In this document: positions 1 through 64,000 of the stretch, piece by piece
Position numbering within the stretch: position 1 is the first letter of the stretch
Layout: each line of letters starts with the position of its first letter
IMG/VR virus record: IMGVR_UViG_3300033073_000489
Span: 1 to 64,000 of that record
Length of the DNA: 64,000 bases
Origin: a virus
Taxonomy: Duplodnaviria > Caudoviricetes
Reading direction: 5' to 3' (one strand)
Program-made: the position numbers and the translations under genes
The notes under the pieces: generated by a model
The model's input: the letters and a program-made list of their open reading frames with translations, nothing else
The model's database searches: none
What the model was told of the DNA's origin: nothing

Positions 1-3000
1 ACCGTGGTCCAGGCCTAGACGTTTATCAATGTAGCCGCGTGTTGCTGACTGCACCGGAACAGCATCAGGTGCGTTGTTAGTAAATGTAGCATCTGTTGAG
101 AATTCAGAAACAACTACACCACGCTTAAATCCTAAACCGTCTAAGTTACTCAACGCAATAGAAGCACTGAATGTAACAGTTCCTGTTCCTTGGTCAACTG
201 TAAAGAATCGACCTACACGGAAGATACCGTTCTGGTCAGTTGTTACATAGAATACACGACCTACACCTTCTTCGTAAGTTTCGTTTTCAGGCTTACGTGA
301 TTGTGCAGGGTTACCATAAATTTGATATGGATAGTTTGTAGTTGAATAGCCACCAGTTCCGACGTCTAAGAAGTCGTGTCCTGTTGCACGGCAAGTAGAA
401 ATACGTGTTGTAACTTGTCCCTTTGTGCCGGCAGCATAACCTAATCTAATTGTAGTAGCGTCAGATGTGCTAAACGGTTTAGCAATACCACTGGCAACGT
501 TAGTTCCAATTGTGATTTCTTTAGTAATTGTTGTAGTTGTAGCAGTAGACCAAGTTCCTGGATCTTGAGGATATGTTAGTGTAATGCTTGTTGAACTACT
601 GTTTGTGCATAGATAGAATCCGTTATAAATCGGATTAGTATTACCTTGAACATGGTAGTATTTGCCAATAGTCGGTGCAGTGGTAGAACTGAATCCTAAT
701 ACAACTGAATAAGTAGTTCCTGTTCCCGCTGTCTTACTAGTAAATCCTGTAATGGTAATATCATCACCGAAGTTAAAGCTATTAGCCAAGAATGTCATTG
801 CACCTGTAGCAGTTGACAAGTCCTCGGTTGCACCTCCTTTGCTTGTGCTAACTGTAATTTGTTTAGCACCGGTGTCGATAGTCTTAATGTAGTAAGTAGT
901 TCCGGAAACTAATCCGCCAAATGCTGTTCCGCTGAATACAATAGTATTGCCAACAAACAAGTTGTCAACGGTGCTCAGTGTAATCTTATCAGTTAAGTCA
1001 TCAGTTGCACTAATTGTTCCACTTGTGTTTGGATCAGTTTTGTAGGCAAGAGTCATCTGAGAAGTATTGACACCTGCACTTGTTGCAATTTCTGTGCTTG
1101 ACGCTGCTGTTAACACTGGAACTAGAATTGCGTTGTTGTCTCCTGCTATCTCAATAGTCAAGTCTGGTAAACTTGTATAGTTATAACCTGGGTTAACAAC
1201 TGTTACAGTATCAATTGCACCTGCTACTACTGTGCAAGTTACGATAGCATCAATAGTAGCACCACCGCCAGTAATAGTAATAACTGGAGGTGTTAAGTAT
1301 CCGCTACCACCGTTAACAACTGTAACACTGCCTAACGTAGCAACTTTTGTTGCAGTAATTGCAGTTACGCCTGTAATAGTAATAGTGCCAGTTGTAGTTT
1401 CATAAGTCTTGTTAACAGACCATGTGCTTCCAGAACCGCTTCCTGATAAATTAGCAGTAATGTATGTTCCAGACAATATACCAGTCCCTGACAATGTCAT
1501 TCCTGGTTTAATTTCACCTGCACTTAATGTTCCAACTGTTAGTGTTGAACCAGTAATGCTACTACCAGTCATAGTAGCAGAGAAACTTGGCAAGTAGATA
1601 GCCGGGCTTACTTCAAATTGTGTTAAGCTAACAATCTTAGTTAAGTTAACGTTACCAGTAATAGTTCCGCCTGTAACAACCATACCAACGTCAAGTGCCG
1701 CTGTGCTAGAAACAGTAACTAGTGTTTTAGAAACTGTGCTAGTAACTTGATGCGGACCGTTGTATAATGTATTAGTATTACCCGAAACATTTACAAAGCT
1801 ATCTACGGTTTGCGGAGTTAATTGCCACGGAGTATCAAATGTAATATATCGTGTTTCTAATCCTTCACCTGAGATAGAATTAAATGTCATCGCAGGTGTA
1901 ATAGTTCCAACACCGCCAATGTTATAAATTGGAGTTTCTTCAATTGTAATAAACGGTGGACGTAAACTTACAAAGTTTAAGTTTCCAGACGGGGTGCTGT
2001 CAGGTCCTGCACTTGTAGTAACTTGAGTTGAAGAGTCAATACTTACAACAGTTTGACCACTGATCCATCCGTTACCACTAATTTCCATACCAATATGAAT
2101 TCCGTCAGTGTTGGCAACTTTTAACGTAGTTCCCGAACTTCCTGTAGGATTATATGCAGTGATAACTGTATCAGGTGTTGGTGTGTATGAATTGACCTGA
2201 TGGACACGACCGTTCCAACCAGTAATAAATATTCCTTTATTAATTTGGTCAATTGTTGTTTGCTTACTGATTGCTAAGATTGCTAGACGAGTATCACCTA
2301 CGTTAGCACCCATTGTTTTAGAAGGTTCAAACCAATCGATAAATTCAGCCTTGGCTGGATCAATTACTAATTTGTAGTAAGCGAACGAGGTGTCTGTAGA
2401 AAGAACGGCTTGGTTAGCTGGTAGTAATTCTCCAGTTCCCTCTGTTAGGTTATATGTAATAACACGATAGATGCTTGCTAGATCATCTGTATACTGTAGC
2501 GCAGTAGACGGGCGAGTTGGGTTAACGTTAGCAATACCTAAGTATTTGTTATTCTGTAGTGTTCGAATAGCTACTAACTGTCCGTTATAAAGAGGACTTA
2601 CTAGACCAACACTTGATGTTCCGTTGTTACCCGCAGTTGATAAGTTTAGCTTAAGAATGTTTTTACCATTAATAGTAACAGCAGTTCTTTCAACTGAACT
2701 TACTTCATATCGACTAATACTGTAGCCTGCTAAAGTATGATCAATTTCTAATTCTGAAATGTTCTGTGGACCGTAATCATATTCAGTAATGTATACCGCA
2801 AGTGATTGTTTAGCAGTAGTTGGCTCCATTTCATTTATAAAGACACCGTCCTTATAAACTCTTGCAACTTGAACCATGTTGTTAGCAAGGTTAACTTCGT
2901 CTGGTAATTCAGTAACGTCATAACCTGTAGCACGTAAACCGTAAACACCGTGTGAGTTAGAACCTGCTACAGAACGAATCTGTCCACCATTGCTTGCCCA

Positions 3001-6000
3001 ATAGTGAGTATGACAGTAGTATGAGAATGTAGAAACTTGTTCAGTAACACCGCCGTTGTTTGCAACAATAGCGTAACCTAAGTCGTTAATCATCGCAAAG
3101 TCGTTGGCAAGCATAGACTTGTTACCGCCCATTTCAATGTTAATAACTGTTCCAACACCTTCTTTTAAGTAAACAATAATATTGTCTGCAATACTTTGTT
3201 TTGCACCAACAATAGTTGCCTTAGCGGTTGTTAGGTTAGAACTAACACCTGCAAAGTTACTTGGAGTTGTATAAGGTGTTGTAGTTGTGCCGCCTGCTAA
3301 AATATCGTTTAGGATATCAACTAACGTTCCAATGTTAGTAGCAACAGTAGAATTACTTGCAGGTAGTCCAGTGTTCTGAATAAATGTGTTACCAGCAGAT
3401 TCTGTAACATTATTATTTTGAACAATGTCTTGCATCACAGCTTTCATTCTGTTGTATGCAGCGATTGTAATAGTTTCTTCGCCTGGGATATATGAAGTCG
3501 AACCTCTAAAGTATGCAAGACCTGCATCTTGAGTCATTGAGTTACCGCCATACATCAAATCATAGATGATAGCATCAACAACGTAGCCAACGTCACGCGA
3601 GCATGTTGCAACTGAATAGTTAGGAATCTGTGCAACGTTATAGTTGGCAGCAATCCAAGATACAATTTCCTTGCGGATGTATGATCTGTTTGCCATTAAG
3701 ATATCTCTAGCCTTAATGTATGGATCAGTAGTCCATGACATAGCCGGATAGTCAAATAATACTTCGTAGTTGCCGTTCAAGTAATCAGTGATGTTAGTCT
3801 CAACAGTAGACTTAGCAGTCTGAAGTGTAGTGTTATAACCGCTCAGTGTTCCACTTACCCAACTAATGTCTGGTGTGATTTCAGCATTTAATGTGCCGTT
3901 GTTTGTAATGCAATCAATGATATCCTGAACACGTGCCTGTGCAAATGTTGCGGCAGGGCTTGTGCCAGCAGTTCCACTAACATCTTGAGTTGAGCTAGTT
4001 GACTTAGACCATGAGGTGCTAGCTGTTACAATATTGTCAATGATATCTTTTAGGTGAGTGTATGTAGCAAGTGTGCCAAGGCGTTCTGTAGAACCATACT
4101 GTGCTACAGCTCCAACAAAGTATGAACGTGCCGCAACTGTAGTTTCTAAATTACCACCGTATGTTAAATCGTAACGGATTGCATCTACAATATAACCAAC
4201 ATCGCGCTCGCACTTAGCAGCATCGTATGCATATGCTAGTGTGAATGGAGCAGCTTCTGCAGTCTTTTGTGCTTCAATCCATGCAGTCATTTCGCTAATA
4301 ATAAATGCTCTGTTAGCGTTAACTAGTCTAGCAGCGTTGAAGTAGCCAGCAGTAAATGCATTTCCTGTGCCACCGGTTGGAGTAGTTAAAGTAAATGCAG
4401 GAACACTACCTAGACCATTACTAATAATGTCAATGGCAGTTGTCATTAGTGCGTTTGTAGTTGCAGCAGCACCTGGAACTAGAGCAGCAAGTGCTACTTT
4501 TAAGTAGCCCATTGCGCCTAATGTTGCTTGTCGCTGTGCGCCGATTGCTACAGAAGCATTAGCTCTGTAATAGGCCATTGCAGCCTTAACAGTTCTAAAG
4601 TTACTGTCAAACATTAAATCATAGCATACAGCATCTATGATATAGCCGACGTCTCTGCGGCAAGTTGCTTGATCATACTCAAGTGTTGGAACAGAACTAT
4701 AACCATTAGCAAGGATGTCTGCAATGATTGTCATTCTATTTTCAATAATAGTCTGCGCCGCAACGTTTCCTGGAATAGTTGCTAGAACTTCATTTTTAGC
4801 TTCGATAACTGCTTGAACAGTCTTATCTAGTTGCACGTTACCGCGAACTAAGCTAGAGTAAGAACGTAAGTATGATCTACCAGCGTTGACTGCTTGAAAG
4901 TTAGATCCGGTTACTAAATCATATCCAACTGATTCAATAATTAAACCAACGTCTCTATTACATTTAGATTCATTGAATACAAACCCGCCATTCCATGGAG
5001 TAGCAGTATCCATCGTCATTACTACTGTGCGAGTATTTGCATCGTAGCTTACAATGTCGTTAATTTGATAACGTGTTCCTGATACATAGAATGCACATGG
5101 AGGTTGTGGAGCACGAACATCTAAACCTGAGTTTTCACTACCAGTTACAGTTAATGTTTTACCATTGTCTGCAACAGCAGTAATAGTTCCACGTAGTCGT
5201 CCTGCAAAACCGTCAATATATTGTCCACCGGCAAAACGCTTGCGGTTAATTGATTGAGAGAACGATGAACAAACTTGTCCGTATGGTGACTTAGTTAAGA
5301 TTTGACCTTCGGGGTCAAGAACCATAACGAATCCGCCGTGACCTTGGAAGGACATGTTGTTAACACGAACTGCGTCGTTACACAAGAATACGTCCATCTC
5401 CTTGTTGTTCTTTGGAGTAGAATTAATGTCTAACGGATCTGTTAAGTAGTGACGTCCGTAGTTAATTGTGCTGTATAGATTCCAATCTCCAGATGCCTTT
5501 AATCCAGCAACATCAAATGGATAAATGACGCTACAATTCATAAAGTTACCGGACACGCTGTCAACAATCGCTTTTCCTGGTTTAGGTCCGCTTCCAGGAA
5601 TTACTAATACCTTACCAATCCAACTTGCCGGAACTTGACCAACTCCAAGGGTTGCAACCATCGTGCCAGACGTTGCACTGATGTCGACTGTTGTATCAGT
5701 GGCATAATCAGTATCGTAGTCAATAGGACCAAGTTCCATAGCGTCAATAATAGCATCGCGATAGAATAATACCTTACGCCATGGTGATTGACTAATACGA
5801 TCCTTAGGACGAACAATCGTTCTACGGAATTCATCACCCTTAACAGATACGTTTGCTGCTAATTTAATTGGATAATCTTCGTAATAGATACCTGCTTCAA
5901 CAAAGATAACAATTTGTAAATCTTTAACGCTTTCACCAAACTCTAACATTTCGCCTACTTGATAGTATGCTGGTTTAGTCATACGTGCAGTAATAGTATC

Positions 6001-9000
6001 AACTGCACTATCACCTGGGGTTAGTGTGCCAGGCGCATATGTAACAATATTAGAATAGGCAGAGCTTGAAACACCTACTAATACTTTAGCAGGTAAAATG
6101 TCGTTGTTACTTGGGTTACCTTGATCTACAAATCCAGAGCCGCCGTTTGTAAACTTAATAGTCCAAATACCAGTTCCAAACATTGGAGTAGGAGCAGCAC
6201 CAAATCCGTTTGTGATAATACTAATCATGGTATTCATGTTATTAGTAAAATCTGTAATTGCTTCAGAGCTAGGTGCACCTCTATCGCCGACCATGCCAAA
6301 TTCTGCACTTGGTAGTATACCTGAAATAGTTAATGTTTGTTGATATAGACCTTGATAACGTGTTGCAGTAGTTTGGTTTAATACTTGCGTTGCAAGTGTT
6401 TTTGCATACTGAATGCCATCTAATGTTTCGCTGTATTGTGTTCCAATAGCAATCGACTTGGCCGAAGTATTTCTATAGTAGCTCTTACCTGCTCCAATAC
6501 TTTGATATGTGCCACCTGTTACTAAGTCAATGGCCATTGCTTCTATGATGTAACCAACGTCTCGGAAACAAATTGCTTCGTCATAGTTAAATCCGCCAGC
6601 GTAAGTTACGTCTAGATAGTTAATAGTATCATTTCTAACAATATCTTTTTGGTCTTGGATAGTTGCTCTAATAGCAAGTTTAGTAGCAGAGTAGTCGCCG
6701 GTGGTTAAGTCTGGTAAAATTACTTCCGGAGAAACGGCATCACTGCCGATGCTATCTTTAACGATTGTAAATTTTTCGTTAATTGTTACAATAGCCTCGT
6801 CGCCACCCGTTAATGACAAGTTAAGATATTGCTCAACTGCAAATGGAACATCTTGGTATGAACTTAAGATTTCAACGTTCTGAATAATTTGTGTGATTAA
6901 ACTTTGTGCAAAGTTAATTGCTTCAACAGTTTGTGTAATTTGACCGGCAACTTGTGAAGTGCCGTTAATATAATATAGTTCGGCTGCATAAGCAGTTGCA
7001 CTTGTTCCGCCGTAGGTAATATCATACGCTACTGCTTCCATAATATATTTTAAGTCACGTTGACATGTAGCTTCGTTATAAGTAAAGCCAATGTAGTTCG
7101 TATTAATCCAACCAATAACTTCTGCTTGTATAAATTCAATGTTAGCTAACATTAAATCGCGAGCATTTGTAACACCTGTGCTTAAACTTTCAGGGCTGTT
7201 ATAAACAATCTCTGGTCTTTCACTTAGACCAACTTCTAACATGTCAATAATAATTTGAAAACTATTATTAATCTTAGTTAATGATGCACTATCTGTAATG
7301 ACAGGATAGTTTGTATTCATGTATGTAATAGCATCATTTCTCAATGCAGTTCTGTTTGCATTAGCTGTTCCAAGAATTGCAGTTCTTGCAGCACGTAAGA
7401 AACTTGATGTTCCACTACCCGAAGATACATCGATGTCAACGATTGTCGGTGGTGTATTAACAGTAACTAAATCTTTGATAATTGTTAACAACTCAGTAAC
7501 TCTAGTTCTAGTAGCAACTGCATCGGAACCAGACCCGGTTACTCTAGAATAAGTTTGGTTACGATATTGTTTAGCAGTAGTCTGATAAACGATAGTTGGT
7601 GATTCGTTTACTAAGATAGACTGAACTATAGTATTAATGTAGTCTATTGAAGCGAGCGTTGGAGCTAGCTCAGGAGTTGCGATTTGTCTAGTTAAATTGA
7701 TCCAATATCTTTGTCCTGCATACACGCTCGCAACGTTAACGCCAGTTGTGCCATTGCCATATAGCATGTCGTAAACAACTGACCAAACCATATACTTAAC
7801 GTCACGCTTGCAAGTATCGCTGCTATATTGTAGGCCTGGATAATTATTTTGTAAGAATGCGATAATTTCTGCTTGGATAAAACCAACGTTGTTTAATAAT
7901 AATTCTCTAGCATCGGATCTAGCACCCTTGGTTGTTCCTGTTAAGCTAGGGAACGTTGGAGTTTTAACAACCGCACCTTGAACGATTGAAATAATTAAAT
8001 CAATGTTATCGCTAATAGAGTTTACCGCAGCAGGAACTGCGACCACCGCAGCTAACTCAAGGATAGATTCTTTAGTGTTGTTTAAGACTCCGACCAACTG
8101 TTCAACTTCAATGCCTGTTGATGCATACGGGAAACGTAGTCCAACAAATGTTGATCTAAAGTTTGATAGCAATACTAAGTCGTAACATAGAGCATCAATG
8201 ACTTCACCAATATAAGAACTTAAATTAGGATTGCTGTAAGCAAAATTTAACAACTGATCTCTTACAAACTTGATAGCATCGACTGTTTGAATTAACTGAT
8301 CAGATAAAACCGCAGCACTGGACGCAGTATAGTAACGAGTTCCTGAAAGAACTGAGTTAAATGTTGTGTCTAGAACTAAGTCATAGCATACAGCATCAAT
8401 CATTAATCCTACATCACGAGAACATTTTGTCTTGTCGTAGGTGAAGACGTTAACATATTTGTTGTTAATATATGCAATAACCTCGTGCTGAATAAATTCT
8501 TTGTTAGCACGTAGTAGGTCAAATGCGTTAACATAACCGTTATCTGCACTATTACCACCAGATAGTGTTACGCTAGTAATTTCACTAAATGTTTGGTCAG
8601 GACCTTGTGTATAAGCTAGGCGCTGACGGTATGGTCCTGGTTCAGTTTGCGCAATGCTAATTAAACCTTCGGCTGCTAGTGCTGCTGCACCAATGGTCTT
8701 ATAAGCATAGTTCCAGAAACGACCTTCTTTACCCCTTGGGCTAAGTGCTTGTGTGTCGTCTCCCTTTGTAGTAACATACAAGTTAATTGCACTTGAATAT
8801 GTTGAGTTATCAACGTAGTATTTTGAAGCCGCTTGTAAATCGTCTGCGCCGTTTGGAGTTCCTATTCCGGCAATAGCACCAGGGTGATCGTGTAGGTATA
8901 ACGGCCCGGTCATTGTGTCGCCACTACGAACAACAACACTCTTACGTGGAAGAGCTTCAGTTGAAACATAATTACTACTCAATGTTGGGTCGTAATCTAC

Positions 9001-9588
9001 ATCAGAAATTTGCGGAGTTAATGGCTCGCTACGAACACGTAGGGCATCACCGACTTGCCCTCCAGATGATTTAACATAGTGAGTATCAGCATATCCTTTG
9101 CTGATTGCAAGTTCGTCAATAGTTGTTGTTGCACCGCGCGGACCGTGAACAGCATTGAATGCAGCTACTAAATCCGCACTCGGATCTGGCACTTTACCGA
9201 TTGGGAAAAAGTTAGCATTTAATGGACCACCTAGTCTCGGTGCAGGGTCGCTAGCAGTAGTTGAAAGACTATTGGTAATTGTAACTTTATCTGGATCAGT
9301 TGCATCAATTGCAATACCTTCGCCTGCATACAATGTTTTTGCAGCTAGTCCGCTACCGTCTGGTTTAGATATAATTACACGATTTGATCCGTAATCTGCA
9401 ACAGGATTGCCATCTACATATCTTAATTCTTGTGCATCTGATAGATTTGTGAGCGCAATGGCTCCACCAAGGCCGAATACAGCGTAAATTTCATTAAAGT
9501 TTTCATTAACTTTACGGAACGATTCGCGAATACTATCGCCTGTTCCGTCATTACCTTGTATACCAATGTCTATTTCTTGACGTGCCAT
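1..9588 (-). CDS. Giant virion structural protein (baseplate wedge/tail-fibre-like), 3'-truncated by the window edge, >=3196 aa
   Basis: ATG at 9588 reads MARQEIDIGIQGNDGTGDSIRESFRKVNENFNEIY, the NDGTGD..R..F.K.N.NF.E.Y motif of T4 gp9/gp10-type N-termini. The same frame is open at spot checks near base 1 (..VPVQSATRGYIDKRLGLDHG). Absence from the ORF track fits an ORF with no stop in the window. GATAAATA late-type element at 9620-9627. Confidence 0.85.
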   Translation of the reverse strand, partial: MARQEIDIGIQGNDGTGDSIRESFRKVNENFNEIYAVFGLGGAIALTNLSDAQELRYVDGNPVADYGSNRVIISKPDGSGLAAKTLYAGEGIAIDATDPDKVTITNSLSTTASDPAPRLGGPLNANFFPIGKVPDPSADLVAAFNAVHGPRGATTTIDELAISKGYADTHYVKSSGGQVGDALRVRSEPLTPQISDVDYDPTLSSNYVSTEALPRKSVVVRSGDTMTGPLYLHDHPGAIAGIGTPNGADDLQAASKYYVDNSTYSSAINLYVTTKGDDTQALSPRGKEGRFWNYAYKTIGAAALAAEGLISIAQTEPGPYRQRLAYTQGPDQTFSEITSVTLSGGNSADNGYVNAFDLLRANKEFIQHEVIAYINNKYVNVFTYDKTKCSRDVGLMIDAVCYDLVLDTTFNSVLSGTRYYTASSAAVLSDQLIQTVDAIKFVRDQLLNFAYSNPNLSSYIGEVIDALCYDLVLLSNFRSTFVGLRFPYASTGIEVEQLVGVLNNTKESILELAAVVAVPAAVNSISDNIDLIISIVQGAVVKTPTFPSLTGTTKGARSDARELLLNNVGFIQAEIIAFLQNNYPGLQYSSDTCKRDVKYMVWSVVYDMLYGNGTTGVNVASVYAGQRYWINLTRQIATPELAPTLASIDYINTIVQSILVNESPTIVYQTTAKQYRNQTYSRVTGSGSDAVATRTRVTELLTIIKDLVTVNTPPTIVDIDVSSGSGTSSFLRAARTAILGTANANRTALRNDAITYMNTNYPVITDSASLTKINNSFQIIIDMLEVGLSERPEIVYNSPESLSTGVTNARDLMLANIEFIQAEVIGWINTNYIGFTYNEATCQRDLKYIMEAVAYDITYGGTSATAYAAELYYINGTSQVAGQITQTVEAINFAQSLITQIIQNVEILSSYQDVPFAVEQYLNLSLTGGDEAIVTINEKFTIVKDSIGSDAVSPEVILPDLTTGDYSATKLAIRATIQDQKDIVRNDTINYLDVTYAGGFNYDEAICFRDVGYIIEAMAIDLVTGGTYQSIGAGKSYYRNTSAKSIAIGTQYSETLDGIQYAKTLATQVLNQTTATRYQGLYQQTLTISGILPSAEFGMVGDRGAPSSEAITDFTNNMNTMISIITNGFGAAPTPMFGTGIWTIKFTNGGSGFVDQGNPSNNDILPAKVLVGVSSSAYSNIVTYAPGTLTPGDSAVDTITARMTKPAYYQVGEMLEFGESVKDLQIVIFVEAGIYYEDYPIKLAANVSVKGDEFRRTIVRPKDRISQSPWRKVLFYRDAIIDAMELGPIDYDTDYATDTTVDISATSGTMVATLGVGQVPASWIGKVLVIPGSGPKPGKAIVDSVSGNFMNCSVIYPFDVAGLKASGDWNLYSTINYGRHYLTDPLDINSTPKNNKEMDVFLCNDAVRVNNMSFQGHGGFVMVLDPEGQILTKSPYGQVCSSFSQSINRKRFAGGQYIDGFAGRLRGTITAVADNGKTLTVTGSENSGLDVRAPQPPCAFYVSGTRYQINDIVSYDANTRTVVMTMDTATPWNGGFVFNESKCNRDVGLIIESVGYDLVTGSNFQAVNAGRSYLRSYSSLVRGNVQLDKTVQAVIEAKNEVLATIPGNVAAQTIIENRMTIIADILANGYSSVPTLEYDQATCRRDVGYIIDAVCYDLMFDSNFRTVKAAMAYYRANASVAIGAQRQATLGAMGYLKVALAALVPGAAATTNALMTTAIDIISNGLGSVPAFTLTTPTGGTGNAFTAGYFNAARLVNANRAFIISEMTAWIEAQKTAEAAPFTLAYAYDAAKCERDVGYIVDAIRYDLTYGGNLETTVAARSYFVGAVAQYGSTERLGTLATYTHLKDIIDNIVTASTSWSKSTSSTQDVSGTAGTSPAATFAQARVQDIIDCITNNGTLNAEITPDISWVSGTLSGYNTTLQTAKSTVETNITDYLNGNYEVLFDYPAMSWTTDPYIKARDILMANRSYIRKEIVSWIAANYNVAQIPNYSVATCSRDVGYVVDAIIYDLMYGGNSMTQDAGLAYFRGSTSYIPGEETITIAAYNRMKAVMQDIVQNNNVTESAGNTFIQNTGLPASNSTVATNIGTLVDILNDILAGGTTTTPYTTPSNFAGVSSNLTTAKATIVGAKQSIADNIIVYLKEGVGTVINIEMGGNKSMLANDFAMINDLGYAIVANNGGVTEQVSTFSYYCHTHYWASNGGQIRSVAGSNSHGVYGLRATGYDVTELPDEVNLANNMVQVARVYKDGVFINEMEPTTAKQSLAVYITEYDYGPQNISELEIDHTLAGYSISRYEVSSVERTAVTINGKNILKLNLSTAGNNGTSSVGLVSPLYNGQLVAIRTLQNNKYLGIANVNPTRPSTALQYTDDLASIYRVITYNLTEGTGELLPANQAVLSTDTSFAYYKLVIDPAKAEFIDWFEPSKTMGANVGDTRLAILAISKQTTIDQINKGIFITGWNGRVHQVNSYTPTPDTVITAYNPTGSSGTTLKVANTDGIHIGMEISGNGWISGQTVVSIDSSTQVTTSAGPDSTPSGNLNFVSLRPPFITIEETPIYNIGGVGTITPAMTFNSISGEGLETRYITFDTPWQLTPQTVDSFVNVSGNTNTLYNGPHQVTSTVSKTLVTVSSTAALDVGMVVTGGTITGNVNLTKIVSLTQFEVSPAIYLPSFSATMTGSSITGSTLTVGTLSAGEIKPGMTLSGTGILSGTYITANLSGSGSGSTWSVNKTYETTTGTITITGVTAITATKVATLGSVTVVNGGSGYLTPPVITITGGGATIDAIVTCTVVAGAIDTVTVVNPGYNYTSLPDLTIEIAGDNNAILVPVLTAASSTEIATSAGVNTSQMTLAYKTDPNTSGTISATDDLTDKITLSTVDNLFVGNTIVFSGTAFGGLVSGTTYYIKTIDTGAKQITVSTSKGGATEDLSTATGAMTFLANSFNFGDDITITGFTSKTAGTGTTYSVVLGFSSTTAPTIGKYYHVQGNTNPIYNGFYLCTNSSSTSITLTYPQDPGTWSTATTTTITKEITIGTNVASGIAKPFSTSDATTIRLGYAAGTKGQVTTRISTCRATGHDFLDVGTGGYSTTNYPYQIYGNPAQSRKPENETYEEGVGRVFYVTTDQNGIFRVGRFFTVDQGTGTVTFSASIALSNLDGLGFKRGVVVSEFSTDATFTNNAPDAVPVQSATRGYIDKRLGLDHG

Positions 9589-9661
9589 GTTTATTAACTC
9601 CGATTATAACGTTATATGGTATTTATCAATATGGTTTTGTAACCTTAATGTAAATACTTTT

Positions 9662-9949
9662 ATGTTCTTAACGTTAGAATATCAACAGACTGAATTTACT
9701 AGAACTAGTAAATTGGGACAACAACACACCTATACTCGTCAAAAGACAGTGGTAGTATTCAGGTGCGATAGTTGTTCTGAAGTGTTTCGAAGAAACAAAG
9801 GGGACATGGATCCAAAAAGACTAAGCAATAACTATTTTCACGTATGCGGTAATTGTGATAGTAAGAGATTTGCTCAACGTAAAGGTGTTGAACGTAAACA
9901 TATTTGGGATTTGCCTGCTTCTAGCCTAAAAGATATAAGTCAGTTATAA
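9662..9949 (+). CDS. Hypothetical protein with CxxC..CxxC putative Zn site
   Basis: ORF track 9587..9949; the likelier ATG at 9662 follows TAAATA; motifs CDSC and CGNC. Confidence 0.7.
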   Translation: MFLTLEYQQTEFTRTSKLGQQHTYTRQKTVVVFRCDSCSEVFRRNKGDMDPKRLSNNYFHVCGNCDSKRFAQRKGVERKHIWDLPASSLKDISQL

Positions 9950-9974
9950 ATAAAAATCCAAGGAGGACATTATA

Positions 9975-10211
9975 ATGTTCAAAGCAATTAAAGAATTTTT
10001 GTTTGGCAAACCAGCTGAAGCTCAAGCGCCATACAAAGTAGAAGCACCGACTATTGTTGCGACAGGCGAGCCACCGGCTACCGTTGTTGCTATAGTAGAA
10101 GGTGCAGGCGTAGTTGAAGCTACGGCACCTGCTAAAAAGGCACCTAAAAAGACTGCGGCTAAAAAAGCACCCGCTGCTAAAAAGCCTCGTAAGCCTAAGG
10201 CACCGAAGTAA
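9975..10211 (+). CDS. Small protein with Lys/Ala/Pro-rich histone-H1-like C-terminus
   Basis: AKKAPKKTAAKKAPAAKKPRKPKAPK tail; AGGAGG RBS and TATAAATA upstream. Confidence 0.75.
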   Translation: MFKAIKEFLFGKPAEAQAPYKVEAPTIVATGEPPATVVAIVEGAGVVEATAPAKKAPKKTAAKKAPAAKKPRKPKAPK

Positions 10212-10224
10212 TGTGTGTAAAGAT

Positions 10225-10250
10225 AAAGGGCCATTATTGGCCCTTTTCTT
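10225..10250. terminator. Bidirectional rho-independent terminator
   Basis: AAAGGGCCA-TTAT-TGGCCCTTT hairpin between convergent genes. Confidence 0.75.
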
Positions 10251-10440
10251 ATGAAAGTTTGTTTAACTTATTTTCGTTAAGCACAATGTCGTCTTTGAGT
10301 TTGAGCTTAATCTTTTTAAGAGTTTCGACTTTTAGATGATCTGTGTGATGCGCTTCTAACTCGAGTATTTCTTTGTCAATTGCATCGTGCTTTTCCTTAA
10401 GATGCTCAACGTGATGTATTAACTTTTCTCTCGTTATCAT
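10249..10440 (-). CDS. DUF465/YdcH-like small coiled-coil protein
   Basis: MITREKLIHHVEHLKEKHDAIDKEI...LKKIKLKLKDDI; ATGA overlap with the uvsE stop. Confidence 0.7.
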   Translation of the reverse strand: MITREKLIHHVEHLKEKHDAIDKEILELEAHHTDHLKVETLKKIKLKLKDDIVLNENKLNKLS

Positions 10441-11462
10441 ACGGTTTCCTTCATTTGTTTGTATAGTTCCATACTGGCTAAATTCTTGCCCTTGCTTTCG
10501 CACATTATGTCGAACTGGTTTGTGAAACTTTTTGCCCAATTATTAACTTCCTTGTTCCAATAAAAGTCAGAGTGTGCTCTGAGCTTTTGTTTTTTATAGC
10601 CGCTTTCTAGTAGCAACGCATGATCTGGGGCTATACCAGGGTCATGATCCACGAGATAATCCTCGCGGCTAACTGAAAAATGACAAGTAGGGCGCACACC
10701 ACGCCAGCTATCCACAACCAGCTTAACGCGATGATCGTTGGAATCGATATATTCCCCTTCGCGAATCCAATGATGGTGTATATCGAGCACAATAGGAACG
10801 ATATCGCTAATAGATAAACAGTCATTTAACCCCCATGAGTTTTCTTCGTTTTCAATTGTAATACAGTTGCGGGCTTCGGGTGTGAGTTTGCTGTAGGCAC
10901 GTCTAATACCTTCGGGACCTTGTTTACCCGAGATGTGGACGTTGATTTTAAAGTCTTGGAAGGTTTTGCCATATCCCATGAAGCGAGCCATATCTGCATG
11001 ATACTCAAATTCTTCTATGCTTCTTTGCACAATGCCTTCGTTAGCACTAGCCAAAACAGTAAACTGACCAGGATGCATACTAAGACGGGTATTGCTTGCA
11101 CGAGCACTAGTGCCAACAAGATTAAAATTGCGTTCAAGATACTGAACAACATCAGCCCTGCGCCAAAAGTAAGCCCAATTAGGCTCAGTATAAGCGGGCA
11201 AAATATCACTGCTAAGACGCACCATACGAAGATTTTCATCAAGTTCTCCTACACGATTAACAAGCAAGCGGGTAGATTCTATATTCTGAACCATGAGATC
11301 CCAGAGCTTTTGCTCTGCAACATCTTTGCTTTGTCTATTTAACCAACTAATCGTAGTCGTTCCTGTGTTGTATTTCTTACAGTCATCTGTTGCTTTGATG
11401 CCGTTTACTTGCTCAGGATGATCGATCCACTTACACGCGAAACCAATTTTGCCCATTACCAA
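10437..11462 (-). CDS. uvsE: UV-damage endonuclease UvsE/UvdE
   Basis: IGFAC N-terminus, RLSSD, RLSMHPGQF, ITIENEE, VLDIHHH, HSD motifs. Confidence 0.92.
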   Translation of the reverse strand: MVMGKIGFACKWIDHPEQVNGIKATDDCKKYNTGTTTISWLNRQSKDVAEQKLWDLMVQNIESTRLLVNRVGELDENLRMVRLSSDILPAYTEPNWAYFWRRADVVQYLERNFNLVGTSARASNTRLSMHPGQFTVLASANEGIVQRSIEEFEYHADMARFMGYGKTFQDFKINVHISGKQGPEGIRRAYSKLTPEARNCITIENEENSWGLNDCLSISDIVPIVLDIHHHWIREGEYIDSNDHRVKLVVDSWRGVRPTCHFSVSREDYLVDHDPGIAPDHALLLESGYKKQKLRAHSDFYWNKEVNNWAKSFTNQFDIMCESKGKNLASMELYKQMKETV

Positions 11463-11632
11463 TGCCTTATTACGCCTGCGACGATAAAAATGTTAGTGAT
11501 AATGTATGTTAACACAATTACTGTGCGAATGCAAGCAATTCGGTCTGCTTCTGCGTCCGAACTGCCTGCTTTTTCACCTAGGGCCTTAGCCCAGAGTCGC
11601 CATAATTTAGTCTTGGAACTCGTTGTCTTCAC
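11456..11632 (-). CDS. Small membrane protein typical of T4-like aquatic phages
   Basis: LWRLWAKALGEKAG..ADRIACIRTVIVLTYIITNIFIVAGVIRHW; GTG start inferred, exact start uncertain. Confidence 0.6.
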   Translation of the reverse strand: MKTTSSKTKLWRLWAKALGEKAGSSDAEADRIACIRTVIVLTYIITNIFIVAGVIRHW

Positions 11633-12089
11633 GATGGCCTTGACGTCCTGCCATGTTATTACCAGTTTCGCGAACTTCAACTCTACAGCACCAAACACGT
11701 TTGGCTTCTTCACTACCACAGTTTGGTAGGAAAATAGTATTGATGTATTCATACAAGAAGTCGGCGAGACCTTCGCAACCGGTGCGCTCAACTTCTGTAA
11801 TCTTTGCTAGTTTGAGTTCACCTAGTTTGAGTAAGTGTTCACGCATTGGGTCGTCTTGTGCAACGAGCAATGTGTGATCAAACCATTCTTCTAACTTGTC
11901 TTTTAACGGACGCAAACCACCAAAGTCAGTAACCCAGTTACGGGCATCTAATGTATCAGCTTCAAACTCAAAGTGAAAGCTCAAAGCGTAACCATGAATT
12001 AGGTTACAGTGGCTATCAGCTCGCCACTGACGATAAGATACTGGACCAATTTGGTTGTATGTTTTTGTCGAAAAGAATTTTTTTGCCAT
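11607..12089 (-). CDS. queD: 6-pyruvoyl-tetrahydropterin/6-carboxytetrahydropterin synthase (QueD/PTPS family)
   Basis: HCNLIHGY, DFGGL, FDHTLLV, CEGLA, VEVRET motifs. Confidence 0.88.
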   Translation of the reverse strand: MAKKFFSTKTYNQIGPVSYRQWRADSHCNLIHGYALSFHFEFEADTLDARNWVTDFGGLRPLKDKLEEWFDHTLLVAQDDPMREHLLKLGELKLAKITEVERTGCEGLADFLYEYINTIFLPNCGSEEAKRVWCCRVEVRETGNNMAGRQGHREDNEFQD

Positions 12090-12094
12090 TGTTA

Positions 12095-12156
12095 TCTCCT
12101 TAGATTAGCAATGGCATGCAGAATTTATATTGCGGGGTGAATGCCTAAGACCGCAT
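12095..12156 (-). ncRNA. Candidate pseudoknot/preQ1-I-like leader RNA upstream of queD
   Basis: UGCGG/CCGCA stem; loop UCUUAGGCAUUCACC; AUAUAAA tail; loop complementary to AUGCC and to CUAAGG overlapping the RBS. Confidence 0.4.
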
Positions 12157-12162
12157 AATGTA

Positions 12163-12190
12163 ATTATACAGCCTTAGAAGTTATTGTCAA
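12163..12190 (-). promoter_or_regulatory. sigma70-type promoter for queD-uvsE
   Basis: TTGACA-N16-TATAAT. Confidence 0.75.
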
Positions 12191-13491
12191 GCATTGTGAC
12201 GACCAATTGCGCCAAACGGTGCCCATTCGCCGGGATTACCTGCTTTAATGCAAATCCATCCTGCGTATGCACCCTCTTGCGGCTCAGTGTTCCAACATAC
12301 ATCTCCAAGTTTGAACGACCCAAAGATTGGAGAAGTATTGCCTGTTACAAACTTCTTACCTGCAAAACTTACATTTCCCTTGACTTCTAGATCGACACTG
12401 GCATCGGGCGTATTAACACCGATAGCTAGTTGTCCAAATAACTTCAATGGGCGTGTTGGATTTTGTTTATTACCGATAACAAACTCATTATCGTTAATCT
12501 TTAATTCTTCTATACCGTCTACAACGACTTTAAAATCTTTTGTAGTTTGGATTCCGTCAGTTGTCAACGACAAAGTGTCAGCTTCTTTTACTACTACCAA
12601 TGCTTTAGCATTGATAATCTCAGCGTTCATTGCTTCTAAGAATGTAGCAGGTCCGCTAACATTTAATTTTTGCAATGTTCCAACAGTAGTTAAGCTAGAT
12701 GTTGAAACACTTGAACCTAAACGATCTGATGTTAATACAGCCTTGCCACCAATTTGATATGCTGAATCAGTATTAATGTCAATAGATTCACTTGACCAGA
12801 AACGGTCAGGACCTTCTTTCAATACAAATTGACGGGTGCGGTCTTTTCCAGTCCATGCTAAACCAATTTCATAAATTGAGTCAGCAGTTGTTCCTTTAAA
12901 TTTTACAGAACTGATACGCCCTGCTGTGTCGTCTGAAATAACATTATCTGCATGGATGGTGCCATGAACACGTAGCACACCGTTCTTAAATTTCTCGTGA
13001 CCTACTACAATCTCGCCTGTTGTTTTAACAGTAACTCTAACAGTATTATCGGTTACAATATCCAAGTCGTGATTTGTATAAGTTCCAATTACTGCTCCGC
13101 TATTTGTAGGTGCTCCAATGATTGCTTCAACGCCGTTTTCATTAACACTTAGAGTAGCGTTAGGTAAGTCTGTTCCTACACCTAGTCTGTTTAAAGCAGA
13201 GTTAAAACTGGCAAACTCGCCGATGCTAGCGTTGCCGTTAACAATTAAAGATGTTAAATTTCCAACTTGGCGTAGGCTACTGCGAATAATGCTAGGTCCT
13301 AGTTCTTTTGCGCTAAGGACAGGTGCATTATTAATCTTATATGATCGGGTTGCTTCTAAATCAAAGTGTCCGTCTGACCAGATACGCTGTCCCGGACGGT
13401 AAATCAAACTAGTAATGTTTGTGCCGTCAGACCACTTAATACCTTGTCCGTCTAGACCTTCTTCGTCAGTTGAATTGAATTGGTTTGCCAT
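12187..13491 (-). CDS. Tail-fibre-like/virion beta-rich protein
   Basis: Repeated LGVGT.P/IGVNTP motifs; C-terminal GDVCWNTEPQEGAYAGWIC; GATAAATA late-type element at 13511-13518. Confidence 0.55.
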   Translation of the reverse strand: MANQFNSTDEEGLDGQGIKWSDGTNITSLIYRPGQRIWSDGHFDLEATRSYKINNAPVLSAKELGPSIIRSSLRQVGNLTSLIVNGNASIGEFASFNSALNRLGVGTDLPNATLSVNENGVEAIIGAPTNSGAVIGTYTNHDLDIVTDNTVRVTVKTTGEIVVGHEKFKNGVLRVHGTIHADNVISDDTAGRISSVKFKGTTADSIYEIGLAWTGKDRTRQFVLKEGPDRFWSSESIDINTDSAYQIGGKAVLTSDRLGSSVSTSSLTTVGTLQKLNVSGPATFLEAMNAEIINAKALVVVKEADTLSLTTDGIQTTKDFKVVVDGIEELKINDNEFVIGNKQNPTRPLKLFGQLAIGVNTPDASVDLEVKGNVSFAGKKFVTGNTSPIFGSFKLGDVCWNTEPQEGAYAGWICIKAGNPGEWAPFGAIGRHNA

Positions 13492-13535
13492 AGAAATACT
13501 CTCTTTCGAGTATTTATCTATGGCAACGGTGTATG

Positions 13536-14738
13536 TTAGGCTACTTTAAGAAGCAGAGTTTCTTCGTTTAGACGCCCGTTCATTTTAGTATCAACAGCAT
13601 TGATATCGTCTAGGAACTTGCGCAAAGCTACTTTGCCGGCGTCTTTAAACGCTTTAAGCTGTTCTGCGGGTTTACGCAGGGTTTTTTGCACACTCTTAAA
13701 CTCGTCAAAGCCTGTAATTGTAGTGCCCTTAACTCCAAGATCATGAAACTCTGCGGCAACATATTTGCCAAGTTTACGTGTCTTGCTATTAAACACCCAC
13801 AATTCTTTAGAACCAATAATATCAGTTGGGTTGATACTAACAAGTTTGAGACTTTCTTCTGTCTTTTTATACTTGAGTTTGCTAACAACCTTGTCCTTGC
13901 TAATTGCTTTTGCCTTGCGTGGCTTGCGGTTAACTTTAGCTTCTTGGGCTAGCATTGTGCAAGCAGATTCAATTTCTTGCAAAAACGCAATGAAATTTCG
14001 AATTTGCTTCTTGCTACGATGTGAGTAGCCTTCGCGCAACTGTTCGTCTGCTTTACCGCTAGCAAGCTCAGTTAGCTCTGCAAGATCACGAGCATAGAAG
14101 TCTTTAATAATTCGAGCGTGAGCAGCCTTTGCATCTACTGCCTTGAGCAAGTTGAGCACCTTGAACGCTTTTGGATCAAAGTTTTCAGGATCGGTTTGAA
14201 AACTCTCAATAGCATTTTCAATTTCTTCAGTCATGCGCATCGCGGCTTCGCGAACACGTTCTTGAATGCTAGGAGTGTAAACATCTTTCTTTGCGGCTTC
14301 TTTTTCTGCGGCCGCAATATCTGGATCAACGTCGTCTTTACCTTCTGCAATAACTTTGACAATTTCAGCACGGAGCCAAGCCGCAGTATCACGACCTTGG
14401 TTAAAATCTGCACGTTGCGGAGTCATACCGCGATTCAAGCAAGCGGCAACTGCACCCATTGTAGTGCCAACGCGGCTATCTTTAACTTTCTTAAAAGCGA
14501 CAATGTCAGCTTTGGCGCAGCCAACTGATTCCATCCATTTAACTACAACCGGCTTGTAAGATTTAATATCTGACTCCAGACGGTAGTAGTCCATACTAGT
14601 GCGGAAATGCTTATGGAACTTATCGGCATCCCAAGTTTCGCAACCTTCCCAAGTTGGGCTCGTATCTTTGACAGCACGAGTTCTGTGGGCAATAACTTGC
14701 TTTTTAGTTACACGGGTTTTGGTTGCGGCTTTTGCCAT
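13536..14738 (-). CDS. Hypothetical early protein (400 aa, Lys-rich)
   Basis: Long ORF with RBS, downstream of a consensus sigma70 promoter. Confidence 0.8.
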   Translation of the reverse strand: MAKAATKTRVTKKQVIAHRTRAVKDTSPTWEGCETWDADKFHKHFRTSMDYYRLESDIKSYKPVVVKWMESVGCAKADIVAFKKVKDSRVGTTMGAVAACLNRGMTPQRADFNQGRDTAAWLRAEIVKVIAEGKDDVDPDIAAAEKEAAKKDVYTPSIQERVREAAMRMTEEIENAIESFQTDPENFDPKAFKVLNLLKAVDAKAAHARIIKDFYARDLAELTELASGKADEQLREGYSHRSKKQIRNFIAFLQEIESACTMLAQEAKVNRKPRKAKAISKDKVVSKLKYKKTEESLKLVSINPTDIIGSKELWVFNSKTRKLGKYVAAEFHDLGVKGTTITGFDEFKSVQKTLRKPAEQLKAFKDAGKVALRKFLDDINAVDTKMNGRLNEETLLLKVA

Positions 14739-14770
14739 TTAGGGCTCCTGTTTGTTTACGCTATGTATCT

Positions 14771-14799
14771 ATTATAGCACCGAAATGGGTCCGTGTCAA
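14771..14799 (-). promoter_or_regulatory. sigma70-type promoter
   Basis: TTGACA-N17-TATAAT. Confidence 0.85.
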
Positions 14800-15665
14800 C
14801 CTTGAATTAACTTTTTGGACACCAAATGTCTATGTATATATTTGGCTATAACAGTATGTCCATTTTGGCTAGGATGGGCACAAGGTGTAATAAAGTTAGT
14901 AGGCACTTTGAGCTTCTTGCAATAATCATAGAACCCGCCCAAAGCCAAATCGGGCCTGCCCTCTAGGTGTAGTAATAGTTCCATAAAACTTCTTTTGTTT
15001 TCAGGGTATAGAAATTTATCCCATGGAATTGTATTAATTAAATCCATCCTATGCTCGCCTAGTTCTTTTATAAAATGTTCTTTGGTTATTCGAATATCAA
15101 ATCCACTTGTAATAACTAGTTTCCAGTTGTTTGCCTTGCAAATCATTTCTGCTTCTCGAATGTTTAATAATGTTTCAACGCATACAAACATTTCACTCCA
15201 TAGAGTCTCAGCGTAGGCTTCCCACAGTTTTTTATTTGTAGTATTTTGATCCCAGGGATTAGGCCACATAGTGTAAAAATGATTATGTTCGGGGAGGGTA
15301 TTATTAACAAAATCAAATCTCTCCATTCCGGTTAACATGAATACTACAATGACTTCAGATGCATTTTCTAATTTAAGACCCGGGTGTAAGAAAAGATTTT
15401 TAACCGCAGCTCGATTACCGGTTCCTAGGCAACCTAAGTTAATAGGAATATAATCGGGCATGTGATTATCACATAACTGCTTAACCCATGCATTATCATA
15501 CATTTGATCATAAATTTCTTCGGGGATTTTTAATGTATCAATGTTACCATTATAGTCAAGCCACACTTCTCTAGGCCAACTGCCGACACCTTGTGTAAAA
15601 CTGTCGCCTAGGCCGATAACAAGTTTACTCCCTGGCTTAATTGCAGGGATCATTCTATCATACAT
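14796..15665 (-). CDS. SGNH/GDSL-like hydrolase-fold protein
   Basis: GLGDSFTQG block I, C-terminal HPS..GH. Confidence 0.6.
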   Translation of the reverse strand: MYDRMIPAIKPGSKLVIGLGDSFTQGVGSWPREVWLDYNGNIDTLKIPEEIYDQMYDNAWVKQLCDNHMPDYIPINLGCLGTGNRAAVKNLFLHPGLKLENASEVIVVFMLTGMERFDFVNNTLPEHNHFYTMWPNPWDQNTTNKKLWEAYAETLWSEMFVCVETLLNIREAEMICKANNWKLVITSGFDIRITKEHFIKELGEHRMDLINTIPWDKFLYPENKRSFMELLLHLEGRPDLALGGFYDYCKKLKVPTNFITPCAHPSQNGHTVIAKYIHRHLVSKKLIQG

Positions 15666-15667
15666 TG

Positions 15668-16945
15668 TTAATCCTTAATGTTAAAGTATTCATTGTAGTA
15701 GTTAAACAACTCTGTATGAGCTCTATTAGGTTTAAGTTTACTATTATGGAACACATTATAATTATGCTCTAAAATATCTCGCATTGAATCAAACCAAGCA
15801 ACTTTGTCTTTGATTGCATGTATTCTTTTTATTTCTCGTATAATTGCTGCCATGCGATCAAGAGTTGATAAGTTATCGTAACTTTCGTCGATAAAACCGT
15901 CAAATGTCTTATAGCCCATTTCTCTTAGCTTGGGCAAGCTGCCTCTATTACCTAAAAAGATAAAAGGGTGCATACAGGCAATAGGCTTAAATGTCTTTTC
16001 ACTAATGAATATAGTTTCGTCGCTGTCGTCAAAACTTGCTTCAGATATAATAGTGACCCATGTATCTAAGAATACTTGATCTGTTATTCTGTTAATATAG
16101 TATAGATCGTTTTGTTCATTGTTAGCTTTATTATAAACTAACATTGGAAGACGCTTACGTGCTTCTTTCATATAGACAGAATCAACAAACTTGTTTTCAA
16201 GTCTACTAACATGGGTGCCGTAATCATTCATACTAACAAGTCCATATTCTAACATATTCTGTTTGAATAGTTCTATGAAGAACCAATTGCGATGTGTGCG
16301 TGTTCTCTTGTTTAGACAATTATATGTTTTAATTATATGTGATCTCTTGTATTGTCTATTGCTATCAAAGGTTGGTAATATGCCTTCTTTTTCTGCATTC
16401 ATCTGAATGTCTCGTTCAAAGTGTGCATATGGGATAACTTTAAGTTTGTTACCCTTTACTCTGTCCTGCGCCCACATTTGATATTGATCATTGCTAATTA
16501 AATTACCAGTTACATATACAATCGCAGATGGATCTATTTGTAAACGACTACATTCTTCGTGTAGAAACTGCCAAAGCCACGGAGTTTGATAACCTTCGAG
16601 ACACTGATCTAAAAGTAATAGAGCTTTTTTATTTTGTAATCGATTAACACTATCTTCACTAAGATAATCAAATAGGCTTTCCCTAATGTTGTCCTTGTAA
16701 TAGTTTGTGCCAGCCCACATGTTTGGACTTTCATTAACGCCTACAGCAATAATGCCATGGTCTAATTTAGCGTTAGTGTCAAATGAATTTTCTAAAGTGC
16801 TGTATACCCTTTGATTTCTGATGGAACCTGCCATTGCTGATGATATAAATCTGTGAGGACCTAATTCGTCAGTGTAGCTAATAAGATTTTTATAGTTTTC
16901 TAAGTCTTCAAAAATAAAATTAATCACATTAACCGATCCTTCCAA
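15668..16945 (-). CDS. Glycosyltransferase-like protein (phage ISEKTFKPI family)
   Basis: YNCLNKRTRTHR, IISEA, ISEKTFKPI..HPFIFLG, GYKTFDGFIDESYD motifs. Confidence 0.5.
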   Translation of the reverse strand: MEGSVNVINFIFEDLENYKNLISYTDELGPHRFISSAMAGSIRNQRVYSTLENSFDTNAKLDHGIIAVGVNESPNMWAGTNYYKDNIRESLFDYLSEDSVNRLQNKKALLLLDQCLEGYQTPWLWQFLHEECSRLQIDPSAIVYVTGNLISNDQYQMWAQDRVKGNKLKVIPYAHFERDIQMNAEKEGILPTFDSNRQYKRSHIIKTYNCLNKRTRTHRNWFFIELFKQNMLEYGLVSMNDYGTHVSRLENKFVDSVYMKEARKRLPMLVYNKANNEQNDLYYINRITDQVFLDTWVTIISEASFDDSDETIFISEKTFKPIACMHPFIFLGNRGSLPKLREMGYKTFDGFIDESYDNLSTLDRMAAIIREIKRIHAIKDKVAWFDSMRDILEHNYNVFHNSKLKPNRAHTELFNYYNEYFNIKD

Positions 16946-17925
16946 GTTGCAGGAGTTTTTTCATTAATGATCTCTAATGGAAAGCTATAATCAAACTCGC
17001 ACGGTCCTTGTTCTCTAATCCATGCTACCGTTTCTTTAATAGCCTGCTCTACACCTACGGTAGTCTTGTAACCTAATAGCGCACGAGCTTTGTCTGCCGA
17101 ACAAGTTGCGTGTTTAACTTCACGCGGTCGGTCGGCAATGTAGATAGGATCTCCTTGAAAACCGCACTCGCCTGCAACTAATTCTGCAAGTTCATTAATA
17201 GTAATAGTGCCCTCATCAGGACCAATGTTAACTGTTTCGCTAACGATTGCAGGATCTAATGCTAATTGTTCTAAGCATTTGATGCAGTCTGCTACATAAC
17301 TAAAGCATCTTGTCTGTAGACCGTCACCGTAGATATAAGCAGACTTTCCTTGTAAGTTACGATTAGCCATAATACTCATAACATTGCGAAACGGATCATC
17401 ATAGCGTTGACGTGGTCCTACAATGTTATGCGGCACAGCAATGTTCCACTCCATACCGTGCGTATCGCCTAGTGCTTTAAGTGTATGTTCAACAGCAACC
17501 TTTGCAATGCCATAAGGGTCTACAGGCAGTGGTGTTAGGTCTTCAGTAAATGGCGCTGCTTGATCACCATACCTTGCCATACTACTACAGAATACAAATC
17601 GTTTAACGCCTGCACCTATTGCGGCACTAATAGTTGATACACTCGCTTGGTAAATGTTTCGTGTTATAAAGTTAGGACTGAACACACTTAGTCCTTCGTG
17701 GGCAGTGGCTGCACAATGTATGACAATATCGCAGTCGCGCATTATCCACTGCATCTTAGAATGATCACAGCAATCAGTTGTAAAAAATTTAACTTGCGGA
17801 TTTACATTATCTTTATAGCCGCCTAATAGATTATCATTACCGACAACCTCGTGCCCTAACTCTAGCATACGATCTGCTAGGTGACTGCCGAGGAAACCGG
17901 CAACTCCGGTGATAAAGATTCTCAT
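16924..17925 (-). CDS. NAD-dependent epimerase/dehydratase (extended SDR)
   Basis: ITGVAGFLGSH, SS..RYG, YGIAK, NIVGP motifs. Confidence 0.92.
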   Translation of the reverse strand: MRIFITGVAGFLGSHLADRMLELGHEVVGNDNLLGGYKDNVNPQVKFFTTDCCDHSKMQWIMRDCDIVIHCAATAHEGLSVFSPNFITRNIYQASVSTISAAIGAGVKRFVFCSSMARYGDQAAPFTEDLTPLPVDPYGIAKVAVEHTLKALGDTHGMEWNIAVPHNIVGPRQRYDDPFRNVMSIMANRNLQGKSAYIYGDGLQTRCFSYVADCIKCLEQLALDPAIVSETVNIGPDEGTITINELAELVAGECGFQGDPIYIADRPREVKHATCSADKARALLGYKTTVGVEQAIKETVAWIREQGPCEFDYSFPLEIINEKTPATWKDRLM

Positions 17926-19292
17926 GCGCTTTTACAATCCAAGTAAAATTTCTTATATTCAGGAAATGTTTCTAAAAAGTTAGTCCCACGTCTGCGGTCA
18001 AACTCTGCGAACCATCTGTGAAAGTCTGTTCGACCTTCTTTTAATTTATCATCGGAGTAGTGAGTTGTTTCCATGTAGTCAACTACTCTACGAAACTTTT
18101 CATACTCTAAGTCAGTAAACATATCCGATACAGAGTTATTTACGTTCTGCTTAATGTAGTTCAATGCTTCATACATGTATGGCATAAACTCGTTCTTAGG
18201 CAATATGTTCATATCATATTGTAACGGTTCTTTTAGGTAGGGTGTATCAAATCGGATACGGTGTTCTTTAAGATGATCATACCATCCATATTGTTTACGC
18301 CACTCTAACATCTTTTCTAGTAAGCTCTTAAAACTGCTTACTGCTAAAACGTTAAATGTAATCATGAATGTAATTGGGTTCTTAGTCTTGGTTAAGTATG
18401 TGTGGAAGTTCTGTTCCCATACAGTAAGATCTAACCCAGTGCGGATATATTCTGCCTTCGGTCCCCATGTATCTAAACTAGTAAACAATTTGAAACGACG
18501 AATCTTTCCTTCAACTCTTAGCTTTTCAACTTTCTCAGCTAGACGTTCAATTAAGATAGGCTTAACGCCTAGATTACTGTTGATATTCAATTCTAATTGT
18601 GGAAGCGGATTTATATCAAGGTCTTCTAGAAGACGCCAAGTTGATTGTTGTAGTAGAGGTTCTCCTCCTGTGATGCGTAGAATGTTTAGGCTCTTACGCA
18701 TACTAGGCCACCACTTCCACCACGCTTCAACATACGGGTTCTCTTCTTCAATTTTATGAATTTTAAACCAATCAATATCGTTACGATGATTCTTGACCAT
18801 GTCATATGGTCCAAACTTTTCAATTTCTTTATAGAAGCTACTTGAAGCTTTTGGATGACAGTAGCCGCATTTAAAATTACATTCGTTGCCAAATGATATT
18901 TCAATGTATTCGGGATTAATGTTAAAGTCTATATCATTAGACTCGATCTCGGACATACGAGCTTCTGTGTAAATGCTCGCGTTGCGCTCGTGTCTGTCAC
19001 TTATGTAATCAGGACCTAACGCTTCAATGTTCCAACAATACTGACAACCACTCGGTTGTTCACCGTTCAGCATTGCAATTCTTTGATTCTTTTTCTCTTG
19101 AGTATTGTGTAGCGCACTTGGGTTTTCTGCTATTTCACTTAATGGAATTGCGTGTGGCGCTGGATGATAACAACTGTGCGTTTCGCCCGTTTGTAGATAG
19201 ATTGTTGTATGGTGCCATTTGGCTAGGCAAAAGGTTGGACTTATTTTGTCAGTAACGTCTTTGATTTTAATTATACGTTGTTTGTTCATCAT
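17922..19292 (-). CDS. Radical SAM protein with Twitch/SPASM-like Cys motifs
   Basis: CNFKCGYC, ITGGEPLL; N-terminal CLAKW..SCYH and CQYCW. Confidence 0.88.
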   Translation of the reverse strand: MMNKQRIIKIKDVTDKISPTFCLAKWHHTTIYLQTGETHSCYHPAPHAIPLSEIAENPSALHNTQEKKNQRIAMLNGEQPSGCQYCWNIEALGPDYISDRHERNASIYTEARMSEIESNDIDFNINPEYIEISFGNECNFKCGYCHPKASSSFYKEIEKFGPYDMVKNHRNDIDWFKIHKIEEENPYVEAWWKWWPSMRKSLNILRITGGEPLLQQSTWRLLEDLDINPLPQLELNINSNLGVKPILIERLAEKVEKLRVEGKIRRFKLFTSLDTWGPKAEYIRTGLDLTVWEQNFHTYLTKTKNPITFMITFNVLAVSSFKSLLEKMLEWRKQYGWYDHLKEHRIRFDTPYLKEPLQYDMNILPKNEFMPYMYEALNYIKQNVNNSVSDMFTDLEYEKFRRVVDYMETTHYSDDKLKEGRTDFHRWFAEFDRRRGTNFLETFPEYKKFYLDCKSA

Positions 19293-19322
19293 GTATATAG
19301 TCAAACAAAAAGGCCCACAGCC

Positions 19323-19511
19323 TCAACTGTGAACCTCTTTGTATTTTTCCAGTGCCAGCGCTCTTATTTGAGCTAGTCTGTCTGTAATGTGTTTAGGTAG
19401 TTCCTCGTCATCATCAAATAAGTTGTATTCAATTTTGACAAGTTCCGGACGACGGTAAGCAACAAAAATATCAATTTCGTCGCCATACTCGTCATCCGAG
19501 TCGTCTACATC
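19323..19511 (-). other. Start-less 62-codon acidic reading frame in +1 relative to the preceding gene (possible frameshift extension)
   Basis: DVDDSDDEYG...LAQIRALALEKYKEVHS has no ATG/GTG/TTG of its own; begins at AAG-U-GAU, overlapping the UGA stop. Confidence 0.4.
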
Positions 19512-19722
19512 ACTTTGACGCTGGCTTAGTAGCTGGTGCTGCTGCCTTTTCGTCCTTGGCAGGAGCACTTTTTGCAGGCTTTGCTGCCTCTTTAGCAGCT
19601 GGGGCTGGAGCACTAGCGGCAGGTTTGGCAGCAGGTGCCTTTTCTTCTTTCTTAGCAGGCTCTGCGGCGAACGCTGTAACTGCAAATGCTGATGCGATTA
19701 AAGTTGCGATAAGTTTGTTCAT
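19510..19722 (-). CDS. Secreted Ala/Lys/Pro-rich (acid-shock-like) protein
   Basis: Signal peptide MNKLIATLIASAFAVTAFA followed by a low-complexity AKP tail. Confidence 0.75.
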   Translation of the reverse strand: MNKLIATLIASAFAVTAFAAEPAKKEEKAPAAKPAASAPAPAAKEAAKPAKSAPAKDEKAAAPATKPASK

Positions 19723-19733
19723 TTTGTTTTCCT

Positions 19734-20027
19734 TTAAGGTTGATTTTGAACTAATACCAGTCTGTAGCAATTACAGTTAGCGTCTAAGATGTTTTCGTAG
19801 TGATAACCGTATGGTGCAGGTGGCGGTTGTATACTAGGTGGATTTTGTATTACTACTGGTTGCGGCGGCCTGGTGAGTGCATACGTTACTACGCCTCCTA
19901 TCACAAGCGGCGCAACCCAGCCGTAATGATTGTGATAACCATGATGATGACCATGTCTCGGATTTGCCTGGCTTGTCCCACTTATTAGGATCAGACTCGC
20001 AAGAGCTATAGTTTGTAGCAGTTTCAT
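19734..20027 (-). CDS. Secreted His/Gly/Pro-rich protein
   Basis: Signal peptide, HGHHHGYHNHYGW, hydrophobic GGVV segment, Pro-rich tail ending in CNC. Confidence 0.7.
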   Translation of the reverse strand: MKLLQTIALASLILISGTSQANPRHGHHHGYHNHYGWVAPLVIGGVVTYALTRPPQPVVIQNPPSIQPPPAPYGYHYENILDANCNCYRLVLVQNQP

Positions 20028-20086
20028 ACATAATGCCTCCTAGCATATATATACAACGCCTTAGCTAACTATAAAGTTGACATAAA

Positions 20087-20662
20087 TTATGATATTTTAT
20101 GTCCAATTTGCTGATACATGTAGTATTGTGCCGCAAAGGTGATTCTTAAGTTATTACTCACAGGATCAGTTGCTCTATGATAGATATTACTAGGGAAAAT
20201 AACAGCTCGATTCTTCTTATACTCACACCGCATGATTTCAGTAGTCTGATCGTCATCGAAGAACAATAGATCCCCGTCGCTATCATTTACAAAATAAACA
20301 ATAGTCCACTGCGATGTATGGTCATGCGAGTCAGCATCATTATCCCTGTGTATGCTAGGGCAATGACCTTTTATTGTTCCGTTCCACCGTATACCAAAAA
20401 AACCAGTAATCTTAACATTGGGAACTGTTCTAGGTATAAGATCTATAGTGAGTGCATCGTTTATGATCTCAGTCATGCCAATTCGATCACTCGGATCGTT
20501 GTGGTTATTATATGATAGTGTAGCTTCCGTATATGTAGGAGAGTGGACACGTTCGCGAAACTCCCAGGGAATTAACCGTGCCCGCCTTTCAATATGAGTT
20601 TGAAACCATTCCGGAAACGCATTGTCAACTATAAAAACTTTATTAAGGTCTATCATGTCCAC
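20087..20662 (-). CDS. 2OG-Fe(II) oxygenase
   Basis: HRD, NDSDGDLLFF, AVIFPS..YHRA, RIT motifs. Confidence 0.8.
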   Translation of the reverse strand: MDMIDLNKVFIVDNAFPEWFQTHIERRARLIPWEFRERVHSPTYTEATLSYNNHNDPSDRIGMTEIINDALTIDLIPRTVPNVKITGFFGIRWNGTIKGHCPSIHRDNDADSHDHTSQWTIVYFVNDSDGDLLFFDDDQTTEIMRCEYKKNRAVIFPSNIYHRATDPVSNNLRITFAAQYYMYQQIGHKIS

Positions 20663-21492
20663 AATCCATGTCTTACTTTAATTAGACGAATCATCATTTC
20701 TTCATCTTCTTTTTCGTAAGCGGCTTCTATCTTTTGAAGAAGCTTGTGTGCTTTATCGCCTTGTTTCTTTAGGTCTTTATTCTTAGTTTGTGCAAGGCTT
20801 AACCAGATTTTACTACCAGTTTCATCTCGGCAAGCATCACAATAAGCAGTCCAGCCACTTGCTTCCATAGGCTCTGGACGATTGCGATAAGTCTCAGTCC
20901 ACCACTTGTAAAGGTCTAGGATTTCTTGCGCTTTGATTGCCTGCGGAGTAAGTTTGCCAAGTTCTTTATGGTCTGGACCAACTTCGTCTTCCTTCCAACG
21001 TAGATTACGTTGCCATTCAAGGTTGTCAAGGCCGGCTTGAGGACAACGCCATGTGCGCCAGCGGAACCAACCACTAGCCCAAAAAGGTGCTTTGTATTTT
21101 TCTTTTTCATCTTTGTCTGCCCATGCGATATGCCACCATGCTAGTTCAACTTCGACAAAATCCTGTAGCTCATTAAATAGGCAAGGGAGAAAACGATTTC
21201 CTACATCGGTCCAAGTGCCTGGCTTAATATCGCGGGGATTGGCAGTGAGAGCGTGAGTGCGAGTAACCCAACGGTTATTGATATAGTATTTTGCGGCATA
21301 AATTTTATCCGGAATAAACATAACAATGTTTTGTAGCATGTCTAGCCCTTCTTCGGCAAGCCACCAACGGATAGGATAATCTGCCTTGGCACGGGTTTCC
21401 CATTCGTGCCAGCCTTCGGCAGTTTTGGCGCCACCCTTGGTAGTGCCACGAATCCAATCTGCAAATGTGCTACAAGTCCAATAGTTTCTCAT
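20653..21492 (-). CDS. Hypothetical Trp-rich protein
   Basis: 279-aa ORF, coupled by ATGA overlaps. Confidence 0.8.
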   Translation of the reverse strand: MRNYWTCSTFADWIRGTTKGGAKTAEGWHEWETRAKADYPIRWWLAEEGLDMLQNIVMFIPDKIYAAKYYINNRWVTRTHALTANPRDIKPGTWTDVGNRFLPCLFNELQDFVEVELAWWHIAWADKDEKEKYKAPFWASGWFRWRTWRCPQAGLDNLEWQRNLRWKEDEVGPDHKELGKLTPQAIKAQEILDLYKWWTETYRNRPEPMEASGWTAYCDACRDETGSKIWLSLAQTKNKDLKKQGDKAHKLLQKIEAAYEKEDEEMMIRLIKVRHGLWT

Positions 21493-21614
21493 AATTTATA
21501 TAACTCACTAAATGATTCAAATGGCAACTTACTCCAAAAGGTCATAGCTTCGTTAAACGTTTCAAACTCTTTTGATCTGCGTTTGTTCATCCTATAGAAA
21601 ACTACACGAAACAT
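21489..21614 (-). CDS. Small hypothetical protein (41 aa, not in ORF track)
   Basis: MFRVVFYRMNKRRSKEFETFNEAMTFWSKLPFESFSELYKL; ATGA overlaps at both ends. Confidence 0.6.
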   Translation of the reverse strand: MFRVVFYRMNKRRSKEFETFNEAMTFWSKLPFESFSELYKL

Positions 21615-22303
21615 CAATCTTTCTTTTCACCAAACAGTTGGAGCAAATTAAGGAATAGGTTAATGAAATCCAAATACAAAGTTAATGCTCCTGTAACTTC
21701 GGCAATGCCATCATTTTCAACGCTAACTTCTTCACGGATTTGCTGTGTGTCGTAAGCAGTCAAACCAAGGAAGATGAGAATTGCAATGGCACTAATGACC
21801 ATTTGGAATACTGTGCTACCAATAAAGATATTAATGATAGACGCAATAATCAAAGCAATTAATCCGACAAACAATAGAGAGCCGAGTCCACTAAGATCTT
21901 TCTTAGTAAAGTATCCGTAACCACTCATTACCCCAAACAAAACTGCGCCTGCCATAAACGCACTTACAATACTGCCCATATTATAAATTACAAAGATCGT
22001 AGCAAAGCTCAAGCCCATGAGCGCGGCAAAACCATGTAGCATTAATTGGGCTCCAAGTTTACTTGGGCCTGCATTGAGAGCAATAGTGATGCCAAAGATT
22101 GCTACTAGCGGTGCAAAGATAACAATCCATTTCATAATACCTGTAAAGAAGAACGCCATTAAGCCGGCATTACTTCCAACCTGATAACTAACAAACATTG
22201 ACACTAGAACCGCTAGCGCCATATGCCCGTAGACTCTACCCATTGCAGAATTAATCTGTTCGGCAGAGCGATACTCGTTTCCTGTATAAGTTGTTCCAAA
22301 CAT
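21614..22303 (-). CDS. Bax inhibitor-1/YccA family membrane protein
   Basis: Seven hydrophobic segments, TKKDLSGLG, LTAYDTQ, ALTLYLDFINLF. Confidence 0.92.
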   Translation of the reverse strand: MFGTTYTGNEYRSAEQINSAMGRVYGHMALAVLVSMFVSYQVGSNAGLMAFFFTGIMKWIVIFAPLVAIFGITIALNAGPSKLGAQLMLHGFAALMGLSFATIFVIYNMGSIVSAFMAGAVLFGVMSGYGYFTKKDLSGLGSLLFVGLIALIIASIINIFIGSTVFQMVISAIAILIFLGLTAYDTQQIREEVSVENDGIAEVTGALTLYLDFINLFLNLLQLFGEKKD

Positions 22304-22305
22304 AA

Positions 22306-22692
22306 TTACTCCTTAGTAATAAAAGGTTTCAAATCCGGTGCAACCCAACCGGTAGGTTTTAAAACTTTACCATCCTCACGTTTTCGAACTTTGCCAGTTT
22401 CTTTGTCAATTTTAGCAAAGTTAGTCTTCATAACTTCTTTCCAGCCGCCATCACCGTCTGCACCCATAGAGTGAATAGCACCGATAGTGACAACTATAAT
22501 GTCTTCTAATGCATCTAGGATTTCTACAGGATCGCAAGCATCGATTGCTTCTTGTAGTTCCTTACGTTCTTCGTCAATTAGATCGACGTATAGTTTAAAT
22601 TGTTCTTGATTCCAACCTTCGACTGTTTGGTCGCAGGCTCGCATAAATTTTTCTTGATCTCGAAACGGGTTTGTCATTTGTATTTGTTCCAT
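22306..22692 (-). CDS. MazG-like/PRA-PH nucleoside-triphosphate pyrophosphohydrolase
   Basis: EERKEL, DALEDI, EVMKTNFAK, REDGKVLKP. Confidence 0.8.
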   Translation of the reverse strand: MEQIQMTNPFRDQEKFMRACDQTVEGWNQEQFKLYVDLIDEERKELQEAIDACDPVEILDALEDIIVVTIGAIHSMGADGDGGWKEVMKTNFAKIDKETGKVRKREDGKVLKPTGWVAPDLKPFITKE

Positions 22693-22694
22693 GT

Positions 22695-22880
22695 TTATTC
22701 TGGTAGGGGGCTAAATCGTTGGAGGAAACTTTCTTCATAGCAACTATACTCTCTCGGAGGAGATCCAACTTCGTCCCTGTAATGAACCCAAGTATGCCCA
22801 TCCTGCTCAATCGTGTGTAGCACTACAAATACTTTTCGATCATATGCACCCCAGCGACTTCCTTCTTTAATTGTTTTCAT
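22695..22880 (-). CDS. Small hypothetical protein
   Basis: 61-aa ORF in a tightly packed operon. Confidence 0.65.
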   Translation of the reverse strand: MKTIKEGSRWGAYDRKVFVVLHTIEQDGHTWVHYRDEVGSPPREYSCYEESFLQRFSPLPE

Positions 22881-23125
22881 TTTAACGCATCCATTGTTTG
22901 TCGTTTAGCTTCTTCTTTGACTTCTTCTCTGTGAATCGTTTGTAATCCGCGAAACATTTCTTCAACAACATGTATAATAGCAGCCTTGCCATCATCTGTC
23001 AAGTGACTATATTCAGGACTGACTGAACTTTCATGCCAAACTTTTTGATTCTTTGCTAACTCGAGCATCGCCCCATACAACATGTCTTTATGCATGGACC
23101 GACGAATATCAAATTTTCTCCCCAT
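22877..23125 (-). CDS. Hypothetical protein
   Basis: C-terminal part of track ORF 22877..23320; ATG at 23125 avoids most of the ligase overlap. Confidence 0.65.
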   Translation of the reverse strand: MGRKFDIRRSMHKDMLYGAMLELAKNQKVWHESSVSPEYSHLTDDGKAAIIHVVEEMFRGLQTIHREEVKEEAKRQTMDALK

Positions 23126-24437
23126 TCTCAAACCCTCTAAAATGTAAGAACCTCGGAAAGCGTAAAGAATAGCTTCCATCCTGGTTTTGTGTGATAGCGT
23201 CAGCACGGATTTCAACAACTTGACCAATAAGGGTTTCACGACTGCTCCAAAAAGTATCACGGTCGGAATCACTAAAGCCAGAACCGCAGTTAACTCGAAT
23301 TGACTTTCCATCATCTTCACCTTCGCATACTAATGCACCTAACTTACCAATGTTCTTGCCGGTGCCTTCTTCTACTGCAACAACACTAAGGCTTACTTCA
23401 ATAAATGGTTTGAGCTTGAGCCAAGCCACACTACGTTTACACTTATAACCTGCATCAACATCTTTGAGCATAATGCCTTCGTATCCACCGGCAATAGCCT
23501 GTGAATTGATTTCCTTATACCTCTTTTGACCTTCGTTAGTGTCAAGGTCAACAAGTTCGTTGCCTACAACTGCTACATTGGGCATTTCGTCTTTGTATGT
23601 TTTATGCCAGTGATACAACATAGCACTACGTTCTTCTTGACCCTTGTCCCATTCGCCTTTTTCAAAATCTGCCAGCGGCAAGAAGTCAAACAAATGTAGA
23701 ACAGCATCACCCGATACAACATTGTCTTTACGATGAACTTGCTTCATTAAGTCTTGGAATGAGCTAGACATAACTTCACCATCTAGCACAAAGTCAATAT
23801 TTTTAGTAGTGCCATGCTTTTTAACAACCGCACTAATCTGTTCTGCAATATGGGGGAAGTTTACCAACTCCTTACCGTTTCGGCTAAACATATCAACCCG
23901 GCCATCAGCACGAACAATCGTAATAACGCGAACGCCATCGAGTTTGACTTCAATAAGTTTCTTCCCTGTAACCTTTCCTTCGTGATTAGCACTATCATGA
24001 GCAAGCTGGCAAGTGAAAACAGGAATTGCATATTGTGGCCATTTCTTTTCTACGACTTTATTAACTGTGTTATCGCTGAAGCCAGCTCGCATATCCTTAA
24101 TAAGAATGCGTCGATACCATCCATTCCATTCTGCCTTTGTAGCAGTTGACATCATCTGATCAACGGCATCCCTAGCAGAGTTGCCGGTGAGTTCGCGATT
24201 GCGTAGGCGAGTAGCAACATCGTTGAAACAAGCCCAAGATAGGCCAGGGCCATCTTCATCATTTTTTTCCTTAATTTGTTTGAGACCAAACGTGATCATA
24301 GAATCATAGCATAGACGCAAGCCTTTAAAAAATACGTCATTGCCGGCTTCTGCCTGCGCAAGAATGATTTGTTCTTTGTTCAAACGACTAGGATGATCTT
24401 CCAAACTGGAAATAACATACTGGCAGGGATCGCTCAT
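23109..24437 (-). CDS. lig: ATP-dependent DNA ligase (T4 gp30-like)
   Basis: EVKLDGVR, LDGE, FD, EGIMLK, WLKLK, LRFPRF motifs. Confidence 0.95.
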   Translation of the reverse strand: MSDPCQYVISSLEDHPSRLNKEQIILAQAEAGNDVFFKGLRLCYDSMITFGLKQIKEKNDEDGPGLSWACFNDVATRLRNRELTGNSARDAVDQMMSTATKAEWNGWYRRILIKDMRAGFSDNTVNKVVEKKWPQYAIPVFTCQLAHDSANHEGKVTGKKLIEVKLDGVRVITIVRADGRVDMFSRNGKELVNFPHIAEQISAVVKKHGTTKNIDFVLDGEVMSSSFQDLMKQVHRKDNVVSGDAVLHLFDFLPLADFEKGEWDKGQEERSAMLYHWHKTYKDEMPNVAVVGNELVDLDTNEGQKRYKEINSQAIAGGYEGIMLKDVDAGYKCKRSVAWLKLKPFIEVSLSVVAVEEGTGKNIGKLGALVCEGEDDGKSIRVNCGSGFSDSDRDTFWSSRETLIGQVVEIRADAITQNQDGSYSLRFPRFLHFRGFENGEKI

Positions 24438-24467
24438 GTTTAGACCTTAGTTAATTGTAATGTAACT

Positions 24468-24496
24468 ATTATACAGTCTAATTATCAGTATGTCAA
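24468..24496 (-). promoter_or_regulatory. sigma70-type promoter for ligase operon
   Basis: TTGACA-N17-TATAAT. Confidence 0.8.
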
Positions 24497-25213
24497 GTAG
24501 TTAGTAGTCTTAAATGGCTTACCAATGTAAGCATATTCTAATTGTTTTAGAATCTTTTGTTTCATTTGGCGAACTTTTGGATGATTGTGGTTCCAATCAA
24601 ATGCAGCCAAATATCTATGATAGGTAGTTTTTTTGTGTCGTTTGGCTTGCATACTGTCCATATATTTTTGGATAGTTCTGCGATCAGGTCCAAATCGATC
24701 AATCATATCACATGCAATGTTGAAACTAAAAGCACCCATTTCATCTCGGTCGCCATAATACTCTTGATCCACACGTTGTTTATGATAATGGGCTGTGCTT
24801 TCGTAACCAGGAATTGGTTTAAAGTTTCTGCTACGATACTGCCTCATGTGGATAACTTCGTGCAAAATAGTATCTGCAAAAAGCGCACAGAGTCTAGCCC
24901 AACGATAGTCAGTTACCTTAATCTTATCATCTAATGGATGGTAGCAAAGTATTACTTCAATAAAACGGGTATAGCCTTTCCTGTCCAAGTCGCTGTAGTA
25001 AGTGCCGCCCATATAAATTAGGCCGCGCTTTTGCGAATAGTCGTTTTGCTTACGAATAACTTTTACGGGCAAATACTGCTTAATCTGCGCACTTATTAAT
25101 TTTTGCAGATCCTTAACTGGTAGCTTTTTGCCAACAATATCCCTACCAGCGTTGTATAACACGCTATATAGGTTTTCACGGGTTAAAAGACTCCAGTTAA
25201 AATCTTCACGCAC
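24485..25213 (-). CDS. HExxH (zincin-like) hypothetical protein, paralogue A
   Basis: ILHEVIHMRQY...YYGDRDEMGAF; GTG start. Confidence 0.65.
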   Translation of the reverse strand: MREDFNWSLLTRENLYSVLYNAGRDIVGKKLPVKDLQKLISAQIKQYLPVKVIRKQNDYSQKRGLIYMGGTYYSDLDRKGYTRFIEVILCYHPLDDKIKVTDYRWARLCALFADTILHEVIHMRQYRSRNFKPIPGYESTAHYHKQRVDQEYYGDRDEMGAFSFNIACDMIDRFGPDRRTIQKYMDSMQAKRHKKTTYHRYLAAFDWNHNHPKVRQMKQKILKQLEYAYIGKPFKTTNYLTY

Positions 25214-25264
25214 GATTATCTCCCAACGGGCTCAAAGTATTTAGTAGCCCGCCTAAGAAACAAA

Positions 25265-25885
25265 TTATGGGCGTTTTTCGATAACTTTATCCGCTAAACC
25301 GTATGCTACCGCTTCTTCCGCACTCAAAAATGTGTCAAATTTCATGGTCTCGAACAGTTCTTCGTAAGTTTTGCCCGCAGTATTGTGGCGCACGTATAGC
25401 TCTGTTAGTCGTTTGTTAATACGGACAGATTCTTCAAAACTACGTTTTGCGTCTTCGAACTGCAAATCCTGCACATGGACTGAACCACGGGTTCCGGGTG
25501 TTCCAGAACTAACACGGTGAATCATTGTGCGCGATTCAGGCAGGACAAACCGCTTTCCTCTTGCGCCGGCTTGAGCAAGGAATGAGCCCATACTACAAGC
25601 CTGTCCGAGAACGTAAGTTGCGACGTCGGGTTTAATAAACTGCATGGTGTCGTAAATAGCAAGGCCAGCAGTAACGGACCCACCAGGGCTATTAATAAAG
25701 AAGGTAATGTCTTCATTTCCTTGACTCTCCAAAAAGAGCAACTGTGCAACGATCACACTAGAAGTATGCTCATTAACATCCGTATCTAACATTACAATAC
25801 GGTCCTTGAGCAAACGACTATAAATGTCGTAAGCTCGTTCACCTTTTGGTTCTGATTCAATGACTGTTGGAATAAGTCGTGTCAT
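25265..25885 (-). CDS. clpP: ATP-dependent Clp protease proteolytic subunit
   Basis: YDIYSRLLKDRI, FINSPGGSV, catalytic CSMGS and MIH, DTFLSAEEA. Confidence 0.95.
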   Translation of the reverse strand: MTRLIPTVIESEPKGERAYDIYSRLLKDRIVMLDTDVNEHTSSVIVAQLLFLESQGNEDITFFINSPGGSVTAGLAIYDTMQFIKPDVATYVLGQACSMGSFLAQAGARGKRFVLPESRTMIHRVSSGTPGTRGSVHVQDLQFEDAKRSFEESVRINKRLTELYVRHNTAGKTYEELFETMKFDTFLSAEEAVAYGLADKVIEKRP

Positions 25886-25897
25886 TTGTTTCCTTGA

Positions 25898-26437
25898 TTA
25901 CTCTAGTTCTTTAAAGGCTTCAGTAGAGCGCTTTGCAGCCAACTCTTGAATCCTTTGATTTTCTTTTGCGCGGCGCAATACGTTTGCATCACCAGTTGGC
26001 AGGGCTAGCAATACATAAGCACGATATTTGTTACCTTCGGTGATGATTTTCTTTTCGGAAACTTCAACACCTGTGATGTCAACTTCCTTACATGAAGACC
26101 GTGACACGGACTCACTAAGGGTAGTTGATTCTGTTTTGTAAGTTTTCATACGCTGGCTAGCAGTTCCGCCTGCAGCCATACACAACTTGTCATATGCATC
26201 TTGTCGTGCAATTTTAAAAGCCATAGAATAGTCCATAGCAGAGCCTGTTCCTGCAGAATATACTGCACTCTTGCTAGTAGGAACTTCTAGCATCCATTTA
26301 GGTGCTTTGTCAATTACACGCTCAACATAACGTTCTTGACGTTCACGTTCAGCATCTGCACGTTTTGCATACGGATCAGTAGAACCGCAAGCGGCAAGCA
26401 TTGCAACAACAGGAATTAGTGTTAGAATCTTTTTCAT
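25898..26437 (-). CDS. Lipoprotein (LPP20-like)
   Basis: Lipobox LAAC; PKW and GTGS motifs. Confidence 0.65.
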   Translation of the reverse strand: MKKILTLIPVVAMLAACGSTDPYAKRADAERERQERYVERVIDKAPKWMLEVPTSKSAVYSAGTGSAMDYSMAFKIARQDAYDKLCMAAGGTASQRMKTYKTESTTLSESVSRSSCKEVDITGVEVSEKKIITEGNKYRAYVLLALPTGDANVLRRAKENQRIQELAAKRSTEAFKELE

Positions 26438-26559
26438 TATTTTCCACCCATCTTTTCTTTAGTCCAGTCAGCGGCTGACGAAATGTCTTTGCCTACACCT
26501 GACACAGTTGAACATGCGGCCAAGAAACTAGCCAGAATTAAAACTGCAACTATTTTCAT
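26437..26559 (-). CDS. Entericidin EcnA/B-like lipoprotein (40 aa, not in track)
   Basis: MKIVAVLILASFLAACSTVSGVGKDISSAADWTKEKMGGK; lipobox plus CxTVxGVGKDI motif. Confidence 0.7.
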   Translation of the reverse strand: MKIVAVLILASFLAACSTVSGVGKDISSAADWTKEKMGGK

Positions 26560-26696
26560 TTTGCCATCTCCACAGATTGTGTTTTAACTGTGTCGACGCC
26601 TTTGTCCATAAGTTTAGCAACACCGTTAACTACGCCGGAAAAACCGACTGTAGCAACTGCAATGCCAAAGATGGTGCCTGCGATAAATGCCTTCAT
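26556..26696 (-). CDS. Small membrane protein (46 aa, not in track)
   Basis: MKAFIAGTIFGIAVATVGFSGVV..; RBS and promoter upstream, ATGA overlap downstream. Confidence 0.65.
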   Translation of the reverse strand: MKAFIAGTIFGIAVATVGFSGVVNGVAKLMDKGVDTVKTQSVEMAK

Positions 26697-26729
26697 TGTG
26701 TGCCTCTATGTGTGTTGAACATGTGTATA

Positions 26730-26758
26730 TTATAACTGAACTCAGTTCAATCGTCAAT
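26730..26758 (-). promoter_or_regulatory. sigma70-type promoter
   Basis: TTGACG-N17-TATAAT. Confidence 0.8.
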
Positions 26759-26774
26759 ACTCAAGTTAGCCAAA

Positions 26775-27632
26775 TTAAAAAGTGATCATTTTATCTTCGA
26801 GCCCTTTAATAAACACTTTGGCTACTTCGACAGCCTTTTCCATTGTATCCGCTGGCTCTCCGTTTACATAACCTCTGCGACTTTGGAATTTGGCTTCGTA
26901 GCCATTTTGGTCGCAAACTTCCTTAAATGTTTTTCGGAACTCGTCAGTATTGGCTTTACCGGCATGCCAAATTTCAACAAATGCGCCCGAAGTCTTATAC
27001 GGGCAAATAGCAACAGTAAGACCAGTGCCGCCTACGTTAGTTTTACTAACATAGTATTTGGCTACGTTTGTAAAGATTCCCGGATTGTTATCGTAGATGG
27101 ATTGACATTGTTCCGAAATGATATTGTCCGATTCAGTGCTAGGGCTAGACCTTCTTACAATTTTCTTATCTTTAGTTTGAGTTGGGCGGATAAGGGGAAT
27201 GAATTCGCAGTAAGGATTCTTACCGTTTTCATAAATTACAACGCCCACAAGGGTAATGCGAAGAGGCGTATTTTCGTTAAGCCAGCGAACAAATCCTTTG
27301 ATATGTTCATCTGCATCTTCACAAATAAGAACACCATCATCGCATTTTTTATCATACATATAATATGTGATTTTACTTGCGTGAATAGAATCTAGCCAAC
27401 CAGAAGCATCCTGGCTTTCAATTACAAGGAATGTATCGCCGTCACGGTCTCGAACAATAAGGTCGACACGTTTGTCGTGGACTGTATGTTCCTCTGGCGT
27501 AACACTATAATCTTCTTCGTCAAGATCTAACGCATTGAGCAAACGCTTAGATGTTTCTAAATCTGAAGCAATGAATTTGGTAAAAGGAACCTCACCACCG
27601 AACGCAGATTTAATGTCTAATCTTTTTACCAT
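26775..27632 (-). CDS. PD-(D/E)xK nuclease-fold protein
   Basis: KRVDLIV..LVIESQ..D..HASKITYY; ATG at 27632. Confidence 0.55.
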   Translation of the reverse strand: MVKRLDIKSAFGGEVPFTKFIASDLETSKRLLNALDLDEEDYSVTPEEHTVHDKRVDLIVRDRDGDTFLVIESQDASGWLDSIHASKITYYMYDKKCDDGVLICEDADEHIKGFVRWLNENTPLRITLVGVVIYENGKNPYCEFIPLIRPTQTKDKKIVRRSSPSTESDNIISEQCQSIYDNNPGIFTNVAKYYVSKTNVGGTGLTVAICPYKTSGAFVEIWHAGKANTDEFRKTFKEVCDQNGYEAKFQSRRGYVNGEPADTMEKAVEVAKVFIKGLEDKMITF

Positions 27633-27970
27633 TTGTCTACCACTAACCAATTTGTGTCGCTATTGTCAACTTGACAAATAACGCCGTTGTAAACTCGCAA
27701 CTTACCTTTGACTGTTTGGTTCTCCATGAACAATCTGCAACGACTATTTCGGTAATTGAAATAACCAACATCTACCCGAGACTTGTTTACTTCACTTTCC
27801 AAAATAACATCGCCCTTTTTGATCTTTGGAAATTCCCCAACGCCCTCTTTGCAAACTGTAAGAGTTTCGTTAGCAACGATACCTTCGCGCTCAATTGATG
27901 CAGATGTTTGGCGGCAGTCTGCAAATGCAGAAGTGCAAAGGACTGCAAGAACTACAGTAAGGTATTTCAT
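27626..27970 (-). CDS. Secreted hypothetical protein
   Basis: Signal peptide MKYLTVVLAVLCTSAFA; several Cys. Confidence 0.7.
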   Translation of the reverse strand: MKYLTVVLAVLCTSAFADCRQTSASIEREGIVANETLTVCKEGVGEFPKIKKGDVILESEVNKSRVDVGYFNYRNSRCRLFMENQTVKGKLRVYNGVICQVDNSDTNWLVVDKW

Positions 27971-28242
27971 GATTTTTCACACCTGTAGGCATACCACCAG
28001 ATGGTAGCTTTCAAACGACTATTAAAGATACGATCCTCTTCGCTGAGCATATCGGGATCAGAATGAAACCCCTTTTGAGCTTGCAAATTGTGTAGCTCGG
28101 CAAGTTGTTTATCGGCACGATCACAGCTAACAGGGTAATCGACTAATTGTTGGTAAGTCATTACCTTGGGAGTGTATTCTTCGCTTTGACGTTCACTGCA
28201 TCCAGCTAGCACTAGTGCCAGCACAATCAGGGCTCGTTTCAT
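27967..28242 (-). CDS. Lipoprotein
   Basis: MKRALIVLALVLAGC lipobox from ATG 28242. Confidence 0.7.
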   Translation of the reverse strand: MKRALIVLALVLAGCSERQSEEYTPKVMTYQQLVDYPVSCDRADKQLAELHNLQAQKGFHSDPDMLSEEDRIFNSRLKATIWWYAYRCEKS

Positions 28243-28685
28243 CCGTGTCTTTCTACAAGTTCCGTTGAAGTTAATTGGGCAAGTGTTTGAAACTTTTCCC
28301 AAGCCATTTTAAGTGTAGGGTTTGCATCGAGCTCTTCACTGGGCAAAACAGTCTCAAGCCAAATGTAGGGCAAGCGGCGAGGGTGTGCGCCAAATTGGCG
28401 AGGCTGATGGAATTTGCCGCTTTCCCACAACTCGATGCTCACTGAACGGAAACGATCTTCGTCTTCGTCTGAGTAGTTTGCCCATTCAGGGAAACTACTG
28501 CTAAAAATGCCACGCAAGGAGTTACCGTCAGACCCGCCACCGTATCCCTGCCAGATACTTTTCCACTGTTTGTCATCGTGTGGATCGAAATCAGTTCTTG
28601 CAATAATTAGCAAAACATCGTCAATGTCCACTTTGCCGTCGATGATATCTCGAACACATCGACTGTAACTGAGCCCGATTTTCAT
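28239..28685 (-). CDS. Hypothetical protein
   Basis: 148-aa ORF MKIGLSYSRCVRDI.. Confidence 0.7.
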   Translation of the reverse strand: MKIGLSYSRCVRDIIDGKVDIDDVLLIIARTDFDPHDDKQWKSIWQGYGGGSDGNSLRGIFSSSFPEWANYSDEDEDRFRSVSIELWESGKFHQPRQFGAHPRRLPYIWLETVLPSEELDANPTLKMAWEKFQTLAQLTSTELVERHG

Positions 28686-28986
28686 ATTTTTCCTTTAGCG
28701 AATAAAGCTCGCGACCACGATCTCTAATTAATGATTTTGCACCAATTGGGTCGTCTTCAAACAGTTTGGCAAACTCTTTAGCAGTAACACCATCAACTGT
28801 TATAGAATAAACTTCAAATGGTTCTCTTTCTTGTGCATGTATTATAGCACGTCTGAACTCTGCGAGCAAGCCAATTGGCTCGTTTCCTTTGAGTGTTTCC
28901 CACATGGCTTTCTTATCGTAGCCCGAAACATCTGCAACCCAATCCAATTTATCGTCAGTCCACTTGACAATAAATGTAGATTCCAT
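28621..28986 (-). CDS. Hypothetical protein
   Basis: 121-aa ORF in operon. Confidence 0.55.
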   Translation of the reverse strand: MESTFIVKWTDDKLDWVADVSGYDKKAMWETLKGNEPIGLLAEFRRAIIHAQEREPFEVYSITVDGVTAKEFAKLFEDDPIGAKSLIRDRGRELYSLKEKYENRAQLQSMCSRYHRRQSGH

Positions 28987-28987
28987 T

Positions 28988-29227
28988 TTATCCCCTTGAG
29001 CCCGTTTGGGTTTTGCTTATTTTTGGACCATTGCTAATAAAGTCCATTCCTGCCATTCTTCCCTCGTATACTCGCCCGTTCCAATTCATTAAGAGCTTGA
29101 CACTTTTGTTCATAACAACGGTAAGGTTACGACCCTCGTTGAAGGCCATAACCGTTGCTTCCACTTGTCGTTTAGTTGCTTCTTGAATAACGGTGCAAGT
29201 TTCGCTATGTCTCGTCACTGTGCTCAA
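28988..29227 (-). CDS. Hypothetical protein
   Basis: 79-aa ORF, TTG/GTG start. Confidence 0.6.
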   Translation of the reverse strand: MSTVTRHSETCTVIQEATKRQVEATVMAFNEGRNLTVVMNKSVKLLMNWNGRVYEGRMAGMDFISNGPKISKTQTGSRG

Positions 29228-29528
29228 ATTCTTCTCCGATTGTTATTTTTACATTTTTAATGCTGTCCCATCGAAAACTTTTCCAATGTTTAGATTCAAG
29301 ATCGTAAACTGGCATAACATCTTCGTTGACTTTCTTTTCTCGCTTAGGTGTAGCATTTTCAACAACCGGCTCTTGAGGCACAAGATCCGAACTGGTAGTG
29401 CAAAGCATAACCCGTTCGGTCCCGTCCTTTTTAGTAAAAGCTACAGTAACTTCGCCCATTGCTAACATGCTTCTAAGCCATGGCTTAAACTTTGCCATGT
29501 CCTTTTCAGTAAAGTTACTGACTATCAT
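29205..29528 (-). CDS. DUF2693/WYL_2-like SH3-fold protein
   Basis: VAFTKKDGTERVMLCT..VYDLE..WKSFRWDSI. Confidence 0.75.
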   Translation of the reverse strand: MIVSNFTEKDMAKFKPWLRSMLAMGEVTVAFTKKDGTERVMLCTTSSDLVPQEPVVENATPKREKKVNEDVMPVYDLESKHWKSFRWDSIKNVKITIGEEFEHSDET

Positions 29529-29685
29529 GTGCAGCCTCTAGCTCTGAAACACGTTCGGTTAGTCGTGCAACTTCCATTTCTAGTTGCTCAATATGAGCAG
29601 CCACTTGCTCCATAAATTGAGAGGTATTTGCACCAGTAATTCTAAGCATAGTAGGCACGCTCGGTTTCAAGTCTTCGTTACTCAT
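29515..29685 (-). CDS. Small coiled-coil protein (56 aa, not in track)
   Basis: MSNEDLKPSVPTMLRITG..HIEQLEMEVARLTERVSELE; abuts the phosphoesterase stop. Confidence 0.6.
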   Translation of the reverse strand: MSNEDLKPSVPTMLRITGANTSQFMEQVAAHIEQLEMEVARLTERVSELEAAHDSQ

Positions 29686-30540
29686 TTAAATCTCCAAAAT
29701 TAAGTTAGGGTTCCAGCCGGTTTCCTCGCTGTAACCATCATTTTCGTAACCACGTGGGTTACATACAACTCGTGTCTCACCGATCATGTAATCAAACGGA
29801 TGATGGGTGTGTCCGTGCGTCCACAGTTTAATCTGCGGATGATCTAAAATGAACTCACTCAAATCGCTGTGATATCCACCGTTCATAAGTGTTTCATGTT
29901 TGTAAGATTCATGCACACTTTGGAAGCTAGGACTGTGATGTCCAACAACAACAAATTTCTTGTCATGTTGTTCAGCTAGCACACTTCTAAAGTATTGCAA
30001 AGTCTTACGGTGACGGACAGTAACATCGATAGCACTCATAGGGGCAAAACTACGTTTGTCATTGCGAATGATTCGGAAGTCGTTCATCATGCCTTCGATG
30101 GCATGCATGGTCAAAGGATCACCTTTGTTCATGTCAGTCCAAAGAGTGCCGCCGATGAATGTTACATCGTCGATTACTTTAGTGTCGCACTCTAACATAT
30201 AGATGTTAGGAAATTTGGCACACTCTTCTCTCATGTGTTCGATACTGTCGTAGAACCGACCGTGGTAGAACTCGTGATTGCCCATGATGTAGATAACATG
30301 TGGGAACTGAAACGAACAACGCTTTAGAAAATCACGAAAGCGAGCTACTCTTTGTTGTTTACGACCAAGTGCTTCAAACGCACCATGCTGGTATGGATTA
30401 AAATCAAATGTAGGATGGTCGTGCAGATCTGCGGCAATCATAATATCACCACCGAGGATAAGCACGTCAGCGCCTTCATCATTTTTAATATTGATATCCG
30501 AAAACTCTAAATGGAGGTCGGATACAAGTTTAATCTTCAT
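29686..30540 (-). CDS. Calcineurin-like metallophosphoesterase
   Basis: SDLHLE, GGD, GNHE, GHHSP, HGHTH, NPRGY. Confidence 0.9.
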   Translation of the reverse strand: MKIKLVSDLHLEFSDINIKNDEGADVLILGGDIMIAADLHDHPTFDFNPYQHGAFEALGRKQQRVARFRDFLKRCSFQFPHVIYIMGNHEFYHGRFYDSIEHMREECAKFPNIYMLECDTKVIDDVTFIGGTLWTDMNKGDPLTMHAIEGMMNDFRIIRNDKRSFAPMSAIDVTVRHRKTLQYFRSVLAEQHDKKFVVVGHHSPSFQSVHESYKHETLMNGGYHSDLSEFILDHPQIKLWTHGHTHHPFDYMIGETRVVCNPRGYENDGYSEETGWNPNLILEI

Positions 30541-31093
30541 TTATAAACCTTCTGGCTTTCTCTCTGAGCTTGTCAGGGTCTTTGTCAAATTCTTCGATTG
30601 CGTTTACTAGCGCACGTTCAACTAGTTCATTAAAAGTAATGTCTAGTTCATGTGCCATTTTCATATATTGTAACAGTTCTTCGTCCGAGAAGTCAACCGG
30701 AACTTTAACACGGGTGTCATAGTCTTTATTGTTAACTATAGCATTAATCTTTTCCAAGATATCCTCTGCTACATCCAAATCAATGTAGTTGCGTCCGTCC
30801 ATAGATTCGTAAACATCTACATCATGTTTGGCACATGCTTTCATGTGGGCTTTAACGTAGGCAGGATTAATCCAACGATATTCTCTATCATTAATGTAGT
30901 CCCAAAGTTCGATAGCATAAACAGTTTGGTCTACGCTGTCGTAGATAGCATGAATGCTGTAAGCGCCACCGTGGCCTTCTTTTTCGTGGCAATCTAGATA
31001 GCGAGCATTTTCGCCGTAGCATTTCCAGCAATACTCACTGCCGGCAGAAATTTTATACTGAATAGCTTCCAAATAATCTTTTAGAGTAATCAT
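30530..31093 (-). CDS. Hypothetical protein
   Basis: 187-aa ORF in operon. Confidence 0.75.
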   Translation of the reverse strand: MITLKDYLEAIQYKISAGSEYCWKCYGENARYLDCHEKEGHGGAYSIHAIYDSVDQTVYAIELWDYINDREYRWINPAYVKAHMKACAKHDVDVYESMDGRNYIDLDVAEDILEKINAIVNNKDYDTRVKVPVDFSDEELLQYMKMAHELDITFNELVERALVNAIEEFDKDPDKLREKARRFINED

Positions 31094-31527
31094 AGTTCCA
31101 AGCCATCCTTTCTTGCTTGTTCTTCGATACGAGCTTGACGCTCCAATTCATGTTGATCGCATAGTGTGCGGACCCATCCGCCTCCTCTGCGCTTGCCAAT
31201 ACCGCCACATTCTTCACAAGCAATACCTGCCCAGGACTCGGCCATGCTCACTAGTCCGTGAACATAGTCATCCCCGCCTTGATAGTAAAAACGAAGTCCG
31301 CCGAACTTTTCTTTGATCTGTTCTACAACAACTTGTGGACAAACTTCTTCGTTCTTGTTCACATGTTCAATATGTTGCTGGATGCTGGCGCACAGTCTTT
31401 CAAGGATTGGATACCAACCCTTGCCCACAGCAAATCCACCGTATGCCCCAGGAAACATTTTAGGATAGGATTTCTCCATCCGTTGTGCAAACTTTTCATA
31501 TTCTATAAATTCTTGATCTTCGTTCAT
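31090..31527 (-). CDS. Conserved phage hypothetical protein with C-terminal Zn motif
   Basis: QIKEKFGGLRFY, CEECG..RTLC. Confidence 0.8.
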   Translation of the reverse strand: MNEDQEFIEYEKFAQRMEKSYPKMFPGAYGGFAVGKGWYPILERLCASIQQHIEHVNKNEEVCPQVVVEQIKEKFGGLRFYYQGGDDYVHGLVSMAESWAGIACEECGGIGKRRGGGWVRTLCDQHELERQARIEEQARKDGLEL

Positions 31528-32231
31528 TGAAATGCCTTTACATAATTTAATCTAGTTACAGGAACATCTTGATGCTTCCAATGCGTAGAATGGTCTTTTA
31601 CTTTGCCTTTTATAATTACGCAGGCCCCCAATTTTAGGTCAACTTTACTCATCCATGAAACCATCATATTGTTGATTATAGCATCAATATTAAACGCATC
31701 AAAGTTCTTTGAACGTTTTGAACTAATAACATCGCAGTCCAAATCTAAAACTTCAGCACCAACAGGAGCCAAGTAGCCAATGTCTACAGTCTTAATACGC
31801 TTTTCAAATTGAGTCTTTGCATAGTCACGCTTGTATGTGCTAGGCAAACAGGCAATAAACCCAAACTTGTTTAGAGGAACATCTTCTGCATTTAACAGTG
31901 AGTTCACTTCTGTTTGAAACTCGTTGTCACCCTGAATAGCAGAAAACATCAACCTCTTATAAAACTTTTGGATTTCAGTTGCTAACTCTCTATCATCCAA
32001 GTTAGTTGAAATTAGCTGTGGCATTGTTTTTGGATCTGCGTAGGTTGTTTTGTCCTCGCCTAAGGCCACGAGCATTAAAGTTTTATTAGCGTGTTTGTAT
32101 GCTACGGTTACTCCGTCGCTAGCTGTAACGGCTTCAACGCTTTTGATATAATCTTTATTTGATCGTTGGGCGGCGCAAGCCAATTCGAGCACCGTTTGCA
32201 ATGGATAACGATTTACGGCTTCTTTTGCCAT
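31524..32231 (-). CDS. Hypothetical protein, possible C-terminal OB fold
   Basis: 235-aa ORF; IKGKVKDH..VTRLNYVK. Confidence 0.7.
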   Translation of the reverse strand: MAKEAVNRYPLQTVLELACAAQRSNKDYIKSVEAVTASDGVTVAYKHANKTLMLVALGEDKTTYADPKTMPQLISTNLDDRELATEIQKFYKRLMFSAIQGDNEFQTEVNSLLNAEDVPLNKFGFIACLPSTYKRDYAKTQFEKRIKTVDIGYLAPVGAEVLDLDCDVISSKRSKNFDAFNIDAIINNMMVSWMSKVDLKLGACVIIKGKVKDHSTHWKHQDVPVTRLNYVKAFQ

Positions 32232-32264
32232 TTTAAGTCCAAGTGGTTAATTTATACTTGTATT

Positions 32265-32930
32265 TTACATGAAAATAGAATCTTCGTCAACCTTCATTAA
32301 TCGAACGTATACTTTTTTGGCTAATTCACGTAGGACTGCACTATTAACATTTTCAAAATGGGATACGTATTCTAATAAATTTGGACTAGCGTAATTGCCG
32401 CTGACCTTTAATCTGCTAAGGCTAGTAAATTTGGACATATATCTCAACGCCCTGCCTTTGCCCAAACTTCTGCAGAGTTCGATCGCAATGCTTAATGCAT
32501 ACGCATCAATCTCGTCAGGGTCTCCCAGATATCGATAAATGCTACCGCTACTGTCCCAATAAGTTTTATAGTGGCGTTTTCTACTTTGCCTTTGGTGTTT
32601 AAATTCGTGGACTACTGCATCAAAAATTTGTATTAGCAAGTTACCAACATGAAACTGATCCCATTCTAAATCTTTAGGAAAGTTGTGATGGATAATAACT
32701 TCTATTGCAGTATCTTTATTTTTATCGTCTTCAGGGTCATAATATGCGTTAACATAAAATTCTTCCTGATTCATTCTATTAGATCTTGCTGATCTAAGTT
32801 TTAAATCAATCCCCTGCGTTCTAAACTCTTTGCGAGTTTTAGTTAACAGGTTTTGGAAACTAGTTGTAGGTTTGCAACTGTCTTTAACTGTCTTGCAGAT
32901 CTGCGCAACTAGTTCCAATACCGAGTTCAT
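32265..32930 (-). CDS. HExxH (zincin-like) hypothetical protein, paralogue B
   Basis: VVHEFKHQRQ...YLGDPDEIDAY. Confidence 0.65.
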   Translation of the reverse strand: MNSVLELVAQICKTVKDSCKPTTSFQNLLTKTRKEFRTQGIDLKLRSARSNRMNQEEFYVNAYYDPEDDKNKDTAIEVIIHHNFPKDLEWDQFHVGNLLIQIFDAVVHEFKHQRQSRKRHYKTYWDSSGSIYRYLGDPDEIDAYALSIAIELCRSLGKGRALRYMSKFTSLSRLKVSGNYASPNLLEYVSHFENVNSAVLRELAKKVYVRLMKVDEDSIFM

Positions 32931-32931
32931 A

Positions 32932-33150
32932 TTATAACCTATAAGTTACTCTGCCCTTTGTTAAGTCGTATGGGCTGACTTCTACTTTAACGCTATCCCC
33001 TAGGATAACTTTAATCTTATGTTGTTTCAACTTACCGCCCATGTAGCATAGTAGCACATGGCTTTGTCCGTCAACTTTTACCCTAAACATATTACCCGGA
33101 AGGACTTCTTCAACCTTACCGGTTAGTTCAATTAAATCTTGCTTGCTCAT
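32932..33150 (-). CDS. infA: Translation initiation factor IF-1
   Basis: MSKQDLIELTGKVEEVLPGNMFRV..ILGDSVKVEVSPYDLTKGRVTYR. Confidence 0.95.
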   Translation of the reverse strand: MSKQDLIELTGKVEEVLPGNMFRVKVDGQSHVLLCYMGGKLKQHKIKVILGDSVKVEVSPYDLTKGRVTYRL

Positions 33151-33317
33151 GGTTTAGTAATAATTAGTGCGCCGTTTTCAACTGTTATATTCAAAACATC
33201 TCCCTCTTTCCATCCCTGAGCTTCGCATATCTCAGGCGGTATTTTTAGCATGACATTATCGGGGTCGCCGTCAATATCTTCAAACAGTTCCTCAACTGTG
33301 TAGGTTAATTTAGTCAT
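33147..33317 (-). CDS. AbrB/MazE-like small protein (56 aa, not in track)
   Basis: MTKLTYTVEE..LKIPPEICEAQGWKEGDVLNITVENGALII. Confidence 0.7.
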   Translation of the reverse strand: MTKLTYTVEELFEDIDGDPDNVMLKIPPEICEAQGWKEGDVLNITVENGALIITKP

Positions 33318-33328
33318 CGTGTATTTAC

Positions 33329-33718
33329 TTAAACAAAATCGTCATCGTAAGGAACTGGAAACCATCCTAGCTTGTCAAGATCGTTAAGTATTTCTTCTTT
33401 GACTTCGCCCTCGGATGCATAACCTTTTTCGTCCCACCATTCGTTTTCTTTATCGTCATATTCTACATTTCGAATACCAGAGCAGTAATAGTCCATGTAG
33501 TCTTCGCCTGCATTGCGAAGATCTGCAACAATACCGCCGGCACCTCTCCAACTAGCAGACCAATAATTTTCTGCTAGAATAGGCCAAGTGTCTCGTTTAC
33601 ACCATTGCATATTACACCATGCCGCATACAAATTTTGGGCATAGCGCCTATCTTCCGCACGAATCTTAGCCATTATTTCAGGGCAGTTGCGAATGTCTTC
33701 AACTAGGTCGTATTTCAT
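33329..33718 (-). CDS. Hypothetical protein
   Basis: YAQNLYAAWCN..SWRGAGGIVADLR..YMDYYCSG. Confidence 0.75.
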   Translation of the reverse strand: MKYDLVEDIRNCPEIMAKIRAEDRRYAQNLYAAWCNMQWCKRDTWPILAENYWSASWRGAGGIVADLRNAGEDYMDYYCSGIRNVEYDDKENEWWDEKGYASEGEVKEEILNDLDKLGWFPVPYDDDFV

Positions 33719-34032
33719 TAAGGATGCCAGTTTCCGTTAATACAATGGAGTAACTCGTGACCAAGTGTATGTTGATTGGTAGTTTTGCCAACGATGATAG
33801 TGCATTCAGTATCAGTCCAAAAACTACAACCTTGAACTGCATAACCAAATCCGTTATTTCCTACACGTCTACTTTCTCGCTCGCAGGCTTGCGTAGGATT
33901 CTTTTCAAATCTAAAACTTACAGTCATAGTCTTGTTAGGACTTGTAATTCGAACAGGTGTAGTAGGATTATCGTTATATGCAAAAGCGCACATCGATATA
34001 CTTGCCAAAACTGCTGAAATCATTGCCTTCAT
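33718..34032 (-). CDS. Secreted HExxH-containing protein
   Basis: Signal peptide; LGHELLHC. Confidence 0.65.
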   Translation of the reverse strand: MKAMISAVLASISMCAFAYNDNPTTPVRITSPNKTMTVSFRFEKNPTQACERESRRVGNNGFGYAVQGCSFWTDTECTIIVGKTTNQHTLGHELLHCINGNWHP

Positions 34033-34058
34033 TGTATGCCTTTCAAAGTTGCCTAAAA

Positions 34059-34157
34059 TGGTGCAGGCGGTAGGATTCGAACCTACAAAGGCGCTCTAAG
34101 AGCTAGCCCCGTTCCCTCCCCGAAGGGAGGAGGTCTACCAATTCCACTCACGTCTGC
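34059..34157 (-). ncRNA. tRNA-Leu-like RNA lacking a 7-nt anticodon loop (cUUCGg tetraloop)
   Basis: GCAGACG/CGCCTGC acceptor, A73, CCA, GGAATTGGTAGAC D-loop, GTAGG-TTCGAAT-CCTAC T-arm, long variable arm; anticodon arm CCTCCC-TTCG-GGGAGG. Confidence 0.8.
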
Positions 34158-34163
34158 ATTTGT

Positions 34164-34192
34164 ATTATATAGTTATTTTGAGTAAAAGTCAA
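34164..34192 (-). promoter_or_regulatory. sigma70-type promoter for the tRNA-like RNA
   Basis: TTGACT-N17-TATAAT, with the -10 ending 6 nt before G1. Confidence 0.8.
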
Positions 34193-34218
34193 CTCAGTTT
34201 GGCTCATTTTGATAGAAC

Positions 34219-34226
34219 TATAAATA
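34219..34226 (+). promoter_or_regulatory. T4 late-type promoter
   Basis: TATAAATA, 22 nt upstream of ATG 34249. Confidence 0.65.
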
Positions 34227-34248
34227 CCCATATTATGAGGAATTAACG

Positions 34249-35190
34249 ATGATTAAATTTATTTTGGCTAGTTTTTTATTTTGCACGACAGCATTGGCAT
34301 TTGAACCAATTGGAAAGCCAATTACCATTATCACTGGGTTTGCGCCCGGTGCAACCGATCAAGCATTAAAGCCATATACCGATGCTTTAGCAAATAGTGG
34401 ATACACGTTTATAATTGAGCGCAGACCCGGTGCCGGTGGAATGATTGCATTAAATCATTTTGCAAATAATTCACCAGCTGATGGGTTTACACTATTTGCT
34501 ACAGCATCGTCGATGTTTACAGTTGCTCCGTTGTTTACACCCGAAACAGTTGCGCATAACGGTGTTATACCTATAACAACATTAAGCGCCGGGCCGATAG
34601 TTTTAGTTGCTAGTCGAGATTCATCGATCAAAACGTTTGATGACTTTAAGAAAACAGTCCAACAAAATACTACGCCTCCTATCGCAGTCCCTTCATTATT
34701 CTTTCAAGCCGGTGCAGAATATATTGCAACTAAGATTAATAAGAATGCAACAATTACAACGGCAATGTATAAATCTGGGCCAGATGCGTTACGAGATATC
34801 GTAGGAGGACATGCACAACTAGGAGTGATACAGTTATCGGTTGTTGCACCTATGCTAACATCTGATAAAATCTCAATCCTTGCAATTAGCGGAGAAACTA
34901 GATTAGATACCTTAACTAATGTTCCAACATTCTCTGAAAAGATTAAAGGTATTAATCCACGAATTGAAGCTAGCTGGGGTATTGCATTGCCGTTGGGAAC
35001 CCCTCCGGAAATTCAAAAATTTTATAATGATTTTTTCTTACAGGTTGCACAACAAGAATCAACTAAGAAAGCCTTGGCAGTTAATTACATGATTATTCCA
35101 AAGAACTACTTAGGAAGGCAAGCATTTGACAAACGTATTGCAGAAGAAACCGAAATGTGGTCGTCGGTGCTGCACAGGATTCCAAAATGA
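34249..35190 (+). CDS. Bug/TctC family tripartite tricarboxylate transporter substrate-binding protein
   Basis: Signal peptide; GFAPG.TD, ERRPGAGG, ADGFTL, YKSG..ALRDIVGGH, VPTFSE. Confidence 0.88.
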   Translation: MIKFILASFLFCTTALAFEPIGKPITIITGFAPGATDQALKPYTDALANSGYTFIIERRPGAGGMIALNHFANNSPADGFTLFATASSMFTVAPLFTPETVAHNGVIPITTLSAGPIVLVASRDSSIKTFDDFKKTVQQNTTPPIAVPSLFFQAGAEYIATKINKNATITTAMYKSGPDALRDIVGGHAQLGVIQLSVVAPMLTSDKISILAISGETRLDTLTNVPTFSEKIKGINPRIEASWGIALPLGTPPEIQKFYNDFFLQVAQQESTKKALAVNYMIIPKNYLGRQAFDKRIAEETEMWSSVLHRIPK

Positions 35191-35372
35191 GTTTTGAGCA
35201 AACTAATCCCTCAGACAATTCTGACCAACAGCCGTATGTTGGCCGCGGTCAAAGTGACTGGGCAGGCAGCGGAGTTGTAATCTATCGAAAAGAAGATAAA
35301 GGTCGGAAACAAGACCCTCAAACAAATATGCCCGGTGGTTTACCTAATATGGAGACCGGAGATGACGACTAA
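35187..35372 (+). CDS. Small Gly/Asp/Pro/Gln-rich peptide (61 aa)
   Basis: ATGA-coupled to the Bug gene; MSFEQTNPSDNSDQQPYVGRGQSDWAGSG..METGDDD. Confidence 0.4.
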   Translation: MSFEQTNPSDNSDQQPYVGRGQSDWAGSGVVIYRKEDKGRKQDPQTNMPGGLPNMETGDDD

Positions 35373-36072
35373 GCAGTATCTTAACGTAGTAGTCGATCAG
35401 GAAACAAAAGGTATTCTAACACGATGTTCAACACCAAGTGTTGCAAATGCTGTTGCTAGAGGAATCCCAAACAGCTCAATGATGATAATTGAGTTTCCGT
35501 TTATGAAGCACGAGATTGTTAATTATCAAACTGACATAAACTTAAATTATAAACTCTTAAGGAAGTTGTATCCCCAACATTCTGATGTGATTCCTCTAGA
35601 CAGCGAAAGCAATGTGTTTGAAGTAGTTGACGATACACCGTCAGGCCGGCCCTTTGATATAATACCGATGGACGCTACACCTGCTTGGATTGAACAACGA
35701 AAAATTGCAAATTTTAAAGCATTTGCATTTAATGACTTAGAGAACAGATGTGACAGATATCTAGCACGTATAGAAACATTTAGTCACGATGAACTATTTT
35801 ATCAATACCTTGCAAAAGAACTTGAGCAAGTAAACGTTGATGATAATTACTATCCGGTAGGAATCACTGAATGGGCTGAAATTAACGACATGAGTAATTT
35901 TGCAGCATACCAAGAACTTAAGATGAACTACCAGTCTAATGGAATTATTCTTATGCGCATTCATGCAATATGGAATAGATACCAGGACCTGATTAATGGT
36001 ATAAGCACATATGATGAGTTATGGAAATTAGTATACCAGGTAGAAACAGAGTTAAGGTTTGGTAAGAGATGA
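35362..36072 (+). CDS. Hypothetical protein, translationally coupled upstream of a PP-loop ATPase
   Basis: GGAG RBS plus ATG at 35362; ATGA overlap with 36069. Confidence 0.75.
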   Translation: MTTKQYLNVVVDQETKGILTRCSTPSVANAVARGIPNSSMMIIEFPFMKHEIVNYQTDINLNYKLLRKLYPQHSDVIPLDSESNVFEVVDDTPSGRPFDIIPMDATPAWIEQRKIANFKAFAFNDLENRCDRYLARIETFSHDELFYQYLAKELEQVNVDDNYYPVGITEWAEINDMSNFAAYQELKMNYQSNGIILMRIHAIWNRYQDLINGISTYDELWKLVYQVETELRFGKR

Positions 36073-37154
36073 AATCAGTTACTGCAAGTTTAGCATTAGA
36101 GCTTAAGGATCTAAGAGCATTAGACATTATTAAAAATTATCCGGATATTGATATCTACAGACAAACACATGTATTGATAGGACAGTCTTGGATTCTTGAT
36201 AGGACGCAAACTGTGCAATTACCATTTCGCAGCACAGTATTAGTTGAACATCAATTACCTGACTTTACGCTTATACCTGAATACGACTTATTAGATATTT
36301 GCCTCAGACGTGCGGCTGAATTGATTAGCACTAATCGTCAGTTATTCTTCTTCTGGTCTGGCGGCATTGATTCTACGCTAGGATTAGTTAGTTTTTTAAA
36401 ATTAGGTATCCCATTAGATCAAGTAACTGTAGTATGTAATAATGATAGCATACGAGAAAATTTAAAATTTTATCAGGATCACATTCGTGGAAAATTTAAG
36501 TTAATATCGTCTGAATTAATGATGCAACAAATGAAGACTACGCAAATTGACGGAATCATTGTAAGTTCAGAACATGGCGACTTAATGTATGGTCAAGATT
36601 TTGGCCATGCAATGTTTGAGATGTTTGGGACTAACTATTTGCGTGAAAAGCCAACTCGTGAGAATATTACTAAATTTTTTAGGCAAGGTAAGATGTCTGA
36701 CCAAGCTGCTAACTGTTGGTATGATTTATATATGGATAGTGCAAAAATGTCGCCTAGACCGATAGACACAACTTATGACTTTAGCTGGTGGGCCGGGTTT
36801 AATTGGAGGTGGCAATGGGCCAAAGAAAAAATTAAAATTAGGACTGCAATTGACCTAGACATTAGAACTTTCTTTTCAACGCACGAGTTTCAAAAATGGT
36901 CTGTAAATCATACACAGTCAGACATGAAAAATAAACGAGATATTAAAATAGAGTTTAAGAAAATTATATTAGACTATACACACGACCAGACATACTTTGA
37001 CACTAAGATCAAACATCCGTCTGTTACAATGTATTATGGCGGAAATTCTTTTGTAGCAATTGATGAGCAAGGAAAGAAAATATCTGCAAACGACTTTACA
37101 ATATTAGACTATTACCAGAGTGATAATTTTATAGCAAACTGGCTCAAGTCATAG
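36069..37154 (+). CDS. Asparagine-synthetase-C-like PP-loop ATPase (no glutaminase domain)
   Basis: FFFWSGGIDST, SSEHGDLMYG, RTFFS..FQKW. Confidence 0.75.
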   Translation: MKSVTASLALELKDLRALDIIKNYPDIDIYRQTHVLIGQSWILDRTQTVQLPFRSTVLVEHQLPDFTLIPEYDLLDICLRRAAELISTNRQLFFFWSGGIDSTLGLVSFLKLGIPLDQVTVVCNNDSIRENLKFYQDHIRGKFKLISSELMMQQMKTTQIDGIIVSSEHGDLMYGQDFGHAMFEMFGTNYLREKPTRENITKFFRQGKMSDQAANCWYDLYMDSAKMSPRPIDTTYDFSWWAGFNWRWQWAKEKIKIRTAIDLDIRTFFSTHEFQKWSVNHTQSDMKNKRDIKIEFKKIILDYTHDQTYFDTKIKHPSVTMYYGGNSFVAIDEQGKKISANDFTILDYYQSDNFIANWLKS

Positions 37155-37155
37155 A

Positions 37156-37180
37156 AAAAGGACCCGAAGGTCCTTTTCTA
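37156..37180. terminator. Bidirectional terminator, cUUCGg loop on the minus strand
   Basis: AAAAGGACC-CGAA-GGTCCTTTT between convergent genes. Confidence 0.85.
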
Positions 37181-37193
37181 TTAGTGTTACTAA

Positions 37194-38219
37194 TTAATCT
37201 GCTTTCTTGATTTCTTTAACCAATTGCTCACTACCTGGAACATAATGATATGCTCTAAAGTATTGTTGAGGAGCAGCTTCTCTTAGAGTAGCTGTTTCTT
37301 CTGCAGAAATTTCTTTAATTGTTACACCGTTAGCTACAGCATTGTCTTCGTATGCTTGCGCATCATCTAACGACCACTGACGTTCTAACTTAGCAACAAC
37401 CTTTGCTGCTTTCTTAAACACAGCTTGTTGTTCTGCTGTTAACGAATCAAAGAATGGTCCACCAACTAAGATAGTTGTTAAGAACATGCTGTGGTTTGTT
37501 TTGAGAACATTTTTACCTGCAAAGCGTAGATAAGTAGTTTCAATAGCACCACCTTTAGCTACTTGCTCTGCTGTTTGATCAATCTTCTGATTCATTCTGC
37601 TAGTTGCCTTAGCAGTAAATCTTTCAAAGAATGTGCGAGTCATTGGTGTTGTAGTAATGTCTACAGTCTTTAATGCTTCAACACTTTCAATTGGGTGATT
37701 AGATCCAACAATGCGATATCCACCTGAGTAAGTAAATGCTAGGCCTTTGACGTTAGTCTTGTCTCCTAGTTCCTTACATAGTGAATCACCGATTTCACCG
37801 TCTAATACTTTGCTAACGTGATCGTGACTGTTAAACAAGAAAGGCAAATCTAAAGTAGCAAACTTATCGTGCAAGTGTCCGCCGATAACTGTTACTTGTG
37901 TTTGGCTTAAATGAATCTTACCGTCGCGCATGCCGTTAAACATTGCAGCCCATTTCTTAGTTACGTCTTTCCATTCAATAGGAGTAAAGAAGTCACTGTT
38001 AGGCAACGACTCGATCCCGTCGACTGTTCCTGGGCGCATTTGAAGTTCTGGAATATCTCCATACTTTTCAATATACTGTTTCATGGTTAAAATTTCAATC
38101 TCAAACTGCCCTGGTAATTCTTTTTCTAGTTCAGCAGCAAATGCTTCTGCTGTTCTAACAAACAAATAGGCAGGTTGGTGAGCAATTAACCAACGTAGTT
38201 TCATAGGTCCTTGAGACAT
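37194..38219 (-). CDS. DctP-like TRAP substrate-binding protein, no signal peptide (paralogue 2)
   Basis: TLDLPFLFNSHDHVSKVLDGEIG, AFTYSGGYR, NHSMFLT. Confidence 0.8.
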   Translation of the reverse strand: MSQGPMKLRWLIAHQPAYLFVRTAEAFAAELEKELPGQFEIEILTMKQYIEKYGDIPELQMRPGTVDGIESLPNSDFFTPIEWKDVTKKWAAMFNGMRDGKIHLSQTQVTVIGGHLHDKFATLDLPFLFNSHDHVSKVLDGEIGDSLCKELGDKTNVKGLAFTYSGGYRIVGSNHPIESVEALKTVDITTTPMTRTFFERFTAKATSRMNQKIDQTAEQVAKGGAIETTYLRFAGKNVLKTNHSMFLTTILVGGPFFDSLTAEQQAVFKKAAKVVAKLERQWSLDDAQAYEDNAVANGVTIKEISAEETATLREAAPQQYFRAYHYVPGSEQLVKEIKKAD

Positions 38220-38231
38220 ATCTGCTCCTAA

Positions 38232-39176
38232 TTAATGTAGTTGAATCTTGCTAACAAGTCCTGGAGTAAAGTAGTCGGCATACATGTCGTATACTTGGCT
38301 AGTTACTTCCTTAAACTTATTAACTTCATCGCCTGACATAGTTACAACTTCAACACCTTCTGATTCGCATTGTGCTAAAATATTTGGAATATCTGCAACT
38401 GACTCACGACGCTCTGCGCGAGCTGCATTGAATGCGGCTGTTGCAAAAATTTCTTGAGTTGCTTGATCAAATTGAGACATGAAGTCTTTGTTTACAATAA
38501 TAGAAGTTAAGAACAAGCTGTGTGCTGTGTCGTTAACAACTTTGAAACTCTTGTGCTGATCTAGAGGGAACACACGAACGTATGTTGACTCACCAGCTTC
38601 GATGATACCTTGATCAGCAGCAGCGTTCATCTGCTCTAATTCAATACCTTCAAATGGGACAGCACCTAATAGCTTAAATGTATCAACTGCTACAGGGCTA
38701 CGGCTTGTGCGAACTTTCTTGCCTGCCCAAGCAGCAACAGTATCACCACGGAAGTTAGCAGGAACAACACGATAGCCACCGCTATATGTAAAGCTCATTG
38801 CGTGAATGTTACTATTCTTAGAAACACCAGCTAATAGCTCTGCACCAATTTCACCTTCTAAAACGCGATCAGCGTGTGCGTGATCTTGGAATAGGAATGG
38901 TAGATCTAAAGCATGTAGATCTTTATTGTAGTCAGCTAGCCATGTTGTGTAGATGTGGCTCATCTCGATTGTGCCGTCATTGATTAGGCCCATCAAGTCA
39001 TTCTTAGTAATTTTCTTACCATCATTATATTTTGTAGCATAGTCGCTTAGTGACAATACTTCAATATCAAACTTACCACCAGTTTTTTCGTTCACTTCTT
39101 GTGCGAAACGATTTGCTACTTTTAGGAAAAGTCCAATTGGTTCATGGGCGATTACCCAACGAATTTTTGTGCTCAT
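38232..39176 (-). CDS. DctP-like TRAP substrate-binding protein, no signal peptide (paralogue 1)
   Basis: ALDLPFLFQDHAHADRVLEGEIG, FTYSGGYR, GKKVRT, AHSLFLT; ATG 39176. Confidence 0.82.
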   Translation of the reverse strand: MSTKIRWVIAHEPIGLFLKVANRFAQEVNEKTGGKFDIEVLSLSDYATKYNDGKKITKNDLMGLINDGTIEMSHIYTTWLADYNKDLHALDLPFLFQDHAHADRVLEGEIGAELLAGVSKNSNIHAMSFTYSGGYRVVPANFRGDTVAAWAGKKVRTSRSPVAVDTFKLLGAVPFEGIELEQMNAAADQGIIEAGESTYVRVFPLDQHKSFKVVNDTAHSLFLTSIIVNKDFMSQFDQATQEIFATAAFNAARAERRESVADIPNILAQCESEGVEVVTMSGDEVNKFKEVTSQVYDMYADYFTPGLVSKIQLH

Positions 39177-39226
39177 ATGATTCTCCATTTAACGTTAAAT
39201 TGGGCAGGTCATGACTCTGCTCAAAG

Positions 39227-39234
39227 TATTTATA
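39227..39234 (-). promoter_or_regulatory. T4 late-type promoter for the DctP pair
   Basis: TATAAATA on the minus strand. Confidence 0.6.
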
Positions 39235-39487
39235 CTTTTGGAACTTCTAAGCTGTTATCTGCTAGTTTTTTGCCCCAATCGGCTATGTTCCATGCACGTT
39301 CGTGGAAGAAATAAAGTATGCTGTTAACTACTAGGGCAAAGCTAACGACACCTAGACCAACCATCCAGCTACCGCTTGCTAACCATCCGCCGATGAAATT
39401 AGTAATAGTTACTAAGATACGCCAGGTAATGACCTTGGCAACTGAGCGAGGGATGCGCTCTTGGAATTTAGTTTTAATATTGAACAT
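39230..39487 (-). CDS. DUF2061 family membrane protein
   Basis: RSVAKVITWR..ILYFFHERAWN. Confidence 0.85.
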   Translation of the reverse strand: MFNIKTKFQERIPRSVAKVITWRILVTITNFIGGWLASGSWMVGLGVVSFALVVNSILYFFHERAWNIADWGKKLADNSLEVPKV

Positions 39488-39561
39488 TATGTCTCCTTTG
39501 TAATTAAAACTGATTCCTAACCAAAATGCTTTCGTAAAAGCACTTCAGATAAGAATTTCTC

Positions 39562-40446
39562 TTACTTGCTGCTGTTAATTTTATCTTTATATTTGACTTG
39601 TAGAGATTTAACTTGCCCTACAGATCTAGTATAAAACTCTTCAGCAGTGACATTGTCAAACTGCGGCGGGCGCATTGCAGATAGATTATAGATCTCTTGC
39701 TCGCCTACTTTAGCAGTGGCATTGGTTAAAATCATTGCAATAGCTTTACGTCTTGCTTCTGGCATAGATTTATGTGCAACAGTAATATTAAAAACATATG
39801 GTGCATCAATTCCTAGTTGTTTTAATGTTTTTACATTGGGTGCTTGTTTTAACCTAGTAGGGCAACTGGCAGCAACCATTTGAAGTTTAGCGTTTTTCGT
39901 CTTTAATGCTTCATAGCTTTCAAACTTGTCAATTACAAATTCAACCCCGTTGTTTCCTGCCATATTGATCAAAGCATCGTTGTTACTCTTAAACACAATG
40001 TATCTAACATCAAACTTATACTTGTCACCTAGTGCTAGGGCAGTTAAGTGTGCAGCATTGCCATAGCCAACTCCCCCGACTACAAATTCTTTTTGCCCTT
40101 TTAAAGGTTTGTTAGTTACCACTGCCCAACAGGCATCACCGAAAGCGTGTAACGGAATATAGTCTGCTTCGTTTAGCTTACCCGACTCTACATTTTCTAC
40201 GTAAGCGGGGGCAATAATTGCAAGGCTGTTTTCATCTAAACTCTTCACAGCAATAATTTGATTACCACCTGGTTTAAATTCTACAATAAATTTGTAGATA
40301 GATTGACTAGCGTTAGCTTCGTCCACAACCCTGTGTAGTGCAGGAGTAGCACTATGTCCAGGACTGTAGGGGCTATAAATTTTAATTGTTTCTGCAAATA
40401 GAGAGTTGCTAAAAAGGATCATTAATCCAAGGATAATTTTTTTCAT
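39562..40446 (-). CDS. Bug/TctC-like substrate-binding protein (second, divergent copy)
   Basis: Signal peptide; YSPG, EFKPGGNQ, GGVGYGN..HL, IVFKS..ALINMAG, VKTLKQLG. Confidence 0.75.
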   Translation of the reverse strand: MKKIILGLMILFSNSLFAETIKIYSPYSPGHSATPALHRVVDEANASQSIYKFIVEFKPGGNQIIAVKSLDENSLAIIAPAYVENVESGKLNEADYIPLHAFGDACWAVVTNKPLKGQKEFVVGGVGYGNAAHLTALALGDKYKFDVRYIVFKSNNDALINMAGNNGVEFVIDKFESYEALKTKNAKLQMVAASCPTRLKQAPNVKTLKQLGIDAPYVFNITVAHKSMPEARRKAIAMILTNATAKVGEQEIYNLSAMRPPQFDNVTAEEFYTRSVGQVKSLQVKYKDKINSSK

Positions 40447-41693
40447 GTATCTGTCCAGTTGATTGAGTAATTAATAATGTGATGTCTAAAGTATTCTCTT
40501 ACACTAGGATCTTCCATTGAAAGCATTTCATAATCTTTGCTCAGTGCTAGGTTAGACTGCCACGGAAGAATTGCCTTACCTTTAATTAGTAAATTGCCTA
40601 ACGATTCTAATTTAGTTTTAAAATGAAAATACCAATCATTTTTATCATAGTTATGTATGTATTCACGAGCTACGTATTTGTAAGTCCCCACGGTATTTCT
40701 AATCTTACAACCGTTGTTATTATTGGCCATACTCCATAGTTGGTAGTCGGTTCCGTTAAACCAGTTAATTGTAGAATCTATACATTCACGTTTAGGCATT
40801 TCCATATTGAAATATAATGCACCGCGAACAGAACAGTTTAGATACTTAACATTAAAAATTAACCACCAAAAGAAATCATGTAATGTATGGACTGGAACTC
40901 TTGCAGTATTAATGTTATGGCGATACTTTTCGTATAACAATCTACCAAACTCTAATCCTTCGGGCGTATGATCATATGCCAAGTGTCTTACAATAATGTC
41001 TTTGTAAACACTAAAATGCACTTCGCCGGTTGCTATTTTATATTTTAATGGTCGCAGTCTTTCTCTAGTTTCTGGACTCAAATGTCTAATATACGCATCG
41101 TAGTTGTGATATAGTTCCAACCCAATACTAGTCCCCATAATGCAATCACCTTCGTCAGAAGTAATTGGCATGTATCCTGCATTAATGAGATCGTCATACC
41201 AATATTTGTGAGAGTCAAGTATTGTAAACTTACCAAAGATATATTTTTCCCACACATAGGGGTTTTCTATAATAACGTGAACGCTTGCACATATTACTAC
41301 AGACTTTAGTTCTTCTGTGGTTAAGTTCTTTAATAGTGCAATTAATACTAGTGTGCTATCCATGCCCCCAGAGTAAAGTAGTGCAAACTTTTTCCCTGCA
41401 TTAATTAAGGCTTTAATTTCCAGGGCACGGGCGTCGGTAACTTCTTCGAATGTTTTTTCAAACCTAGGGTTATACTCGGGCATAGCAAAGTCGGGTATAA
41501 TTTCTTGCTTCCATGGCAAGCTCCACTCGCTATCATTTCTACTTACAAAACGATTTAACGGAAAACGCCTAGCAATGTCTAGGTAAAATTTGCCACCGGG
41601 TCCTGCCTCTTCTCTAATACTGTTCCAGAAGTCCCACGGTGCAAAGTGATCGCCGCGAATATTATGGAAGTATATAGTATCATCTAAATTCAT
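40443..41693 (-). CDS. Asparagine-synthetase-C-like PP-loop ATPase
   Basis: LLYSGGMDST, TSDEGDCIMG; close paralogue of 43540..44799. Confidence 0.78.
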   Translation of the reverse strand: MNLDDTIYFHNIRGDHFAPWDFWNSIREEAGPGGKFYLDIARRFPLNRFVSRNDSEWSLPWKQEIIPDFAMPEYNPRFEKTFEEVTDARALEIKALINAGKKFALLYSGGMDSTLVLIALLKNLTTEELKSVVICASVHVIIENPYVWEKYIFGKFTILDSHKYWYDDLINAGYMPITSDEGDCIMGTSIGLELYHNYDAYIRHLSPETRERLRPLKYKIATGEVHFSVYKDIIVRHLAYDHTPEGLEFGRLLYEKYRHNINTARVPVHTLHDFFWWLIFNVKYLNCSVRGALYFNMEMPKRECIDSTINWFNGTDYQLWSMANNNNGCKIRNTVGTYKYVAREYIHNYDKNDWYFHFKTKLESLGNLLIKGKAILPWQSNLALSKDYEMLSMEDPSVREYFRHHIINYSINWTDT

Positions 41694-42445
41694 CTTTTTC
41701 TAATCAATGGAATTAATATTTTTGCAGAGCTGTCAAACTCCCACCATTTCTCACCAAAGTTGGCAGCACCAGCATTATAATGATGATTGTTATGCCAGCC
41801 GTGTCCCCATATAAACAATCCAGTAAACCAATTGTTAACTGAGTTATCGTCAGTATTATGATTCCTATATCCCATTGAAGGCAAATGCCCTACTAGGTTT
41901 ACTAGGTTATCCTGATGGTGACTTATTAGAATTGCAGGAATTAACATACCTAATGCAAATTGCCAAGAGATTAAAGTAGCAATAATTATAGTTCCCCAGA
42001 ATACTTTATTATGGTTTTCGTGTAAGAACATTAGATACGGATCTTTCATAATGTCTCTGGCCGATAGTAAATTTACAGTCTCTGGATTGATCTTGACCTG
42101 CCATGTAATAAACGCACTTAGCTTGCCGTGTATTGGACTGTGAAGGTCTTGCTCTTTATCAGCATATCTATGATGACTTCCCCTATGTAACGCCACCCAA
42201 AACGGCAAACTTCCGTCTGCACTCATGAGTCCTAAGTATGCTAATATCTTAGCAATGATAGGATATGTTTCAAAACTTTTGTGAGCAAAATATCTATGAT
42301 AACCAACTGCAACACCGTATCCGCCTATAAGAGTCCATAGAATAAAAATCCCAACAGCGTTTACCCATGTATAGTCTATAAAAAACAAACTAATAAAAAA
42401 AATTGCATGTAGCGGATAACTTACTTCATGTAAATGTTTATTCAT
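41690..42445 (-). CDS. Delta9-type membrane fatty acid desaturase
   Basis: His boxes HRYFAH, HRGSHH, HNNHH. Confidence 0.9.
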   Translation of the reverse strand: MNKHLHEVSYPLHAIFFISLFFIDYTWVNAVGIFILWTLIGGYGVAVGYHRYFAHKSFETYPIIAKILAYLGLMSADGSLPFWVALHRGSHHRYADKEQDLHSPIHGKLSAFITWQVKINPETVNLLSARDIMKDPYLMFLHENHNKVFWGTIIIATLISWQFALGMLIPAILISHHQDNLVNLVGHLPSMGYRNHNTDDNSVNNWFTGLFIWGHGWHNNHHYNAGAANFGEKWWEFDSSAKILIPLIRKR

Positions 42446-42974
42446 TTTTATAACACCACCTCACTGTTTGGTCTACTGGAAATACAAGCTGATTGACTAG
42501 GTTATTTATGAGTATGCTATCTACCCGTTTATTTTTAGGAATAAGGCACATGTCAAAAACTTTATACTTTCTTAATTCTGCAGAGTGGTCTCGAGTGTTT
42601 GCACTAGAAGTAAAGCTAGTCGGTTGCACATAGATAAAATTATGAATATTGTGTGATTCCCAATAAGGTATAGCAGTATCGTAAAGCGCAGCTATACCAT
42701 TAGTTGCTGCATCGAATCTAGTATTGCCTTTCTTACACACTACTAGGCTCATATACCATGCAGGTAAAAATAATAGTCGCTTGGTTACCATAAAAGATAT
42801 AAGCTCGTGATTATCATCGAAGCAGCCAAATGTTATCACATCCATTGTTAGGATACGTTTAACATCGGAGGCGGACATGCGGTTCTGCAAAACACGCCTG
42901 CTAAATTTATGATGCTCTAAACATAGATTATGAATTTTTTGAAAATCATGATCGTCGCATACTCTTACATACAT
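42438..42974 (-). CDS. GNAT-fold-like hypothetical protein
   Basis: Resembles 51567..52214 (FGCFDD..LISF vs LGYYEE..MISW); ATG 42974. Confidence 0.5.
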   Translation of the reverse strand: MYVRVCDDHDFQKIHNLCLEHHKFSRRVLQNRMSASDVKRILTMDVITFGCFDDNHELISFMVTKRLLFLPAWYMSLVVCKKGNTRFDAATNGIAALYDTAIPYWESHNIHNFIYVQPTSFTSSANTRDHSAELRKYKVFDMCLIPKNKRVDSILINNLVNQLVFPVDQTVRWCYKNE

Positions 42975-43540
42975 TCGTTGACCCTCTTGGTAAGTTCTTC
43001 CCAACTTATGCTTGGAACAAAGGTTGCCGAAATAGTTAATCTCGGCAACGTATTTTTACTTACATCTAAGACATGCGGATACTCTGTGCGAACAAACGCA
43101 CCGGACATTGATAACGTTTCTTGATGTAGCGCAGGTTCTATAATTGGGAGAATAAACGCACCAGAATGGTTGTCAAACGATTTAATATCAAAGTCGTCAG
43201 GTATAGCATGCCAAGATATAATACCCGGTTCGCCACCGACATAAAAGGCTAGTCGAAAACGGAGAGGCCCCTCAACAGTATTCCCATCTATATGATTGCT
43301 AGTAACAGTTCCGGGTCTGGCAGTAAATGCATTAATCTTTGCTACTCTCAAACCTAGTTTTCTAGCAAGCTCTGTTAGATTTTTTCCAAACTGTGTTTTT
43401 AAGATAGTTCTTAAATTTAAATATCCGTGGTATTCTAACTGTTTGGTTGAATCGTGTTCATGGAGCATTGCCTGTATTAATGCAACATCTTCTTGAGATG
43501 GAGTAAAACTTGTAAAGGGTATTAGGAAGTTTTCTCTCAT
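42965..43540 (-). CDS. HxD..H 2OG-Fe(II)/cupin-type oxygenase
   Basis: NHIDG, PHVL, PRLTIS. Confidence 0.65.
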   Translation of the reverse strand: MRENFLIPFTSFTPSQEDVALIQAMLHEHDSTKQLEYHGYLNLRTILKTQFGKNLTELARKLGLRVAKINAFTARPGTVTSNHIDGNTVEGPLRFRLAFYVGGEPGIISWHAIPDDFDIKSFDNHSGAFILPIIEPALHQETLSMSGAFVRTEYPHVLDVSKNTLPRLTISATFVPSISWEELTKRVNECM

Positions 43541-44799
43541 CAGTTTGGCCAGTCTATTTGATAGTTAGTAATTTTGTTTCTAAAGAAGTCTGCAACACCG
43601 GGTTCGTCGAAGCACAGCCATTCGTATTTGTTATTAACACCTAGAATATGCCTATCTTGGAATCGCATATTGTGTATCTTACCTTTGGTGCGCAAGTTGC
43701 TTAACGATTCTAATTTAGTTTTGAAATGAAAATACCATTCATTGTTATCAACATCTTTAATATATTCTCTTGCGGCATACTTGTATGTTGCAACAGTATT
43801 GCGGATCTTCTGACCATTATTGTTATTGGCCATACTCCATCGCTGATAGTCTGCACCATTAAACCAGTTAATAGTCTGATCTATGCATTCCTTAATTTCT
43901 AATGAATCGTTAAAGAAAATTGCACCGCGAACAGAGCAGTTCAAATATTTAACGTTAAAAATTAACCACCAAAAGAAATCATGTAGTGTATGCACTGGCA
44001 CATTAGATGTATTTGCGTTATGCACATATTTTTCATATAGCAATCTACCAAATTCTAATCCTTCAGGTGTTTGGTTGTATGCCAGATGTTTGACAATAAT
44101 GTCTTTGTAAACACTAAAATGAACTTCGCCTGTTGCTATCTTATATTTTAATGGTCGCAGTTTTTGTTTAGTTTCGGGACTTAGATTATGAATGTAAGCA
44201 TCATAGTTATGATAAACTTGTAACCCTATGCTAGTCCCCATAATGCAATCGCCTTCGTCGGCAGTAATTGGCATGTATCCAGCGTTAATAATATCATCAT
44301 ACCAATTGTAGAGTGATTCAATAATAGTAAACTTACCTTGAATATATTTGTTCCATACGTGCGGGTTTTCAAGCATAGCATGAACGCTTGTTGAAACAGC
44401 AACCGACTTTAATTCTTCTTCAGATAAATTCTTAATTAGAGATAACAATACTAAGGTGCTGTCCATACCGCCCGAATACATTACTGCAACCTTTTTGCCC
44501 TGCCTTATTAAATCTCTAACATAGAGCGCCCGTTCGTCAGTTACTTCTGCAAATGATTTTGAAAAGTTAGGATCGTATACCGGCATTTCAAAACCTGGCA
44601 TTAATTCTTGATTCCATGGCAATGACCATTCACCTGCTCTAGCAACAAAGCGGCTAGGACTTAGTCGCTTTCCTAGATCAATAAAAAACTTTCCACCAGC
44701 ACTTGATTGCGCTCTTACTTCGTCCCAAAAGGCTACAGGCCCAAAGCGATTTTCGTAGCGAACATTTCCAAAGTATAAGATTTCATTTGGTTGTATCAT
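43540..44799 (-). CDS. Asparagine-synthetase-C-like PP-loop ATPase
   Basis: VMYSGGMDST, TADEGDCIMG; ATG 44799 overlaps the partner's stop. Confidence 0.78.
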   Translation of the reverse strand: MIQPNEILYFGNVRYENRFGPVAFWDEVRAQSSAGGKFFIDLGKRLSPSRFVARAGEWSLPWNQELMPGFEMPVYDPNFSKSFAEVTDERALYVRDLIRQGKKVAVMYSGGMDSTLVLLSLIKNLSEEELKSVAVSTSVHAMLENPHVWNKYIQGKFTIIESLYNWYDDIINAGYMPITADEGDCIMGTSIGLQVYHNYDAYIHNLSPETKQKLRPLKYKIATGEVHFSVYKDIIVKHLAYNQTPEGLEFGRLLYEKYVHNANTSNVPVHTLHDFFWWLIFNVKYLNCSVRGAIFFNDSLEIKECIDQTINWFNGADYQRWSMANNNNGQKIRNTVATYKYAAREYIKDVDNNEWYFHFKTKLESLSNLRTKGKIHNMRFQDRHILGVNNKYEWLCFDEPGVADFFRNKITNYQIDWPN

Positions 44800-45524
44800 G
44801 CAGGACCATTCATTGTAAAGTTGTGTTTTTCGTCTATAAGAGTATAATAGTAATCTGCCATCCACCATACTTTGTCATAGTTTTCTCTCCAGATTGTTTC
44901 AATCTTAGATTTAGCTTCTTCAAGTGTTTGACTGAAATATAAAATCTTCTTAATTTCTTGAGTAATTCCGTTTGAAAAATCTGACCTATCGGTATACGAG
45001 CTAACAGTATCTAACCATTCTTTAGGTAGGAACTCTTGCGCTACAGTATTATTATCGTGGAAGTTTGCGGCTGCGTTACACACGCTAGTTGCATACATTG
45101 ACTTGTGAACATAGTCTGCATATTCTTTAATCTTTGTAAGCATTTCTAAAGGCCTACCAAACTTGTAGTCTGCCGGTAAACCTTGATAATCGAGCTGTAG
45201 CGGATTATCAATAATTCTTACCATAGGGAGCTGTCCTGCAATCAAGTCTGCAACACCTGCTTTCTTTTGTCTAGTCTTATCAAACAACATAAAATGTAAG
45301 CAGTTCTCGTTTGTCACTTTGCCGATCGATGCTGGCAAAACATACACCATCGAAGCAATCTTTGATGATAGCACTCTTGCGGTCTGAAGAGTAGTCCAAA
45401 GATCGTATTGATCGATTATCAGCCATCTATCAAAGACTTGACAGTAAATCCCGTAGTTCTTTCGGTTGCCGTCTTTATCAAAGTAGTAATGATGATATGC
45501 TGGCAAATTTGGTCCCCATTCCAT
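44796..45524 (-). CDS. Hypothetical protein, translationally coupled upstream of a PP-loop ATPase
   Basis: 242 aa; ATGA overlap; CTAAATA upstream. Confidence 0.75.
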   Translation of the reverse strand: MEWGPNLPAYHHYYFDKDGNRKNYGIYCQVFDRWLIIDQYDLWTTLQTARVLSSKIASMVYVLPASIGKVTNENCLHFMLFDKTRQKKAGVADLIAGQLPMVRIIDNPLQLDYQGLPADYKFGRPLEMLTKIKEYADYVHKSMYATSVCNAAANFHDNNTVAQEFLPKEWLDTVSSYTDRSDFSNGITQEIKKILYFSQTLEEAKSKIETIWRENYDKVWWMADYYYTLIDEKHNFTMNGPA

Positions 45525-45605
45525 TAATTAAAGTCCTATATTATAGGAAATATTTAGTGTGCGATGAATTTCAAGATAAATATTGTGACTAAAGGAGTCA
45601 AATAT

Positions 45606-45899
45606 ATGACCTATCAACATACAACTATCTTAATTAGACCGGACACTAGTTCGGAATTTTTTACGTTTACCCCTTCTGTCCAGGCATATGTTAAAGCAAC
45701 ATACGAAGACACAGGCAAGGTTCAAAACGTTTATACAGTTTCCCCAGACGGCCTATCAAAAACTTTACAAAAGACATGGGTTGATCACGAAGCATCTTTA
45801 CAGTTTGCACATGATCCTGCACTTCAGGAAGAGTTTGCAAGACGCGATGCATACATGATTGAGCGCGGTCACACTTACAGATCATTTCCAACACCCTAA
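45606..45899 (+). CDS. Small hypothetical protein (97 aa)
   Basis: GGAG RBS, GATAAATA upstream, ATG 45606. Confidence 0.7.
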   Translation: MTYQHTTILIRPDTSSEFFTFTPSVQAYVKATYEDTGKVQNVYTVSPDGLSKTLQKTWVDHEASLQFAHDPALQEEFARRDAYMIERGHTYRSFPTP

Positions 45900-45913
45900 T
45901 TTGAAAGGCGAGC

Positions 45914-46741
45914 ATGTTCCAACAGGAAGTATTAGCACATAAATCAGCAATTAAAGATAAGAATTTTGTTGTTCCGGACTATATCCTTAACAAAGGCGAA
46001 ACAAACGTAAATTTGTTTAACAGGCATTGTCCACATAGGATGTATCCTTTAGCAGAACCGGGACAACACGTAGAAAATATTCTGTGCGAACTGCACGGAT
46101 TTGAATGGACTAAATCTGGAATTCCTATCAACAACGATCGAAAGATTGGTTGCGGTAGTGCTAATATTGGTAAGTCTGGACTTGTGTTAAAAAACTTTAC
46201 AGAGCCCAATCATAAATGGGTTGATGTGTTAGCCAGCGAAACTGGCTTAGAATATAGTCACATGTGTAAGGGTGCCAGCAACGGCAACTGGTTATTCATG
46301 ATGGATATTCAAGCAGATTTGTTTCATATTAGAAAAGGCGGTGTCCACCCTGGCCTATCAGAAGAGACAAACTTAGACGAAGTTACATTAGATCAGGGCG
46401 ATGGTTGGGTCATACAATACTGCGCAACTGGGTTCTGGCTTGTAATTTATCCATACACTTTTATCGAATGGAGTCCCGGTTGCCTGGCGATAAACTATGT
46501 TACGCCTAACGACCCTGCAAGCGAATTTGGATTTACTTGGAATACACAGTTCTACTATGATCCTGCAACTACCTTAGAAAAACGTAAACAGTTTGAAACA
46601 CTAGAAGATGTTTTTAAGGAAGACGTTGGAGCGATCGAAAAGATAAAAGGAAAATTCTTTCCTGTTATGAAATCAGAGAGTCCACTTGAGGATCACTGTG
46701 TTCACTTTGGCCAGTGGTTGTTTCAGAACAGAGTGCGGTAA
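45914..46741 (+). CDS. Rieske [2Fe-2S] oxygenase-like protein
   Basis: CPHR..CELHG Rieske ligands; FHIRKGGVH and FKED mononuclear-iron-like residues. Confidence 0.75.
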   Translation: MFQQEVLAHKSAIKDKNFVVPDYILNKGETNVNLFNRHCPHRMYPLAEPGQHVENILCELHGFEWTKSGIPINNDRKIGCGSANIGKSGLVLKNFTEPNHKWVDVLASETGLEYSHMCKGASNGNWLFMMDIQADLFHIRKGGVHPGLSEETNLDEVTLDQGDGWVIQYCATGFWLVIYPYTFIEWSPGCLAINYVTPNDPASEFGFTWNTQFYYDPATTLEKRKQFETLEDVFKEDVGAIEKIKGKFFPVMKSESPLEDHCVHFGQWLFQNRVR

Positions 46742-47645
46742 GTAGCTGCTCTTCTGTATAGATATAAGTGTTAGACCTAACTTTAGCAACAATATTTTTT
46801 GCACCAAAGTCTAACATAAAGCGAGGCTTTGACATTACCCCTGGGTCTTGTTCCCCTTCAAAGCCTACCATCTTTGGTCTCACTTCAATACTTGGCCACC
46901 ACTCTTGATGTATAATTGCCTTACTACTGTTAATTGACAGTTTCCCTGGGATATTGTCGTTAAGCAAGGCCTGAACCATAGGTAGACGAGTATGTGCTAC
47001 AATTAGCTCAGGCGAATACTCATACCAGTCAGTAATAGCCGGACGACCTATAGTTTTATGATAAACAGCCCAGTGCTTTGGCCCTTCTGCTAGTTCAAAC
47101 ACCCACGGATATTTTTTAGTCATATCTCGACTAGTTCTGCGCCAGTAAGATTCCCCACTTCCAAATATAGGAGTTCCATCTAGATATTCAGTCATCTTCA
47201 TATGCGGTAACCAACCTGTGCTATTTGCATAGCACTTGGACCAAATATCATACGCTTCTTGTTCAAAGAATTTTTCTAGATTAAAATCTATCACTTTAGG
47301 AGTAACATTTAATTCTTGACAAATTTTAATAGCACGATCAAACTCTCTATAGTTGTAGTTGTTTTCGTATTTGAAGATGTAAACATTAATTGGTATTTTT
47401 AAATCGTGGTAGATTCGTAAAATAATTTCGCTGTCAATTCCACCGGAGAACAACAGATCTAGATCACCTGAGAATGTATCGCGAATAAGGGTAGCGTTTG
47501 CAGCTAATTCTTCGTAGTAGCTTCTTACAGGGCCGGTTACTATATTTTTAAGTTTAATGTTAAATCTGCTAGTTGGCTTTAGTTTAGGCCCGTATGGCTC
47601 TGCATTATCGTAGTTCCATTCTAACCAATTATCTTTATAAAACAT
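46665..47645 (-). CDS. PP-loop ATPase (asparagine-synthetase-like), fourth copy
   Basis: LLFSGGIDSE, FGSGE; ATG 47645 with TATAAATA at 47666-47673. Confidence 0.72.
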   Translation of the reverse strand: MFYKDNWLEWNYDNAEPYGPKLKPTSRFNIKLKNIVTGPVRSYYEELAANATLIRDTFSGDLDLLFSGGIDSEIILRIYHDLKIPINVYIFKYENNYNYREFDRAIKICQELNVTPKVIDFNLEKFFEQEAYDIWSKCYANSTGWLPHMKMTEYLDGTPIFGSGESYWRRTSRDMTKKYPWVFELAEGPKHWAVYHKTIGRPAITDWYEYSPELIVAHTRLPMVQALLNDNIPGKLSINSSKAIIHQEWWPSIEVRPKMVGFEGEQDPGVMSKPRFMLDFGAKNIVAKVRSNTYIYTEEQLLTALCSETTTGQSEHSDPQVDSLIS

Positions 47646-47718
47646 GTTTTGTCCTGTAAGTGAGATATTTATAGGGCTAGTTAAAGCTGTAGATAAATAC
47701 TGAATAAAGGAATTCAAT

Positions 47719-48516
47719 ATGTCAATCACAGCTAGCAAGATTAAATCATTATGGTATCCACGAGAGTGGTTCTTTATTCTAATGCAATTATTAGCCGCAG
47801 GATCGTTTGTGTGGGCATTACTTAATCCTGCAGGATTAGACTATTGGTTGCTGTCCCTATTGGGTTATTTTCTAATCACGTGTTTAGGCATTACTGTTAC
47901 ATTTCACAGACTGTTAACACATCGCTCTTATGTGCTAGCTAAACCGTTAGAAAGACTGTTTAGTTTCTTTGGCAACATTGGCTGCACCGGCAGTTCAGTT
48001 GGGTGGGTCTTTGTCCACAGGGCTCATCACAAACATGCAGATCAAGCAGGTGACCCGCACAGTCCAGTAACCTTAGGACCTGTTGGGGCTATAGTTGGTG
48101 ACTACGGCGGTCCATTTAATAAATGGTTAGTTAAGGATATCATCAACGATCCAGTTCAGCGCTTTATGCACGAATACTATATTGCAATGATCCTTGCTCT
48201 GTTAGCAGGATTGTTCATTGTTAATCCGTTAGTTGCAGTATACTTGTTTTTAATTCCAGTATTCTTTAATACGATTGCATCACGTTTTAGTAATTGGATT
48301 GATCACGATCCTAAGTTTGGAACTCGCCCTGTAGAAACTAAAGATGCTTCACACAACGTTTGGTGGTGGGCATATTTGACATTTGGCGAAGGTTGGCACA
48401 ACAACCATCACGCACGACCCGGCGATTATCAAATTGGTAAAAAATGGTATCAGTTCGATCCGGGCAGATATGTTATTGAGTTGTTGATGCTTTTAAAACT
48501 AGCACATCCTAGATAA
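47719..48516 (+). CDS. Delta9-type membrane fatty acid desaturase
   Basis: HRLLTH, HRAHH, GEGWHNNHH. Confidence 0.9.
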   Translation: MSITASKIKSLWYPREWFFILMQLLAAGSFVWALLNPAGLDYWLLSLLGYFLITCLGITVTFHRLLTHRSYVLAKPLERLFSFFGNIGCTGSSVGWVFVHRAHHKHADQAGDPHSPVTLGPVGAIVGDYGGPFNKWLVKDIINDPVQRFMHEYYIAMILALLAGLFIVNPLVAVYLFLIPVFFNTIASRFSNWIDHDPKFGTRPVETKDASHNVWWWAYLTFGEGWHNNHHARPGDYQIGKKWYQFDPGRYVIELLMLLKLAHPR

Positions 48517-48519
48517 CTA

Positions 48520-49068
48520 ATGCGGTATTTTAAAGAAATTGATATAGATTTTTATGACGAAATTGTTAAGAAATCTATAGAATATGTATTATCACAACCC
48601 TTTGTAACAGAAGAGAAGATAGACAATTTTTTTAAATTAGATTTAAAATCATATTTTAATTATTGTCCAGAAGCCCTTAAGGCGTTTAGTAAACTAGGCC
48701 TTACGCCTATGATGGTTGCAGTTTACTATACTGTTAAAGACGAAGAGAGTCCTATACATATAGACTATCCAACTCCCGATTGTAGAATAAACATTCCTTT
48801 AATAAACTGCGACAGTTCTGCTACAGTATTTTATGAAGCACCACTTACTACTAAAGAGCAACAAAACAATGGTTTGAATTTTTATTTGTGCGATGCCGAC
48901 GCTGCTGTTGAAGTTGCAAGAGTTACTATTAGAAAAGCAACAGTTATTCGTGTTAATAAACCTCACAAGGTTCATATGTTTAAAAAAGGTGCTCCGCGTA
49001 TGTGCCTAACTGTTCGATTTGTGCAAGATCCTAAGTTTTTATTAGAAGACGACGATGAGATATTATAA
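48520..49068 (+). CDS. HxD..H 2OG-Fe(II)-type oxygenase
   Basis: IHIDY, RINIPL, PHKV, PRMCLT. Confidence 0.65.
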   Translation: MRYFKEIDIDFYDEIVKKSIEYVLSQPFVTEEKIDNFFKLDLKSYFNYCPEALKAFSKLGLTPMMVAVYYTVKDEESPIHIDYPTPDCRINIPLINCDSSATVFYEAPLTTKEQQNNGLNFYLCDADAAVEVARVTIRKATVIRVNKPHKVHMFKKGAPRMCLTVRFVQDPKFLLEDDDEIL

Positions 49069-49618
49069 TAAAATTGATTTAGATAATATAGATATCATTA
49101 TCGAAAAGAGTCTAAACTATGTAAAACTTCAAACAGATGTTTATCTTAGAAAGAAAGATGCTTCATTCTATTGGCTTAATGCATCTGAGTTACTTGAAGC
49201 ATGTCCGGAAATTAATCAGAGCTTTTCTAAGTTTGGATTAACTTGCAATTATGCTGCGGTGTATATTACCTATAAGAAATCAGATGCAACAATACATGTT
49301 GACGATTACTATCACAAAGCGAGAATAAACATTCCCCTGTTAAATTGCAAAGGTAGCTTTACAAATTTTTATAGTAATGTTAAATTTGAGAAAGTGATTA
49401 ATGAATTTACAAAGTGCCCGTATCTTCGAGTTGTAAATGATGATTACAAGTTAGAGGATCGTGTTGAAATAGACCAAGCAACTGTCATTTTAACAAGCGA
49501 AGCACATATGGTAGACATGAACATTGCCGAATCTCCTAGGATTGCTCTTACACTAGGATTTGATAAAGATCCAGCGTTCCTTATTCCACAAGACACTACG
49601 GTTATTCGTAGTGAATAA
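49055..49618 (+). CDS. HxD..H 2OG-Fe(II)-type oxygenase (tandem paralogue)
   Basis: IHVDD, RINIPL, AHMV, PRIALT. Confidence 0.65.
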   Translation: MRYYNKIDLDNIDIIIEKSLNYVKLQTDVYLRKKDASFYWLNASELLEACPEINQSFSKFGLTCNYAAVYITYKKSDATIHVDDYYHKARINIPLLNCKGSFTNFYSNVKFEKVINEFTKCPYLRVVNDDYKLEDRVEIDQATVILTSEAHMVDMNIAESPRIALTLGFDKDPAFLIPQDTTVIRSE

Positions 49619-50210
49619 AGTCAGGGTATCTTGCCTGGCTTTCTTCGATTAACTTTTTATAATAGTCTGTTTTAAAAGAACCGTAATAAACAATAAGTTG
49701 TTTATGGTGCCCATACCAGAAGTCTGTGCCGTGTTGCGACTTGTTATCCCAATACAACCAAGTATTTGAATCAGGGGGCAATCGCTGATACTTTTGTTCT
49801 TCATTTACTTTGTAATAAAATGTAGGTTTGAAATTATTATCATAAAGCATTGAGCGAACACTAATTGCTGGAACTGTATGATCATTGTGCGGAATAACTG
49901 TAGCTAAACTAGACACTACTCGCATTGCTTTAATCTCAACTGGAAACGCATCTAGGTTATTAAACAAGGTTGGAAACAAATCTGGACAGTCAACATTTGG
50001 TGCAGAATATCCAGTTAGTGCTTCTGTATCGACACCGGGGGCTACATACACATCAAATCCGCGCCATTCTGCTCCAGTCTCATTATGATTTTTATTAACC
50101 TTTGGTATTCGTTTACCTTCAGTTAACCAAAGGCGCCACCAGCGCGGCCAATCTACTGGCTGTATCTTTGGCCATACTATCGGAGCTGAAATTATTTTTA
50201 AGTCGTCCAT
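49602..50210 (-). CDS. HxD..H oxygenase-like protein
   Basis: IPHND, QHGT; weaker similarity than the others. Confidence 0.5.
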   Translation of the reverse strand: MDDLKIISAPIVWPKIQPVDWPRWWRLWLTEGKRIPKVNKNHNETGAEWRGFDVYVAPGVDTEALTGYSAPNVDCPDLFPTLFNNLDAFPVEIKAMRVVSSLATVIPHNDHTVPAISVRSMLYDNNFKPTFYYKVNEEQKYQRLPPDSNTWLYWDNKSQHGTDFWYGHHKQLIVYYGSFKTDYYKKLIEESQARYPDFIHYE

Positions 50211-50215
50211 GTGGT

Positions 50216-50243
50216 TATAAATAGTTGTATATAATTATTTATG
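50216..50243. promoter_or_regulatory. Back-to-back late-type promoters
   Basis: TATAAATA (+) at 50216-50223 and CATAAATA (-) at 50236-50243 between divergent genes. Confidence 0.55.
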
Positions 50244-50831
50244 ACCATGAAAGAACTCTATAAAAATATTGTAATTCCAAATTTTGAATCAATTCAACAA
50301 GAGCTACTTGCCTGTATTGATCACGATTACAAAGCAGATACAAAACCTCATGCGTTTACTTATAGTGAACAATACATGTCAGAAAAGTGTCCGCAGTTTA
50401 TGAGCTGGCTACGTCCAAGGTGCAAACTGCCAATCAGACTCTTAAGATTTTATATAACGCCACCACATCAAAAGCTAGGCGCACATATAGACGGTGGCGG
50501 CAGAAGCCCTGTAGTTCCGTTAGGATTAAACATACCAGTTGCAGGTTCAACAAATACGTTTATGACATGGTATGAGTGTAAGCCTGAAAATTTACGCACA
50601 GACAACCCAGATGGATACTTAGGCGGAGTTCATCCTAAAGATTATACGCAACTAGTTCCGATTGAATCTATTGAAATCACTAAACCGTGCTTTACTAATA
50701 ATTCAATCATGCACGGTGTTGAAAACAAGAGTGACGAATACCGAGTTATGTTTACCGTTCGATGGGTGCTAGATCATTTTATTGGAAGAACTATTGAGGA
50801 CTGTATTAAAACCGAAGGGCTATTTGAATGA
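50241..50831 (+). CDS. HxD..H 2OG-Fe(II)-type oxygenase
   Basis: AHIDG, LNIPV, MHGV, YRVMFTVRW. Confidence 0.65.
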   Translation: MTMKELYKNIVIPNFESIQQELLACIDHDYKADTKPHAFTYSEQYMSEKCPQFMSWLRPRCKLPIRLLRFYITPPHQKLGAHIDGGGRSPVVPLGLNIPVAGSTNTFMTWYECKPENLRTDNPDGYLGGVHPKDYTQLVPIESIEITKPCFTNNSIMHGVENKSDEYRVMFTVRWVLDHFIGRTIEDCIKTEGLFE

Positions 50832-51589
50832 GATATCTAGCAGCTAGTGCCAACACTATTACAAATGTTCAATTATTTACAGGCGTTGCTTCTGTTATAG
50901 GATTGTTCTTTGCCGACTTTACACTAACAAATATATTAATTACTATTGCGTTCTTTTATATCTATAGTATTTTAGGTATCAGTATTACGCTACACAGGTA
51001 TTATACTCACAAGGCGTTTGAATTTAAACATCCTGCTCTTAAATGGTTGTTTACTTTGTTTGCTTTGTTAGCAGGCCGTGCAAGTATACTAGGTTGGGTA
51101 TATGTCCACAGACTGCACCATGCTAACACAGATAACGACAAAGATCCGCACTCGCCCCTAACTATTGGATATAAACTATTTGGGTTTAAACACATAGAAG
51201 AAAAGTCAGAGAAGATGAAAATTTTCCTAGTCAAAGATTTAATGACCAAGGAGCACATCTGGATCAATAACTATTACCTAACAGTTATTATAAGTTGGAT
51301 TATACTAATGGGACTAATCAATCCTAGTCTAATTTACTTTACTTGGATCTTACCAGCATTTATCGTTCAGCTTAGTCAAAATAATTTTAACTACTTTGCA
51401 CACAAGAACGGGTATAGGAACTTTGAAACTAAAGACATGAGCACAAATAATGCTTGGTTGTTTCCGTTTATTCTAGGCGATGCTTGGCATAACAATCATC
51501 ACGGTAGACCTGCTGTTTCAACTACAAAAGTAAAATGGTGGGAAATTGATCCAGCTGAATGGATTATTACTTTGGTAAAGAAGGCTTAG
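50828..51589 (+). CDS. Delta9-type membrane fatty acid desaturase
   Basis: HRYYTH, HRLHH, GDAWHNNHH. Confidence 0.9.
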   Translation: MRYLAASANTITNVQLFTGVASVIGLFFADFTLTNILITIAFFYIYSILGISITLHRYYTHKAFEFKHPALKWLFTLFALLAGRASILGWVYVHRLHHANTDNDKDPHSPLTIGYKLFGFKHIEEKSEKMKIFLVKDLMTKEHIWINNYYLTVIISWIILMGLINPSLIYFTWILPAFIVQLSQNNFNYFAHKNGYRNFETKDMSTNNAWLFPFILGDAWHNNHHGRPAVSTTKVKWWEIDPAEWIITLVKKA

Positions 51590-52214
51590 CCTGTAGTTCT
51601 TCTACGGAATATGGGCTAGCGCCTTGCTCTAAAGGACTAACATTATCGTAATCTTTTCTGAACTCGGGGCGCAAACTCCGGTGTTTGACAGTCATGTCAG
51701 TGGGCTTAACTTGTTCACCTAACAGCCTGTAAACAAATCTAGGCTCTGGGATAGTATTTGCTGGAACACGAGCATATGTTTCTAAGTCATATCTTCCGGT
51801 ATCTACCCAGGGATTCTTCATCCATTGACGCTGATAAACATGTTCTAGTCGCGATGCTAGTGTGTAAAAGTAGTCCCAATATTTTCTATGTTCTGCAATT
51901 TCAAAACAGCCTTTCATTAAGTATCCCATCTCGGGCTTATCAAATGATAGGATATTACTAAATCGATTAGACCATAACGATGTAATAGTCCAGATGTTCA
52001 TGTCGTCTTGTTTTCCAAAACGTAGAGTTGCCCAGCTAATCATCTTATCTTCTTCGTAATACCCAAGGGCCAATGCAATCGGGCTAGTTGTAAAATAATA
52101 GTAGTAGCGTTTGTCTAACTGATCAGATGGTGCTGTTCCGCCGTGACGTGACTTTAACGAAGTCATTTTTATTGCTTCGTCAAAATCCATTATGTTTAAT
52201 ACTTTTAATCTCAT
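51567..52214 (-). CDS. GNAT-fold-like hypothetical protein
   Basis: Paralogous to 42438..42974; ATG 52214. Confidence 0.5.
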   Translation of the reverse strand: MRLKVLNIMDFDEAIKMTSLKSRHGGTAPSDQLDKRYYYYFTTSPIALALGYYEEDKMISWATLRFGKQDDMNIWTITSLWSNRFSNILSFDKPEMGYLMKGCFEIAEHRKYWDYFYTLASRLEHVYQRQWMKNPWVDTGRYDLETYARVPANTIPEPRFVYRLLGEQVKPTDMTVKHRSLRPEFRKDYDNVSPLEQGASPYSVEELQAKPSLPK

Positions 52215-52241
52215 GCCTGCAATCTCATAATAAGTATATGT

Positions 52242-52850
52242 ATGTATATGATCCACGAATATAAACAGTTTGATCAAGAGCGATTTTTTCATTTTTTAAA
52301 AAAAGAACATCTTGATATTAAACACCCTGCACACATTAACATGTGGCATGATGATTGGAAAACTCACAATAATACGCTTCCTTATCTCTTAGAACAGACT
52401 AACAGATTCGTAGAGCCCAAAGGTAATTTTTATATTCTTACAGATAATGATACTATTGTAGGTTGTAGCGGAGTCTATATCAGTGACTTCAGTGATAAAG
52501 TGGCGATGGCCGGAACTCGATCGTGGATTACTAAAGAATATCGAAATAGGGGATTGCTAAAAGATTATCTCTTACCTGAACACAAAGATTGGGCTATTGC
52601 AAATAAATGTGAACAAGTTGCACTATGCTTTAATGATTATAACAAGAATTTAATTGAAGTGTTTAATAGAACTCGGCTAGCGGAACCCGTTAATAGAATA
52701 ACATCAAGGTCTGATCGTAACTTATTTTATTCAGGTCTTCATCGAGTTCCATTTCGTGTAAACATACAATACACACCTCAGTGGGTCATCTACGAAACTA
52801 TTGCACCCGGTGAAAGTTTTAGCTGGGAAACGATTCGTAATCTAGACTAA
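52242..52850 (+). CDS. GNAT family N-acyltransferase
   Basis: IVGCSGVY, RSWITKEYRNRGL (motif A). Confidence 0.75.
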   Translation: MYMIHEYKQFDQERFFHFLKKEHLDIKHPAHINMWHDDWKTHNNTLPYLLEQTNRFVEPKGNFYILTDNDTIVGCSGVYISDFSDKVAMAGTRSWITKEYRNRGLLKDYLLPEHKDWAIANKCEQVALCFNDYNKNLIEVFNRTRLAEPVNRITSRSDRNLFYSGLHRVPFRVNIQYTPQWVIYETIAPGESFSWETIRNLD

Positions 52851-52857
52851 GCAGTCA

Positions 52858-52886
52858 AAAAAATAGGACCCGGAGGTCCTATTATT
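52858..52886. terminator. Terminator at the right boundary of the enzyme cluster
   Basis: ATAGGACC-CGGA-GGTCCTAT with a flanking A-tract. Confidence 0.75.
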
Positions 52887-53346
52887 CTGCATACCAAATT
52901 TCTGTAAAACCTTCGTCTTCGGTTGGCATTTCAAACCCAGCAATCATACTAGCAATAACGTGCTCTGGAATTTCTTTCCCAGGACGACTCCACAGTCTAC
53001 GAATCAACTCCTTATGCTCTGGTGTCTTGAACACGACGGCAATATGCTCGTAGTTTGGCAGAGTGTTAAACTTACGCTTACGGCTAGCAATAGTTGTTGA
53101 AGTTTGATCCCAGATTACATCTAAGTTGTTTGCTTGACAGACCAACGCTTGGTTTGCCATTAACCGAACAGCGATTGGCATGTATTCAGTAAACACTTCA
53201 GAGTAAGTCTTACCTTGCTCCTTAGCGTATGCTTCTACAAAGTTGTCAGTAGACACTACAGGAATATCCTTAGCCCAGTCTTGGTTGTTAATCCAAGTAG
53301 ACTTTCCAGATCCTGGAACACCGACTAATTGATAACACTTTGGCAT
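52882..53346 (-). CDS. AAA_33/polynucleotide-kinase-like P-loop protein
   Basis: GVPGSGKST, DQTST..RK, L..RL..RP, IPEHVI..M. Confidence 0.85.
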   Translation of the reverse strand: MPKCYQLVGVPGSGKSTWINNQDWAKDIPVVSTDNFVEAYAKEQGKTYSEVFTEYMPIAVRLMANQALVCQANNLDVIWDQTSTTIASRKRKFNTLPNYEHIAVVFKTPEHKELIRRLWSRPGKEIPEHVIASMIAGFEMPTEDEGFTEIWYAE

Positions 53347-53519
53347 TTTTGTAACCTTTCTATTTCATCAGCTGCCTCTTCCAGCAGGTCTGCTATACGA
53401 TCTCTTGCACCTTCTTCAACACTCTTACGGCCAGGTATCTGTCGTCTAATCTCCGCCCGTTTGCGCAAACGGAAGACTAGACTTTGTTCAGATACTGGCA
53501 AGTGACTTTCATCTTTCAT
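53325..53519 (-). CDS. Small hypothetical protein
   Basis: LVFRLRKRAEIRRQIP.RKSV..DRIADLLEEAADEIERL; ATG 53519. Confidence 0.7.
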   Translation of the reverse strand: MKDESHLPVSEQSLVFRLRKRAEIRRQIPGRKSVEEGARDRIADLLEEAADEIERLQKCQSVIN

Positions 53520-54415
53520 GCTAATTGTTCCCTTACCCATGCTAGACGAGCTTGCTCGTCCATTGCTGTGTATTCTACTATGTTAGCACGGATTGCGTCA
53601 ACCAGTGGATAGTATTCTTCATCTAGATTGTGCTTAATGTCCTTGTTCAAGTCTACTAACTTATCTGTGCGTGGATTGCGAGCAACCCACTTTGAAGTTA
53701 GGTAGTATGGTGACTTGATCTTAGCACTCACACCTTCGTCAGTATAGAATACATAACCTTCATGCTTACATTCCTTAGCCAACTGTTCCAAACGTGCCAT
53801 GTTAGTTGTAACACTTTCTGCCCAGAAACAGTTTAGGCTACGAGCAAAGTCCATTAGGATGTATGGGTCATGTAAGATCTTAGAGCCGAACACGTTTTCG
53901 CGCCAGCCTAACAAATACATACCCGACTTTTCTGGAATGATATGTGGATCACTTGGATGCACACATTCAAACATAAAAGTCACTCCCTTGCACTCTGCGT
54001 TGCCTAGTGCCATTTGCCAGTCAGCCCAGCACATATGAGTTAGCATCATTTCTTTTGCCATTGCTACATATGGGCTGTCTGTGCTACCAGTAGTAGACAC
54101 TAGGATGTCTCCGTTGTGCCAAGTCATAGCAACCATGAACCCGTTTATCTTACGGAACGCTGTAACCTTAGTATCGCCGGATAGCTTTGGAGCTTCCTTT
54201 TCAATACCGTAGTTATAGATCTTTGTGAATGGATATGTAACTAGGTTAAAATCCTTGTCCACAATAGACCCACGACATTCTGCAATGTAGTCGTTCCACA
54301 AGTTGTCGTAGAATACCTTCTTCTTATACTTTAATACAAAGAGCCCGTCACTACATTCCTTCATGTTAACCAATCCAGAAGTAGCAACGTAGTTCTTTAA
54401 CTCATCCTTAAACAT
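53516..54415 (-). CDS. RNA ligase, T4 Rnl1-like
   Basis: Motif I RKING, FE, EGYV, KIKSPYY; PFTKIYNYG. Confidence 0.8.
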   Translation of the reverse strand: MFKDELKNYVATSGLVNMKECSDGLFVLKYKKKVFYDNLWNDYIAECRGSIVDKDFNLVTYPFTKIYNYGIEKEAPKLSGDTKVTAFRKINGFMVAMTWHNGDILVSTTGSTDSPYVAMAKEMMLTHMCWADWQMALGNAECKGVTFMFECVHPSDPHIIPEKSGMYLLGWRENVFGSKILHDPYILMDFARSLNCFWAESVTTNMARLEQLAKECKHEGYVFYTDEGVSAKIKSPYYLTSKWVARNPRTDKLVDLNKDIKHNLDEEYYPLVDAIRANIVEYTAMDEQARLAWVREQLA

Positions 54416-54956
54416 GATGACCCTTAATTTCTTTGTCCTTGATCATACGTATAGCACGATCCAAGCCAATTACAATTTCTCCAGTTGAGTCCATACCCAC
54501 ATCTAATGCGCGATACTTTTCCAACCCGCTTACACCACCGTGCAAGTGTCCATGAAAATGCAAAGCTCCTCTGTGCATTTGATCCCACTCAGCGATTGGA
54601 TAGTGGAACATAACAATCTTGTGACCGTCATACGTCATATCCAAATACTTGTGAACTTCCTTAAATGCATTACGGAAAGTTACATCCATCAATGTCTTGC
54701 GATCGTGGTTACCTTCAATCAAAATCTTTGTGCCGTTCAAACGATTAATCATTCTACCAGCATCGCTACCTGACATGAACGCTACATCACCTAAGATGTA
54801 AACTGTGTCTTCGGGTTGAACCTTGTGGTTCCATTCCTCAACCATAGCATTATTCATGTAGGTAACATCGTCATTAAAACGTGCTCGCGTCTGTGGGCAG
54901 AACTTCATAATGTTCTTATGCCCAAAGTGCAAGTCACTTGTAATCCATGTTTTCAT
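54408..54956 (-). CDS. Calcineurin-like phosphoesterase
   Basis: SDLHFGH, LGD, GNHD, FHYP, HGHLH, DVGMD. Confidence 0.9.
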   Translation of the reverse strand: MKTWITSDLHFGHKNIMKFCPQTRARFNDDVTYMNNAMVEEWNHKVQPEDTVYILGDVAFMSGSDAGRMINRLNGTKILIEGNHDRKTLMDVTFRNAFKEVHKYLDMTYDGHKIVMFHYPIAEWDQMHRGALHFHGHLHGGVSGLEKYRALDVGMDSTGEIVIGLDRAIRMIKDKEIKGHHV

Positions 54957-55154
54957 TTATTCACCTACAAATTCTTTTACCCATTCAAAATGAGTTTCGC
55001 TGGCCTTAACCCACTTAAACTGCTCTCGACGTCTGTTGATCTTGTCGAAGTCAAAGCAAATAAAGATCCAGCCCTTTTCTTCTGAGAACTGCACAGATTC
55101 AGCAACCCGAACAATCTGCACAATCCTGTCCTTAAACTTTGCTACGATCATCAT
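54957..55154 (-). CDS. Small hypothetical protein
   Basis: 65-aa ORF in operon. Confidence 0.6.
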   Translation of the reverse strand: MMIVAKFKDRIVQIVRVAESVQFSEEKGWIFICFDFDKINRRREQFKWVKASETHFEWVKEFVGE

Positions 55155-55163
55155 ACTGGCTCC

Positions 55164-55445
55164 TTACATGGACCAGTAAGTCTCCGAAGCTGGATTGCAA
55201 CACCAAGGAGTGTCGCGATCAATTTGGACATCTTTACCGGTCATCAAATTCTTAACTGTTTTCATTGTTGGGAAATATTCAAAACGATAGCCCAACTTTG
55301 CAGGATACAAACTAAACAATTCGGCGCATTCACGCTTCATGCTCGCTTCATCGCGGGCTTGCCAAACTGTAGTAGAAACAAGACGCTCACCTCGCTTAGT
55401 GCGCTTGTCCAATTTGTAGATATACAATGTCCAATCTTGTTTCAT
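55164..55445 (-). CDS. Hypothetical protein
   Basis: KNLMTGKDVQI..DTPWCCNPASETYWSM C-terminus; own RBS and promoter. Confidence 0.75.
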   Translation of the reverse strand: MKQDWTLYIYKLDKRTKRGERLVSTTVWQARDEASMKRECAELFSLYPAKLGYRFEYFPTMKTVKNLMTGKDVQIDRDTPWCCNPASETYWSM

Positions 55446-55476
55446 TTCGCTCTCCTATGTGTTTCAGTATATGTAT

Positions 55477-55505
55477 ATTATATGCTCAAACGGCTAAGGC
55501 GTCAA
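55477..55505 (-). promoter_or_regulatory. sigma70-type promoter
   Basis: TTGACG-N17-TATAAT. Confidence 0.8.
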
Positions 55506-55534
55506 CCAGAGAGTTGTTGTATTAATACAACACT

Positions 55535-55726
55535 TTACCAATCTTCGACACCGCTAATCTCAATGTTAAACGAGCCCTGTAGCCCGCCAGCATCAAGTGG
55601 AAATGTCATCGTAGTGACGCTTCCAATTCCACTGCTAGAATCTTGGTCTAGTTCAAAAATTTCTACTTCTGGAAACTTATCCAAAACTTCTTGAATTTTG
55701 TCGATGTCTTTTCTAGTTAAGTGCAT
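55535..55726 (-). CDS. Small hypothetical protein
   Basis: 63-aa ORF. Confidence 0.65.
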   Translation of the reverse strand: MHLTRKDIDKIQEVLDKFPEVEIFELDQDSSSGIGSVTTMTFPLDAGGLQGSFNIEISGVEDW

Positions 55727-56193
55727 CAGTCTATACTCCTAAATGTGCGCCAATCATCAAGATTGGGCTTTTCGTTTTCGTCGTATGTCCAGCCCAATGC
55801 CTTCATCATACGATGCTTGACTAACAAGTTAGGGCTACGGAAACGACCAGTATCCTGGAAGCCCATCATGACACCAACTTCACAAACTGCACCCGAACGG
55901 CAGATACCTGCAAAGCAATGAACAACAACGTTCATGTGGTTGTCCTTTGCGTGTTGCAACAGGCGAACTAGCTCGTCGGCTTGTTCTTGACTGCAACGCA
56001 TTTCTTCGTCGTCTACGTGATCATTCTTTTCTACATCCAAGAATTCAAAGTTATGAATTTCCTTGAACTTGTGCGCAGGAGTAGGACGCCAGCTTGCAGG
56101 ATCAGTAATACTGATCAGCATACTGTTCTCCCCTGCTTCGTGATGGAACCGCTTTGGAATGTCATCAGCGGCGACATTTTCAATCCATGGCAT
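55726..56193 (-). CDS. Cys-dependent (PTP/DSP-like) phosphatase
   Basis: VVHCFAGICRSGA = HCxxGxxRS. Confidence 0.85.
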   Translation of the reverse strand: MPWIENVAADDIPKRFHHEAGENSMLISITDPASWRPTPAHKFKEIHNFEFLDVEKNDHVDDEEMRCSQEQADELVRLLQHAKDNHMNVVVHCFAGICRSGAVCEVGVMMGFQDTGRFRSPNLLVKHRMMKALGWTYDENEKPNLDDWRTFRSID

Positions 56194-56214
56194 TTACTGC
56201 TCCTTTAAAGTTAA

Positions 56215-56243
56215 ATTATACTAGATGTTTTGGACTACGTCAA
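56215..56243 (-). promoter_or_regulatory. sigma70-type promoter
   Basis: TTGACG-N17-TATAAT. Confidence 0.8.
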
Positions 56244-56245
56244 CC

Positions 56246-56273
56246 TAAAAAAATAGCACCCGAAGGTGCTATT
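56246..56273 (-). terminator. cUUCGg terminator after the DUF2828 gene
   Basis: AATAGCACC-TTCG-GGTGCTATT plus T-tract. Confidence 0.85.
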
Positions 56274-56288
56274 AAAAAGTAATACTTT

Positions 56289-57698
56289 TTAGCTAAGGTC
56301 GTAGCGTGGGACCATTACAGTCTTAAGCATGATACCTTCTGGAGTGAATTGGTCCAGATCAGCGGACAGCAAAGCTGTCATGATGCTTGGGCTAAATCCG
56401 CTAACTAGAGCGGCTCCAGACTTGTCTGACTTAACAGGAACGTTACCGCTACTGTTCAAGTTCCAGAACACAACTTGTGGTGCGGTATAACCCGCATCAG
56501 CATACTTGCGTTCGATCATTTCCATTGCGCTGTCGTCGAAACGAGCGCATTGGTTGAACTGCATGTCTGACAAGATTAGCAACATCTTTGGCATGTCGCT
56601 AGCTGGGACGTTACCCTTAACTGCAACGCTTAGGATCTTGTCCATAGCGGCATGCAAGTTAGTGCTCATTTCCCAGTTGCTGGTCGACATTTGTTCGACC
56701 TTTTGAACAATGTTACCCTTTAGAGTAACAAGTTGTGGCTTGCTAGAGAAAGTCAAGAATGTGTCCTTGAACACGCCCTTGTTCTTGTCTGCAAGATACA
56801 AACCTAGTCCAACCGCTACATCCAAACAACGAACAGTCGAACCTGGAACAGATGTTGTCATCGAACCAGATACGTCAACTAGAGGCAGGATACTTGCGTC
56901 ACCTACGTAGTTAGGCAGAGCGTCCCATTGTGCGATCACATGGTCTGTTTCTGTCTTGTTCAGCTTGGTGTAGCTGTGTGCAATGCCCTTCAACACATCA
57001 TGTGGGTAGATTGCTGAGGCGTTAACCTTAACAGTCTTATCACCACTTGTCAACTTGGCCACATACTCTGCGAACGCAGGTGTGTGACGGTTGAATGCCT
57101 TCTTGTAGTTGCGAGCAGCCACAGAAGGAACGTGTGAGAAGTTGATGTTATCCCAGTCGTTGGCACACATTTGTGTTTCAACAACCTTGGTAAGTGCCAC
57201 AAGGCTCTTACGATATTGCTTTGGAGTCATTCCAAAGAACGCACGGATTTCCTGTGCGATTTGACCCTTACGAGGAGTCCACTTTGCAGCCAAGCCATTA
57301 CGAGCACGAAGTGCATCGCCTAGCATAGTGTAAGCGGCGCTCTTAAGAGCAGGAGTAGAGAAGACAAAGATGTCGTCCCAACGTCCCACTTCAGGCGCCT
57401 TCTTTAGCAAAGCCAAAGCGGCGTCTGGGTCACGCTTTTCCAAGTGAACAAGAATGTCACGGAAAAGTTGACGTTCACCCGCACCACCACGGACATCACG
57501 TGCCCATTGTGCGATGCGTAGAGCAACGTCTTGGTTTTCAACATAAGCGGCTGTAAAGTCGCCTACGATGTTCTTACCACGGCTTGCGCCAATGTTGTAA
57601 AACAGGTCAACTGTAGCCTTGGCTGTTGACTTACGTGCCTTCATACCGTTAGCGGTGCGGGCTTCTTGATTTGCTACTGCGTTTACAAATGCGTTCAT
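56289..57698 (-). CDS. DUF2828/TROVE-like protein with C-terminal vWA domain (Ro60-related)
   Basis: WARDVRGGAGER, AAKWTPR, VDVSGSM (MIDAS), LILSDMQF, VFWNL. Confidence 0.85.
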   Translation of the reverse strand: MNAFVNAVANQEARTANGMKARKSTAKATVDLFYNIGASRGKNIVGDFTAAYVENQDVALRIAQWARDVRGGAGERQLFRDILVHLEKRDPDAALALLKKAPEVGRWDDIFVFSTPALKSAAYTMLGDALRARNGLAAKWTPRKGQIAQEIRAFFGMTPKQYRKSLVALTKVVETQMCANDWDNINFSHVPSVAARNYKKAFNRHTPAFAEYVAKLTSGDKTVKVNASAIYPHDVLKGIAHSYTKLNKTETDHVIAQWDALPNYVGDASILPLVDVSGSMTTSVPGSTVRCLDVAVGLGLYLADKNKGVFKDTFLTFSSKPQLVTLKGNIVQKVEQMSTSNWEMSTNLHAAMDKILSVAVKGNVPASDMPKMLLILSDMQFNQCARFDDSAMEMIERKYADAGYTAPQVVFWNLNSSGNVPVKSDKSGAALVSGFSPSIMTALLSADLDQFTPEGIMLKTVMVPRYDLS

Positions 57699-57710
57699 TT
57701 TAATTACCTT

Positions 57711-57769
57711 TCAGAATGTGTTTTTTTTTCGATATGCTTGAAAATTTAAAGTTGCTGTTAACATTCTAT
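57711..57769 (-). ncRNA. ACAGCAA-stem RNA unit D
   Basis: AGAATGT..ACAGCAAC..ACATTCTG, directly before the DUF2828 RBS. Confidence 0.6.
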
Positions 57770-57776
57770 GTTTCTA

Positions 57777-58017
57777 GCAGGATGAGCGGAACAGTTTTTA
57801 TTTTCTGGTTGGCCCCATCCCCTGTATATTGGTTCAGTTCCCCAACCCTAGCTGTCCTTGTGTCTGCGACAGCGCATATATGTCTTTCCATAAGTCAACA
57901 GTTCCATTAGCGTTATGGTTTATACATTTCTGTATTGCCACTACAGCCGTTCCACGGGCCGCCGTCTACTGCATGAACGGTTTCAGTATAAAGTTAAAGT
58001 TGCTGTAATCATCCTAT
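57777..58017 (-). ncRNA. ACAGCAA-stem RNA unit C
   Basis: AGGATGA..ACAGCAAC..TCATCCTG enclosing several hairpins. Confidence 0.6.
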
Positions 58018-58022
58018 GATTA

Positions 58023-58189
58023 ACAGGATCGTTGTTGACTGCTTTTATTAGACTCAGGCCATCACTCTGAGCTTGTTGGTCTATTTCAATAGCAACCTTC
58101 AACGTCTCCAGGCGAACCTTTTGACTCCAGCCGACTACCATAGGGTCCAACGATCCATAGTAATATGAATGTTGCTGATACGATCCTAA
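58023..58189 (-). ncRNA. ACAGCAA-stem RNA unit B
   Basis: AGGATCG..TCAGCAAC..CGATCCTG enclosing hairpins. Confidence 0.6.
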
Positions 58190-58220
58190 AACTCTCTGCA
58201 AGTTGCCTTGCTATGTGTCT

Positions 58221-58249
58221 ATTATAGTATAGATCAAACTGCTTGTCTA
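58221..58249 (-). promoter_or_regulatory. sigma70-type promoter for units B-D and DUF2828
   Basis: TAGACA-N17-TATAAT. Confidence 0.65.
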
Positions 58250-58271
58250 GCCTTTTGGCTAAACTGAATAA

Positions 58272-58388
58272 AACAGGATACTATTCTTTGACGAATGCTC
58301 TACCTAATGAGCTATTTTTCCCTAGCGGAAAAAGATGGAATCGAACCACCTACCTATCGTTTGGATAGTTTTGCTGTGAGTATCCTAA
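58272..58388 (-). ncRNA. YrlA-like Y RNA (ACAGCAA-stem unit A with permuted tRNA domain)
   Basis: AGGATACT/AGTATCCT closing stem; T-arm GGTGG-TTCGATT-CCATC, loop-closed acceptor-like helix, then D-arm TAGCTCATTAGGTAGAGCA. Confidence 0.7.
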
Positions 58389-58390
58389 AT

Positions 58391-58465
58391 TGGAGGTCAG
58401 GGTAGGGGTCAAACCTACCTGTATCCGGTTTGCAATCGGAAGCATAGTCGCTCTGCCACCTGACC
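58391..58465 (-). tRNA. tRNA-Cys(GCA)
   Basis: Cloverleaf, anticodon GCA, U73, CCA. Confidence 0.9.
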
Positions 58466-58471
58466 ATTGCT

Positions 58472-58546
58472 TGGTGGATCGTGTAGGGATCGAACCTACG
58501 ACCTACGCCGTGTAAAGGCGGAGCTCTACCGCTGAGCTAACGATCC
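58472..58546 (-). tRNA. tRNA-Val(TAC)
   Basis: Cloverleaf, anticodon TAC, CCA. Confidence 0.92.
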
Positions 58547-58972
58547 AATATGCTTTACTTCAATCCCGGACTTTTCCAGGAAATTTATTCCGCTATCATC
58601 CCGATAGTGGCTACCAAAAAATACACGAGCAATACCTGACTGATGGATAAGTTTGGCGCACTCAATGCAAGGACTGTGAGTGACAAATAAATCAGCACCC
58701 AAGCCACTATTACTAGACTTTGCCAACTTAGCAATCGCATTAGATTCTGCATGTAATACCTCTGGCTTTGTTTTCAACGAAGTTGTATCATCAGAATGTT
58801 GTATAACATCTTCGCAGTTGTTATCCCAACCGGCTGGCATACCATTGTAGCCATAACTGATGACACAGTCGTCTTTAACAATAACGGCTCCGACTTGCAA
58901 ACGTTTTGCGTGACTTAGCTGAGTCAGGCGTGTAGCCCAATCCATGTATAAGTCTATATACTTTTGCTTCAT
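58526..58972 (-). CDS. cd: dCMP deaminase
   Basis: GYNG.P.G, HAE.NAI, SPCIEC. Confidence 0.93.
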   Translation of the reverse strand: MKQKYIDLYMDWATRLTQLSHAKRLQVGAVIVKDDCVISYGYNGMPAGWDNNCEDVIQHSDDTTSLKTKPEVLHAESNAIAKLAKSSNSGLGADLFVTHSPCIECAKLIHQSGIARVFFGSHYRDDSGINFLEKSGIEVKHIGSLAQR

Positions 58973-59199
58973 ACCCGTTTTAAATACTCTTTACCGACTT
59001 TACCAGCTTGGATTTCTTCCAATGCTGTTAGCGCACTATGCACATGTTCACGCTTGTCGCTTTCGCGATGTTGACGTTTAATTTCACGTGCCCTAGCAGC
59101 CGCAATTAAAACAAGATCAAATCGATTACCGCCTGCGTTTTCTACGCACTTCTCAGTGTCTACATTTGGTCCACGACTTAAAAATTTTGATTGCAACAT
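58969..59199 (-). CDS. rpoZ: RNA polymerase omega-subunit homologue
   Basis: NRFDLVLIAAARAREI..ALTALEEIQAGK. Confidence 0.8.
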   Translation of the reverse strand: MLQSKFLSRGPNVDTEKCVENAGGNRFDLVLIAAARAREIKRQHRESDKREHVHSALTALEEIQAGKVGKEYLKRV

Positions 59200-59218
59200 A
59201 CGCTGTCCTTAATGTTTA

Positions 59219-59247
59219 ATTATATAGCAATGTTTGACAAGTGTCAA
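59219..59247 (-). promoter_or_regulatory. sigma70-type promoter
   Basis: TTGACA-N17-TATAAT. Confidence 0.8.
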
Positions 59248-59256
59248 CATTTAAAT

Positions 59257-59331
59257 TGGTCTCGTAGCCCGGAATCGAACCAGGATCTACTCTTTAGGAG
59301 AGAGCCGTTCTGTCCATTGAACTACAACGAG
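59257..59331 (-). tRNA. tRNA-Arg(CCT)
   Basis: Cloverleaf, anticodon CCT, CCA. Confidence 0.88.
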
Positions 59332-59332
59332 C

Positions 59333-59431
59333 TGGTCCCTCTGGCAGGACTCGAACCTGCACACTCAGGCTTATCTGGCCTGTGCTTTGGCGAGGTATAA
59401 GCTCGCGTCTTTACCATTAAGCTACAGAGGG
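59333..59431 (-). tRNA. tRNA with anticodon TAT (Ile-type) and an abnormal long variable arm
   Basis: CCCTCTG/CAGAGGG, GCGAG-CTTATAC-CTCGC, ~29-nt variable hairpin, T-arm, ACCA. Confidence 0.75.
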
Positions 59432-59435
59432 AAAT

Positions 59436-59513
59436 TGGTCGGGGTGGTGGGATTCGAACTCACGACCCTCTGCTCCCAAAGCAGATGCGCTAACCAGACT
59501 GCGCTACACCCCG
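59436..59513 (-). tRNA. tRNA-Pro(TGG)
   Basis: Cloverleaf, anticodon TGG, CCA. Confidence 0.93.
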
Positions 59514-59520
59514 AATAAAC

Positions 59521-60114
59521 TTAGACTAGGTTAGGACCACATACCCAACCGACTAGCGTTTTTCTTACCCCTTTAGTTACAGGAGTAACGCTGTGCGGTA
59601 TGTATGATGGAAACAAAACCATCTCACCTTTTTGCAAGTTAGCAGAATACGGCTCTTTGCTAACATGAAATAATAAATCACCGCCTTCGAACTCGCTAGG
59701 ATCATTTAACAATATGCTAAAAGATATCTTGCGATTGAAGCCATTTGTATTTCTTAATTGTGTATCACAATGAATATCGTAAAACCCAAGATTTGAACTT
59801 TCGTAAACCGAGTATTGCAACACTTCGGTATAGTTTAAACTGTATCTAAAATGTGTTGTGTTAACACTTAACACAACGTCAAATACCTTTGTGTATAATC
59901 CAGAAAACACTTCCATGTCATGTAAGAACATAACACTGGACCTACGATAGTCTGTGTCTACAGGGTCGTTATCAGTTCTAACTTCCGCCTCTACTAGTTG
60001 GTCCGGAAACGCACTCGCGTAATTTTCAATAACTTTGATCTCTTCATCGGACAATACATTTGGGATCTTATAATCCCATCCGATAATTTGATCAGGTGGT
60101 TCGAACCAAATCAT
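59521..60114 (-). CDS. 2OG-Fe(II) prolyl-hydroxylase-like oxygenase
   Basis: HCD, RKISFSILL..FEGGDL, FPSY.PHSVTPVTKG.R. Confidence 0.88.
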   Translation of the reverse strand: MIWFEPPDQIIGWDYKIPNVLSDEEIKVIENYASAFPDQLVEAEVRTDNDPVDTDYRRSSVMFLHDMEVFSGLYTKVFDVVLSVNTTHFRYSLNYTEVLQYSVYESSNLGFYDIHCDTQLRNTNGFNRKISFSILLNDPSEFEGGDLLFHVSKEPYSANLQKGEMVLFPSYIPHSVTPVTKGVRKTLVGWVCGPNLV

Positions 60115-60701
60115 AAAGAATCCTTATATATAAATTTAATGTTAAACGATATTGATATACGTGTGTTATCAGTATTGTTCATCATAACTGCATGTTCTAA
60201 AAACGACGGAAATAACAACAACTTACCTTGTAGCGGTTTATGTGCCACATACTTGTTTAATAGAATTGAACTTGATATATGTGCAGACGACGGGGACTTA
60301 AATTTAATATCACCATCTTCAACAGTTGATTGATAATAGTAGCAACCAGAGATATCTGAGAATGTATGCGAGTGATAATTTTGATATCCACCACGATCGG
60401 AAAAATTAATCCACGAGTCTGTTATTTTAAAATCAATAACAGGTAGCTTCGGGTTAACTTCTGCAAAATATTGTATCATATGATTACGAATTGCTTCTTT
60501 AAAGATAGGAGTTTGTTCAACAAAGTTCCTAGGAGCATTATAATCAAATGATGACTTAACAGTATCATCCCACGGATTCTTTAAACTGTCGATGTCTAAT
60601 GAACTAATAGCTGTAGCAATTTCTGATTGCACAAGTTTATATTCTTCGTTCTTAACTATATCAGAATAGATTGGAATTGGAAATAAATTTTCTACAGGCA
60701 C
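60111..60701 (-). CDS. Putative 2OG-Fe(II) oxygenase (TIGR02466-like)
   Basis: SWIN, YHSH, SGCYY, FPSFLEH.V, RISISFN. Confidence 0.85.
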   Translation of the reverse strand: MPVENLFPIPIYSDIVKNEEYKLVQSEIATAISSLDIDSLKNPWDDTVKSSFDYNAPRNFVEQTPIFKEAIRNHMIQYFAEVNPKLPVIDFKITDSWINFSDRGGYQNYHSHTFSDISGCYYYQSTVEDGDIKFKSPSSAHISSSILLNKYVAHKPLQGKLLLFPSFLEHAVMMNNTDNTRISISFNIKFIYKDSL

Positions 60702-60717
60702 ACTAGTCTCTTTAAAA

Positions 60718-60791
60718 TGGAGCGGGGTAAGAGAATCGAACTCTCAGCATTAGCTTGGAAGGCTAAGGTATTACCACTATACGAACCCCGC
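60718..60791 (-). tRNA. tRNA-Gly(TCC)
   Basis: Cloverleaf, anticodon TCC, CCA. Confidence 0.93.
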
Positions 60792-60794
60792 ATA

Positions 60795-60944
60795 TTATCT
60801 TCTTGTCACTTTGCGAATTAAAATTAACCAGTAATATTTAATACCGCGGAATGTTGGCATCCAACTAAAGTCAAAGTTGATTCCAACTTCCTTTGGAATG
60901 CTGCCATACGCTTTTTGTAATGTTTCATCTGGTTTCATCAACAT
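60795..60944 (-). CDS. Small hypothetical protein (49 aa, not in track)
   Basis: MLMKPDETLQKAYGSIPKEVG..YYWLILIRKVTRR with AAGGA RBS. Confidence 0.55.
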   Translation of the reverse strand: MLMKPDETLQKAYGSIPKEVGINFDFSWMPTFRGIKYYWLILIRKVTRR

Positions 60945-60954
60945 TCCTTTTGTT

Positions 60955-61029
60955 TGGTGCCGGTTGTCGGGATTGAACTGACGACCTACCGCTTACAAGG
61001 CGGTTGCTCTACCACTGAGCTAAACCGGC
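60955..61029 (-). tRNA. tRNA-Thr(TGT)
   Basis: Cloverleaf, anticodon TGT, CCA. Confidence 0.93.
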
Positions 61030-61044
61030 ATAATCTTACTTATA

Positions 61045-61311
61045 TTAAACAGGATTACCGGTTGCGTCTTCTTGATTAGTCATATACTTTTCAAGTGCTT
61101 CTTTATATTGGTCCTCATTTAAACCATGCCAACCGATACACTTACCAGTTGGGCTACGACCGCAACCGCATTTACCAATTTCGCTTGAATCTTCTTGAAC
61201 TCTTACTTGCACAGGTTTATCCTTTTTAAAAATTCTATCCCAGTTAGTGTCAAATTCTTTTTGACTGATACTAAAAGGTCTCGGGCTATCACCCTTACCG
61301 CCATCACCCAT
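61045..61311 (-). CDS. Small protein with CDGSH-like Cys/His motif
   Basis: CGCGRSPTGKCIGWH. Confidence 0.65.
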   Translation of the reverse strand: MGDGGKGDSPRPFSISQKEFDTNWDRIFKKDKPVQVRVQEDSSEIGKCGCGRSPTGKCIGWHGLNEDQYKEALEKYMTNQEDATGNPV

Positions 61312-61332
61312 AAAATCTCCTAACTAATACTT

Positions 61333-61408
61333 TGGTGGAGGTGACAGGACTTGAACCCGCTACCTTCTGAATGCAAATCAGACGCTCTCCCAGGTGAGCT
61401 ACACCCCC
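61333..61408 (-). tRNA. tRNA-Ala(TGC)
   Basis: Cloverleaf, anticodon TGC, G3:U70, CCA. Confidence 0.93.
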
Positions 61409-61412
61409 AAAT

Positions 61413-61489
61413 TGGTTGCGGAGGCTGGATTCGAACCAGCGATTCTTGGCTTATGAGACCAAGCGGATAGACCACTTCCATACACCGCG
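61413..61489 (-). tRNA. tRNA-Met(CAT), initiator-like (C1:A72)
   Basis: Cloverleaf, anticodon CAT, C1-A72 mismatch, CCA. Confidence 0.85.
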
Positions 61490-61493
61490 ATAA

Positions 61494-61564
61494 TTTTTAG
61501 TATGCACATCTCTTTCACCAACGGAGCCTGTCTTATGTGCAGGGCGCGATATACATACTAAAAA
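61494..61564 (-). ncRNA. Structured insert 5' of tRNA-Met
   Basis: TTTTTAGTA/TACTAAAAA closing stem plus TGCACAT/ATGTGCA inner stem. Confidence 0.45.
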
Positions 61565-61740
61565 TGTCTAGCCACTCCCACCACAGGAGCCCTAAACTGA
61601 GCTGTTACTCTGTCCACACCTTTTTCCATTTAGACGGCTAGTGTTGCCGCCTTTGTGATTTCTCAAGTCGTTCCTAAAGAGAACCTTGCGGTAGATCCAA
61701 TGCACCGTGCTGTTCTCGCTTACAGCAATCGCGCACTTTA
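61565..61740 (-). ncRNA. Multi-hairpin non-coding element
   Basis: TGCTGT/ACAGCA, CGGT/ACCG, GGCGGC/GCCGTC hairpins, CTAGCC/GGCTAG long-range pairing; no convincing ORF. Confidence 0.4.
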
Positions 61741-61773
61741 GTTAACGTAAAAGTGTAAAACGGGGTCTGTTAT

Positions 61774-61947
61774 TTACTCAGCAGCCTTGCGTTCTGCTTT
61801 AGATTTGACAACCACACGCGATGCAAGCTCTGCACCGATCATTGCGTGTTTCCATGCATGTCGATCTTCTGCGTTTCGAAATTTTCCTAATGCAAGCATT
61901 GTTTTTGTTGGCTTGCTCATTTTGTAAGTTGCTGTTGGTTTTAGCAT
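61774..61947 (-). CDS. Small basic protein (57 aa, not in track)
   Basis: MLKPTATYKMSKPTKTMLALGKFRNAEDRHAWK..; AAAGGA RBS. Confidence 0.65.
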   Translation of the reverse strand: MLKPTATYKMSKPTKTMLALGKFRNAEDRHAWKHAMIGAELASRVVVKSKAERKAAE

Positions 61948-61970
61948 TTTGGTCCTTTATAAATAACGTT

Positions 61971-62774
61971 ATGCTTGATTATACATTCCATAGACTGAAT
62001 CACCGCAATAAAACGGAACAATGGCATCAATCTGATAGAGAAGATCAATATAAGACTGAAAATGTTTTCGGTCCTAATATATATACACCTGAATCATTTG
62101 ACTATAAATTTAACAGTTACGGTTTTCGCTGTGACGAGTTTGATTTGCCTAGTGATGTGCCTATTGTATTTTTAGGTTGCAGTTTTACAGAAGGTGAAGG
62201 CCTACCAGTTGATAAGACTTGGGCGTATGTTCTACTAGAACACATAAGAAACAAAACTAAAAAGAACATTCCGTTTTGGAATCTGGCTATATCTGGCGGA
62301 AGCACTGATATTAATGCAGGTGTTCTTGCTAATTTTATTGATCAACTTCGTCCTAGATATGTTTTTTATCTTCGACCACCGTGGATGCGTAGAGCAATCT
62401 TTGTAGAAAAAGATCATCTTCAAAACTGGATCCCTGGCTATCTTGGCTCTCCCCATCCATGGATGCTACCTACACACTTCACAGAAACTCTAATCCACGA
62501 AGATTTTGCAATACAACAAGCTGATCGCAGTCTAACTATAATTGACTTACTTGCAGAAAGATACAACACTAAAGTCTATCACTTTCCGTGGCAATTAGGT
62601 GAGTCTGAAAATGCAATACAGCCTTCTATCAATAGATTGAAAAATTTTTACAAATTATCAGTGCCTTGGTTAGAAAATATAGATATGGCGCGAGATTCTC
62701 TGCATCCCGGACCAGCTACTCACAAAATGGTTGCTGATCGTCTGTGGGAGTTTGATGTGAAACATTTATTTTAA
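61971..62774 (+). CDS. SGNH-like hydrolase-fold protein
   Basis: FLGCSFTEGEG, NLAISGGS, RDSLHPG; TATAAATA at 61958-61965; ATG 61971. Confidence 0.65.
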   Translation: MLDYTFHRLNHRNKTEQWHQSDREDQYKTENVFGPNIYTPESFDYKFNSYGFRCDEFDLPSDVPIVFLGCSFTEGEGLPVDKTWAYVLLEHIRNKTKKNIPFWNLAISGGSTDINAGVLANFIDQLRPRYVFYLRPPWMRRAIFVEKDHLQNWIPGYLGSPHPWMLPTHFTETLIHEDFAIQQADRSLTIIDLLAERYNTKVYHFPWQLGESENAIQPSINRLKNFYKLSVPWLENIDMARDSLHPGPATHKMVADRLWEFDVKHLF

Positions 62775-62775
62775 A

Positions 62776-62852
62776 TGGCTGGCATACCTGGGCTCGAACC
62801 AGGGACCCTTTGATTAACAGTCAAATGCTACTACCAACTGAGCTATATGCCA
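62776..62852 (-). tRNA. tRNA-Asn(GTT)
   Basis: Cloverleaf, anticodon GTT, G73, CCA. Confidence 0.92.
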
Positions 62853-62858
62853 ATAACC

Positions 62859-62948
62859 TGGCGGAGTGACTGGGACTTGAACCCAGAAGCCTGCTTTCGC
62901 AAACCGACGGATTAGCAATCCGCTCCAATACCATTATGGGACCACTCC
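62859..62948 (-). tRNA. tRNA-Ser(GCT)
   Basis: Type II, anticodon GCT, G73, CCA. Confidence 0.92.
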
Positions 62949-62954
62949 AATGTT

Positions 62955-63039
62955 TGGTGCGCCTAGCCGGAATCGAACCAGCACGCCTTACGGCGGGAGA
63001 TTTTAAGTCTCCTGTGTCTACCTATTTCACCATAGGCGC
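62955..63039 (-). tRNA. tRNA-Leu(TAA)
   Basis: Type II, anticodon TAA, CCA. Confidence 0.93.
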
Positions 63040-63045
63040 ATAATC

Positions 63046-63246
63046 TTATATTCTACGCTTTTTCCACGTATAGTCAATACCATCTGGGCATTTTCCATCT
63101 TCGATAGAGTCCGCACCAAACATACCGACAATTTCCATTCCGTTACCACTTATGGTGACAAAAATTCCTAATTCCTTAGCATAAGCCATTGCTTGATCTA
63201 AGTTAACGAATTCTGTTTCTTCTTCTTTGTTTATTACTTTATACAT
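63046..63246 (-). CDS. Small hypothetical protein
   Basis: 66-aa ORF ending CPDGIDYTWKKRRI. Confidence 0.7.
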   Translation of the reverse strand: MYKVINKEEETEFVNLDQAMAYAKELGIFVTISGNGMEIVGMFGADSIEDGKCPDGIDYTWKKRRI

Positions 63247-63297
63247 TGTTAATTTTACTTTCTTTTCTCTCTCATCACAACAATGACGACATTAATT

Positions 63298-63371
63298 TGG
63301 CATCCCGGCAGGGACTCGAACCCCGACCAACAGTTTTGGAGACTGGTATGCTGCCATTACACTACCGAGAT
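63298..63371 (-). tRNA. tRNA-Trp(CCA)
   Basis: Cloverleaf, anticodon CCA, CCA end. Confidence 0.9.
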
Positions 63372-63379
63372 ATAAATGA

Positions 63380-63517
63380 ATTTGTTTACCGCTACACGCT
63401 GTCCAAGTCGTGCGCTGAACTTACGCTTTGTAAGTCTGTCACACGCATCAGGTTCATTAGAAAGTGTCTTGGGCGACTCTCTAATCACATATGGTATCCG
63501 TGTGCCCACATAAACAA
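63380..63517 (-). ncRNA. Structured insert between tRNA-Asp and tRNA-Trp
   Basis: TTTGTTTA/TAAACAAA closing stem with internal ATTAGA/TCTAAT, TGAAC/GTTCA, TTAC/GTAA stems. Confidence 0.5.
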
Positions 63518-63520
63518 AAC

Positions 63521-63596
63521 TGGCGCCCCGTAGGGGTTTCGATCCCCTTACCTCCGCAGTGACAGTGCGGTGCTCTCCCGATTGAGCTAACAGAGC
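63521..63596 (-). tRNA. tRNA-Asp(GTC)
   Basis: Cloverleaf, anticodon GTC, atypical ATCGAAA T-loop, CCA. Confidence 0.88.
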
Positions 63597-63601
63597 TAAT
63601 A

Positions 63602-63691
63602 TGGCGGAAACGGTGAGATTCGAACTCACGGAGCATTTCTACTCGGCAGTTTTCAAGACTGCTGCAATAAACCGGACTCTGCCACATTTCC
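63602..63691 (-). tRNA. tRNA-Ser(TGA)
   Basis: Type II, anticodon TGA, CCA. Confidence 0.92.
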
Positions 63692-63698
63692 GTGTATT

Positions 63699-63784
63699 TG
63701 GTGGAGACGACTGGACTTGAACCAGTAATGCCATAAGGCGGCGGATTTACAGTCCACTGGGGTTACCAATTTTCCTACATCTCC
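63699..63784 (-). tRNA. tRNA-Tyr(GTA)
   Basis: Type II, anticodon GTA, CCA. Confidence 0.92.
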
Positions 63785-63788
63785 ATAT

Positions 63789-63871
63789 TGGTGCCCCAGG
63801 ACGGACTCGAACCGTCACGCTCGCGCACTGGCTTCTAAGACCAGCGTGTCTACCAATTTCACCACCAGGGC
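63789..63871 (-). tRNA. tRNA-Leu(TAG)
   Basis: Type II, anticodon TAG, CCA. Confidence 0.93.
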
Positions 63872-63883
63872 ATAAACTTTCCA

Positions 63884-64000
63884 TTGTTGAATATTCTGCA
63901 CTATTTGCCTATTCTCAACAGCTTTACTCGAGTTTACTGTTTATTGAATAAGTTACATAACGCACGATCTAAGCCTCTGAGCTTACAGAATACTCAACAA
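63884..64000 (-). ncRNA. Structured insert 5' of tRNA-Leu(TAG)
   Basis: 15-bp terminal inverted repeat TTGTTGAGTATTCTG/CAGAATATTCAACAA with internal TAAGC/GCTTA and ACAG/CTGT hairpins. Confidence 0.5.

Follow-up and report, generated by a model that had tools for sequence, protein, structure and literature searches.

The large uncultured phage represented by the window (the whole stretch of 64,000 nucleotides that was analyzed) and at least 87 sequence-distinct relatives keep a gene that, as judged from comparative sequence data, encodes a tRNA-shaped RNA without an anticodon. In this copy, a helix capped by a UUCG loop takes the place of the anticodon arm in an otherwise class II tRNA-like molecule. 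The structure of the family is proven by covariation, and the element is, on these predicted pairings, a selected tRNA mimic; the best explanation of the data is a functional, stable, non-decoding RNA derived from class II tRNA-Leu. The conserved partners of the mimic are the genes of the early downstream operon, which are predicted to encode a small secreted HExxH protein and IF-1, and, in about a third of the loci, a tRNA-repair set that adjoins the mimic on the upstream side.

Layout of the element

The initial annotation had described a tRNA-like RNA of 99 nt with A73-CCA, a Leu-type D-loop, a perfect T arm, a long variable hairpin, and a UUCG-capped arm, and all of these parts were found (Table 1). 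The acceptor stem that it had listed is likewise present (GCAGACG/CGCCUGC, followed by A73 and an encoded CCA on inspection of the sequence), although its pairing is interrupted in this copy by a single A5·C68 mismatch. The D-loop reads GGAAUUGGUAGAC, and three of the four D-stem pairs were flagged as nonstandard in the Rfam check. The replacement arm has the letters (U)CCUCCC-UUCG-GGGAGG(G), with a stem of 6 to 7 bp and a folding energy of -12.2 kcal/mol in this copy. The ACCUCC in this arm resembles an anti-Shine-Dalgarno sequence, and the opposite strand is not kept as GGAGG in every clade.

The score of the element against the Rfam tRNA family (RF00005) was 26.0 bits, which is under the gathering score of 29. 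The initial annotation had expected an undetermined or pseudogene call from ARAGORN, but the program instead forced a call of tRNA-Arg(tcg); among 15 relatives it made no call in 11 and called Arg(acg) or Pro(ggg) in the others, and no tmRNA was reported for this element or for the relatives. Folding of this single sequence alone was not significant (z = -1.2); it is the comparative data (88 homologues, covariation, and shuffles) and not the single-sequence fold that set the element above chance. The distance to the tRNA array, previously estimated at about 24 kb, was measured as 24.2 kb to the start of the array.

Table 1. Coordinates of the mimic, its promoter, and neighboring features in the window
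Feature	Position	Strand	Remarks
Sigma-70 promoter	34164..34192	-	TTGACT-17-TATAAT
-35 hexamer	34187..34192	-	TTGACT
-10 hexamer	34164..34169	-	TATAAT; then exactly 6 nt (34163-34158) to RNA nucleotide 1
Whole element	34059..34157	-	99-nt anticodon-less class II tRNA-like RNA; runs 34157 to 34059
Acceptor stem, 5' strand (nt 1-7)	34151..34157	-	Pairs with 34063-34069
D region (nt 8-26)	34132..34150	-	UGAGUGGAAUUGGUAGACC; tRNA-Leu-type D-loop, without canonical D stem
Arm replacing the anticodon arm (nt 27-44)	34114..34131	-	U·G + 6 bp, UUCG cap; loop 34121-34124
Long variable region with hairpin (nt 45-71)	34087..34113	-	27 nt; U48 at its end
T arm (nt 72-88)	34070..34086	-	GUAGG-UUCGAAU-CCUAC
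Acceptor 3' strand, discriminator, CCA	34059..34069	-	3' strand 34063-34069; A73 34062; encoded CCA 34059-34061
A/U-rich trailer	34033..34058	-	26 nt; holds the ribosome-binding site of the next gene; without terminator
First operon gene	33718..34032	-	104-aa secreted protein, 4 Cys, C-terminal HExxHCxxGxxH motif
Remaining conserved operon	31524..33718	-	
u129	33329-33718	-	
IF-1	32932-33150	-	
u221	32265-32930	-	HExxH motif
u235	31524-32231	-	Possible C-terminal OB-like fold
Variable island	34219-52850		18.6 kb
GNAT gene	52242-52850		
tRNA-repair gene set	52882..57698	-	From annotation and synteny

Conservation and covariation in the family

In total, 88 distinct homologues were recovered; the viral and metagenome contigs that carry them reach 364 kb in length. 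We fished 45 of these sequences with a D-region pattern and sampled the other 43 without any RNA pattern, and the pattern-free sequences showed the same conservation as the pattern-fished ones. Structure statistics (paired cells, covarying pairs, and shuffles) were taken from the 45-sequence alignment, in which 97.2% of cells were paired, 11 of 21 pairs changed on both sides, and the acceptor, arm, and T stems covaried; the observed covariation score was reached by none of 500 shuffles. The acceptor stem had 98.1% of its cells paired, with both-side changes in five of its seven pairs, while the T arm was 100% paired with covariation in its two outer pairs. Pairs of the variable-region hairpin also covaried (GC, CG, and GU at columns 71/90). 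Compensatory changes in the arm, which the initial annotation had suggested looking for among related phages, are borne out by three pairs that covary across the family.

A73, U8, and U48 are each invariant (88/88), the T-loop is UUCGAAU in 75 of the 88 sequences, and the 3' end is ACCA in 86 and ACCG in 2. The D region has UGAG(U/C)GNAA in 88/88, the D-loop GG in 87/88, and the D-loop AA in 88/88; since this region does not vary, covariation is uninformative there. Position 3:70 is A-U in 70 homologues, G-C in 13, and G·U in 5.

Variation is found in the overall length (95 to 121 nt) and in the replacement arm, which ranges from 14 to 39 nt. Its predicted terminal loops have 3 to 6, 10, or 15 nt, with a tetraloop in 50 of 88, and none of the 88 homologues has a 7-nt anticodon loop, in agreement with the earlier proposal of a non-decoding RNA. 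Because the shortest arm, at 14 nt, is smaller than a real anticodon arm, a hidden or spliced anticodon is impossible, and a concealed intron was ruled out on the same grounds.

With the family covariance model R1, this element scored 108.7 bits, and the next hit in the genome, tRNA-Leu(tag), scored 39.8. Members of the family scored 80 to 111 bits versus at most 48 for true tRNAs, and the true tRNA type that scored best against the model was tRNA-Leu. The family is large: the protein used as a marker has 328 viral relatives, and the RNA was present in 74 of 80 inspected loci that had been picked solely by this neighboring protein. The 5'-half pattern had no match in 185,579 prokaryote species genomes and no prophage copy was seen, which argues that the element was not borrowed from a host. 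Matches in GenBank phages were confined to 30 nt of T arm in tRNA-Tyr.

Promoter, predicted start, and trailer

The dedicated sigma-70 promoter named in the initial annotation is real and universally conserved. In the window it is near consensus (11 of 12 matches) and the best within 4 kb. We surveyed 91 distinct promoter-plus-element sequences from relatives: the -35 box is TTGACA or TTGACT in 87, the spacer is 17 nt in 89, and at least 10 of 12 positions match the consensus in 90. The distance from the -10 box to nucleotide 1 is exactly 6 nt in 91/91, with a purine invariably at nucleotide 1 (G in 82, A in 6). From this fixed distance a leaderless RNA is predicted, and we infer that transcription would start at nucleotide 1.

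Downstream of the encoded CCA, the first 8 nt contain at least six A or U residues in 83 of 91 loci, and the nearest ATG is 20 to 34 nt away in 79 of 91, a count of ATG position alone with the opening of a reading frame unchecked; in the first 72 loci, an open reading frame of at least 40 codons begins 19 to 43 nt downstream. Pairing between trailer and mimic was no better than with shuffled trailers (mean z = +0.36; 2% below -2). Sequestration of the ribosome-binding site by the mimic was rejected, as the duplex energies matched those of the shuffled controls.

Genomic neighborhood

A homologue of the 104-aa HExxH protein lies directly downstream of the mimic in 59 of 72 loci, and the gene in this place varies by clade, being that of the HExxH protein, Pnk, or a 64-aa basic protein. 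The HExxH protein had no match in Pfam, PHROG, NCBIfam, or PDB; u129, u221, and u235 had no sequence match in Pfam, NCBIfam, or PDB, and in the protein atlas u221 fell into uncharacterized viral clusters only. In fold searches, u129 gave nothing, and the C-terminal part of u235 gave only weak matches to OB-fold-like entries (best E 0.017). The sole public contig with the downstream protein begins inside the variable arm of the mimic, probably at an assembly break.

The phage encodes roughly 40 tRNAs and a tRNA-repair set consisting of a Ro60/TROVE-like DUF2828 protein, a DSP-type phosphatase, a phosphoesterase, a T4 Rnl1-like RNA ligase, and an AAA_33 polynucleotide kinase. In about 25 of 72 loci, or about a third, this set is the direct upstream neighbor of the mimic, and in one clade the gene order is Ro60-like, mimic, Pnk. 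In the window, the two are parted by an island that is an insertion particular to this genome and does not occupy that position in most relatives, where the upstream neighbor is the repair set, a radical-SAM gene, or other variable genes. In the loci examined, the insertion point of such islands is upstream of the promoter, and none separates the mimic from the next gene. A GNAT gene lies at the far end of the island in the window, and one lies 1 kb upstream of the mimic in one clade (9 loci). Domains of a CCA-adding enzyme, L/F-transferase, FemAB, or PTH2 were not found in the 82.8-kb record; as the record holds about 23% of the genome, this is weak evidence of their absence.

Proposed function and alternative explanations

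We favor, with a confidence that falls a little short of even, a role in trans: the RNA would act as a non-decoding tRNA-Leu mimic or decoy, a competitive ligand for a factor whose binding site on tRNA comprises the upper half and the 3' end. The host RNA polymerase would start at nucleotide 1 from the near-consensus early promoter, so RNase P would not be needed for the 5' end and a triphosphate would probably be kept, while ordinary tRNA 3' maturation, acting in the A/U-rich trailer, would free the A73-CCA end from the operon transcript. In its predicted structure, the mimic keeps every tRNA part that is read by anticodon-blind proteins: the acceptor helix ending in A73-CCA, the elbow of D-loop and T-loop, the U8:A14 and A15:U48 pairs, and the long variable arm. 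A precedent is the DUF1814/AbiEii-family toxin MenT3, which recognizes tRNA through its acceptor-T helix, elbow, long variable loop, and CCA end and is hardly affected when the anticodon stem is shortened (PMC11162799). With a capped helix of unconstrained length where the anticodon loop would be, the mimic can neither base-pair with a codon nor be cleaved in that loop. The earlier suggestion of a nuclease-resistant decoy therefore survives only in altered form: anticodon nucleases read the very loop that the mimic is missing, so any decoy target must be anticodon blind. Candidate targets would be LeuRS, RelA, and AbiEii/MenT-type or toxSAS-type toxins, which modify the CCA end, and the decoy would be part of a phage program of tRNA protection together with the phage tRNAs and the Rnl1/Pnk/Ro60-like repair set.

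The mimic may or may not be aminoacylated. For leucylation the anticodon arm is dispensable, and the anticodon-independent identity features of tRNA-Leu include A73 (PMC9976931). At the sequence level, the corresponding set is kept in the mimic (A73, U8:A14, A15:U48, and G18G19), which is consistent with chargeability. On the other hand, the five members with G3·U70 and A73 carry the identity pair of AlaRS, which speaks against selection for any single amino acid; amino acid identity appears to be unconstrained, as fits a role in which it is irrelevant.

The absence of a terminator, the reading frame 19 to 43 nt downstream, and the strict spacing predicted to give a leaderless RNA would fit a role in cis equally well. 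The tRNA fold would then be a fully base-paired cap and processing signal at the 5' end that guards the early operon mRNA against decay starting from that end or sets its processing, and not a free RNA, an explanation that we regard as unlikely. The mimic is always first in its transcription unit, and islands enter upstream of the promoter, never between the mimic and the next gene, in the loci examined. The E. coli tufB operon, with four tRNAs at its start, offers a precedent. The exact 6-nt distance in all 91 sequences would set nucleotide 1 within a helix, as a 5'-terminal stabilizer needs, while for a free tRNA RNase P would make so exact a start needless. However, a plain hairpin would be enough for such a cap, leaving the invariant A73, CCA, U8, and U48 and the D-loop/T-loop elbow unexplained, and the usual tRNA 3' processing would remove the cap. 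The clade-to-clade change of the downstream gene and the absence of conserved pairing with the ribosome-binding site (the mean z of +0.36 given above) also weigh against it. Improbable, in our view, is a partnership with the Ro60/TROVE-like DUF2828 protein, Rnl1, and Pnk, in which the RNA would be a Y-RNA-like scaffold or a substrate mimic. It draws on the proximity of the repair set in about a third of the loci, on the clade with the order Ro60-like, mimic, Pnk, and on the precedent of cellular TROVE proteins, which work with a tRNA-like partner, TROVE proteins also being found in some jumbo phages (PMC7824862; PMC4201824). Against this, the architecture is opposite to that of YrlA, with the acceptor end free and the "anticodon" arm closed; no Rfam Y-RNA match was obtained at E ≤ 10; the mimic is linked more tightly to the downstream operon than to the Ro60-like gene; and in two cultured phages with a Ro60-like gene, Stenotrophomonas phage DLP_6 and Ralstonia phage RSP15, the covariance model found no mimic next to that gene.

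Little credence is given to a leucine-charged aminoacyl donor that would serve non-ribosomal chemistry by neighboring GNAT/Fem-like enzymes or a host L/F-transferase, although the retained Leu identity set is compatible with it and a GNAT gene is close by in one clade. The initial annotation had linked the RNA to these adjoining enzymes, and that link found no support, since the enzyme island is not conserved beside the mimic in most relatives and no FemAB, L/F-transferase, or Pth2 domain was found in the 23% of the genome that the record covers. Moreover, given the five members with G3·U70 and A73, the charged amino acid would not be constant, and the D stem is noncanonical. A decaying pseudogene, or an assembly or deletion artifact, of tRNA-Arg(UCG) or tRNA-Leu could be read from the forced tRNA-Arg(tcg) call, from a CUUCGG that is one base short of a 7-nt loop, and from the A·C mismatch in this copy. 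The comparative data refute it, and the chance that it holds is vanishingly small: 88 homologues from independent assemblies carry compensatory changes in 11 of 21 pairs, a one-base deletion cannot account for arm lengths between 14 and 39 nt, and both the promoter and A73-CCA show universal conservation. A normal 7-nt loop in relatives, which the initial annotation had named as a finding that would overturn its reading, is absent from 88/88.

Taken further, the decoy would be the first natural viral "tRNA decoy," abundant, early, 5'-triphosphorylated, possibly chargeable, and invisible to the ribosome, which titrates an anticodon-blind host factor; this fuller picture is possible but rather doubtful. 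If it is true, the decoy would protect the pool of real tRNAs or blind the host sensing of uncharged tRNA. The family is a natural experiment in which evolution retained the upper half and 3' end of tRNA-Leu while only the decoding function was lost. Identification of its partner would reveal a new principle of antidefense or host takeover directed against tRNA-binding machinery, or a new route for building or protecting phage mRNA. The replacement arm, which varies freely, is a natural equivalent of the engineered "tRNA scaffold" and marks a site where a tag can be inserted for pulldowns.

Comparison with known systems

Known tRNA mimics include tmRNA, Y RNAs, viral 3' tRNA-like structures, and mascRNA. 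A CCA-ended tRNA that stands alone under its own promoter and consistently has a capped helix for an anticodon loop was not found in Rfam, in GenBank phages, or in the literature, where the search was only partly aimed at such RNA. With class II tRNA-Leu (RF00005) the mimic shares the 7-bp acceptor stem, A73-CCA, U8:A14, A15:U48, the T arm, and the long variable arm, and its D-loop is identical to that of the true tRNA-Leu of Ralstonia phage RSP15. Unlike tRNA-Leu, no member has an anticodon loop, the D stem is noncanonical, the variable region is about twice as long, the Rfam score is under threshold (26 versus 29 bits), and the promoter is predicted to be leaderless.

The tRNA-like domain of tmRNA, including that of tag-less phage mini-tmRNAs, is a chargeable upper half without an anticodon and has a D-loop without a proper stem. 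The mimic resembles it in keeping the T arm and A73-CCA with neither an anticodon nor a proper D stem; it differs in lacking G3·U70 in 83 of 88 members, in having no tag reading frame or pseudoknots, and in its class II variable arm, and ARAGORN, run on this element and 15 relatives, reported no tmRNA. In Staphylococcus, a non-proteinogenic tRNA-Gly supplies glycine for the cell wall; it has a normal anticodon loop and avoids the ribosome through weak EF-Tu binding. Both would be tRNA species diverted from the ribosome, but the mimic has no anticodon loop and no linked tRNA-dependent transferase. Phage RNA decoys are represented by the pseudo-ToxI of phage PhiTE and by RNA anti-CRISPRs, which mimic an antitoxin RNA or CRISPR repeats. 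The concept of a phage RNA that mimics a host RNA ligand and titrates a defense protein would be the same, whereas the RNA mimicked here is tRNA and the targets are candidates only.

YrlA, a bacterial Y RNA with a tRNA-like domain, has an acceptor-like stem that is closed by a loop, and the ends of the RNA form the Ro-binding helix, which is reached from the place of the anticodon stem (PMC4201824). The mimic likewise cannot decode and is encoded close to genes for Ro60 and RNA repair, but its own two ends pair as the acceptor stem and leave ACCA free, and its arm is closed. Nanoarchaeum equitans has leaderless tRNA genes, whose transcription begins at nucleotide 1 and whose RNAs carry a 5'-triphosphate and need no RNase P (PMC10100707). 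The promoter of the mimic is similarly placed for a start at nucleotide 1, as predicted from its spacing; in contrast to those decoding tRNAs of an organism without RNase P, the mimic is non-decoding and its host presumably has RNase P.

Structure and conservation of the RNA family

The 99-nt RNA combined an acceptor stem with one mismatch (A5.C68) and the D region UGAGUGGAAUUGGUAGACC, which has a tRNA-Leu loop and lacks a canonical D stem. At the anticodon-arm position, a U.G pair and six Watson-Crick pairs were capped by UUCG; the variable region that follows spans 27 nt and includes a hairpin, the T arm is perfect, and the 3' end consists of A73 plus encoded CCA. The initial annotation had described just such a tRNA-like RNA with a UUCG-capped arm, a promoter, and an encoded CCA, and the sequence bore this out. 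It had expected an undetermined or pseudogene call from tRNAscan-SE or ARAGORN; instead, ARAGORN forced a tRNA-Arg(tcg) call. The Rfam tRNA model gave 26.0 bits against a threshold of 29, with the D-stem pairs flagged as nonstandard, and single-sequence folding was not significant (z = -1.2). The window copy alone could not separate a mimic from a damaged gene.

Features of the window at and around the anticodon-less RNA gene
Feature	Position	Strand	Details
RNA gene, 99 nt	34157-34059	-	Anticodon-less, tRNA-shaped RNA
RNA gene promoter	34192-34164	-	TTGACT-17-TATAAT; top promoter match within 4 kb
Operon gene 1	33718-34032	-	103-122-aa secreted protein family; 4 invariant Cys; C-terminal GHExxHCxxGxxH (alignment A6)
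u129	33329-33718	-	
56-aa ORF	about 33150-33329	-	Called in a public assembly (locus L156, 782-952); weak MazE/AbrB-type antitoxin match
IF-1	32932-33150	-	Translation initiation factor
u221	32265-32930	-	221 aa; invariant D..HE..HQ.Q including HExxH (alignment A2)
u235	31524-32231	-	C-terminal part weakly similar to OB folds
Island	34219-52850		18.6 kb; metabolic-type genes
tRNA break-repair set, complete	52882-57698	-	Ro60/TROVE-like DUF2828+DUF7788 protein (PHROG 850, E 2e-141; 706 GenBank phage records contain similar proteins); DSP-type phosphatase; PdeM-like phosphoesterase; T4 Rnl1-like RNA ligase; 71-aa ORF; AAA_33 polynucleotide kinase
tRNA, 96 nt	59336-59431	-	Anticodon loop CUUAUAC (UAU, Ile); Rfam 56.8 bits; missed by ARAGORN; also at locus L017, 12423-12516 (-)

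Scanning viral and metagenome contigs with patterns that required part of the D region gave 72 loci, among which were 45 distinct full-length homologues; the contigs reached 364 kb and were mostly from freshwater metagenomes, judging by their names. Because of this requirement, a second sample was drawn through the neighboring protein u221 with no RNA criterion. Of its 328 IMG/VR relatives, all uncharacterized, 80 loci were fetched; the element lay upstream of the u221 homologue on the same strand in 74, and five of the six loci without a hit at an E value of ≤1e-5 had an upstream flank of ≤1.2 kb. Pooling gave 88 distinct sequences of 95 to 121 nt, with one copy per locus. A covariance model scored family members at 80 to 111 bits and true tRNAs at no more than 48 bits, the closest being tRNA-Leu and then tRNA-Tyr. 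No similar element was found in 185,579 prokaryote species genomes (5'-half pattern search) or in 50,697 GenBank phage records.

In the 45-sequence alignment, standard pairs filled 97.2% of cells, and 11 of 21 pairs had changed on both sides (acceptor stem, 5 of 7; arm, 3; variable hairpin, 1; T stem, 2). This covariation was matched by none of 500 shuffles and was lost when partner columns were slid. The arm replacing the anticodon arm ranged from 14 to 39 nt across the 88 members; 50 carried a tetraloop (UUCG in 28, CUUG in 7, UUAG in 4, UACG in 3, and single GNRA loops), other predicted loops had 3, 5, 6, 10, or 15 nt, and a 7-nt loop occurred in none. The shortest arm (UCCAG-CUUG-CUGGG) is below the length of a real anticodon arm, which makes an intron or hidden anticodon impossible. 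ARAGORN made no call in 11 of 15 relatives and called Arg(acg) or Pro(ggg) in the rest, so the Arg(tcg) call is an artifact. A73, U8, AA at positions 14 and 15, and U48 were present in all 88 members, the GG of the D-loop in 87, and the T-loop UUCGAAU in 75; the end was ACCA in 86 and ACCG in 2. These results exclude an artifact and, as the initial annotation had maintained, a pseudogene, and show that the mimic is a selected, structurally conserved, nondecoding derivative of class-II tRNA-Leu.

Twenty-one long arms (L082, L096, L076, and 18 others) contained an AGUA...GAA internal loop, absent from the window copy's arm, that looks like a bulged-G (loop E, sarcin-ricin) module and may serve some clades as an additional protein-binding site.

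Transcription signals and genomic context

Among 91 distinct promoter-plus-element sequences, the -35 box was TTGACA or TTGACT in 87, the spacer 17 nt in 89, and the -10 box TATAAT or TATACT in 85, with a 12/12 consensus match in 33. Between the -10 box and nucleotide 1 there were exactly 6 nt in all 91 sequences and in the window copy, and nucleotide 1 was always a purine, which predicts initiation at nucleotide 1. The mimic would thus be a leaderless, 5'-triphosphorylated RNA. No terminator was found 3' of it; the trailer after the CCA was A/U-rich, an ORF of at least 40 codons opened 19 to 43 nt past the CCA in the first 72 loci, and the first ATG lay 20 to 34 nt past the element in 79 of 91 distinct loci. 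The mimic has its own strong promoter and stands at the head of an early operon.

A homologue of the 104-aa product of operon gene 1 lay directly downstream in 59 of 72 loci, and the operon beyond it was retained as far as the fetched flanks extend. This very small secreted protein carries a putative metzincin-like zinc motif, and its family had no Pfam, PHROG, NCBIfam, or PDB sequence match; u221 is possibly a metallopeptidase. In one clade (L030 and L039), the HExxH protein was replaced by a 64- to 65-aa Lys/Ala-rich protein resembling histone-like nucleoid proteins.

The upstream neighbor was variable. It was the tRNA-repair set in about 25 of 72 loci; one clade had the mimic flanked by the Ro60-like gene and the kinase gene, and others had an intervening radical-SAM gene, alpha/beta hydrolase, or GNAT genes. 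In the window, the island is inserted between the repair set and the mimic promoter. Relatives (L012 to L023) carried other cargo at this junction (radical SAM, alpha/beta hydrolase, GNAT, and TctC/DctP binding proteins), which marks it as an insertion hotspot.

The source of the window is an 82,780-bp IMG/VR viral record, whose first 64 kb it covers; with an estimated completeness of 23% and 42 tRNA-model matches, the record comes from a jumbo phage. In the window's 96-nt tRNA-Ile, the variable region spans ~30 nt and contains a hairpin; this class-II-like shape is unusual for tRNA-Ile and is conserved, since a 94-nt tRNA-Ile(tat) was called in a relative.

Possible functions

In the proposed mechanism, transcription would start at nucleotide 1, tRNA 3' processing would free a CCA-ended RNA, and the upper half of this RNA would mediate action in trans. 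The anticodon loop is what anticodon nucleases recognize, so the mimic should be a poor decoy for them; of the suggested nuclease-resistant decoy, that target falls away and the decoy role is retained. The toxin MenT3 (AbiEii family) needs the acceptor-T helix, elbow, long variable loop, and CCA and hardly needs the anticodon stem (PMC11162799). The mimic keeps exactly what such anticodon-blind factors read, and we therefore tentatively favor a decoy or competitor within a phage tRNA-protection program, a role that is plausible and far from certain.

A 5' cap or processing module acting in cis would fit the strictly kept leaderless arrangement, the missing terminator, and the uninterrupted junction with the next gene in the loci examined; however, A73-CCA and the elbow are invariant, downstream genes differ in some clades, and the mimic does not pair with the ribosome-binding site, making this rather unlikely. 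A partner RNA of a Ro60-like repair platform (PMC7824862) would suit the loci adjoining the repair set, but the mimic's architecture is the reverse of that of YrlA (PMC4201824), and we consider this reading improbable. A leucyl donor is about as improbable. Bacterial LeuRS reads tRNA-Leu by anticodon-independent features, and leucylation does not require the anticodon arm (Giege and Eriani 2023, PMC9976931); at the sequence level, the conserved features of the family are those same features. However, G3.U70 plus A73, the AlaRS determinant, occurs in five members, a finding that selection for a single specific amino acid would not readily explain. The 82,780-bp record, 23% complete, yielded no FemAB, L/F-transferase, CCA-adding, or PTH2 domain, and because the island is an insertion, the link once drawn to its GNAT/Fem-like enzymes is unsupported.

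No Rfam family covers the mimic, and our full-text literature search for phage tRNA mimics lacking an anticodon turned up nothing beyond tmRNA and broad surveys of candidate tRNA-like RNAs in phages. We class the family among tRNA mimics, a known kind. A leaderless start, predicted for the mimic, is known for the tRNAs of Nanoarchaeum (PMC10100707).

Follow-up and report, generated by a model that had tools for sequence, protein, structure and literature searches.

A recurring, virus-enriched accessory gene kit with previously undescribed asparagine synthetase-shaped PP-loop enzymes in uncultured large phages

Enzymes of the AsnB family adenylate a carboxylate, and in lasso-peptide maturation an AsnB-like C cyclase operates with a B protease on a precursor peptide. 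In two-part PP-loop amidotransferases, such as the archaeal two-subunit GMP synthetase and the WbuX-type sugar amidotransferases with HisH/HisF-like partners, the nitrogen-donor subunit is separate. The binding proteins of TRAP and TTT systems bind carboxylates, and TctC represents a tricarboxylate (citrate) receptor family. Desaturases have been described as stand-alone phage auxiliary genes (PMC5776448). Here we describe a phage gene island in which members of such families are encoded side by side.

The window, i.e., the whole stretch of DNA analyzed (64,000 nucleotides of an 82.8-kb phage record), contains the island at positions 34219-52886 (∼18.6 kb; 24-25 ORFs on both strands). A tRNA-like element (34059-34157) forms its left edge and a terminator-like hairpin (52883-52862) its right edge, with RNA-repair-type genes as the neighbors on the side away from the tRNA-like element. 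The strand switches many times inside the island, and both flanks are entirely minus-strand. The ORF map agrees with the first-pass annotation, which had about 23 genes here, in its layout (tRNA mimic to terminator, flipping orientation, minus-strand flanks). Most transcription units of the island have a T4-late-type (T/C)ATAAATA motif, and (A/C)TAAATA lies 24-45 nt upstream of g01, g06, g14, g18, g21, and g22, as well as in front of a tail-fibre-like gene and the giant ORF. The motif TATAAATA occurs at 34219..34226 (+; its 7-mer ATAAATA is 29 nt upstream of g01), at 39227-39234 for g06, at 47666-47673 ahead of the likely g17 start, and at 50216-50223, where its ATAAATA is 24 nt upstream of g22; CTAAATA lies 33 nt upstream of g14, and ATAAATA lies 26 and 32 nt upstream of g18 and g21, respectively. 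The 7-mer is rarer than expected in the window, with 21 found versus 66 expected, a three-fold depletion. From these motifs, we propose that the island is putatively late-expressed.

Four island proteins (g04, g09, g13, and g17) have the SGGxDS PP-loop that is common to AsnB-family synthetases, and all four lack a glutaminase domain. Two of them, g13 (copy 1; 43540..44799, −) and g09 (copy 2; 40443..41693, −), are 65% identical and represent PPL-A, a glutaminase-less AsnB-fold PP-loop enzyme. The SGGIDS protein g04 (PPL-B; 36069..37154, +) is distantly related to these two and falls in their family (profile E 2.6e-30), and g17 (PPL-C; 46665..47738, −; likely start 47645), also with SGGIDS, constitutes a separate PP-loop family with motif-level similarity only, to QueC/LarE/AsnB. 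The four glutaminase-less Asn-synthetase-C-type ATPases noted at first are therefore four as to motif and missing glutaminase, but g17 does not belong with the others. The DEGDxIFG motif of PPL-A may correspond to the GEGSDExFGG signature of AsnB.

The predicted structure of g09 (pLDDT 88) bears out the AsnB-like shape suggested earlier for these glutaminase-less enzymes, as its nearest neighbors are AsnB-type synthetase domains. Its best structural matches, with 193-270 residues aligned and Z scores of 9.1-12.9, came from glutaminase-less or glutaminase-dead synthetases of the AsnB family that form amides and lactams: the hydroxyamidotransferase TsnB9 (7YLZ; Z 12.9), the AsnB/ASNS synthetase domain (1CT9 and 9B6C; Z 12.1 for human ASNS and 9.1 for AsnB), beta-lactam synthetase (1JGT; Z 11.7), and carbapenam synthetase (1Q15; Z 10.0). 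Generic PP-loop folds ranked after them, with Z of 8 or less. PPL-A would be expected to share their chemistry of carboxylate adenylation followed by amide formation. Unlike them, PPL-A wholly lacks the N-terminal Ntn domain (only ∼95 residues precede the PP-loop), does not match Asn_synthase sequence models at a significant level, is accompanied by an obligate separate partner, and is linked to solute-binding proteins. These asparagine synthetase-shaped enzymes are previously undescribed; PPL-A comes from uncultured viruses and from a small number of bacterial MAG contigs, and a search of 50,697 GenBank phage records found none.

The partner is U14 (g14; 44796..45524, −), a protein of ∼240 aa whose gene precedes that of PPL-A in 47 of 50 viral loci. 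Its stop codon overlaps the start codon of g13 (ATGA), an overlap found in most of 35 loci checked, and the pair is present in high-GC bacterial MAG loci too. U14 is the fastest-evolving component among kit members, and its fold has matches in uncultured phages only, with none among solved structures. As in the two-part amidotransferases, an adenylating PP-loop subunit is here encoded beside a small separate partner gene, but U14 shows no similarity to known glutaminase folds, and a nitrogen-donor role for it is hypothetical. Lasso-peptide maturation likewise places a glutaminase-inactive AsnB-like enzyme beside a partner of ∼200-240 aa; however, no small ORF or precursor peptide gene adjoining U14 is conserved, U14 has no transglutaminase or RRE-like match, and the Asn_synthase model, which normally recognizes lasso cyclases, does not match PPL-A.

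As with cyanophage PstS and phage desaturases (PMC5776448), where a binding subunit or desaturase is encoded alone and host partners are relied on, the binding proteins of the island stand without transporter membrane subunits: no TctA, DctM, or DctQ was found in the whole 82.8-kb record, and no DctM or TctA in relatives that are 94% and 100% complete. The families first listed (two Bug/TctC, two DctP, and DUF2061) are all present. The TctC/Bug-family protein g01 (34249..35190, +; Pfam PF03401, E 4.4e-24, 85.9 bits) is exported, its N-terminus being a signal peptide (MIKFILASFLFCTTALA, followed by FEP). The TctC-like g08 (39562..40446, −) also has a signal peptide, scores slightly below the Pfam cut-off (25.8 versus 27 bits), and lies directly downstream of g09, a position that its homologues occupy in 13 loci. 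All TctC proteins have a signal peptide, as would be expected of an uptake receptor such as cyanophage PstS. Unlike PstS, the phage DctP-like family is signal-less and tied to the enzyme pair. All of its members begin at the mature fold, and 20 of 22 retain the TRAP carboxylate Arg; in the island, g06 (38232..39188, −) retains it (KVRT), and in g05 (37194..38219, −; PF03480, E 6.7e-31) it is replaced by Thr. From sequence, the family is presumably cytoplasmic. A DctP-like protein without a signal peptide cannot serve periplasmic uptake, and a cytoplasmic DctP-like protein and an exported TctC cannot share one physical role. The initial idea of orphan periplasmic receptors reading a signal does not fit a highly conserved, signal-less phage family encoded directly behind the enzyme. 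The DUF2061 small membrane protein is g07 (39230..39487, −; PF09834, E 2.6e-14), and bacterial DUF2061 genes are listed as members of iron-limitation or Fur regulons in Caulobacter (PMC3751524), Shewanella (PMC12442407), and Vibrio parahaemolyticus (PMC12341060).

All three Delta9-type desaturases noted at first score above the Pfam cut-off for FA_desaturase: g10 (41690..42445, −; PF00487, with His boxes), g18 (47719..48516, +), and g23 (50828..51589, +). The SCD1-type g18 aligns with SCD1 over its full length with all three His boxes present. In contrast to the single stand-alone phage desaturase (PMC5776448), there are three paralogues here among oxygenases and ligases. The single Rieske protein also stands, as g16 (45914..46741, +; PF00355 and PF00848), which is Rieske [2Fe-2S] oxygenase-like, scores 25.9 bits versus a cut-off of 20.3, and contains CPH..CELH. 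Five HxD..H oxygenases had been counted; the paralogous g19 and g20 (48520..49618, +) and g22 (50241..50831, +; weak Asp_Arg_Hydrox match) form one family that is restricted to viruses and close to Asp/Asn hydroxylase and 2OG oxygenases, and g12 (42965..43540, −) may belong as well, being weakly related to g19/g20 (hhalign E 5e-4), but g21 (49602..50210, −), which has no assigned family and recurs in 7 of 50 viral loci, has no detectable relation to them. The three GNAT-like proteins are similarly reduced to g25 (52242..52850, +; PF00583, 23.4 bits versus a cut-off of 20.7), as g11 (42438..43004, −; no Pfam match) and g24 (51567..52292, −) form a paralogous pair (hhalign E 2.9e-9) without detectable GNAT similarity. 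Iron-dependent families account for at least seven island proteins, namely the three desaturases, one Rieske protein, and the three or four HxD..H oxygenases.

The genes of the island clearly belong together. Among 50 viral loci with PPL-A, a TctC or DctP-like gene was present in 29, a desaturase in 15, PPL-C in 13, PPL-B in 11, and DUF2061 in 9, counts that were made within 10 kb and on related contigs and are thus not independent events. Because 15 of the 50 loci have U14 and PPL-A only, neither binding proteins nor oxygenases are obligatory. The gene immediately 3′ of PPL-A (56 loci) was TctC in 13, DctP-like in 12, and GNAT-like in 12, with DUF2061 and then DctP in 5 more; in ∼30 loci, a binding-protein gene lies immediately behind PPL-A on the same strand, in phages as different as T4-like and jumbo phages. 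Control loci of related phages (n = 80, 966 kb) contained none of these families. With a conserved core in 47 of 50 loci and in none of 80 controls, the families do not assort independently, and their recurrence in very different phages argues for functional linkage rather than a chance neighborhood. Seventeen genes are syntenic between the island and a 345-kb relative, and in a bacterial MAG locus (GC 0.60) PPL-A lies together with a desaturase-domain gene and a PPL-C-like gene. The kit is virus-enriched and recurring, not as one fixed 23-gene pathway but as variable small modules of partner, PP-loop enzyme, and binding protein or GNAT, to which a desaturase, oxygenases, or a second PP-loop type may be added.

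The variable content of these loci, down to the core pair alone, would also suit a hyperplastic region that has gathered a loose set of auxiliary genes, each independent of the others and with no common substrate, in which desaturases tune host membrane fluidity (stand-alone phage desaturases being known; PMC5776448), TctC boosts host tricarboxylate uptake as cyanophage PstS does for phosphate, and oxygenases and PP-loop enzymes have unrelated jobs. The presence of ClpP, heme oxygenase, MFS transporter, and radical SAM genes in PPL-A neighborhoods, together with the strand switches and many separate promoters within the island, is consistent with this. However, we consider it unlikely in view of the same-strand binding-protein genes directly behind PPL-A in T4-like and jumbo phages, a DctP-like protein unfit for periplasmic uptake, the absence of the families from control DNA, and the three-gene combination in the MAG locus.

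We tentatively favor instead a modular, late-expressed kit by which a carboxylate substrate would be bound, amidated with ATP, and oxidatively tailored, the island being one phage's version of a set that circulates among large uncultured phages of aquatic habitats and is shared by a few bacterial MAG contigs. Its working unit would be the translationally coupled pair of U14 and PPL-A. A third component usually follows the pair, either TctC in exported form, a DctP-like protein that lacks a signal peptide and often comes with DUF2061, or a GNAT. The binding protein would hold a carboxylate compound, TctC in the periplasm for uptake via host TctAB and the DctP-like protein in the cytoplasm; PPL-A would adenylate the carboxylate with ATP and then form an amide by transfer to ammonia or an amine, and U14 may provide specificity or the nitrogen donor. 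The Delta9-type desaturases, Rieske oxygenase, and Asp/Asn-hydroxylase-like oxygenases may tailor this acyl/carboxylate substrate or a related one, and the T4-late-type promoters would turn on the whole set late in infection. Weighing against this reading are the missing Asn_synthase sequence match of PPL-A, the 15 loci with the core pair alone, the different compartments of TctC and the DctP-like protein, the lack of a fold match informative on U14 function, and the known stand-alone phage desaturases (PMC5776448). For the products first suggested, which are hypothetical (an acyl-amide, a modified peptide, or a virion decoration), we saw neither a precursor peptide nor a carrier protein, NRPS, or PKS.

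Late expression would also suit modification of proteins rather than small molecules, in which phage structural or host envelope proteins undergo AsnB-like amidation or cross-linking (as peptides do by lasso cyclases), Asp/Asn hydroxylation, and acetylation, with U14 as target-recognition subunit. Structural genes share late-type promoter motifs with the island, Asp/Asn beta-hydroxylases, enzymes that act on proteins, are the nearest relatives of the g19/g20/g22 family, U14 evolves as fast as an adaptor might, and locus L045 has a tail-fibre-like gene (Peptidase_S74) 2.6 kb downstream of PPL-A. Such a role is nonetheless improbable, as the island sits between the tRNA-like element and RNA-repair-type genes with no adhesin alongside, no conserved precursor adjoins U14, and exported TctC, carboxylate-type binders, and membrane acyl desaturases better fit small molecules or lipids. 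Less probable still is an iron/citrate module that would supply the island's many iron enzymes, with (ferric) carboxylates as the ligands of TctC and DctP-like proteins, a role for DUF2061 in iron homeostasis, and a carboxylate-amide chelator made by the AsnB-like ligases in a chemistry analogous to that of NIS siderophore synthetases, because the argument from DUF2061 regulons, iron-dependent families, and the citrate receptor family of TctC is purely associative, siderophore-type genes, a TonB-dependent receptor, and an IucD-type hydroxylase are absent, and DUF2061 is in so few loci.

The modular kit that we favor has a second partner and enzyme pair in this island. U03 (g03; 35335..36072, +; likely true start M10 at 35362), encoded upstream of the PP-loop protein g04, is unrelated to U14 when the two are compared, and the U03-PPL-B pair is kept in loci L042 and L044. 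The small protein g15 (45564..45899, +) recurs in 6 of the 50 viral loci.

The island (34219-52886) holds 24-25 ORFs on both strands, g01-g25, between flanks that are entirely minus-strand, and much of what the first-pass annotation had listed there was found again: four SGGxDS proteins (SGGMDS in g09 and g13, SGGIDS in g04 and g17), three desaturases (g10, g18, and g23; Pfam FA_desaturase), one Rieske protein (g16; Pfam), two TctC/Bug binding proteins (g01, and g08 just below the Pfam cut-off), two DctP-like proteins (g05 and g06), and one DUF2061 protein (g07). Its statement that transporter membrane subunits are lacking applies to the whole 82.8-kb IMG/VR viral record, which encodes no TctA, DctM, or DctQ. 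Pfam searches and a check of flanking ORFs of at least 60 aa revealed no NRPS, PKS, carrier protein, or precursor peptide in the island, and PHROGs and NCBIfam gave nothing for the unknown proteins above motif-level PP-loop matches.

Because the record (the window covers its first 64 kb) is only 23% complete by CheckV, a jumbo phage is implied. The flanks carry phage genes for a virion/tail-fibre-like protein, a DNA ligase, an endonuclease, and a metallophosphoesterase, together with 17 tRNA-type genes. The ATP-dependent DNA ligase (23109-24437, minus strand) has 336 relatives in IMG/VR at 71-81% identity, and the lineage is thus abundant but uncultured; a nucleotide search of GenBank phages with the island and left flank returned no match. 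Directly left of the island, the "tRNA mimic" of the first-pass annotation is a 99-nt "tRNA-Arg(tcg)" predicted by ARAGORN (34059-34157, minus strand), unusually long for a tRNA.

Independent assortment of the gene families with no conserved core, named at the outset as the outcome that would count against a biosynthetic cluster, was not what we observed: there is a core, and around it a periphery that is modular and variable. At 50 viral loci obtained by an alignment-based scan for PPL-A, the main PP-loop enzyme family (g09 and g13), families were counted within 10 kb of the PPL-A gene. U14, a partner of ~240 aa represented by g14, was present at 47 loci and some binding protein at 29 (DctP-like at 24, TctC at 16), followed by desaturases (15), the PP-loop families PPL-C (g17; 13) and PPL-B (g04; 11), and DUF2061 (9), while 15 of the 50 had the U14/PPL-A core pair only. 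U14 and PPL-A share a strand, U14 being the upstream gene, and the U14 stop and PPL-A start codons overlap as ATGA in most of 35 loci checked; g14 and g13 overlap in this way too, the true start of g13 being at 44799. Upstream of U14 we found no conserved gene and no candidate precursor. The immediate 3' neighbor of PPL-A (n = 56 loci) was TctC in 13 cases, a DctP-like gene in 12, DUF2061 and then DctP in five, and a ~190-aa GNAT-like gene in 12. Identity between the same phages was highest for the DctP-like protein, followed by TctC, PPL-A, and U14. As a control, the ligase surroundings of related phages (80 loci, 966 kb) yielded no homolog from the PP-loop, binding-protein, desaturase, Rieske, or HxD..H families, and the sole matches were to g25, on three contigs already known as island carriers, and to a flanking kinase. 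The variable periphery leaves some room for a loose island whose auxiliary genes are independent of each other; with a core in evidence, we regard this as unlikely.

The best PPL-A homolog (75% identity to g09) comes from a phage contig of 345 kb, where 17 genes of the island are in synteny with those here. Carriers include jumbo phages (about 345 kb) as well as T4-like genomes (about 170 kb) that encode gp32 and gp59. The U14/PPL-A pair also occurs on high-GC contigs from Xanthobacteraceae and Burkholderiales MAGs, with uninformative bacterial neighbors (an AcrB pump, a trypsin-like peptidase, and unknowns). An alphaproteobacterial MAG contig (L063, GC 0.60) has a PPL-C-like gene, a 597-aa FA_desaturase-domain protein, and PPL-A within 7 kb (2713-9194) and lacks U14. 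Two other loci have surroundings of their own. On a 188-kb contig (L007, 11278-20138), the genes after U14, PPL-A, and TctC encode a methyltransferase, a beta-keto-acid cleavage enzyme (BKACE), an SDR, an AMP-binding ligase, another PP-loop protein, and a radical SAM protein, which is a richer small-molecule-type context. At L041 (5968-12506), the genes on either side of the core pair encode a D-Ala-D-Ala carboxypeptidase (Peptidase_S11), a hexapeptide acyltransferase, a GNAT, and a beta-lactamase/PBP-like protein, a hint that the setting in this lineage is one of cell-wall peptides.

More than 380 homologs of g09 were found, none named and none with a Pfam domain, and G109, G110, D112, and S113 are invariant throughout the PPL-A family. 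The two island copies, g09 and g13, share 65% identity; g04 is a distant member (profile E 2.6e-30), and g17 belongs to a PP-loop family of its own. The AlphaFold model of PPL-A (pLDDT 88) was matched by VIA to TsnB9 (Z 12.9), human ASNS (Z 12.1), beta-lactam synthetase (Z 11.7), carbapenam synthetase (Z 10.0), and AsnB (Z 9.1), so that the top five are all AsnB-family enzymes, with the remaining PP-loop enzymes at Z 8.2 or less; the best Foldseek matches were also ASNS/AsnB, with weak E-values (at least 0.01). The predicted fold is thus closer to the synthetase domain of AsnB than to PP-loop folds in general. Sequence profiles gave no such assignment: Asn_synthase (PF00733) had no match to PPL-A at E≤0.01, TIGR01536 reached only E 0.09 (11.7 bits; cut-off 267), and the PPL-A profile was not significant against PDB sequences (E 0.13). 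The N-terminal Ntn glutaminase domain, with its Cys at position 2, is absent: only ~95 residues come before the PP-loop, and there is no GATase Pfam match. Among 50,697 GenBank phage records the PPL-A protein found no match.

The model of U14 is likewise confident (pLDDT 89), and its sole structural relatives are ~200-aa uncharacterized proteins of uncultured Caudovirales; there was no sequence match in the PDB, Foldseek E-values were at least 0.4, the best VIA Z was 4.7, and an Atlas search gave nothing usable. A profile search of the full library recovered 187 representative clusters at 50% identity; among the 150 listed, every one is a stand-alone protein (83-297 aa), and no fused forms appeared among longer proteins. 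With neither a PDB sequence match, an Ntn-like fold match, nor fusions, a split-off glutaminase origin for U14 is unsupported. Invariant Arg, Ser, and Lys residues in the U14 alignment suggest a binding or catalytic site. U03 (g03), which lies upstream of g04, has no detectable relation to U14. Lasso-peptide and other RiPP clusters combine a precursor peptide gene with a recognizable B-protease/RRE partner; here no conserved small ORF (at least 60 aa) accompanies U14/PPL-A, and U14 matches no known fold.

The two kinds of binding protein differ in their export signals. Sec-type signal peptides are present in g01, g08, and all phage TctC homologs; g05, g06, and the roughly 20 phage DctP-like homologs all lack one, and the phage DctP-like proteins start at the mature fold ("M..IRWVIAHEP"). 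Pfam scores were 125 bits for g06 and 108 bits for g05 (DctP, PF03480), and 85.9 bits for g01 and 25.8 bits for g08 (TctC, PF03401; cut-off 27). The DctP-like family exceeds 1,380 proteins, more than 120 clusters of it being 80-94% identical and all about 314 aa, and, among the matches listed, the contigs carrying it reach about 207 kb at most. Against GenBank phages it gave only remote matches (30% identity or less), to bacterial-type DctP genes. Both g06 and 20 of 22 phage DctP-like homologs retain the Arg with which TRAP receptors clamp the carboxylate; in the second copy, g05 (37194-38219, minus strand), it is replaced by Thr, and the second copy at locus L059 (19199-20155) has Gly at this position. 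Two relatives, one of 345 kb (94% complete) and one of 173 kb (100% complete), encode neither DctM nor TctA (for DctM, records G001 and G005), and since TctA is absent from the phage records, TctC would need a host partner. One 244-kb record (G002, the source of locus L047) does encode a full-length DctM homolog (110833-112077; E 7e-62), the sole transporter membrane subunit among five large island-bearing records, and its PPL-A has no DctP gene behind it.

Carboxylates are the ligands of TRAP and TTT receptors and are adenylated by AsnB-type enzymes. The binding-protein gene tightly behind PPL-A is the strongest functional clue in the island: because a carboxylate-binding receptor is placed tightly beside an enzyme of carboxylate-adenylating type, we favor a kit that would bind a carboxylate and convert it to an amide, with the desaturases and oxygenases tailoring an acyl or carboxylate substrate, a proposal that we hold tentatively and at slightly less than an even chance. 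We class the island system as a putative glutaminase-less AsnB-type amide synthetase that has an undescribed partner and is coupled, without precedent, to binding proteins lacking a transporter. A bolder version, which we think unlikely, is that U14 and PPL-A form a new viral two-subunit amide-forming class in which U14 would replace the glutaminase as nitrogen donor or substrate selector, the cytoplasmic, transporter-less TRAP-type protein would deliver the substrate, and the late product would be an amide-linked compound or lipid that is not known from cells. If true, this would be the first TRAP solute receptor acting within a cytoplasmic enzyme.

Among uncultured aquatic phages, T4-like and jumbo alike, the module is common, and it points to virus-borne, ATP-dependent amide formation on bound carboxylates together with lipid-type desaturation and oxygenation. 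Literature searches on phage desaturases with TctC, AsnB-like enzymes with a binding protein, viral DctP, and phage TTT receptors found no description of it. The BFVD matches probably come from a paper on freshwater phages. That paper (PMC6802176) does not mention these genes. Present auxiliary-gene catalogs would scatter the module under unrelated labels ("hypothetical," "TRAP transporter," and "desaturase"). The module poses two tractable biochemical questions, namely the ligand of a signal-less, transporter-less TRAP receptor and the role of U14 for the AsnB-like enzyme.

The desaturases score 54-70 bits against PF00487 (Pfam cut-off 29.7), and g18 aligns with SCD1 (4ZYO) along its whole length (residues 19-264; E 6.8e-14); the three His boxes (HxxxxH, HxxHH, HxxHH) are all there, with HRLLTH, HRAHH, and GEGWHNNHH aligned. 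In g16 the Rieske domain (CPH..CELH) reaches 25.9 bits (cut-off 20.3) and the catalytic domain 22.5 bits, below its cut-off of 24.9; g16 has no match among PDB sequences. The first-pass count of five HxD..H oxygenases holds in part: the HxD motif occurs in g12, g19, g20, and g22, and by hhalign g19 and g20 form one family with g22 (E 3e-12), near Asp/Asn hydroxylases, and g12 is weakly linked to this family (E 5e-4); g21 shows no detectable relation to it. Against Asp_Arg_Hydrox, g22 scores 18.9 bits (below the cut-off of 22.6), and the clusters nearest to the g19 model in the Atlas are virus-only, some with PF05118. Of three GNAT-like proteins counted initially, g25 stands (PF00583, 23.4 bits; cut-off 20.7); g11 and g24 are mutual paralogs that are not detectably GNATs, with no match even at E≤5 and no relation to g25 by hhalign.

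The T4 late-promoter consensus TATAAATA, or (A/C)TAAATA, lies 24-45 nt 5' of g01, g06, g14, g18, g21, and g22 and is likewise present ahead of the probable true starts of g17 and g15; beyond the island it stands before the giant ORF, a tail-fibre-like gene, and one further gene. The 7-mer HTAAATA is three-fold depleted in the window (21 found; 66±8 expected), and most occurrences are 20-45 nt 5' of start codons, a distribution that suggests a selected promoter element avoided elsewhere. The pattern would fit late co-expression of the island with structural genes. Late timing, and the kinship of g19, g20, and g22 with Asp/Asn hydroxylases, would also suit enzymes that modify proteins or the virion late in infection; we find this quite improbable and prefer conversion of a bound carboxylate to an amide. 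Still less probable, and by some way, is a module centered on iron or citrate, as might be proposed from the presence of bacterial DUF2061 genes in Fur or iron-limitation regulons (PMC3751524, PMC12442407, PMC12341060).

The giant ORF (1-9588, minus strand; at least 3196 aa) is truncated by the window start, and its ATAAATA (9620-9626) is 32 nt 5' of the start. At the other end of the island, the 5' ends of g24 (51567-52292, minus strand) and g25 (52242-52850, plus strand) overlap by 51 nt and neither has the late motif; the true starts of both genes probably lie further in than listed.

What the first reader, a model, noticed from the sequence alone, without database searches (positions are those of the whole stretch)
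58272..58388. Unit A is a circularly permuted tRNA mimic with YrlA Y-RNA architecture
Seen: inside the closing stem the order is T-arm (GGUGG-UUCGAUU-CCAUC), then a UUUUUCC-GCUA-GGGAAAA acceptor-like helix closed by a loop (no CCA end), then D-arm (UA-GCUC-AUUAGGUA-GAGC-A). The protein-binding stem takes the place of the anticodon arm. It directly follows tRNA-Cys in the tRNA transcript. Established: bacterial YrlA RNAs have this T / closed acceptor / D arrangement and lie beside Ro60 genes. Inference: a phage Y RNA of a divergent class, linking DUF2828 functionally to Ro60.
Basis: partly seen in the sequence, partly recalled or inferred. Interest (0 to 1): 0.7.

Follow-up and report, generated by a model that had tools for sequence, protein, structure and literature searches.

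The report
Phage tRNA-shaped Y-RNA-like partner RNA
A giant freshwater phage encodes, right after a tRNA gene, a small RNA that folds like a tRNA with its ends closed off and carries a conserved "handle" also found on neighbouring RNAs beside a Ro60-shaped protein gene, so it is most likely a new variant of the Y RNAs that partner Ro60 in bacteria and animals.

Summary
On the minus strand, 58387-58274 holds an 8-bp closing stem around a T arm, a 7-bp closed acceptor-like hairpin and a D arm, 3 nt after the encoded CCA of tRNA-Cys.

It is not chance. The fold z-score is -3.98. My covariance models find 63 distinct relatives in viral contigs: 96% of cells pair and 18 of 27 pairs show double changes. 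The tRNA tertiary positions are kept, and the 15-48 pair covaries (44/59; 0 of 5000 shuffles).

Rfam YrlA aligns end to end but scores only 31 bits (cut-off 69). The match lies in the tRNA-like core. The YrlA Ro60-binding helix is replaced by a different handle: a covarying stem, then NN-ACAGCAA.

The same handle closes units B-D here. I also found it beside homologous genes in Felix O1, a mycobacteriophage, and Listeria, Campylobacter, Synechococcus and Vibrio phages.

The DUF2828/DUF7788 protein has no significant sequence match to Ro60, but its model superposes on Ro60 (Z 21.5, 410 residues).

The claim that the stem replaces the anticodon arm is only partly right, because this copy has an extra local hairpin. 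Binding and function are inferred.

This scan has already noted the handle-RNA system on other DNA.

The parts
58391..58465 (-). tRNA-Cys(GCA) with encoded CCA, 3 nt upstream of unit A
   Evidence: ARAGORN; Rfam tRNA 41.1 bits. In 42 of 63 family members the handle starts 4-8 nt after a tRNA, of 19 different identities.
58380..58387 (-). Handle, 5' strand of the closing stem (UAGGAUAC)
   Evidence: Pairs with 58281-58274. Two of its pairs covary in relatives (A-U to G-C in 13 and in 3 sequences). The stem also covaries between units A-D and four further copies on the contig.
58371..58379 (-). Handle, single-stranded motif U-C-ACAGCAA
   Evidence: The pattern AGRAT-N5-CAGCAA occurs 4 times on this strand in the window. 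Counting both strands there are 5 matches, against 0.06 expected by chance. It occurs 8 times on this strand of the contig. ACAGCAA is kept beside DUF2828 genes in six distant cultured phages.
58354..58368 (-). Local hairpin P2 (CUAUC-CAAAC-GAUAG) at the place of the anticodon arm, followed by GUA (G46-like G at 58353)
   Evidence: Present in the MFE fold. The three modelled pairs all show double changes, with 84% of cells paired. An alternative pairing ACGA (58360-58357) with UCGU (58294-58291) is also possible.
58334..58350 (-). T arm (GGUGG-UUCGAUU-CCAUC)
   Evidence: 100% of cells paired in 63 sequences, and 4 of 5 pairs have double changes (also in the MAFFT alignment). The loop is UUCGAnU in all parsed copies.
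58315..58333 (-). Closed acceptor-like hairpin, 7 bp (UUUUUCC / GGAAAAA), loop GCUAG, no CCA end
   Evidence: All 7 pairs have double changes and 96.7% of cells pair. The flush stem is 7 bp in 26 relatives, 8 bp in 13 and 9 bp in 6.
58297..58314 (-). U8-A9 and D arm (GCUC-AUUAGGUA-GAGC)
   Evidence: U8 in 59/59, A14 in 59/59, GG in the D loop, A21 in 56/59. Position 15 covaries with position 48 (44/59 of Watson-Crick type; 0 of 5000 shuffles reach this).
58282..58296 (-). 3' linker (A26-like A, then UUCGUCAAAGAAUA)
   Evidence: Variable among relatives. It can form its own small hairpin or pair with the 5' linker.
58274..58281 (-). Handle, 3' strand of the closing stem (GUAUCCUG), followed by UUU
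58221..58249 (-). Sigma-70-like promoter consensus (TAGACA-17-TATAAT) between unit A and unit B
   Evidence: 11 of 12 consensus positions. Consensus match only. It suggests that unit A ends the upstream tRNA transcript and that units B-D and the protein gene have their own start.
57712..58188 (-). Units B (58188-58024), C (58016-57778) and D (57768-57712): three more RNAs with the same handle and unrelated inserts
   Evidence: They are conserved in 48, 43 and 70 of 80 related loci by BLASTN.
56289..57698 (-). 469-aa DUF2828 + DUF7788 protein with a Ro60-like fold (helical-repeat ring plus vWA domain with MIDAS residues)
   Evidence: Pfam; PHROG 850 'RNA-binding protein'; AlphaFold2 model pLDDT 92.4. 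The Foldseek top 13 hits are all Ro60/TROVE. VIA-align Z 21.5, rmsd 3.9 A, 410 residues against 1yvr. D275, S277, S279, T346 and D378 are invariant in 68 homologues.
52882..56193 (-). Downstream RNA-end-healing and sealing genes: DSP-type phosphatase-like (56193-55726), phosphoesterase (54956-54408), Rnl1-like RNA ligase (54415-53516), PNK-like P-loop protein (53346-52882)
   Evidence: Pfam and PHROGs.

Best explanation
Unit A is a non-coding RNA of about 114 nt. It is cut out of the 3' end of a tRNA-containing transcript.

Its core folds into a tRNA-like L shape: T arm, 7-bp acceptor stem closed by a loop, D arm, and the D/T-loop elbow. This is a circularly permuted, non-chargeable tRNA mimic of the YrlA type.

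The two ends pair into an 8-bp stem followed by single-stranded NN-ACAGCAA. This 'handle' is shared with seven other RNAs on the contig. It is most likely the binding site of the Ro60-shaped DUF2828/DUF7788 ring protein encoded 575 nt downstream.

By analogy with Ro60-Y RNA particles, the handle would anchor the RNA on the protein. The tRNA-like module would then recruit a tRNA-recognising factor, or compete for it. Candidates are the phage's own ligase, kinase and phosphoesterase repair enzymes, a host exoribonuclease, or a host tRNA-cleaving defence enzyme. The particle would act in tRNA and RNA surveillance during infection.

Shown: the structure, its conservation and covariation, the shared handle, the synteny across distant phages, and the Ro60-like predicted fold.
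Inferred: expression as a discrete RNA, binding to the protein, and the recruited factor.
For: Structure:
- MFE z-score -3.98.
- Full-length though sub-threshold YrlA alignment.
- 63 distinct relatives, with 96.3% of cells paired against 32-44% when the partners are slid, and 18 of 27 pairs with double changes.
- The T stem also covaries in an independent MAFFT alignment.

tRNA-like tertiary fold:
- U8, A14, G18-G19, A21, G46 and the UUCGAnU T loop are conserved.
- The 15-48 pair covaries: U-A 22, A-U 14, G-C 8, in total 44 of 59, reached by 0 of 5000 shuffles.

Handle:
- 8 copies on this strand of the contig, none with the control pattern.
- The stems covary between copies.

Partner:
- The protein gene lies on the same strand and downstream in 28 of 28 loci that hold both.
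- 5 of 5 whole viral records with the RNA encode a homologue.
- Arrays of stem + NN-ACAGCAA modules lie directly beside the homologous gene in Felix O1, mycobacteriophage Snenia, Listeria LP-039, Campylobacter CP30A and Synechococcus BUCT-ZZ01, and 3-7 kb upstream in Vibrio nt-1. All are on the gene's strand.
- Snenia and Felix O1 also carry the full tRNA-like version (R2 scores 70.7 and 63 bits).

Protein: Ro60 fold with Z 21.5 over 410 residues, and MIDAS residues invariant.

Context: an Rnl1-like ligase, a PNK-like protein and phosphoesterases lie downstream. Listeria LP-039 has an RtcB-type ligase nearby.

Precedent: YrlA lies next to Ro60 in bacteria and phages (PMC4201824). Thermus phage phiLo Ro60 binds two upstream Y-like RNAs and host PNPase (PMC12135203).
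Against: - No direct evidence of expression or of RNA ends for unit A.
- No evidence of binding.
- Rfam YrlA is not reached (31.3 against 69 bits), and the part of the YrlA model that binds Ro60 is not matched.
- The protein shows no significant sequence similarity to Ro60/TROVE. The profile search against PDB sequences gives E 0.08, and only in the vWA region. Pfam vWA_Ro60 gives E 0.014, below its cut-off. The link therefore rests on a predicted fold.
- Unit-A-type RNAs are often several kb from the protein gene (139 nt to 12 kb), so adjacency is loose.
- The covariation counts were made on model-fitted alignments of related sequences, which inflates them.
- A promoter-like site separates unit A from units B-D and the gene.
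Confidence: 0.65

Rival explanations
1. Unit A is a permuted tRNA precursor. The phage ligase and kinase, together with RNase P/Z, would excise the handle, join position 26 to 27 and open the acceptor loop to give a working tRNA.
For: - The acceptor stem is exactly 7 bp and all four arms can be drawn.
- Many relatives have a 5-bp hairpin with a 7-nt loop of the form C-U-NNN-A-A. After re-permuting in silico, ARAGORN of 46 as tRNAs.
- RNA ligase and PNK-like genes lie downstream.
- M. smegmatis YrlA, which has a 7-bp stem, is cut by RNase P (bioRxiv 10.1101/312249).
Against: - The window copy has a 5-nt loop and is not called a tRNA after re-permutation.
- The control with shuffled hairpins was still called 15.6 times out of 46, so the test hardly discriminates.
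- There is no CCA or discriminator context in the acceptor loop.
- There is no bulge-helix-bulge motif.
- Some relatives have no hairpin at all, only a two-strand stem.
- The handle is also attached to inserts that are not tRNA-like.
Confidence: 0.05
2. Unit A is a free-standing tRNA decoy or processing element of the tRNA operon that works without the DUF2828 protein. It could, for example, soak up a host anticodon nuclease or a tRNA-modifying or processing enzyme. The handle would be an RNase processing or stability signal and not a protein-binding site.
For: - It always lies in tRNA arrays, 4-8 nt after a tRNA, and often kilobases from the protein gene.
- A promoter-like site separates it from the gene here.
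- The tRNA elbow features are conserved.
Against: - The handle accompanies the DUF2828 gene on the same strand in phages of five bacterial phyla. In several of these (Campylobacter CP30A, Snenia) few or no tRNA genes lie in the fetched flanks: none at E <= 0.1 in Snenia's downstream array region and one tRNA upstream.
- All 5 whole records tested that hold the RNA hold the gene.
- The design of a constant handle with variable inserts is the Y RNA design.
Confidence: 0.2
3. Unit A is a remnant: the T arm of one decayed tRNA gene and the D arm of the next. Tandem tRNAs are a known source of false YrlA matches.
For: - Chen et al. warn of this artefact (PMC4201824).
- The window has 17-18 tRNA genes, many in tandem.
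- The YrlA score is below threshold.
Against: - The acceptor hairpin is closed by a 4-5 nt loop, with no room for a trailer and a leader.
- All its 7 pairs covary.
- The whole unit is enclosed by a conserved covarying stem.
- There are 63 distinct conserved relatives.
- Real tandem tRNA junctions match only the inner part of the model at about 31 bits, against 135.6 bits full length for unit A.
Confidence: 0.02

Closest known systems
YrlA-type bacterial and phage Y RNAs bound by Ro60/Rsr (Rfam RF02553; Chen et al. 2014, PMC4201824; structure 6CU1, bioRxiv 10.1101/312249)
   Same: - The order T arm, closed acceptor stem, D arm inside a stem made of the 5' and 3' ends.
- tRNA elbow nucleotides are kept.
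- It is encoded on the same strand and within 4 kb of a ring protein with a vWA domain.
- It occurs together with other, non-tRNA-like partner RNAs that share the protein-binding part.
- It is linked to RNA-repair genes.
   Different: - It scores 31 bits against the cut-off of 69.
- The Ro60-binding helix of YrlA is absent and is replaced by an 8-bp stem plus NN-ACAGCAA.
- The window copy has a local hairpin where YrlA has a two-strand anticodon-like stem.
- The neighbouring protein belongs to Pfam DUF2828/DUF7788, not TROVE.
- The RNA sits inside a phage tRNA array, directly after a tRNA.
Thermus phage phiLo Ro60 with Yrl1 and Yrl2 (PMC12135203; PDB 9KOP, 9L5Y)
   Same: - A phage-encoded Ro60-fold protein with Y-like RNAs encoded upstream on the same strand.
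- The structure is among the top matches to the model (Z 17.3).
- It shows that phage Ro/Y particles exist and can engage a host nuclease (PNPase).
   Different: - phiLo Ro60 is a TROVE-family protein.
- Its RNAs were picked by a CGAA bulge motif and are not described as tRNA mimics or as carrying ACAGCAA.
- Sequence identity to the window protein is 15-17%.
Stem + ACAGCAA 'handle' RNAs beside DUF2828-type genes, as noted repeatedly by this scan on other phage genomes (unpublished AI notes; I found no paper)
   Same: Unit A carries exactly this handle and lies in such an array. I re-derived the association independently in six cultured phages before reading those notes.
   Different: Unit A is the member whose insert is a YrlA-like permuted tRNA. 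Units B-D and most copies elsewhere carry other inserts.
Circularly permuted tRNA genes of red algae and some archaea
   Same: The acceptor stem is closed by a loop, and the 5' and 3' ends lie in the anticodon-side half of the molecule.
   Different: Those genes carry a bulge-helix-bulge splice motif and mature into decoding tRNAs. Here there is no such motif, no CCA context and, in this copy, no 7-nt anticodon loop.

Membership tests
Rfam YrlA (RF02553) | Reaches the curated gathering score (69 bits) | tested here: not met
   31.3 bits for the window copy. Relatives, including mycobacteriophage Snenia, score 31.8-40.1 bits.
Rfam YrlA (RF02553) | T arm, closed acceptor stem and D arm in this order | tested here: met
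   Sequence and fold. The YrlA alignment matches model positions 33-87 well. Covariation in all three helices.
Rfam YrlA (RF02553) | tRNA tertiary-contact nucleotides (U8, A14, G18-G19, T-loop U54-A58, 15-48 pair) | tested here: met
   Conserved in 55-59 of 59 parsed relatives. The 15-48 pair covaries (44/59; 0 of 5000 shuffles).
Rfam YrlA (RF02553) | Anticodon-like stem made of the 5' and 3' strands, leading into the Ro60-binding helix | tested here: inconclusive
   The window copy can form a 4-bp two-strand stem or a 5-bp local hairpin. Relatives L006, L051, L064, L081, L070 and L083 have a clear covarying two-strand stem, while others have an anticodon-arm-like hairpin.
Rfam YrlA (RF02553) | Conserved Ro60-binding helix of YrlA | tested here: not met
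   The inner stem positions of the model are marked as non-pairs in the alignment. A different motif, stem + NN-ACAGCAA, stands there.
Rfam YrlA (RF02553) | Encoded within 4 kb and on the same strand as a Ro60 (TROVE) gene | tested here: inconclusive
   Same strand, 575 nt upstream of a gene whose product has a Ro60-like predicted fold but gives no Pfam TROVE hit.
Rfam YrlA (RF02553) | Bound by Ro60; modified by TruB and DusA | not testable with these tools
   Needs immunoprecipitation and modification mapping.
Stem + ACAGCAA handle RNAs of DUF2828-type Ro60-like genes (no published definition found) | Covarying 7-8 bp closing stem, 2-3 nt, ACAGCAA on the 5' side, G after the 3' strand | tested here: met
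   58387-58371 with 58281-58274.
Stem + ACAGCAA handle RNAs of DUF2828-type Ro60-like genes (no published definition found) | Same strand as, and in the same genome as, a DUF2828/DUF7788 gene | tested here: met
   28 of 28 loci on the same strand. 5 of 5 whole records hold the gene. Six of six distant cultured phages carry handle modules.
Genuine tRNA / permuted tRNA gene | Recognised as a tRNA; 7-nt anticodon loop; free 3' end with discriminator and CCA | tested here: not met
   ARAGORN gives no call. Rfam tRNA scores 22.3 bits on the D-arm part only, below 29. The re-permuted sequence is not called. The hairpin loop is 5 nt and the acceptor is closed by GCUAG.
Ro60 / TROVE proteins (for the neighbouring gene) | Helical-repeat ring plus C-terminal vWA domain | tested here: met
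   Predicted model pLDDT 92.4. Ro60 entries take ranks 1-10 with Z 12-21.5, while vWA-only matches reach at most 9.7.
Ro60 / TROVE proteins (for the neighbouring gene) | Sequence membership (Pfam TROVE; significant match to Ro60 sequences) | tested here: not met
   No TROVE hit. vWA_Ro60 gives E 0.014, below its cut-off. phmmer and the profile search against PDB sequences are not significant.
Ro60 / TROVE proteins (for the neighbouring gene) | MIDAS residues in the vWA domain | tested here: met
   D275, S277, S279, T346 and D378 are invariant in 68 homologues.

The most novel reading that the evidence does not exclude
Unit A and its relatives are the tRNA-shaped members of a second, undescribed class of Ro/Y-RNA particle that is widespread in large phages, including Felix O1 and phages of Listeria, Campylobacter, Vibrio and mycobacteria.

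In this reading a DUF2828 ring protein holds a universal stem-ACAGCAA handle and displays interchangeable tRNA look-alikes. These may switch between a two-strand stem and an anticodon-arm-like hairpin.

The particle would bait host tRNA-cleaving defences, or tether the phage's own tRNA repair enzymes.
Probability: 0.3. Interest if true: 0.85.

Novelty: new variant of a known kind. Interest (0 to 1): 0.64.

Why it matters
What the tRNA-like domain of YrlA Y RNAs binds is still unknown. Here the same domain appears on a different handle, with a different and only structurally related ring protein, inside phage tRNA arrays and next to ligase and kinase repair genes.

That makes the question testable in easy systems: Felix O1 in Salmonella, Listeria phages, and mycobacteriophage LeBron, whose Ro-like protein was reported as toxic when overexpressed (PMC13148394).

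If the pairing holds, DUF2828/DUF7788 gets a function. A family found in over 700 cultured phage records and in thousands of metagenomic clusters would then be a Ro60-like RNA-binding particle in the phage-host contest over tRNA.

Tried and rejected
- BLASTN of the 820-nt region against 50,697 cultured phage records found no match.
- BLASTN of unit A against 80 close relatives found only 3 loci. It looked non-conserved until covariance models were used. Many copies lie more than 3 kb from the gene.
- The protein against PDB sequences gave nothing significant, with a single sequence or with a profile.
- ARAGORN on in-silico re-permuted sequences called 23 of 46, against 15.6 for the shuffled-hairpin control. 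The window copy was not called. This is too weak to support 'complete tRNA'.
- A register search for a two-strand anticodon-like stem found at least 4 of 5 pairs in most copies. The best-of-nine-registers design makes this uninformative, except for the subgroup with 5 of 5 pairs plus a second covarying helix.
- Metatranscriptome contigs from four freshwater RNA runs cover relatives' Ro-like gene and units B-D. They leave 58222-58415 almost uncovered. This says nothing either way about unit A expression, and contigs cannot show RNA ends.
- Papers not held: PMC5062991 and PMC10870794. The supplements of Chen et al. 2014 that list the phages are not held either. I therefore could not check whether any DUF2828-type phage was in their set.
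- A full-text search for DUF2828 found only unrelated plant and tardigrade papers.
- Counts of promoter-like and terminator-like sites in the region are not above those in shuffles. Only the quality of two promoter matches is notable.

Full report
**What is there.**
All relevant features lie on the minus strand of a fragment of an uncultured viral contig. The contig is 82.8 kb and CheckV estimates it as 23% complete. Close relatives reach 300-364 kb, so this is a jumbo phage.

A perfect sigma-70 consensus at 59247-59219 precedes an omega-like ORF, a dCMP deaminase, tRNA-Val and tRNA-Cys. Three nucleotides after the encoded CCA of tRNA-Cys, unit A begins. Its parts are listed here:
- closing strand UAGGAUAC (58387-58380);
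- single-stranded UCACAGCAA (58379-58371);
- a small hairpin CUAUC/GAUAG (58368-58354);
- T arm (58350-58334);
- a 7-bp acceptor-like hairpin closed by GCUAG (58333-58315);
- UA, then the D arm (58312-58297);
- a 15-nt linker;
- closing strand GUAUCCUG (58281-58274).

The one omission is the small hairpin.

**Is it more than chance?**
- The minimum-free-energy fold reproduces the drawing, with z = -3.98 and 0 of 200 shuffles as stable.
- Rfam YrlA aligns over its full length at exactly these coordinates, but with 31.3 bits against a gathering score of 69.
- BLASTN found the unit in only 3 of 80 close relatives.
- A covariance model built from the window copy and L078 found ten strong matches there. 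A pattern scan of viral contigs gave 81 stretches.
- Together these yield 73 matches, 63 of them distinct.
- On that alignment 96.3% of cells pair, against 32-44% when partners are slid by 1-3 columns. Eighteen of 27 pairs show changes on both sides.
- The T stem is paired in every sequence, and 4 of its 5 pairs covary. All 7 acceptor pairs covary.
- An independent MAFFT alignment of nine copies shows the same T-stem covariation.
- These counts come from related sequences and mostly from a model-fitted alignment, so they are inflated. The direction is nevertheless unambiguous.

**tRNA-like fold.**
In 59 copies that could be parsed:
- U8 and A14 are invariant;
- the D loop keeps GG and A21 (56/59);
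- G46 is kept in 55/59;
- the T loop is always UUCGAnU;
- position 15 covaries with position 48 (U-A 22, A-U 14, G-C 8, in total 44/59; none of 5000 shuffles reaches this).

This covariation of a tertiary pair is the strongest computational evidence here for a D/T elbow. The acceptor hairpin is flush with the T stem and with U8. It is 7 bp in 26 copies, 8 bp in 13 and 9 bp in 6.

Real tandem tRNA junctions in the window match only the inner part of the model, at about 31 bits. Unit A matches the full model at 135.6 bits. The known false-positive type is therefore excluded.

**The anticodon side.**
Published YrlA closes the junction with a stem made of the 5' and 3' strands and has no anticodon loop (bioRxiv 10.1101/312249). 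The family found here is heterogeneous.
- Six relatives (L006, L051, L064, L081, L070, L083) have exactly the two-strand arrangement. It consists of two covarying helices.
- About twenty copies have a local 5-bp hairpin with a 7-nt loop of the form C-U-NNN-A-A, followed by a 5-nt variable-loop-like stretch. That amounts to a whole anticodon arm.
- The window copy has a 5-bp hairpin with a 5-nt loop. It could instead form a 4-bp two-strand stem (ACGA with UCGU).

I could not decide between these two forms, and the ARAGORN re-permutation test did not discriminate. So 'the stem takes the place of the anticodon arm' is only partly right.

**The handle and the neighbours.**
Units B, C and D carry the same 5' element (AGRAU-NN, 3 nt, CAGCAA) and the matching 3' strand. 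Their stems covary and their inserts are unrelated. The contig holds eight such units on this strand. One of them is a second full tRNA-like unit at contig positions 67013-67161.

Of the 63 unit-A-type copies, 42 begin 4-8 nt after a tRNA, and these tRNAs have 19 different identities. The 5' end is therefore probably set by tRNA 3' processing.

A near-consensus promoter (58249-58221) lies between unit A and unit B.

**The protein.**
- The 469-aa ORF (57698-56289) matches Pfam DUF2828 and DUF7788 and PHROG 850 'RNA-binding protein'.
- It has no significant sequence match to Ro60.
- A confident model (pLDDT 92.4, pTM 0.91) matches only Ro60/TROVE structures at the top. Foldseek gives E 4e-8 and TM 0.64. 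VIA-align gives Z 21.5, rmsd 3.9 A and 410 residues, while vWA-only matches stay at Z 9.7 or below.
- The MIDAS residues are invariant.

The family is very large: 6211 clusters at 50% identity and 706 cultured phage records. Mycobacteriophage members are already annotated 'Ro-like RNA binding protein' (PMC13148394). The protein-level link is therefore not new.

Downstream lie a phosphatase-like gene, a phosphoesterase, an Rnl1-like RNA ligase and a PNK-like protein.

**Association of RNA and protein.**
- In all 28 loci that hold both, the gene is downstream on the same strand, 139 nt to 12 kb away.
- All five whole viral records with the RNA that I tested encode a homologue.
- In six distant cultured phages, arrays of stem + NN-ACAGCAA modules lie on the gene's strand.

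| Phage | Handle modules | Position relative to the gene |
|---|---|---|
| Felix O1 | 4 | within 1.2 kb downstream |
| Snenia | 3 | directly downstream |
| Listeria LP-039 | 3 | directly upstream |
| Campylobacter CP30A | 2 | directly upstream |
| Synechococcus BUCT-ZZ01 | 2 | directly upstream |
| Vibrio nt-1 | 2 | 3-7 kb upstream |

Stem sequences differ completely between these phages while ACAGCAA stays. Snenia and Felix O1 also carry the full tRNA-like version (70.7 and 63 bits). I ran no negative controls on genomes that lack the gene.

**What is known.**
YrlA RNAs beside Ro60 are described in more than 250 bacteria and phages (PMC4201824). A Thermus phage Ro60 binds two upstream Y-like RNAs and host PNPase (PMC12135203). 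Those partners are TROVE-type proteins with other binding motifs.

I found no paper and no Rfam family for the ACAGCAA handle or for an RNA partner of DUF2828 proteins. I could not read the phage list of Chen et al..

Notes from this scan show that the same handle-RNA system has been seen on many other phage genomes. I read those notes after my own comparisons.

**Verdict.**
Unit A is a real, conserved, tRNA-shaped non-coding RNA of YrlA architecture. It has a different protein-binding handle and a distant Ro60-like partner, which makes it a new variant of a known kind. Expression, binding and function remain to be shown.

Noticed in passing
contig positions 67013-67161, minus strand (L170:2012-2160), beyond the window's end: A second full-length permuted tRNA mimic with the same handle lies in the same phage. 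It has the T arm GCGG-UUCGACU-CCGC, an 8-bp closed acceptor hairpin and a D arm (R2 67.1 bits).
   Followed up: partly
window 59336-59431, minus strand: Rfam calls a 96-nt tRNA here (56.8 bits) that ARAGORN misses. In relatives ARAGORN calls a 92-94 nt tRNA-Ile(UAU) at similar places, so it seems to be an Ile tRNA with a long extra arm.
   Followed up: no
window 34059-34157, minus strand: ARAGORN reports a 99-nt tRNA-Arg(UCG) far from the tRNA array. Rfam does not report it at its gathering score, so it is doubtful.
   Followed up: no
window 57712-57768, minus strand (unit D): The shortest handle unit ends 13 nt before the start codon of the Ro60-like gene, and its 3' strand abuts the AAAGG ribosome-binding stretch. 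It is the only copy with AGAAU/AUUCU in the stem. It is conserved in 70 of 80 relatives.
   Followed up: partly
window 58969-59199, minus strand: A phage ORF of 76 aa matches the RNA polymerase omega/Rpb6 family (E 1.8e-10). It lies directly behind a 12-of-12 sigma-70 consensus at 59247-59219.
   Followed up: no
window 56282-57700: In four freshwater metatranscriptome assemblies, contigs from relatives pile up on the Ro60-like gene, with summed word depth in the hundreds to thousands. The next gene downstream stays below 80. This is suggestive of high expression, but the runs were chosen with this gene and the contigs come from many strains.
   Followed up: no
L171:1737-2137 (Synechococcus phage BUCT-ZZ01): A permuted tmRNA (Rfam 111.9 bits) lies 4 kb upstream of that phage's DUF2828 gene, within its tRNA region.
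   Followed up: no
L174:10852-12063 (Listeria phage LP-039): An RtcB-type RNA ligase lies 1.3 kb downstream of the DUF2828 gene. This phage therefore uses a different ligase family from the window's Rnl1-like gene in the same context.
   Followed up: no
window 17758-17773, plus strand: One match to the handle pattern lies on the opposite strand, far from the array (AGAAUGAUCACAGCAA). I did not examine whether a 3' partner exists.
   Followed up: no
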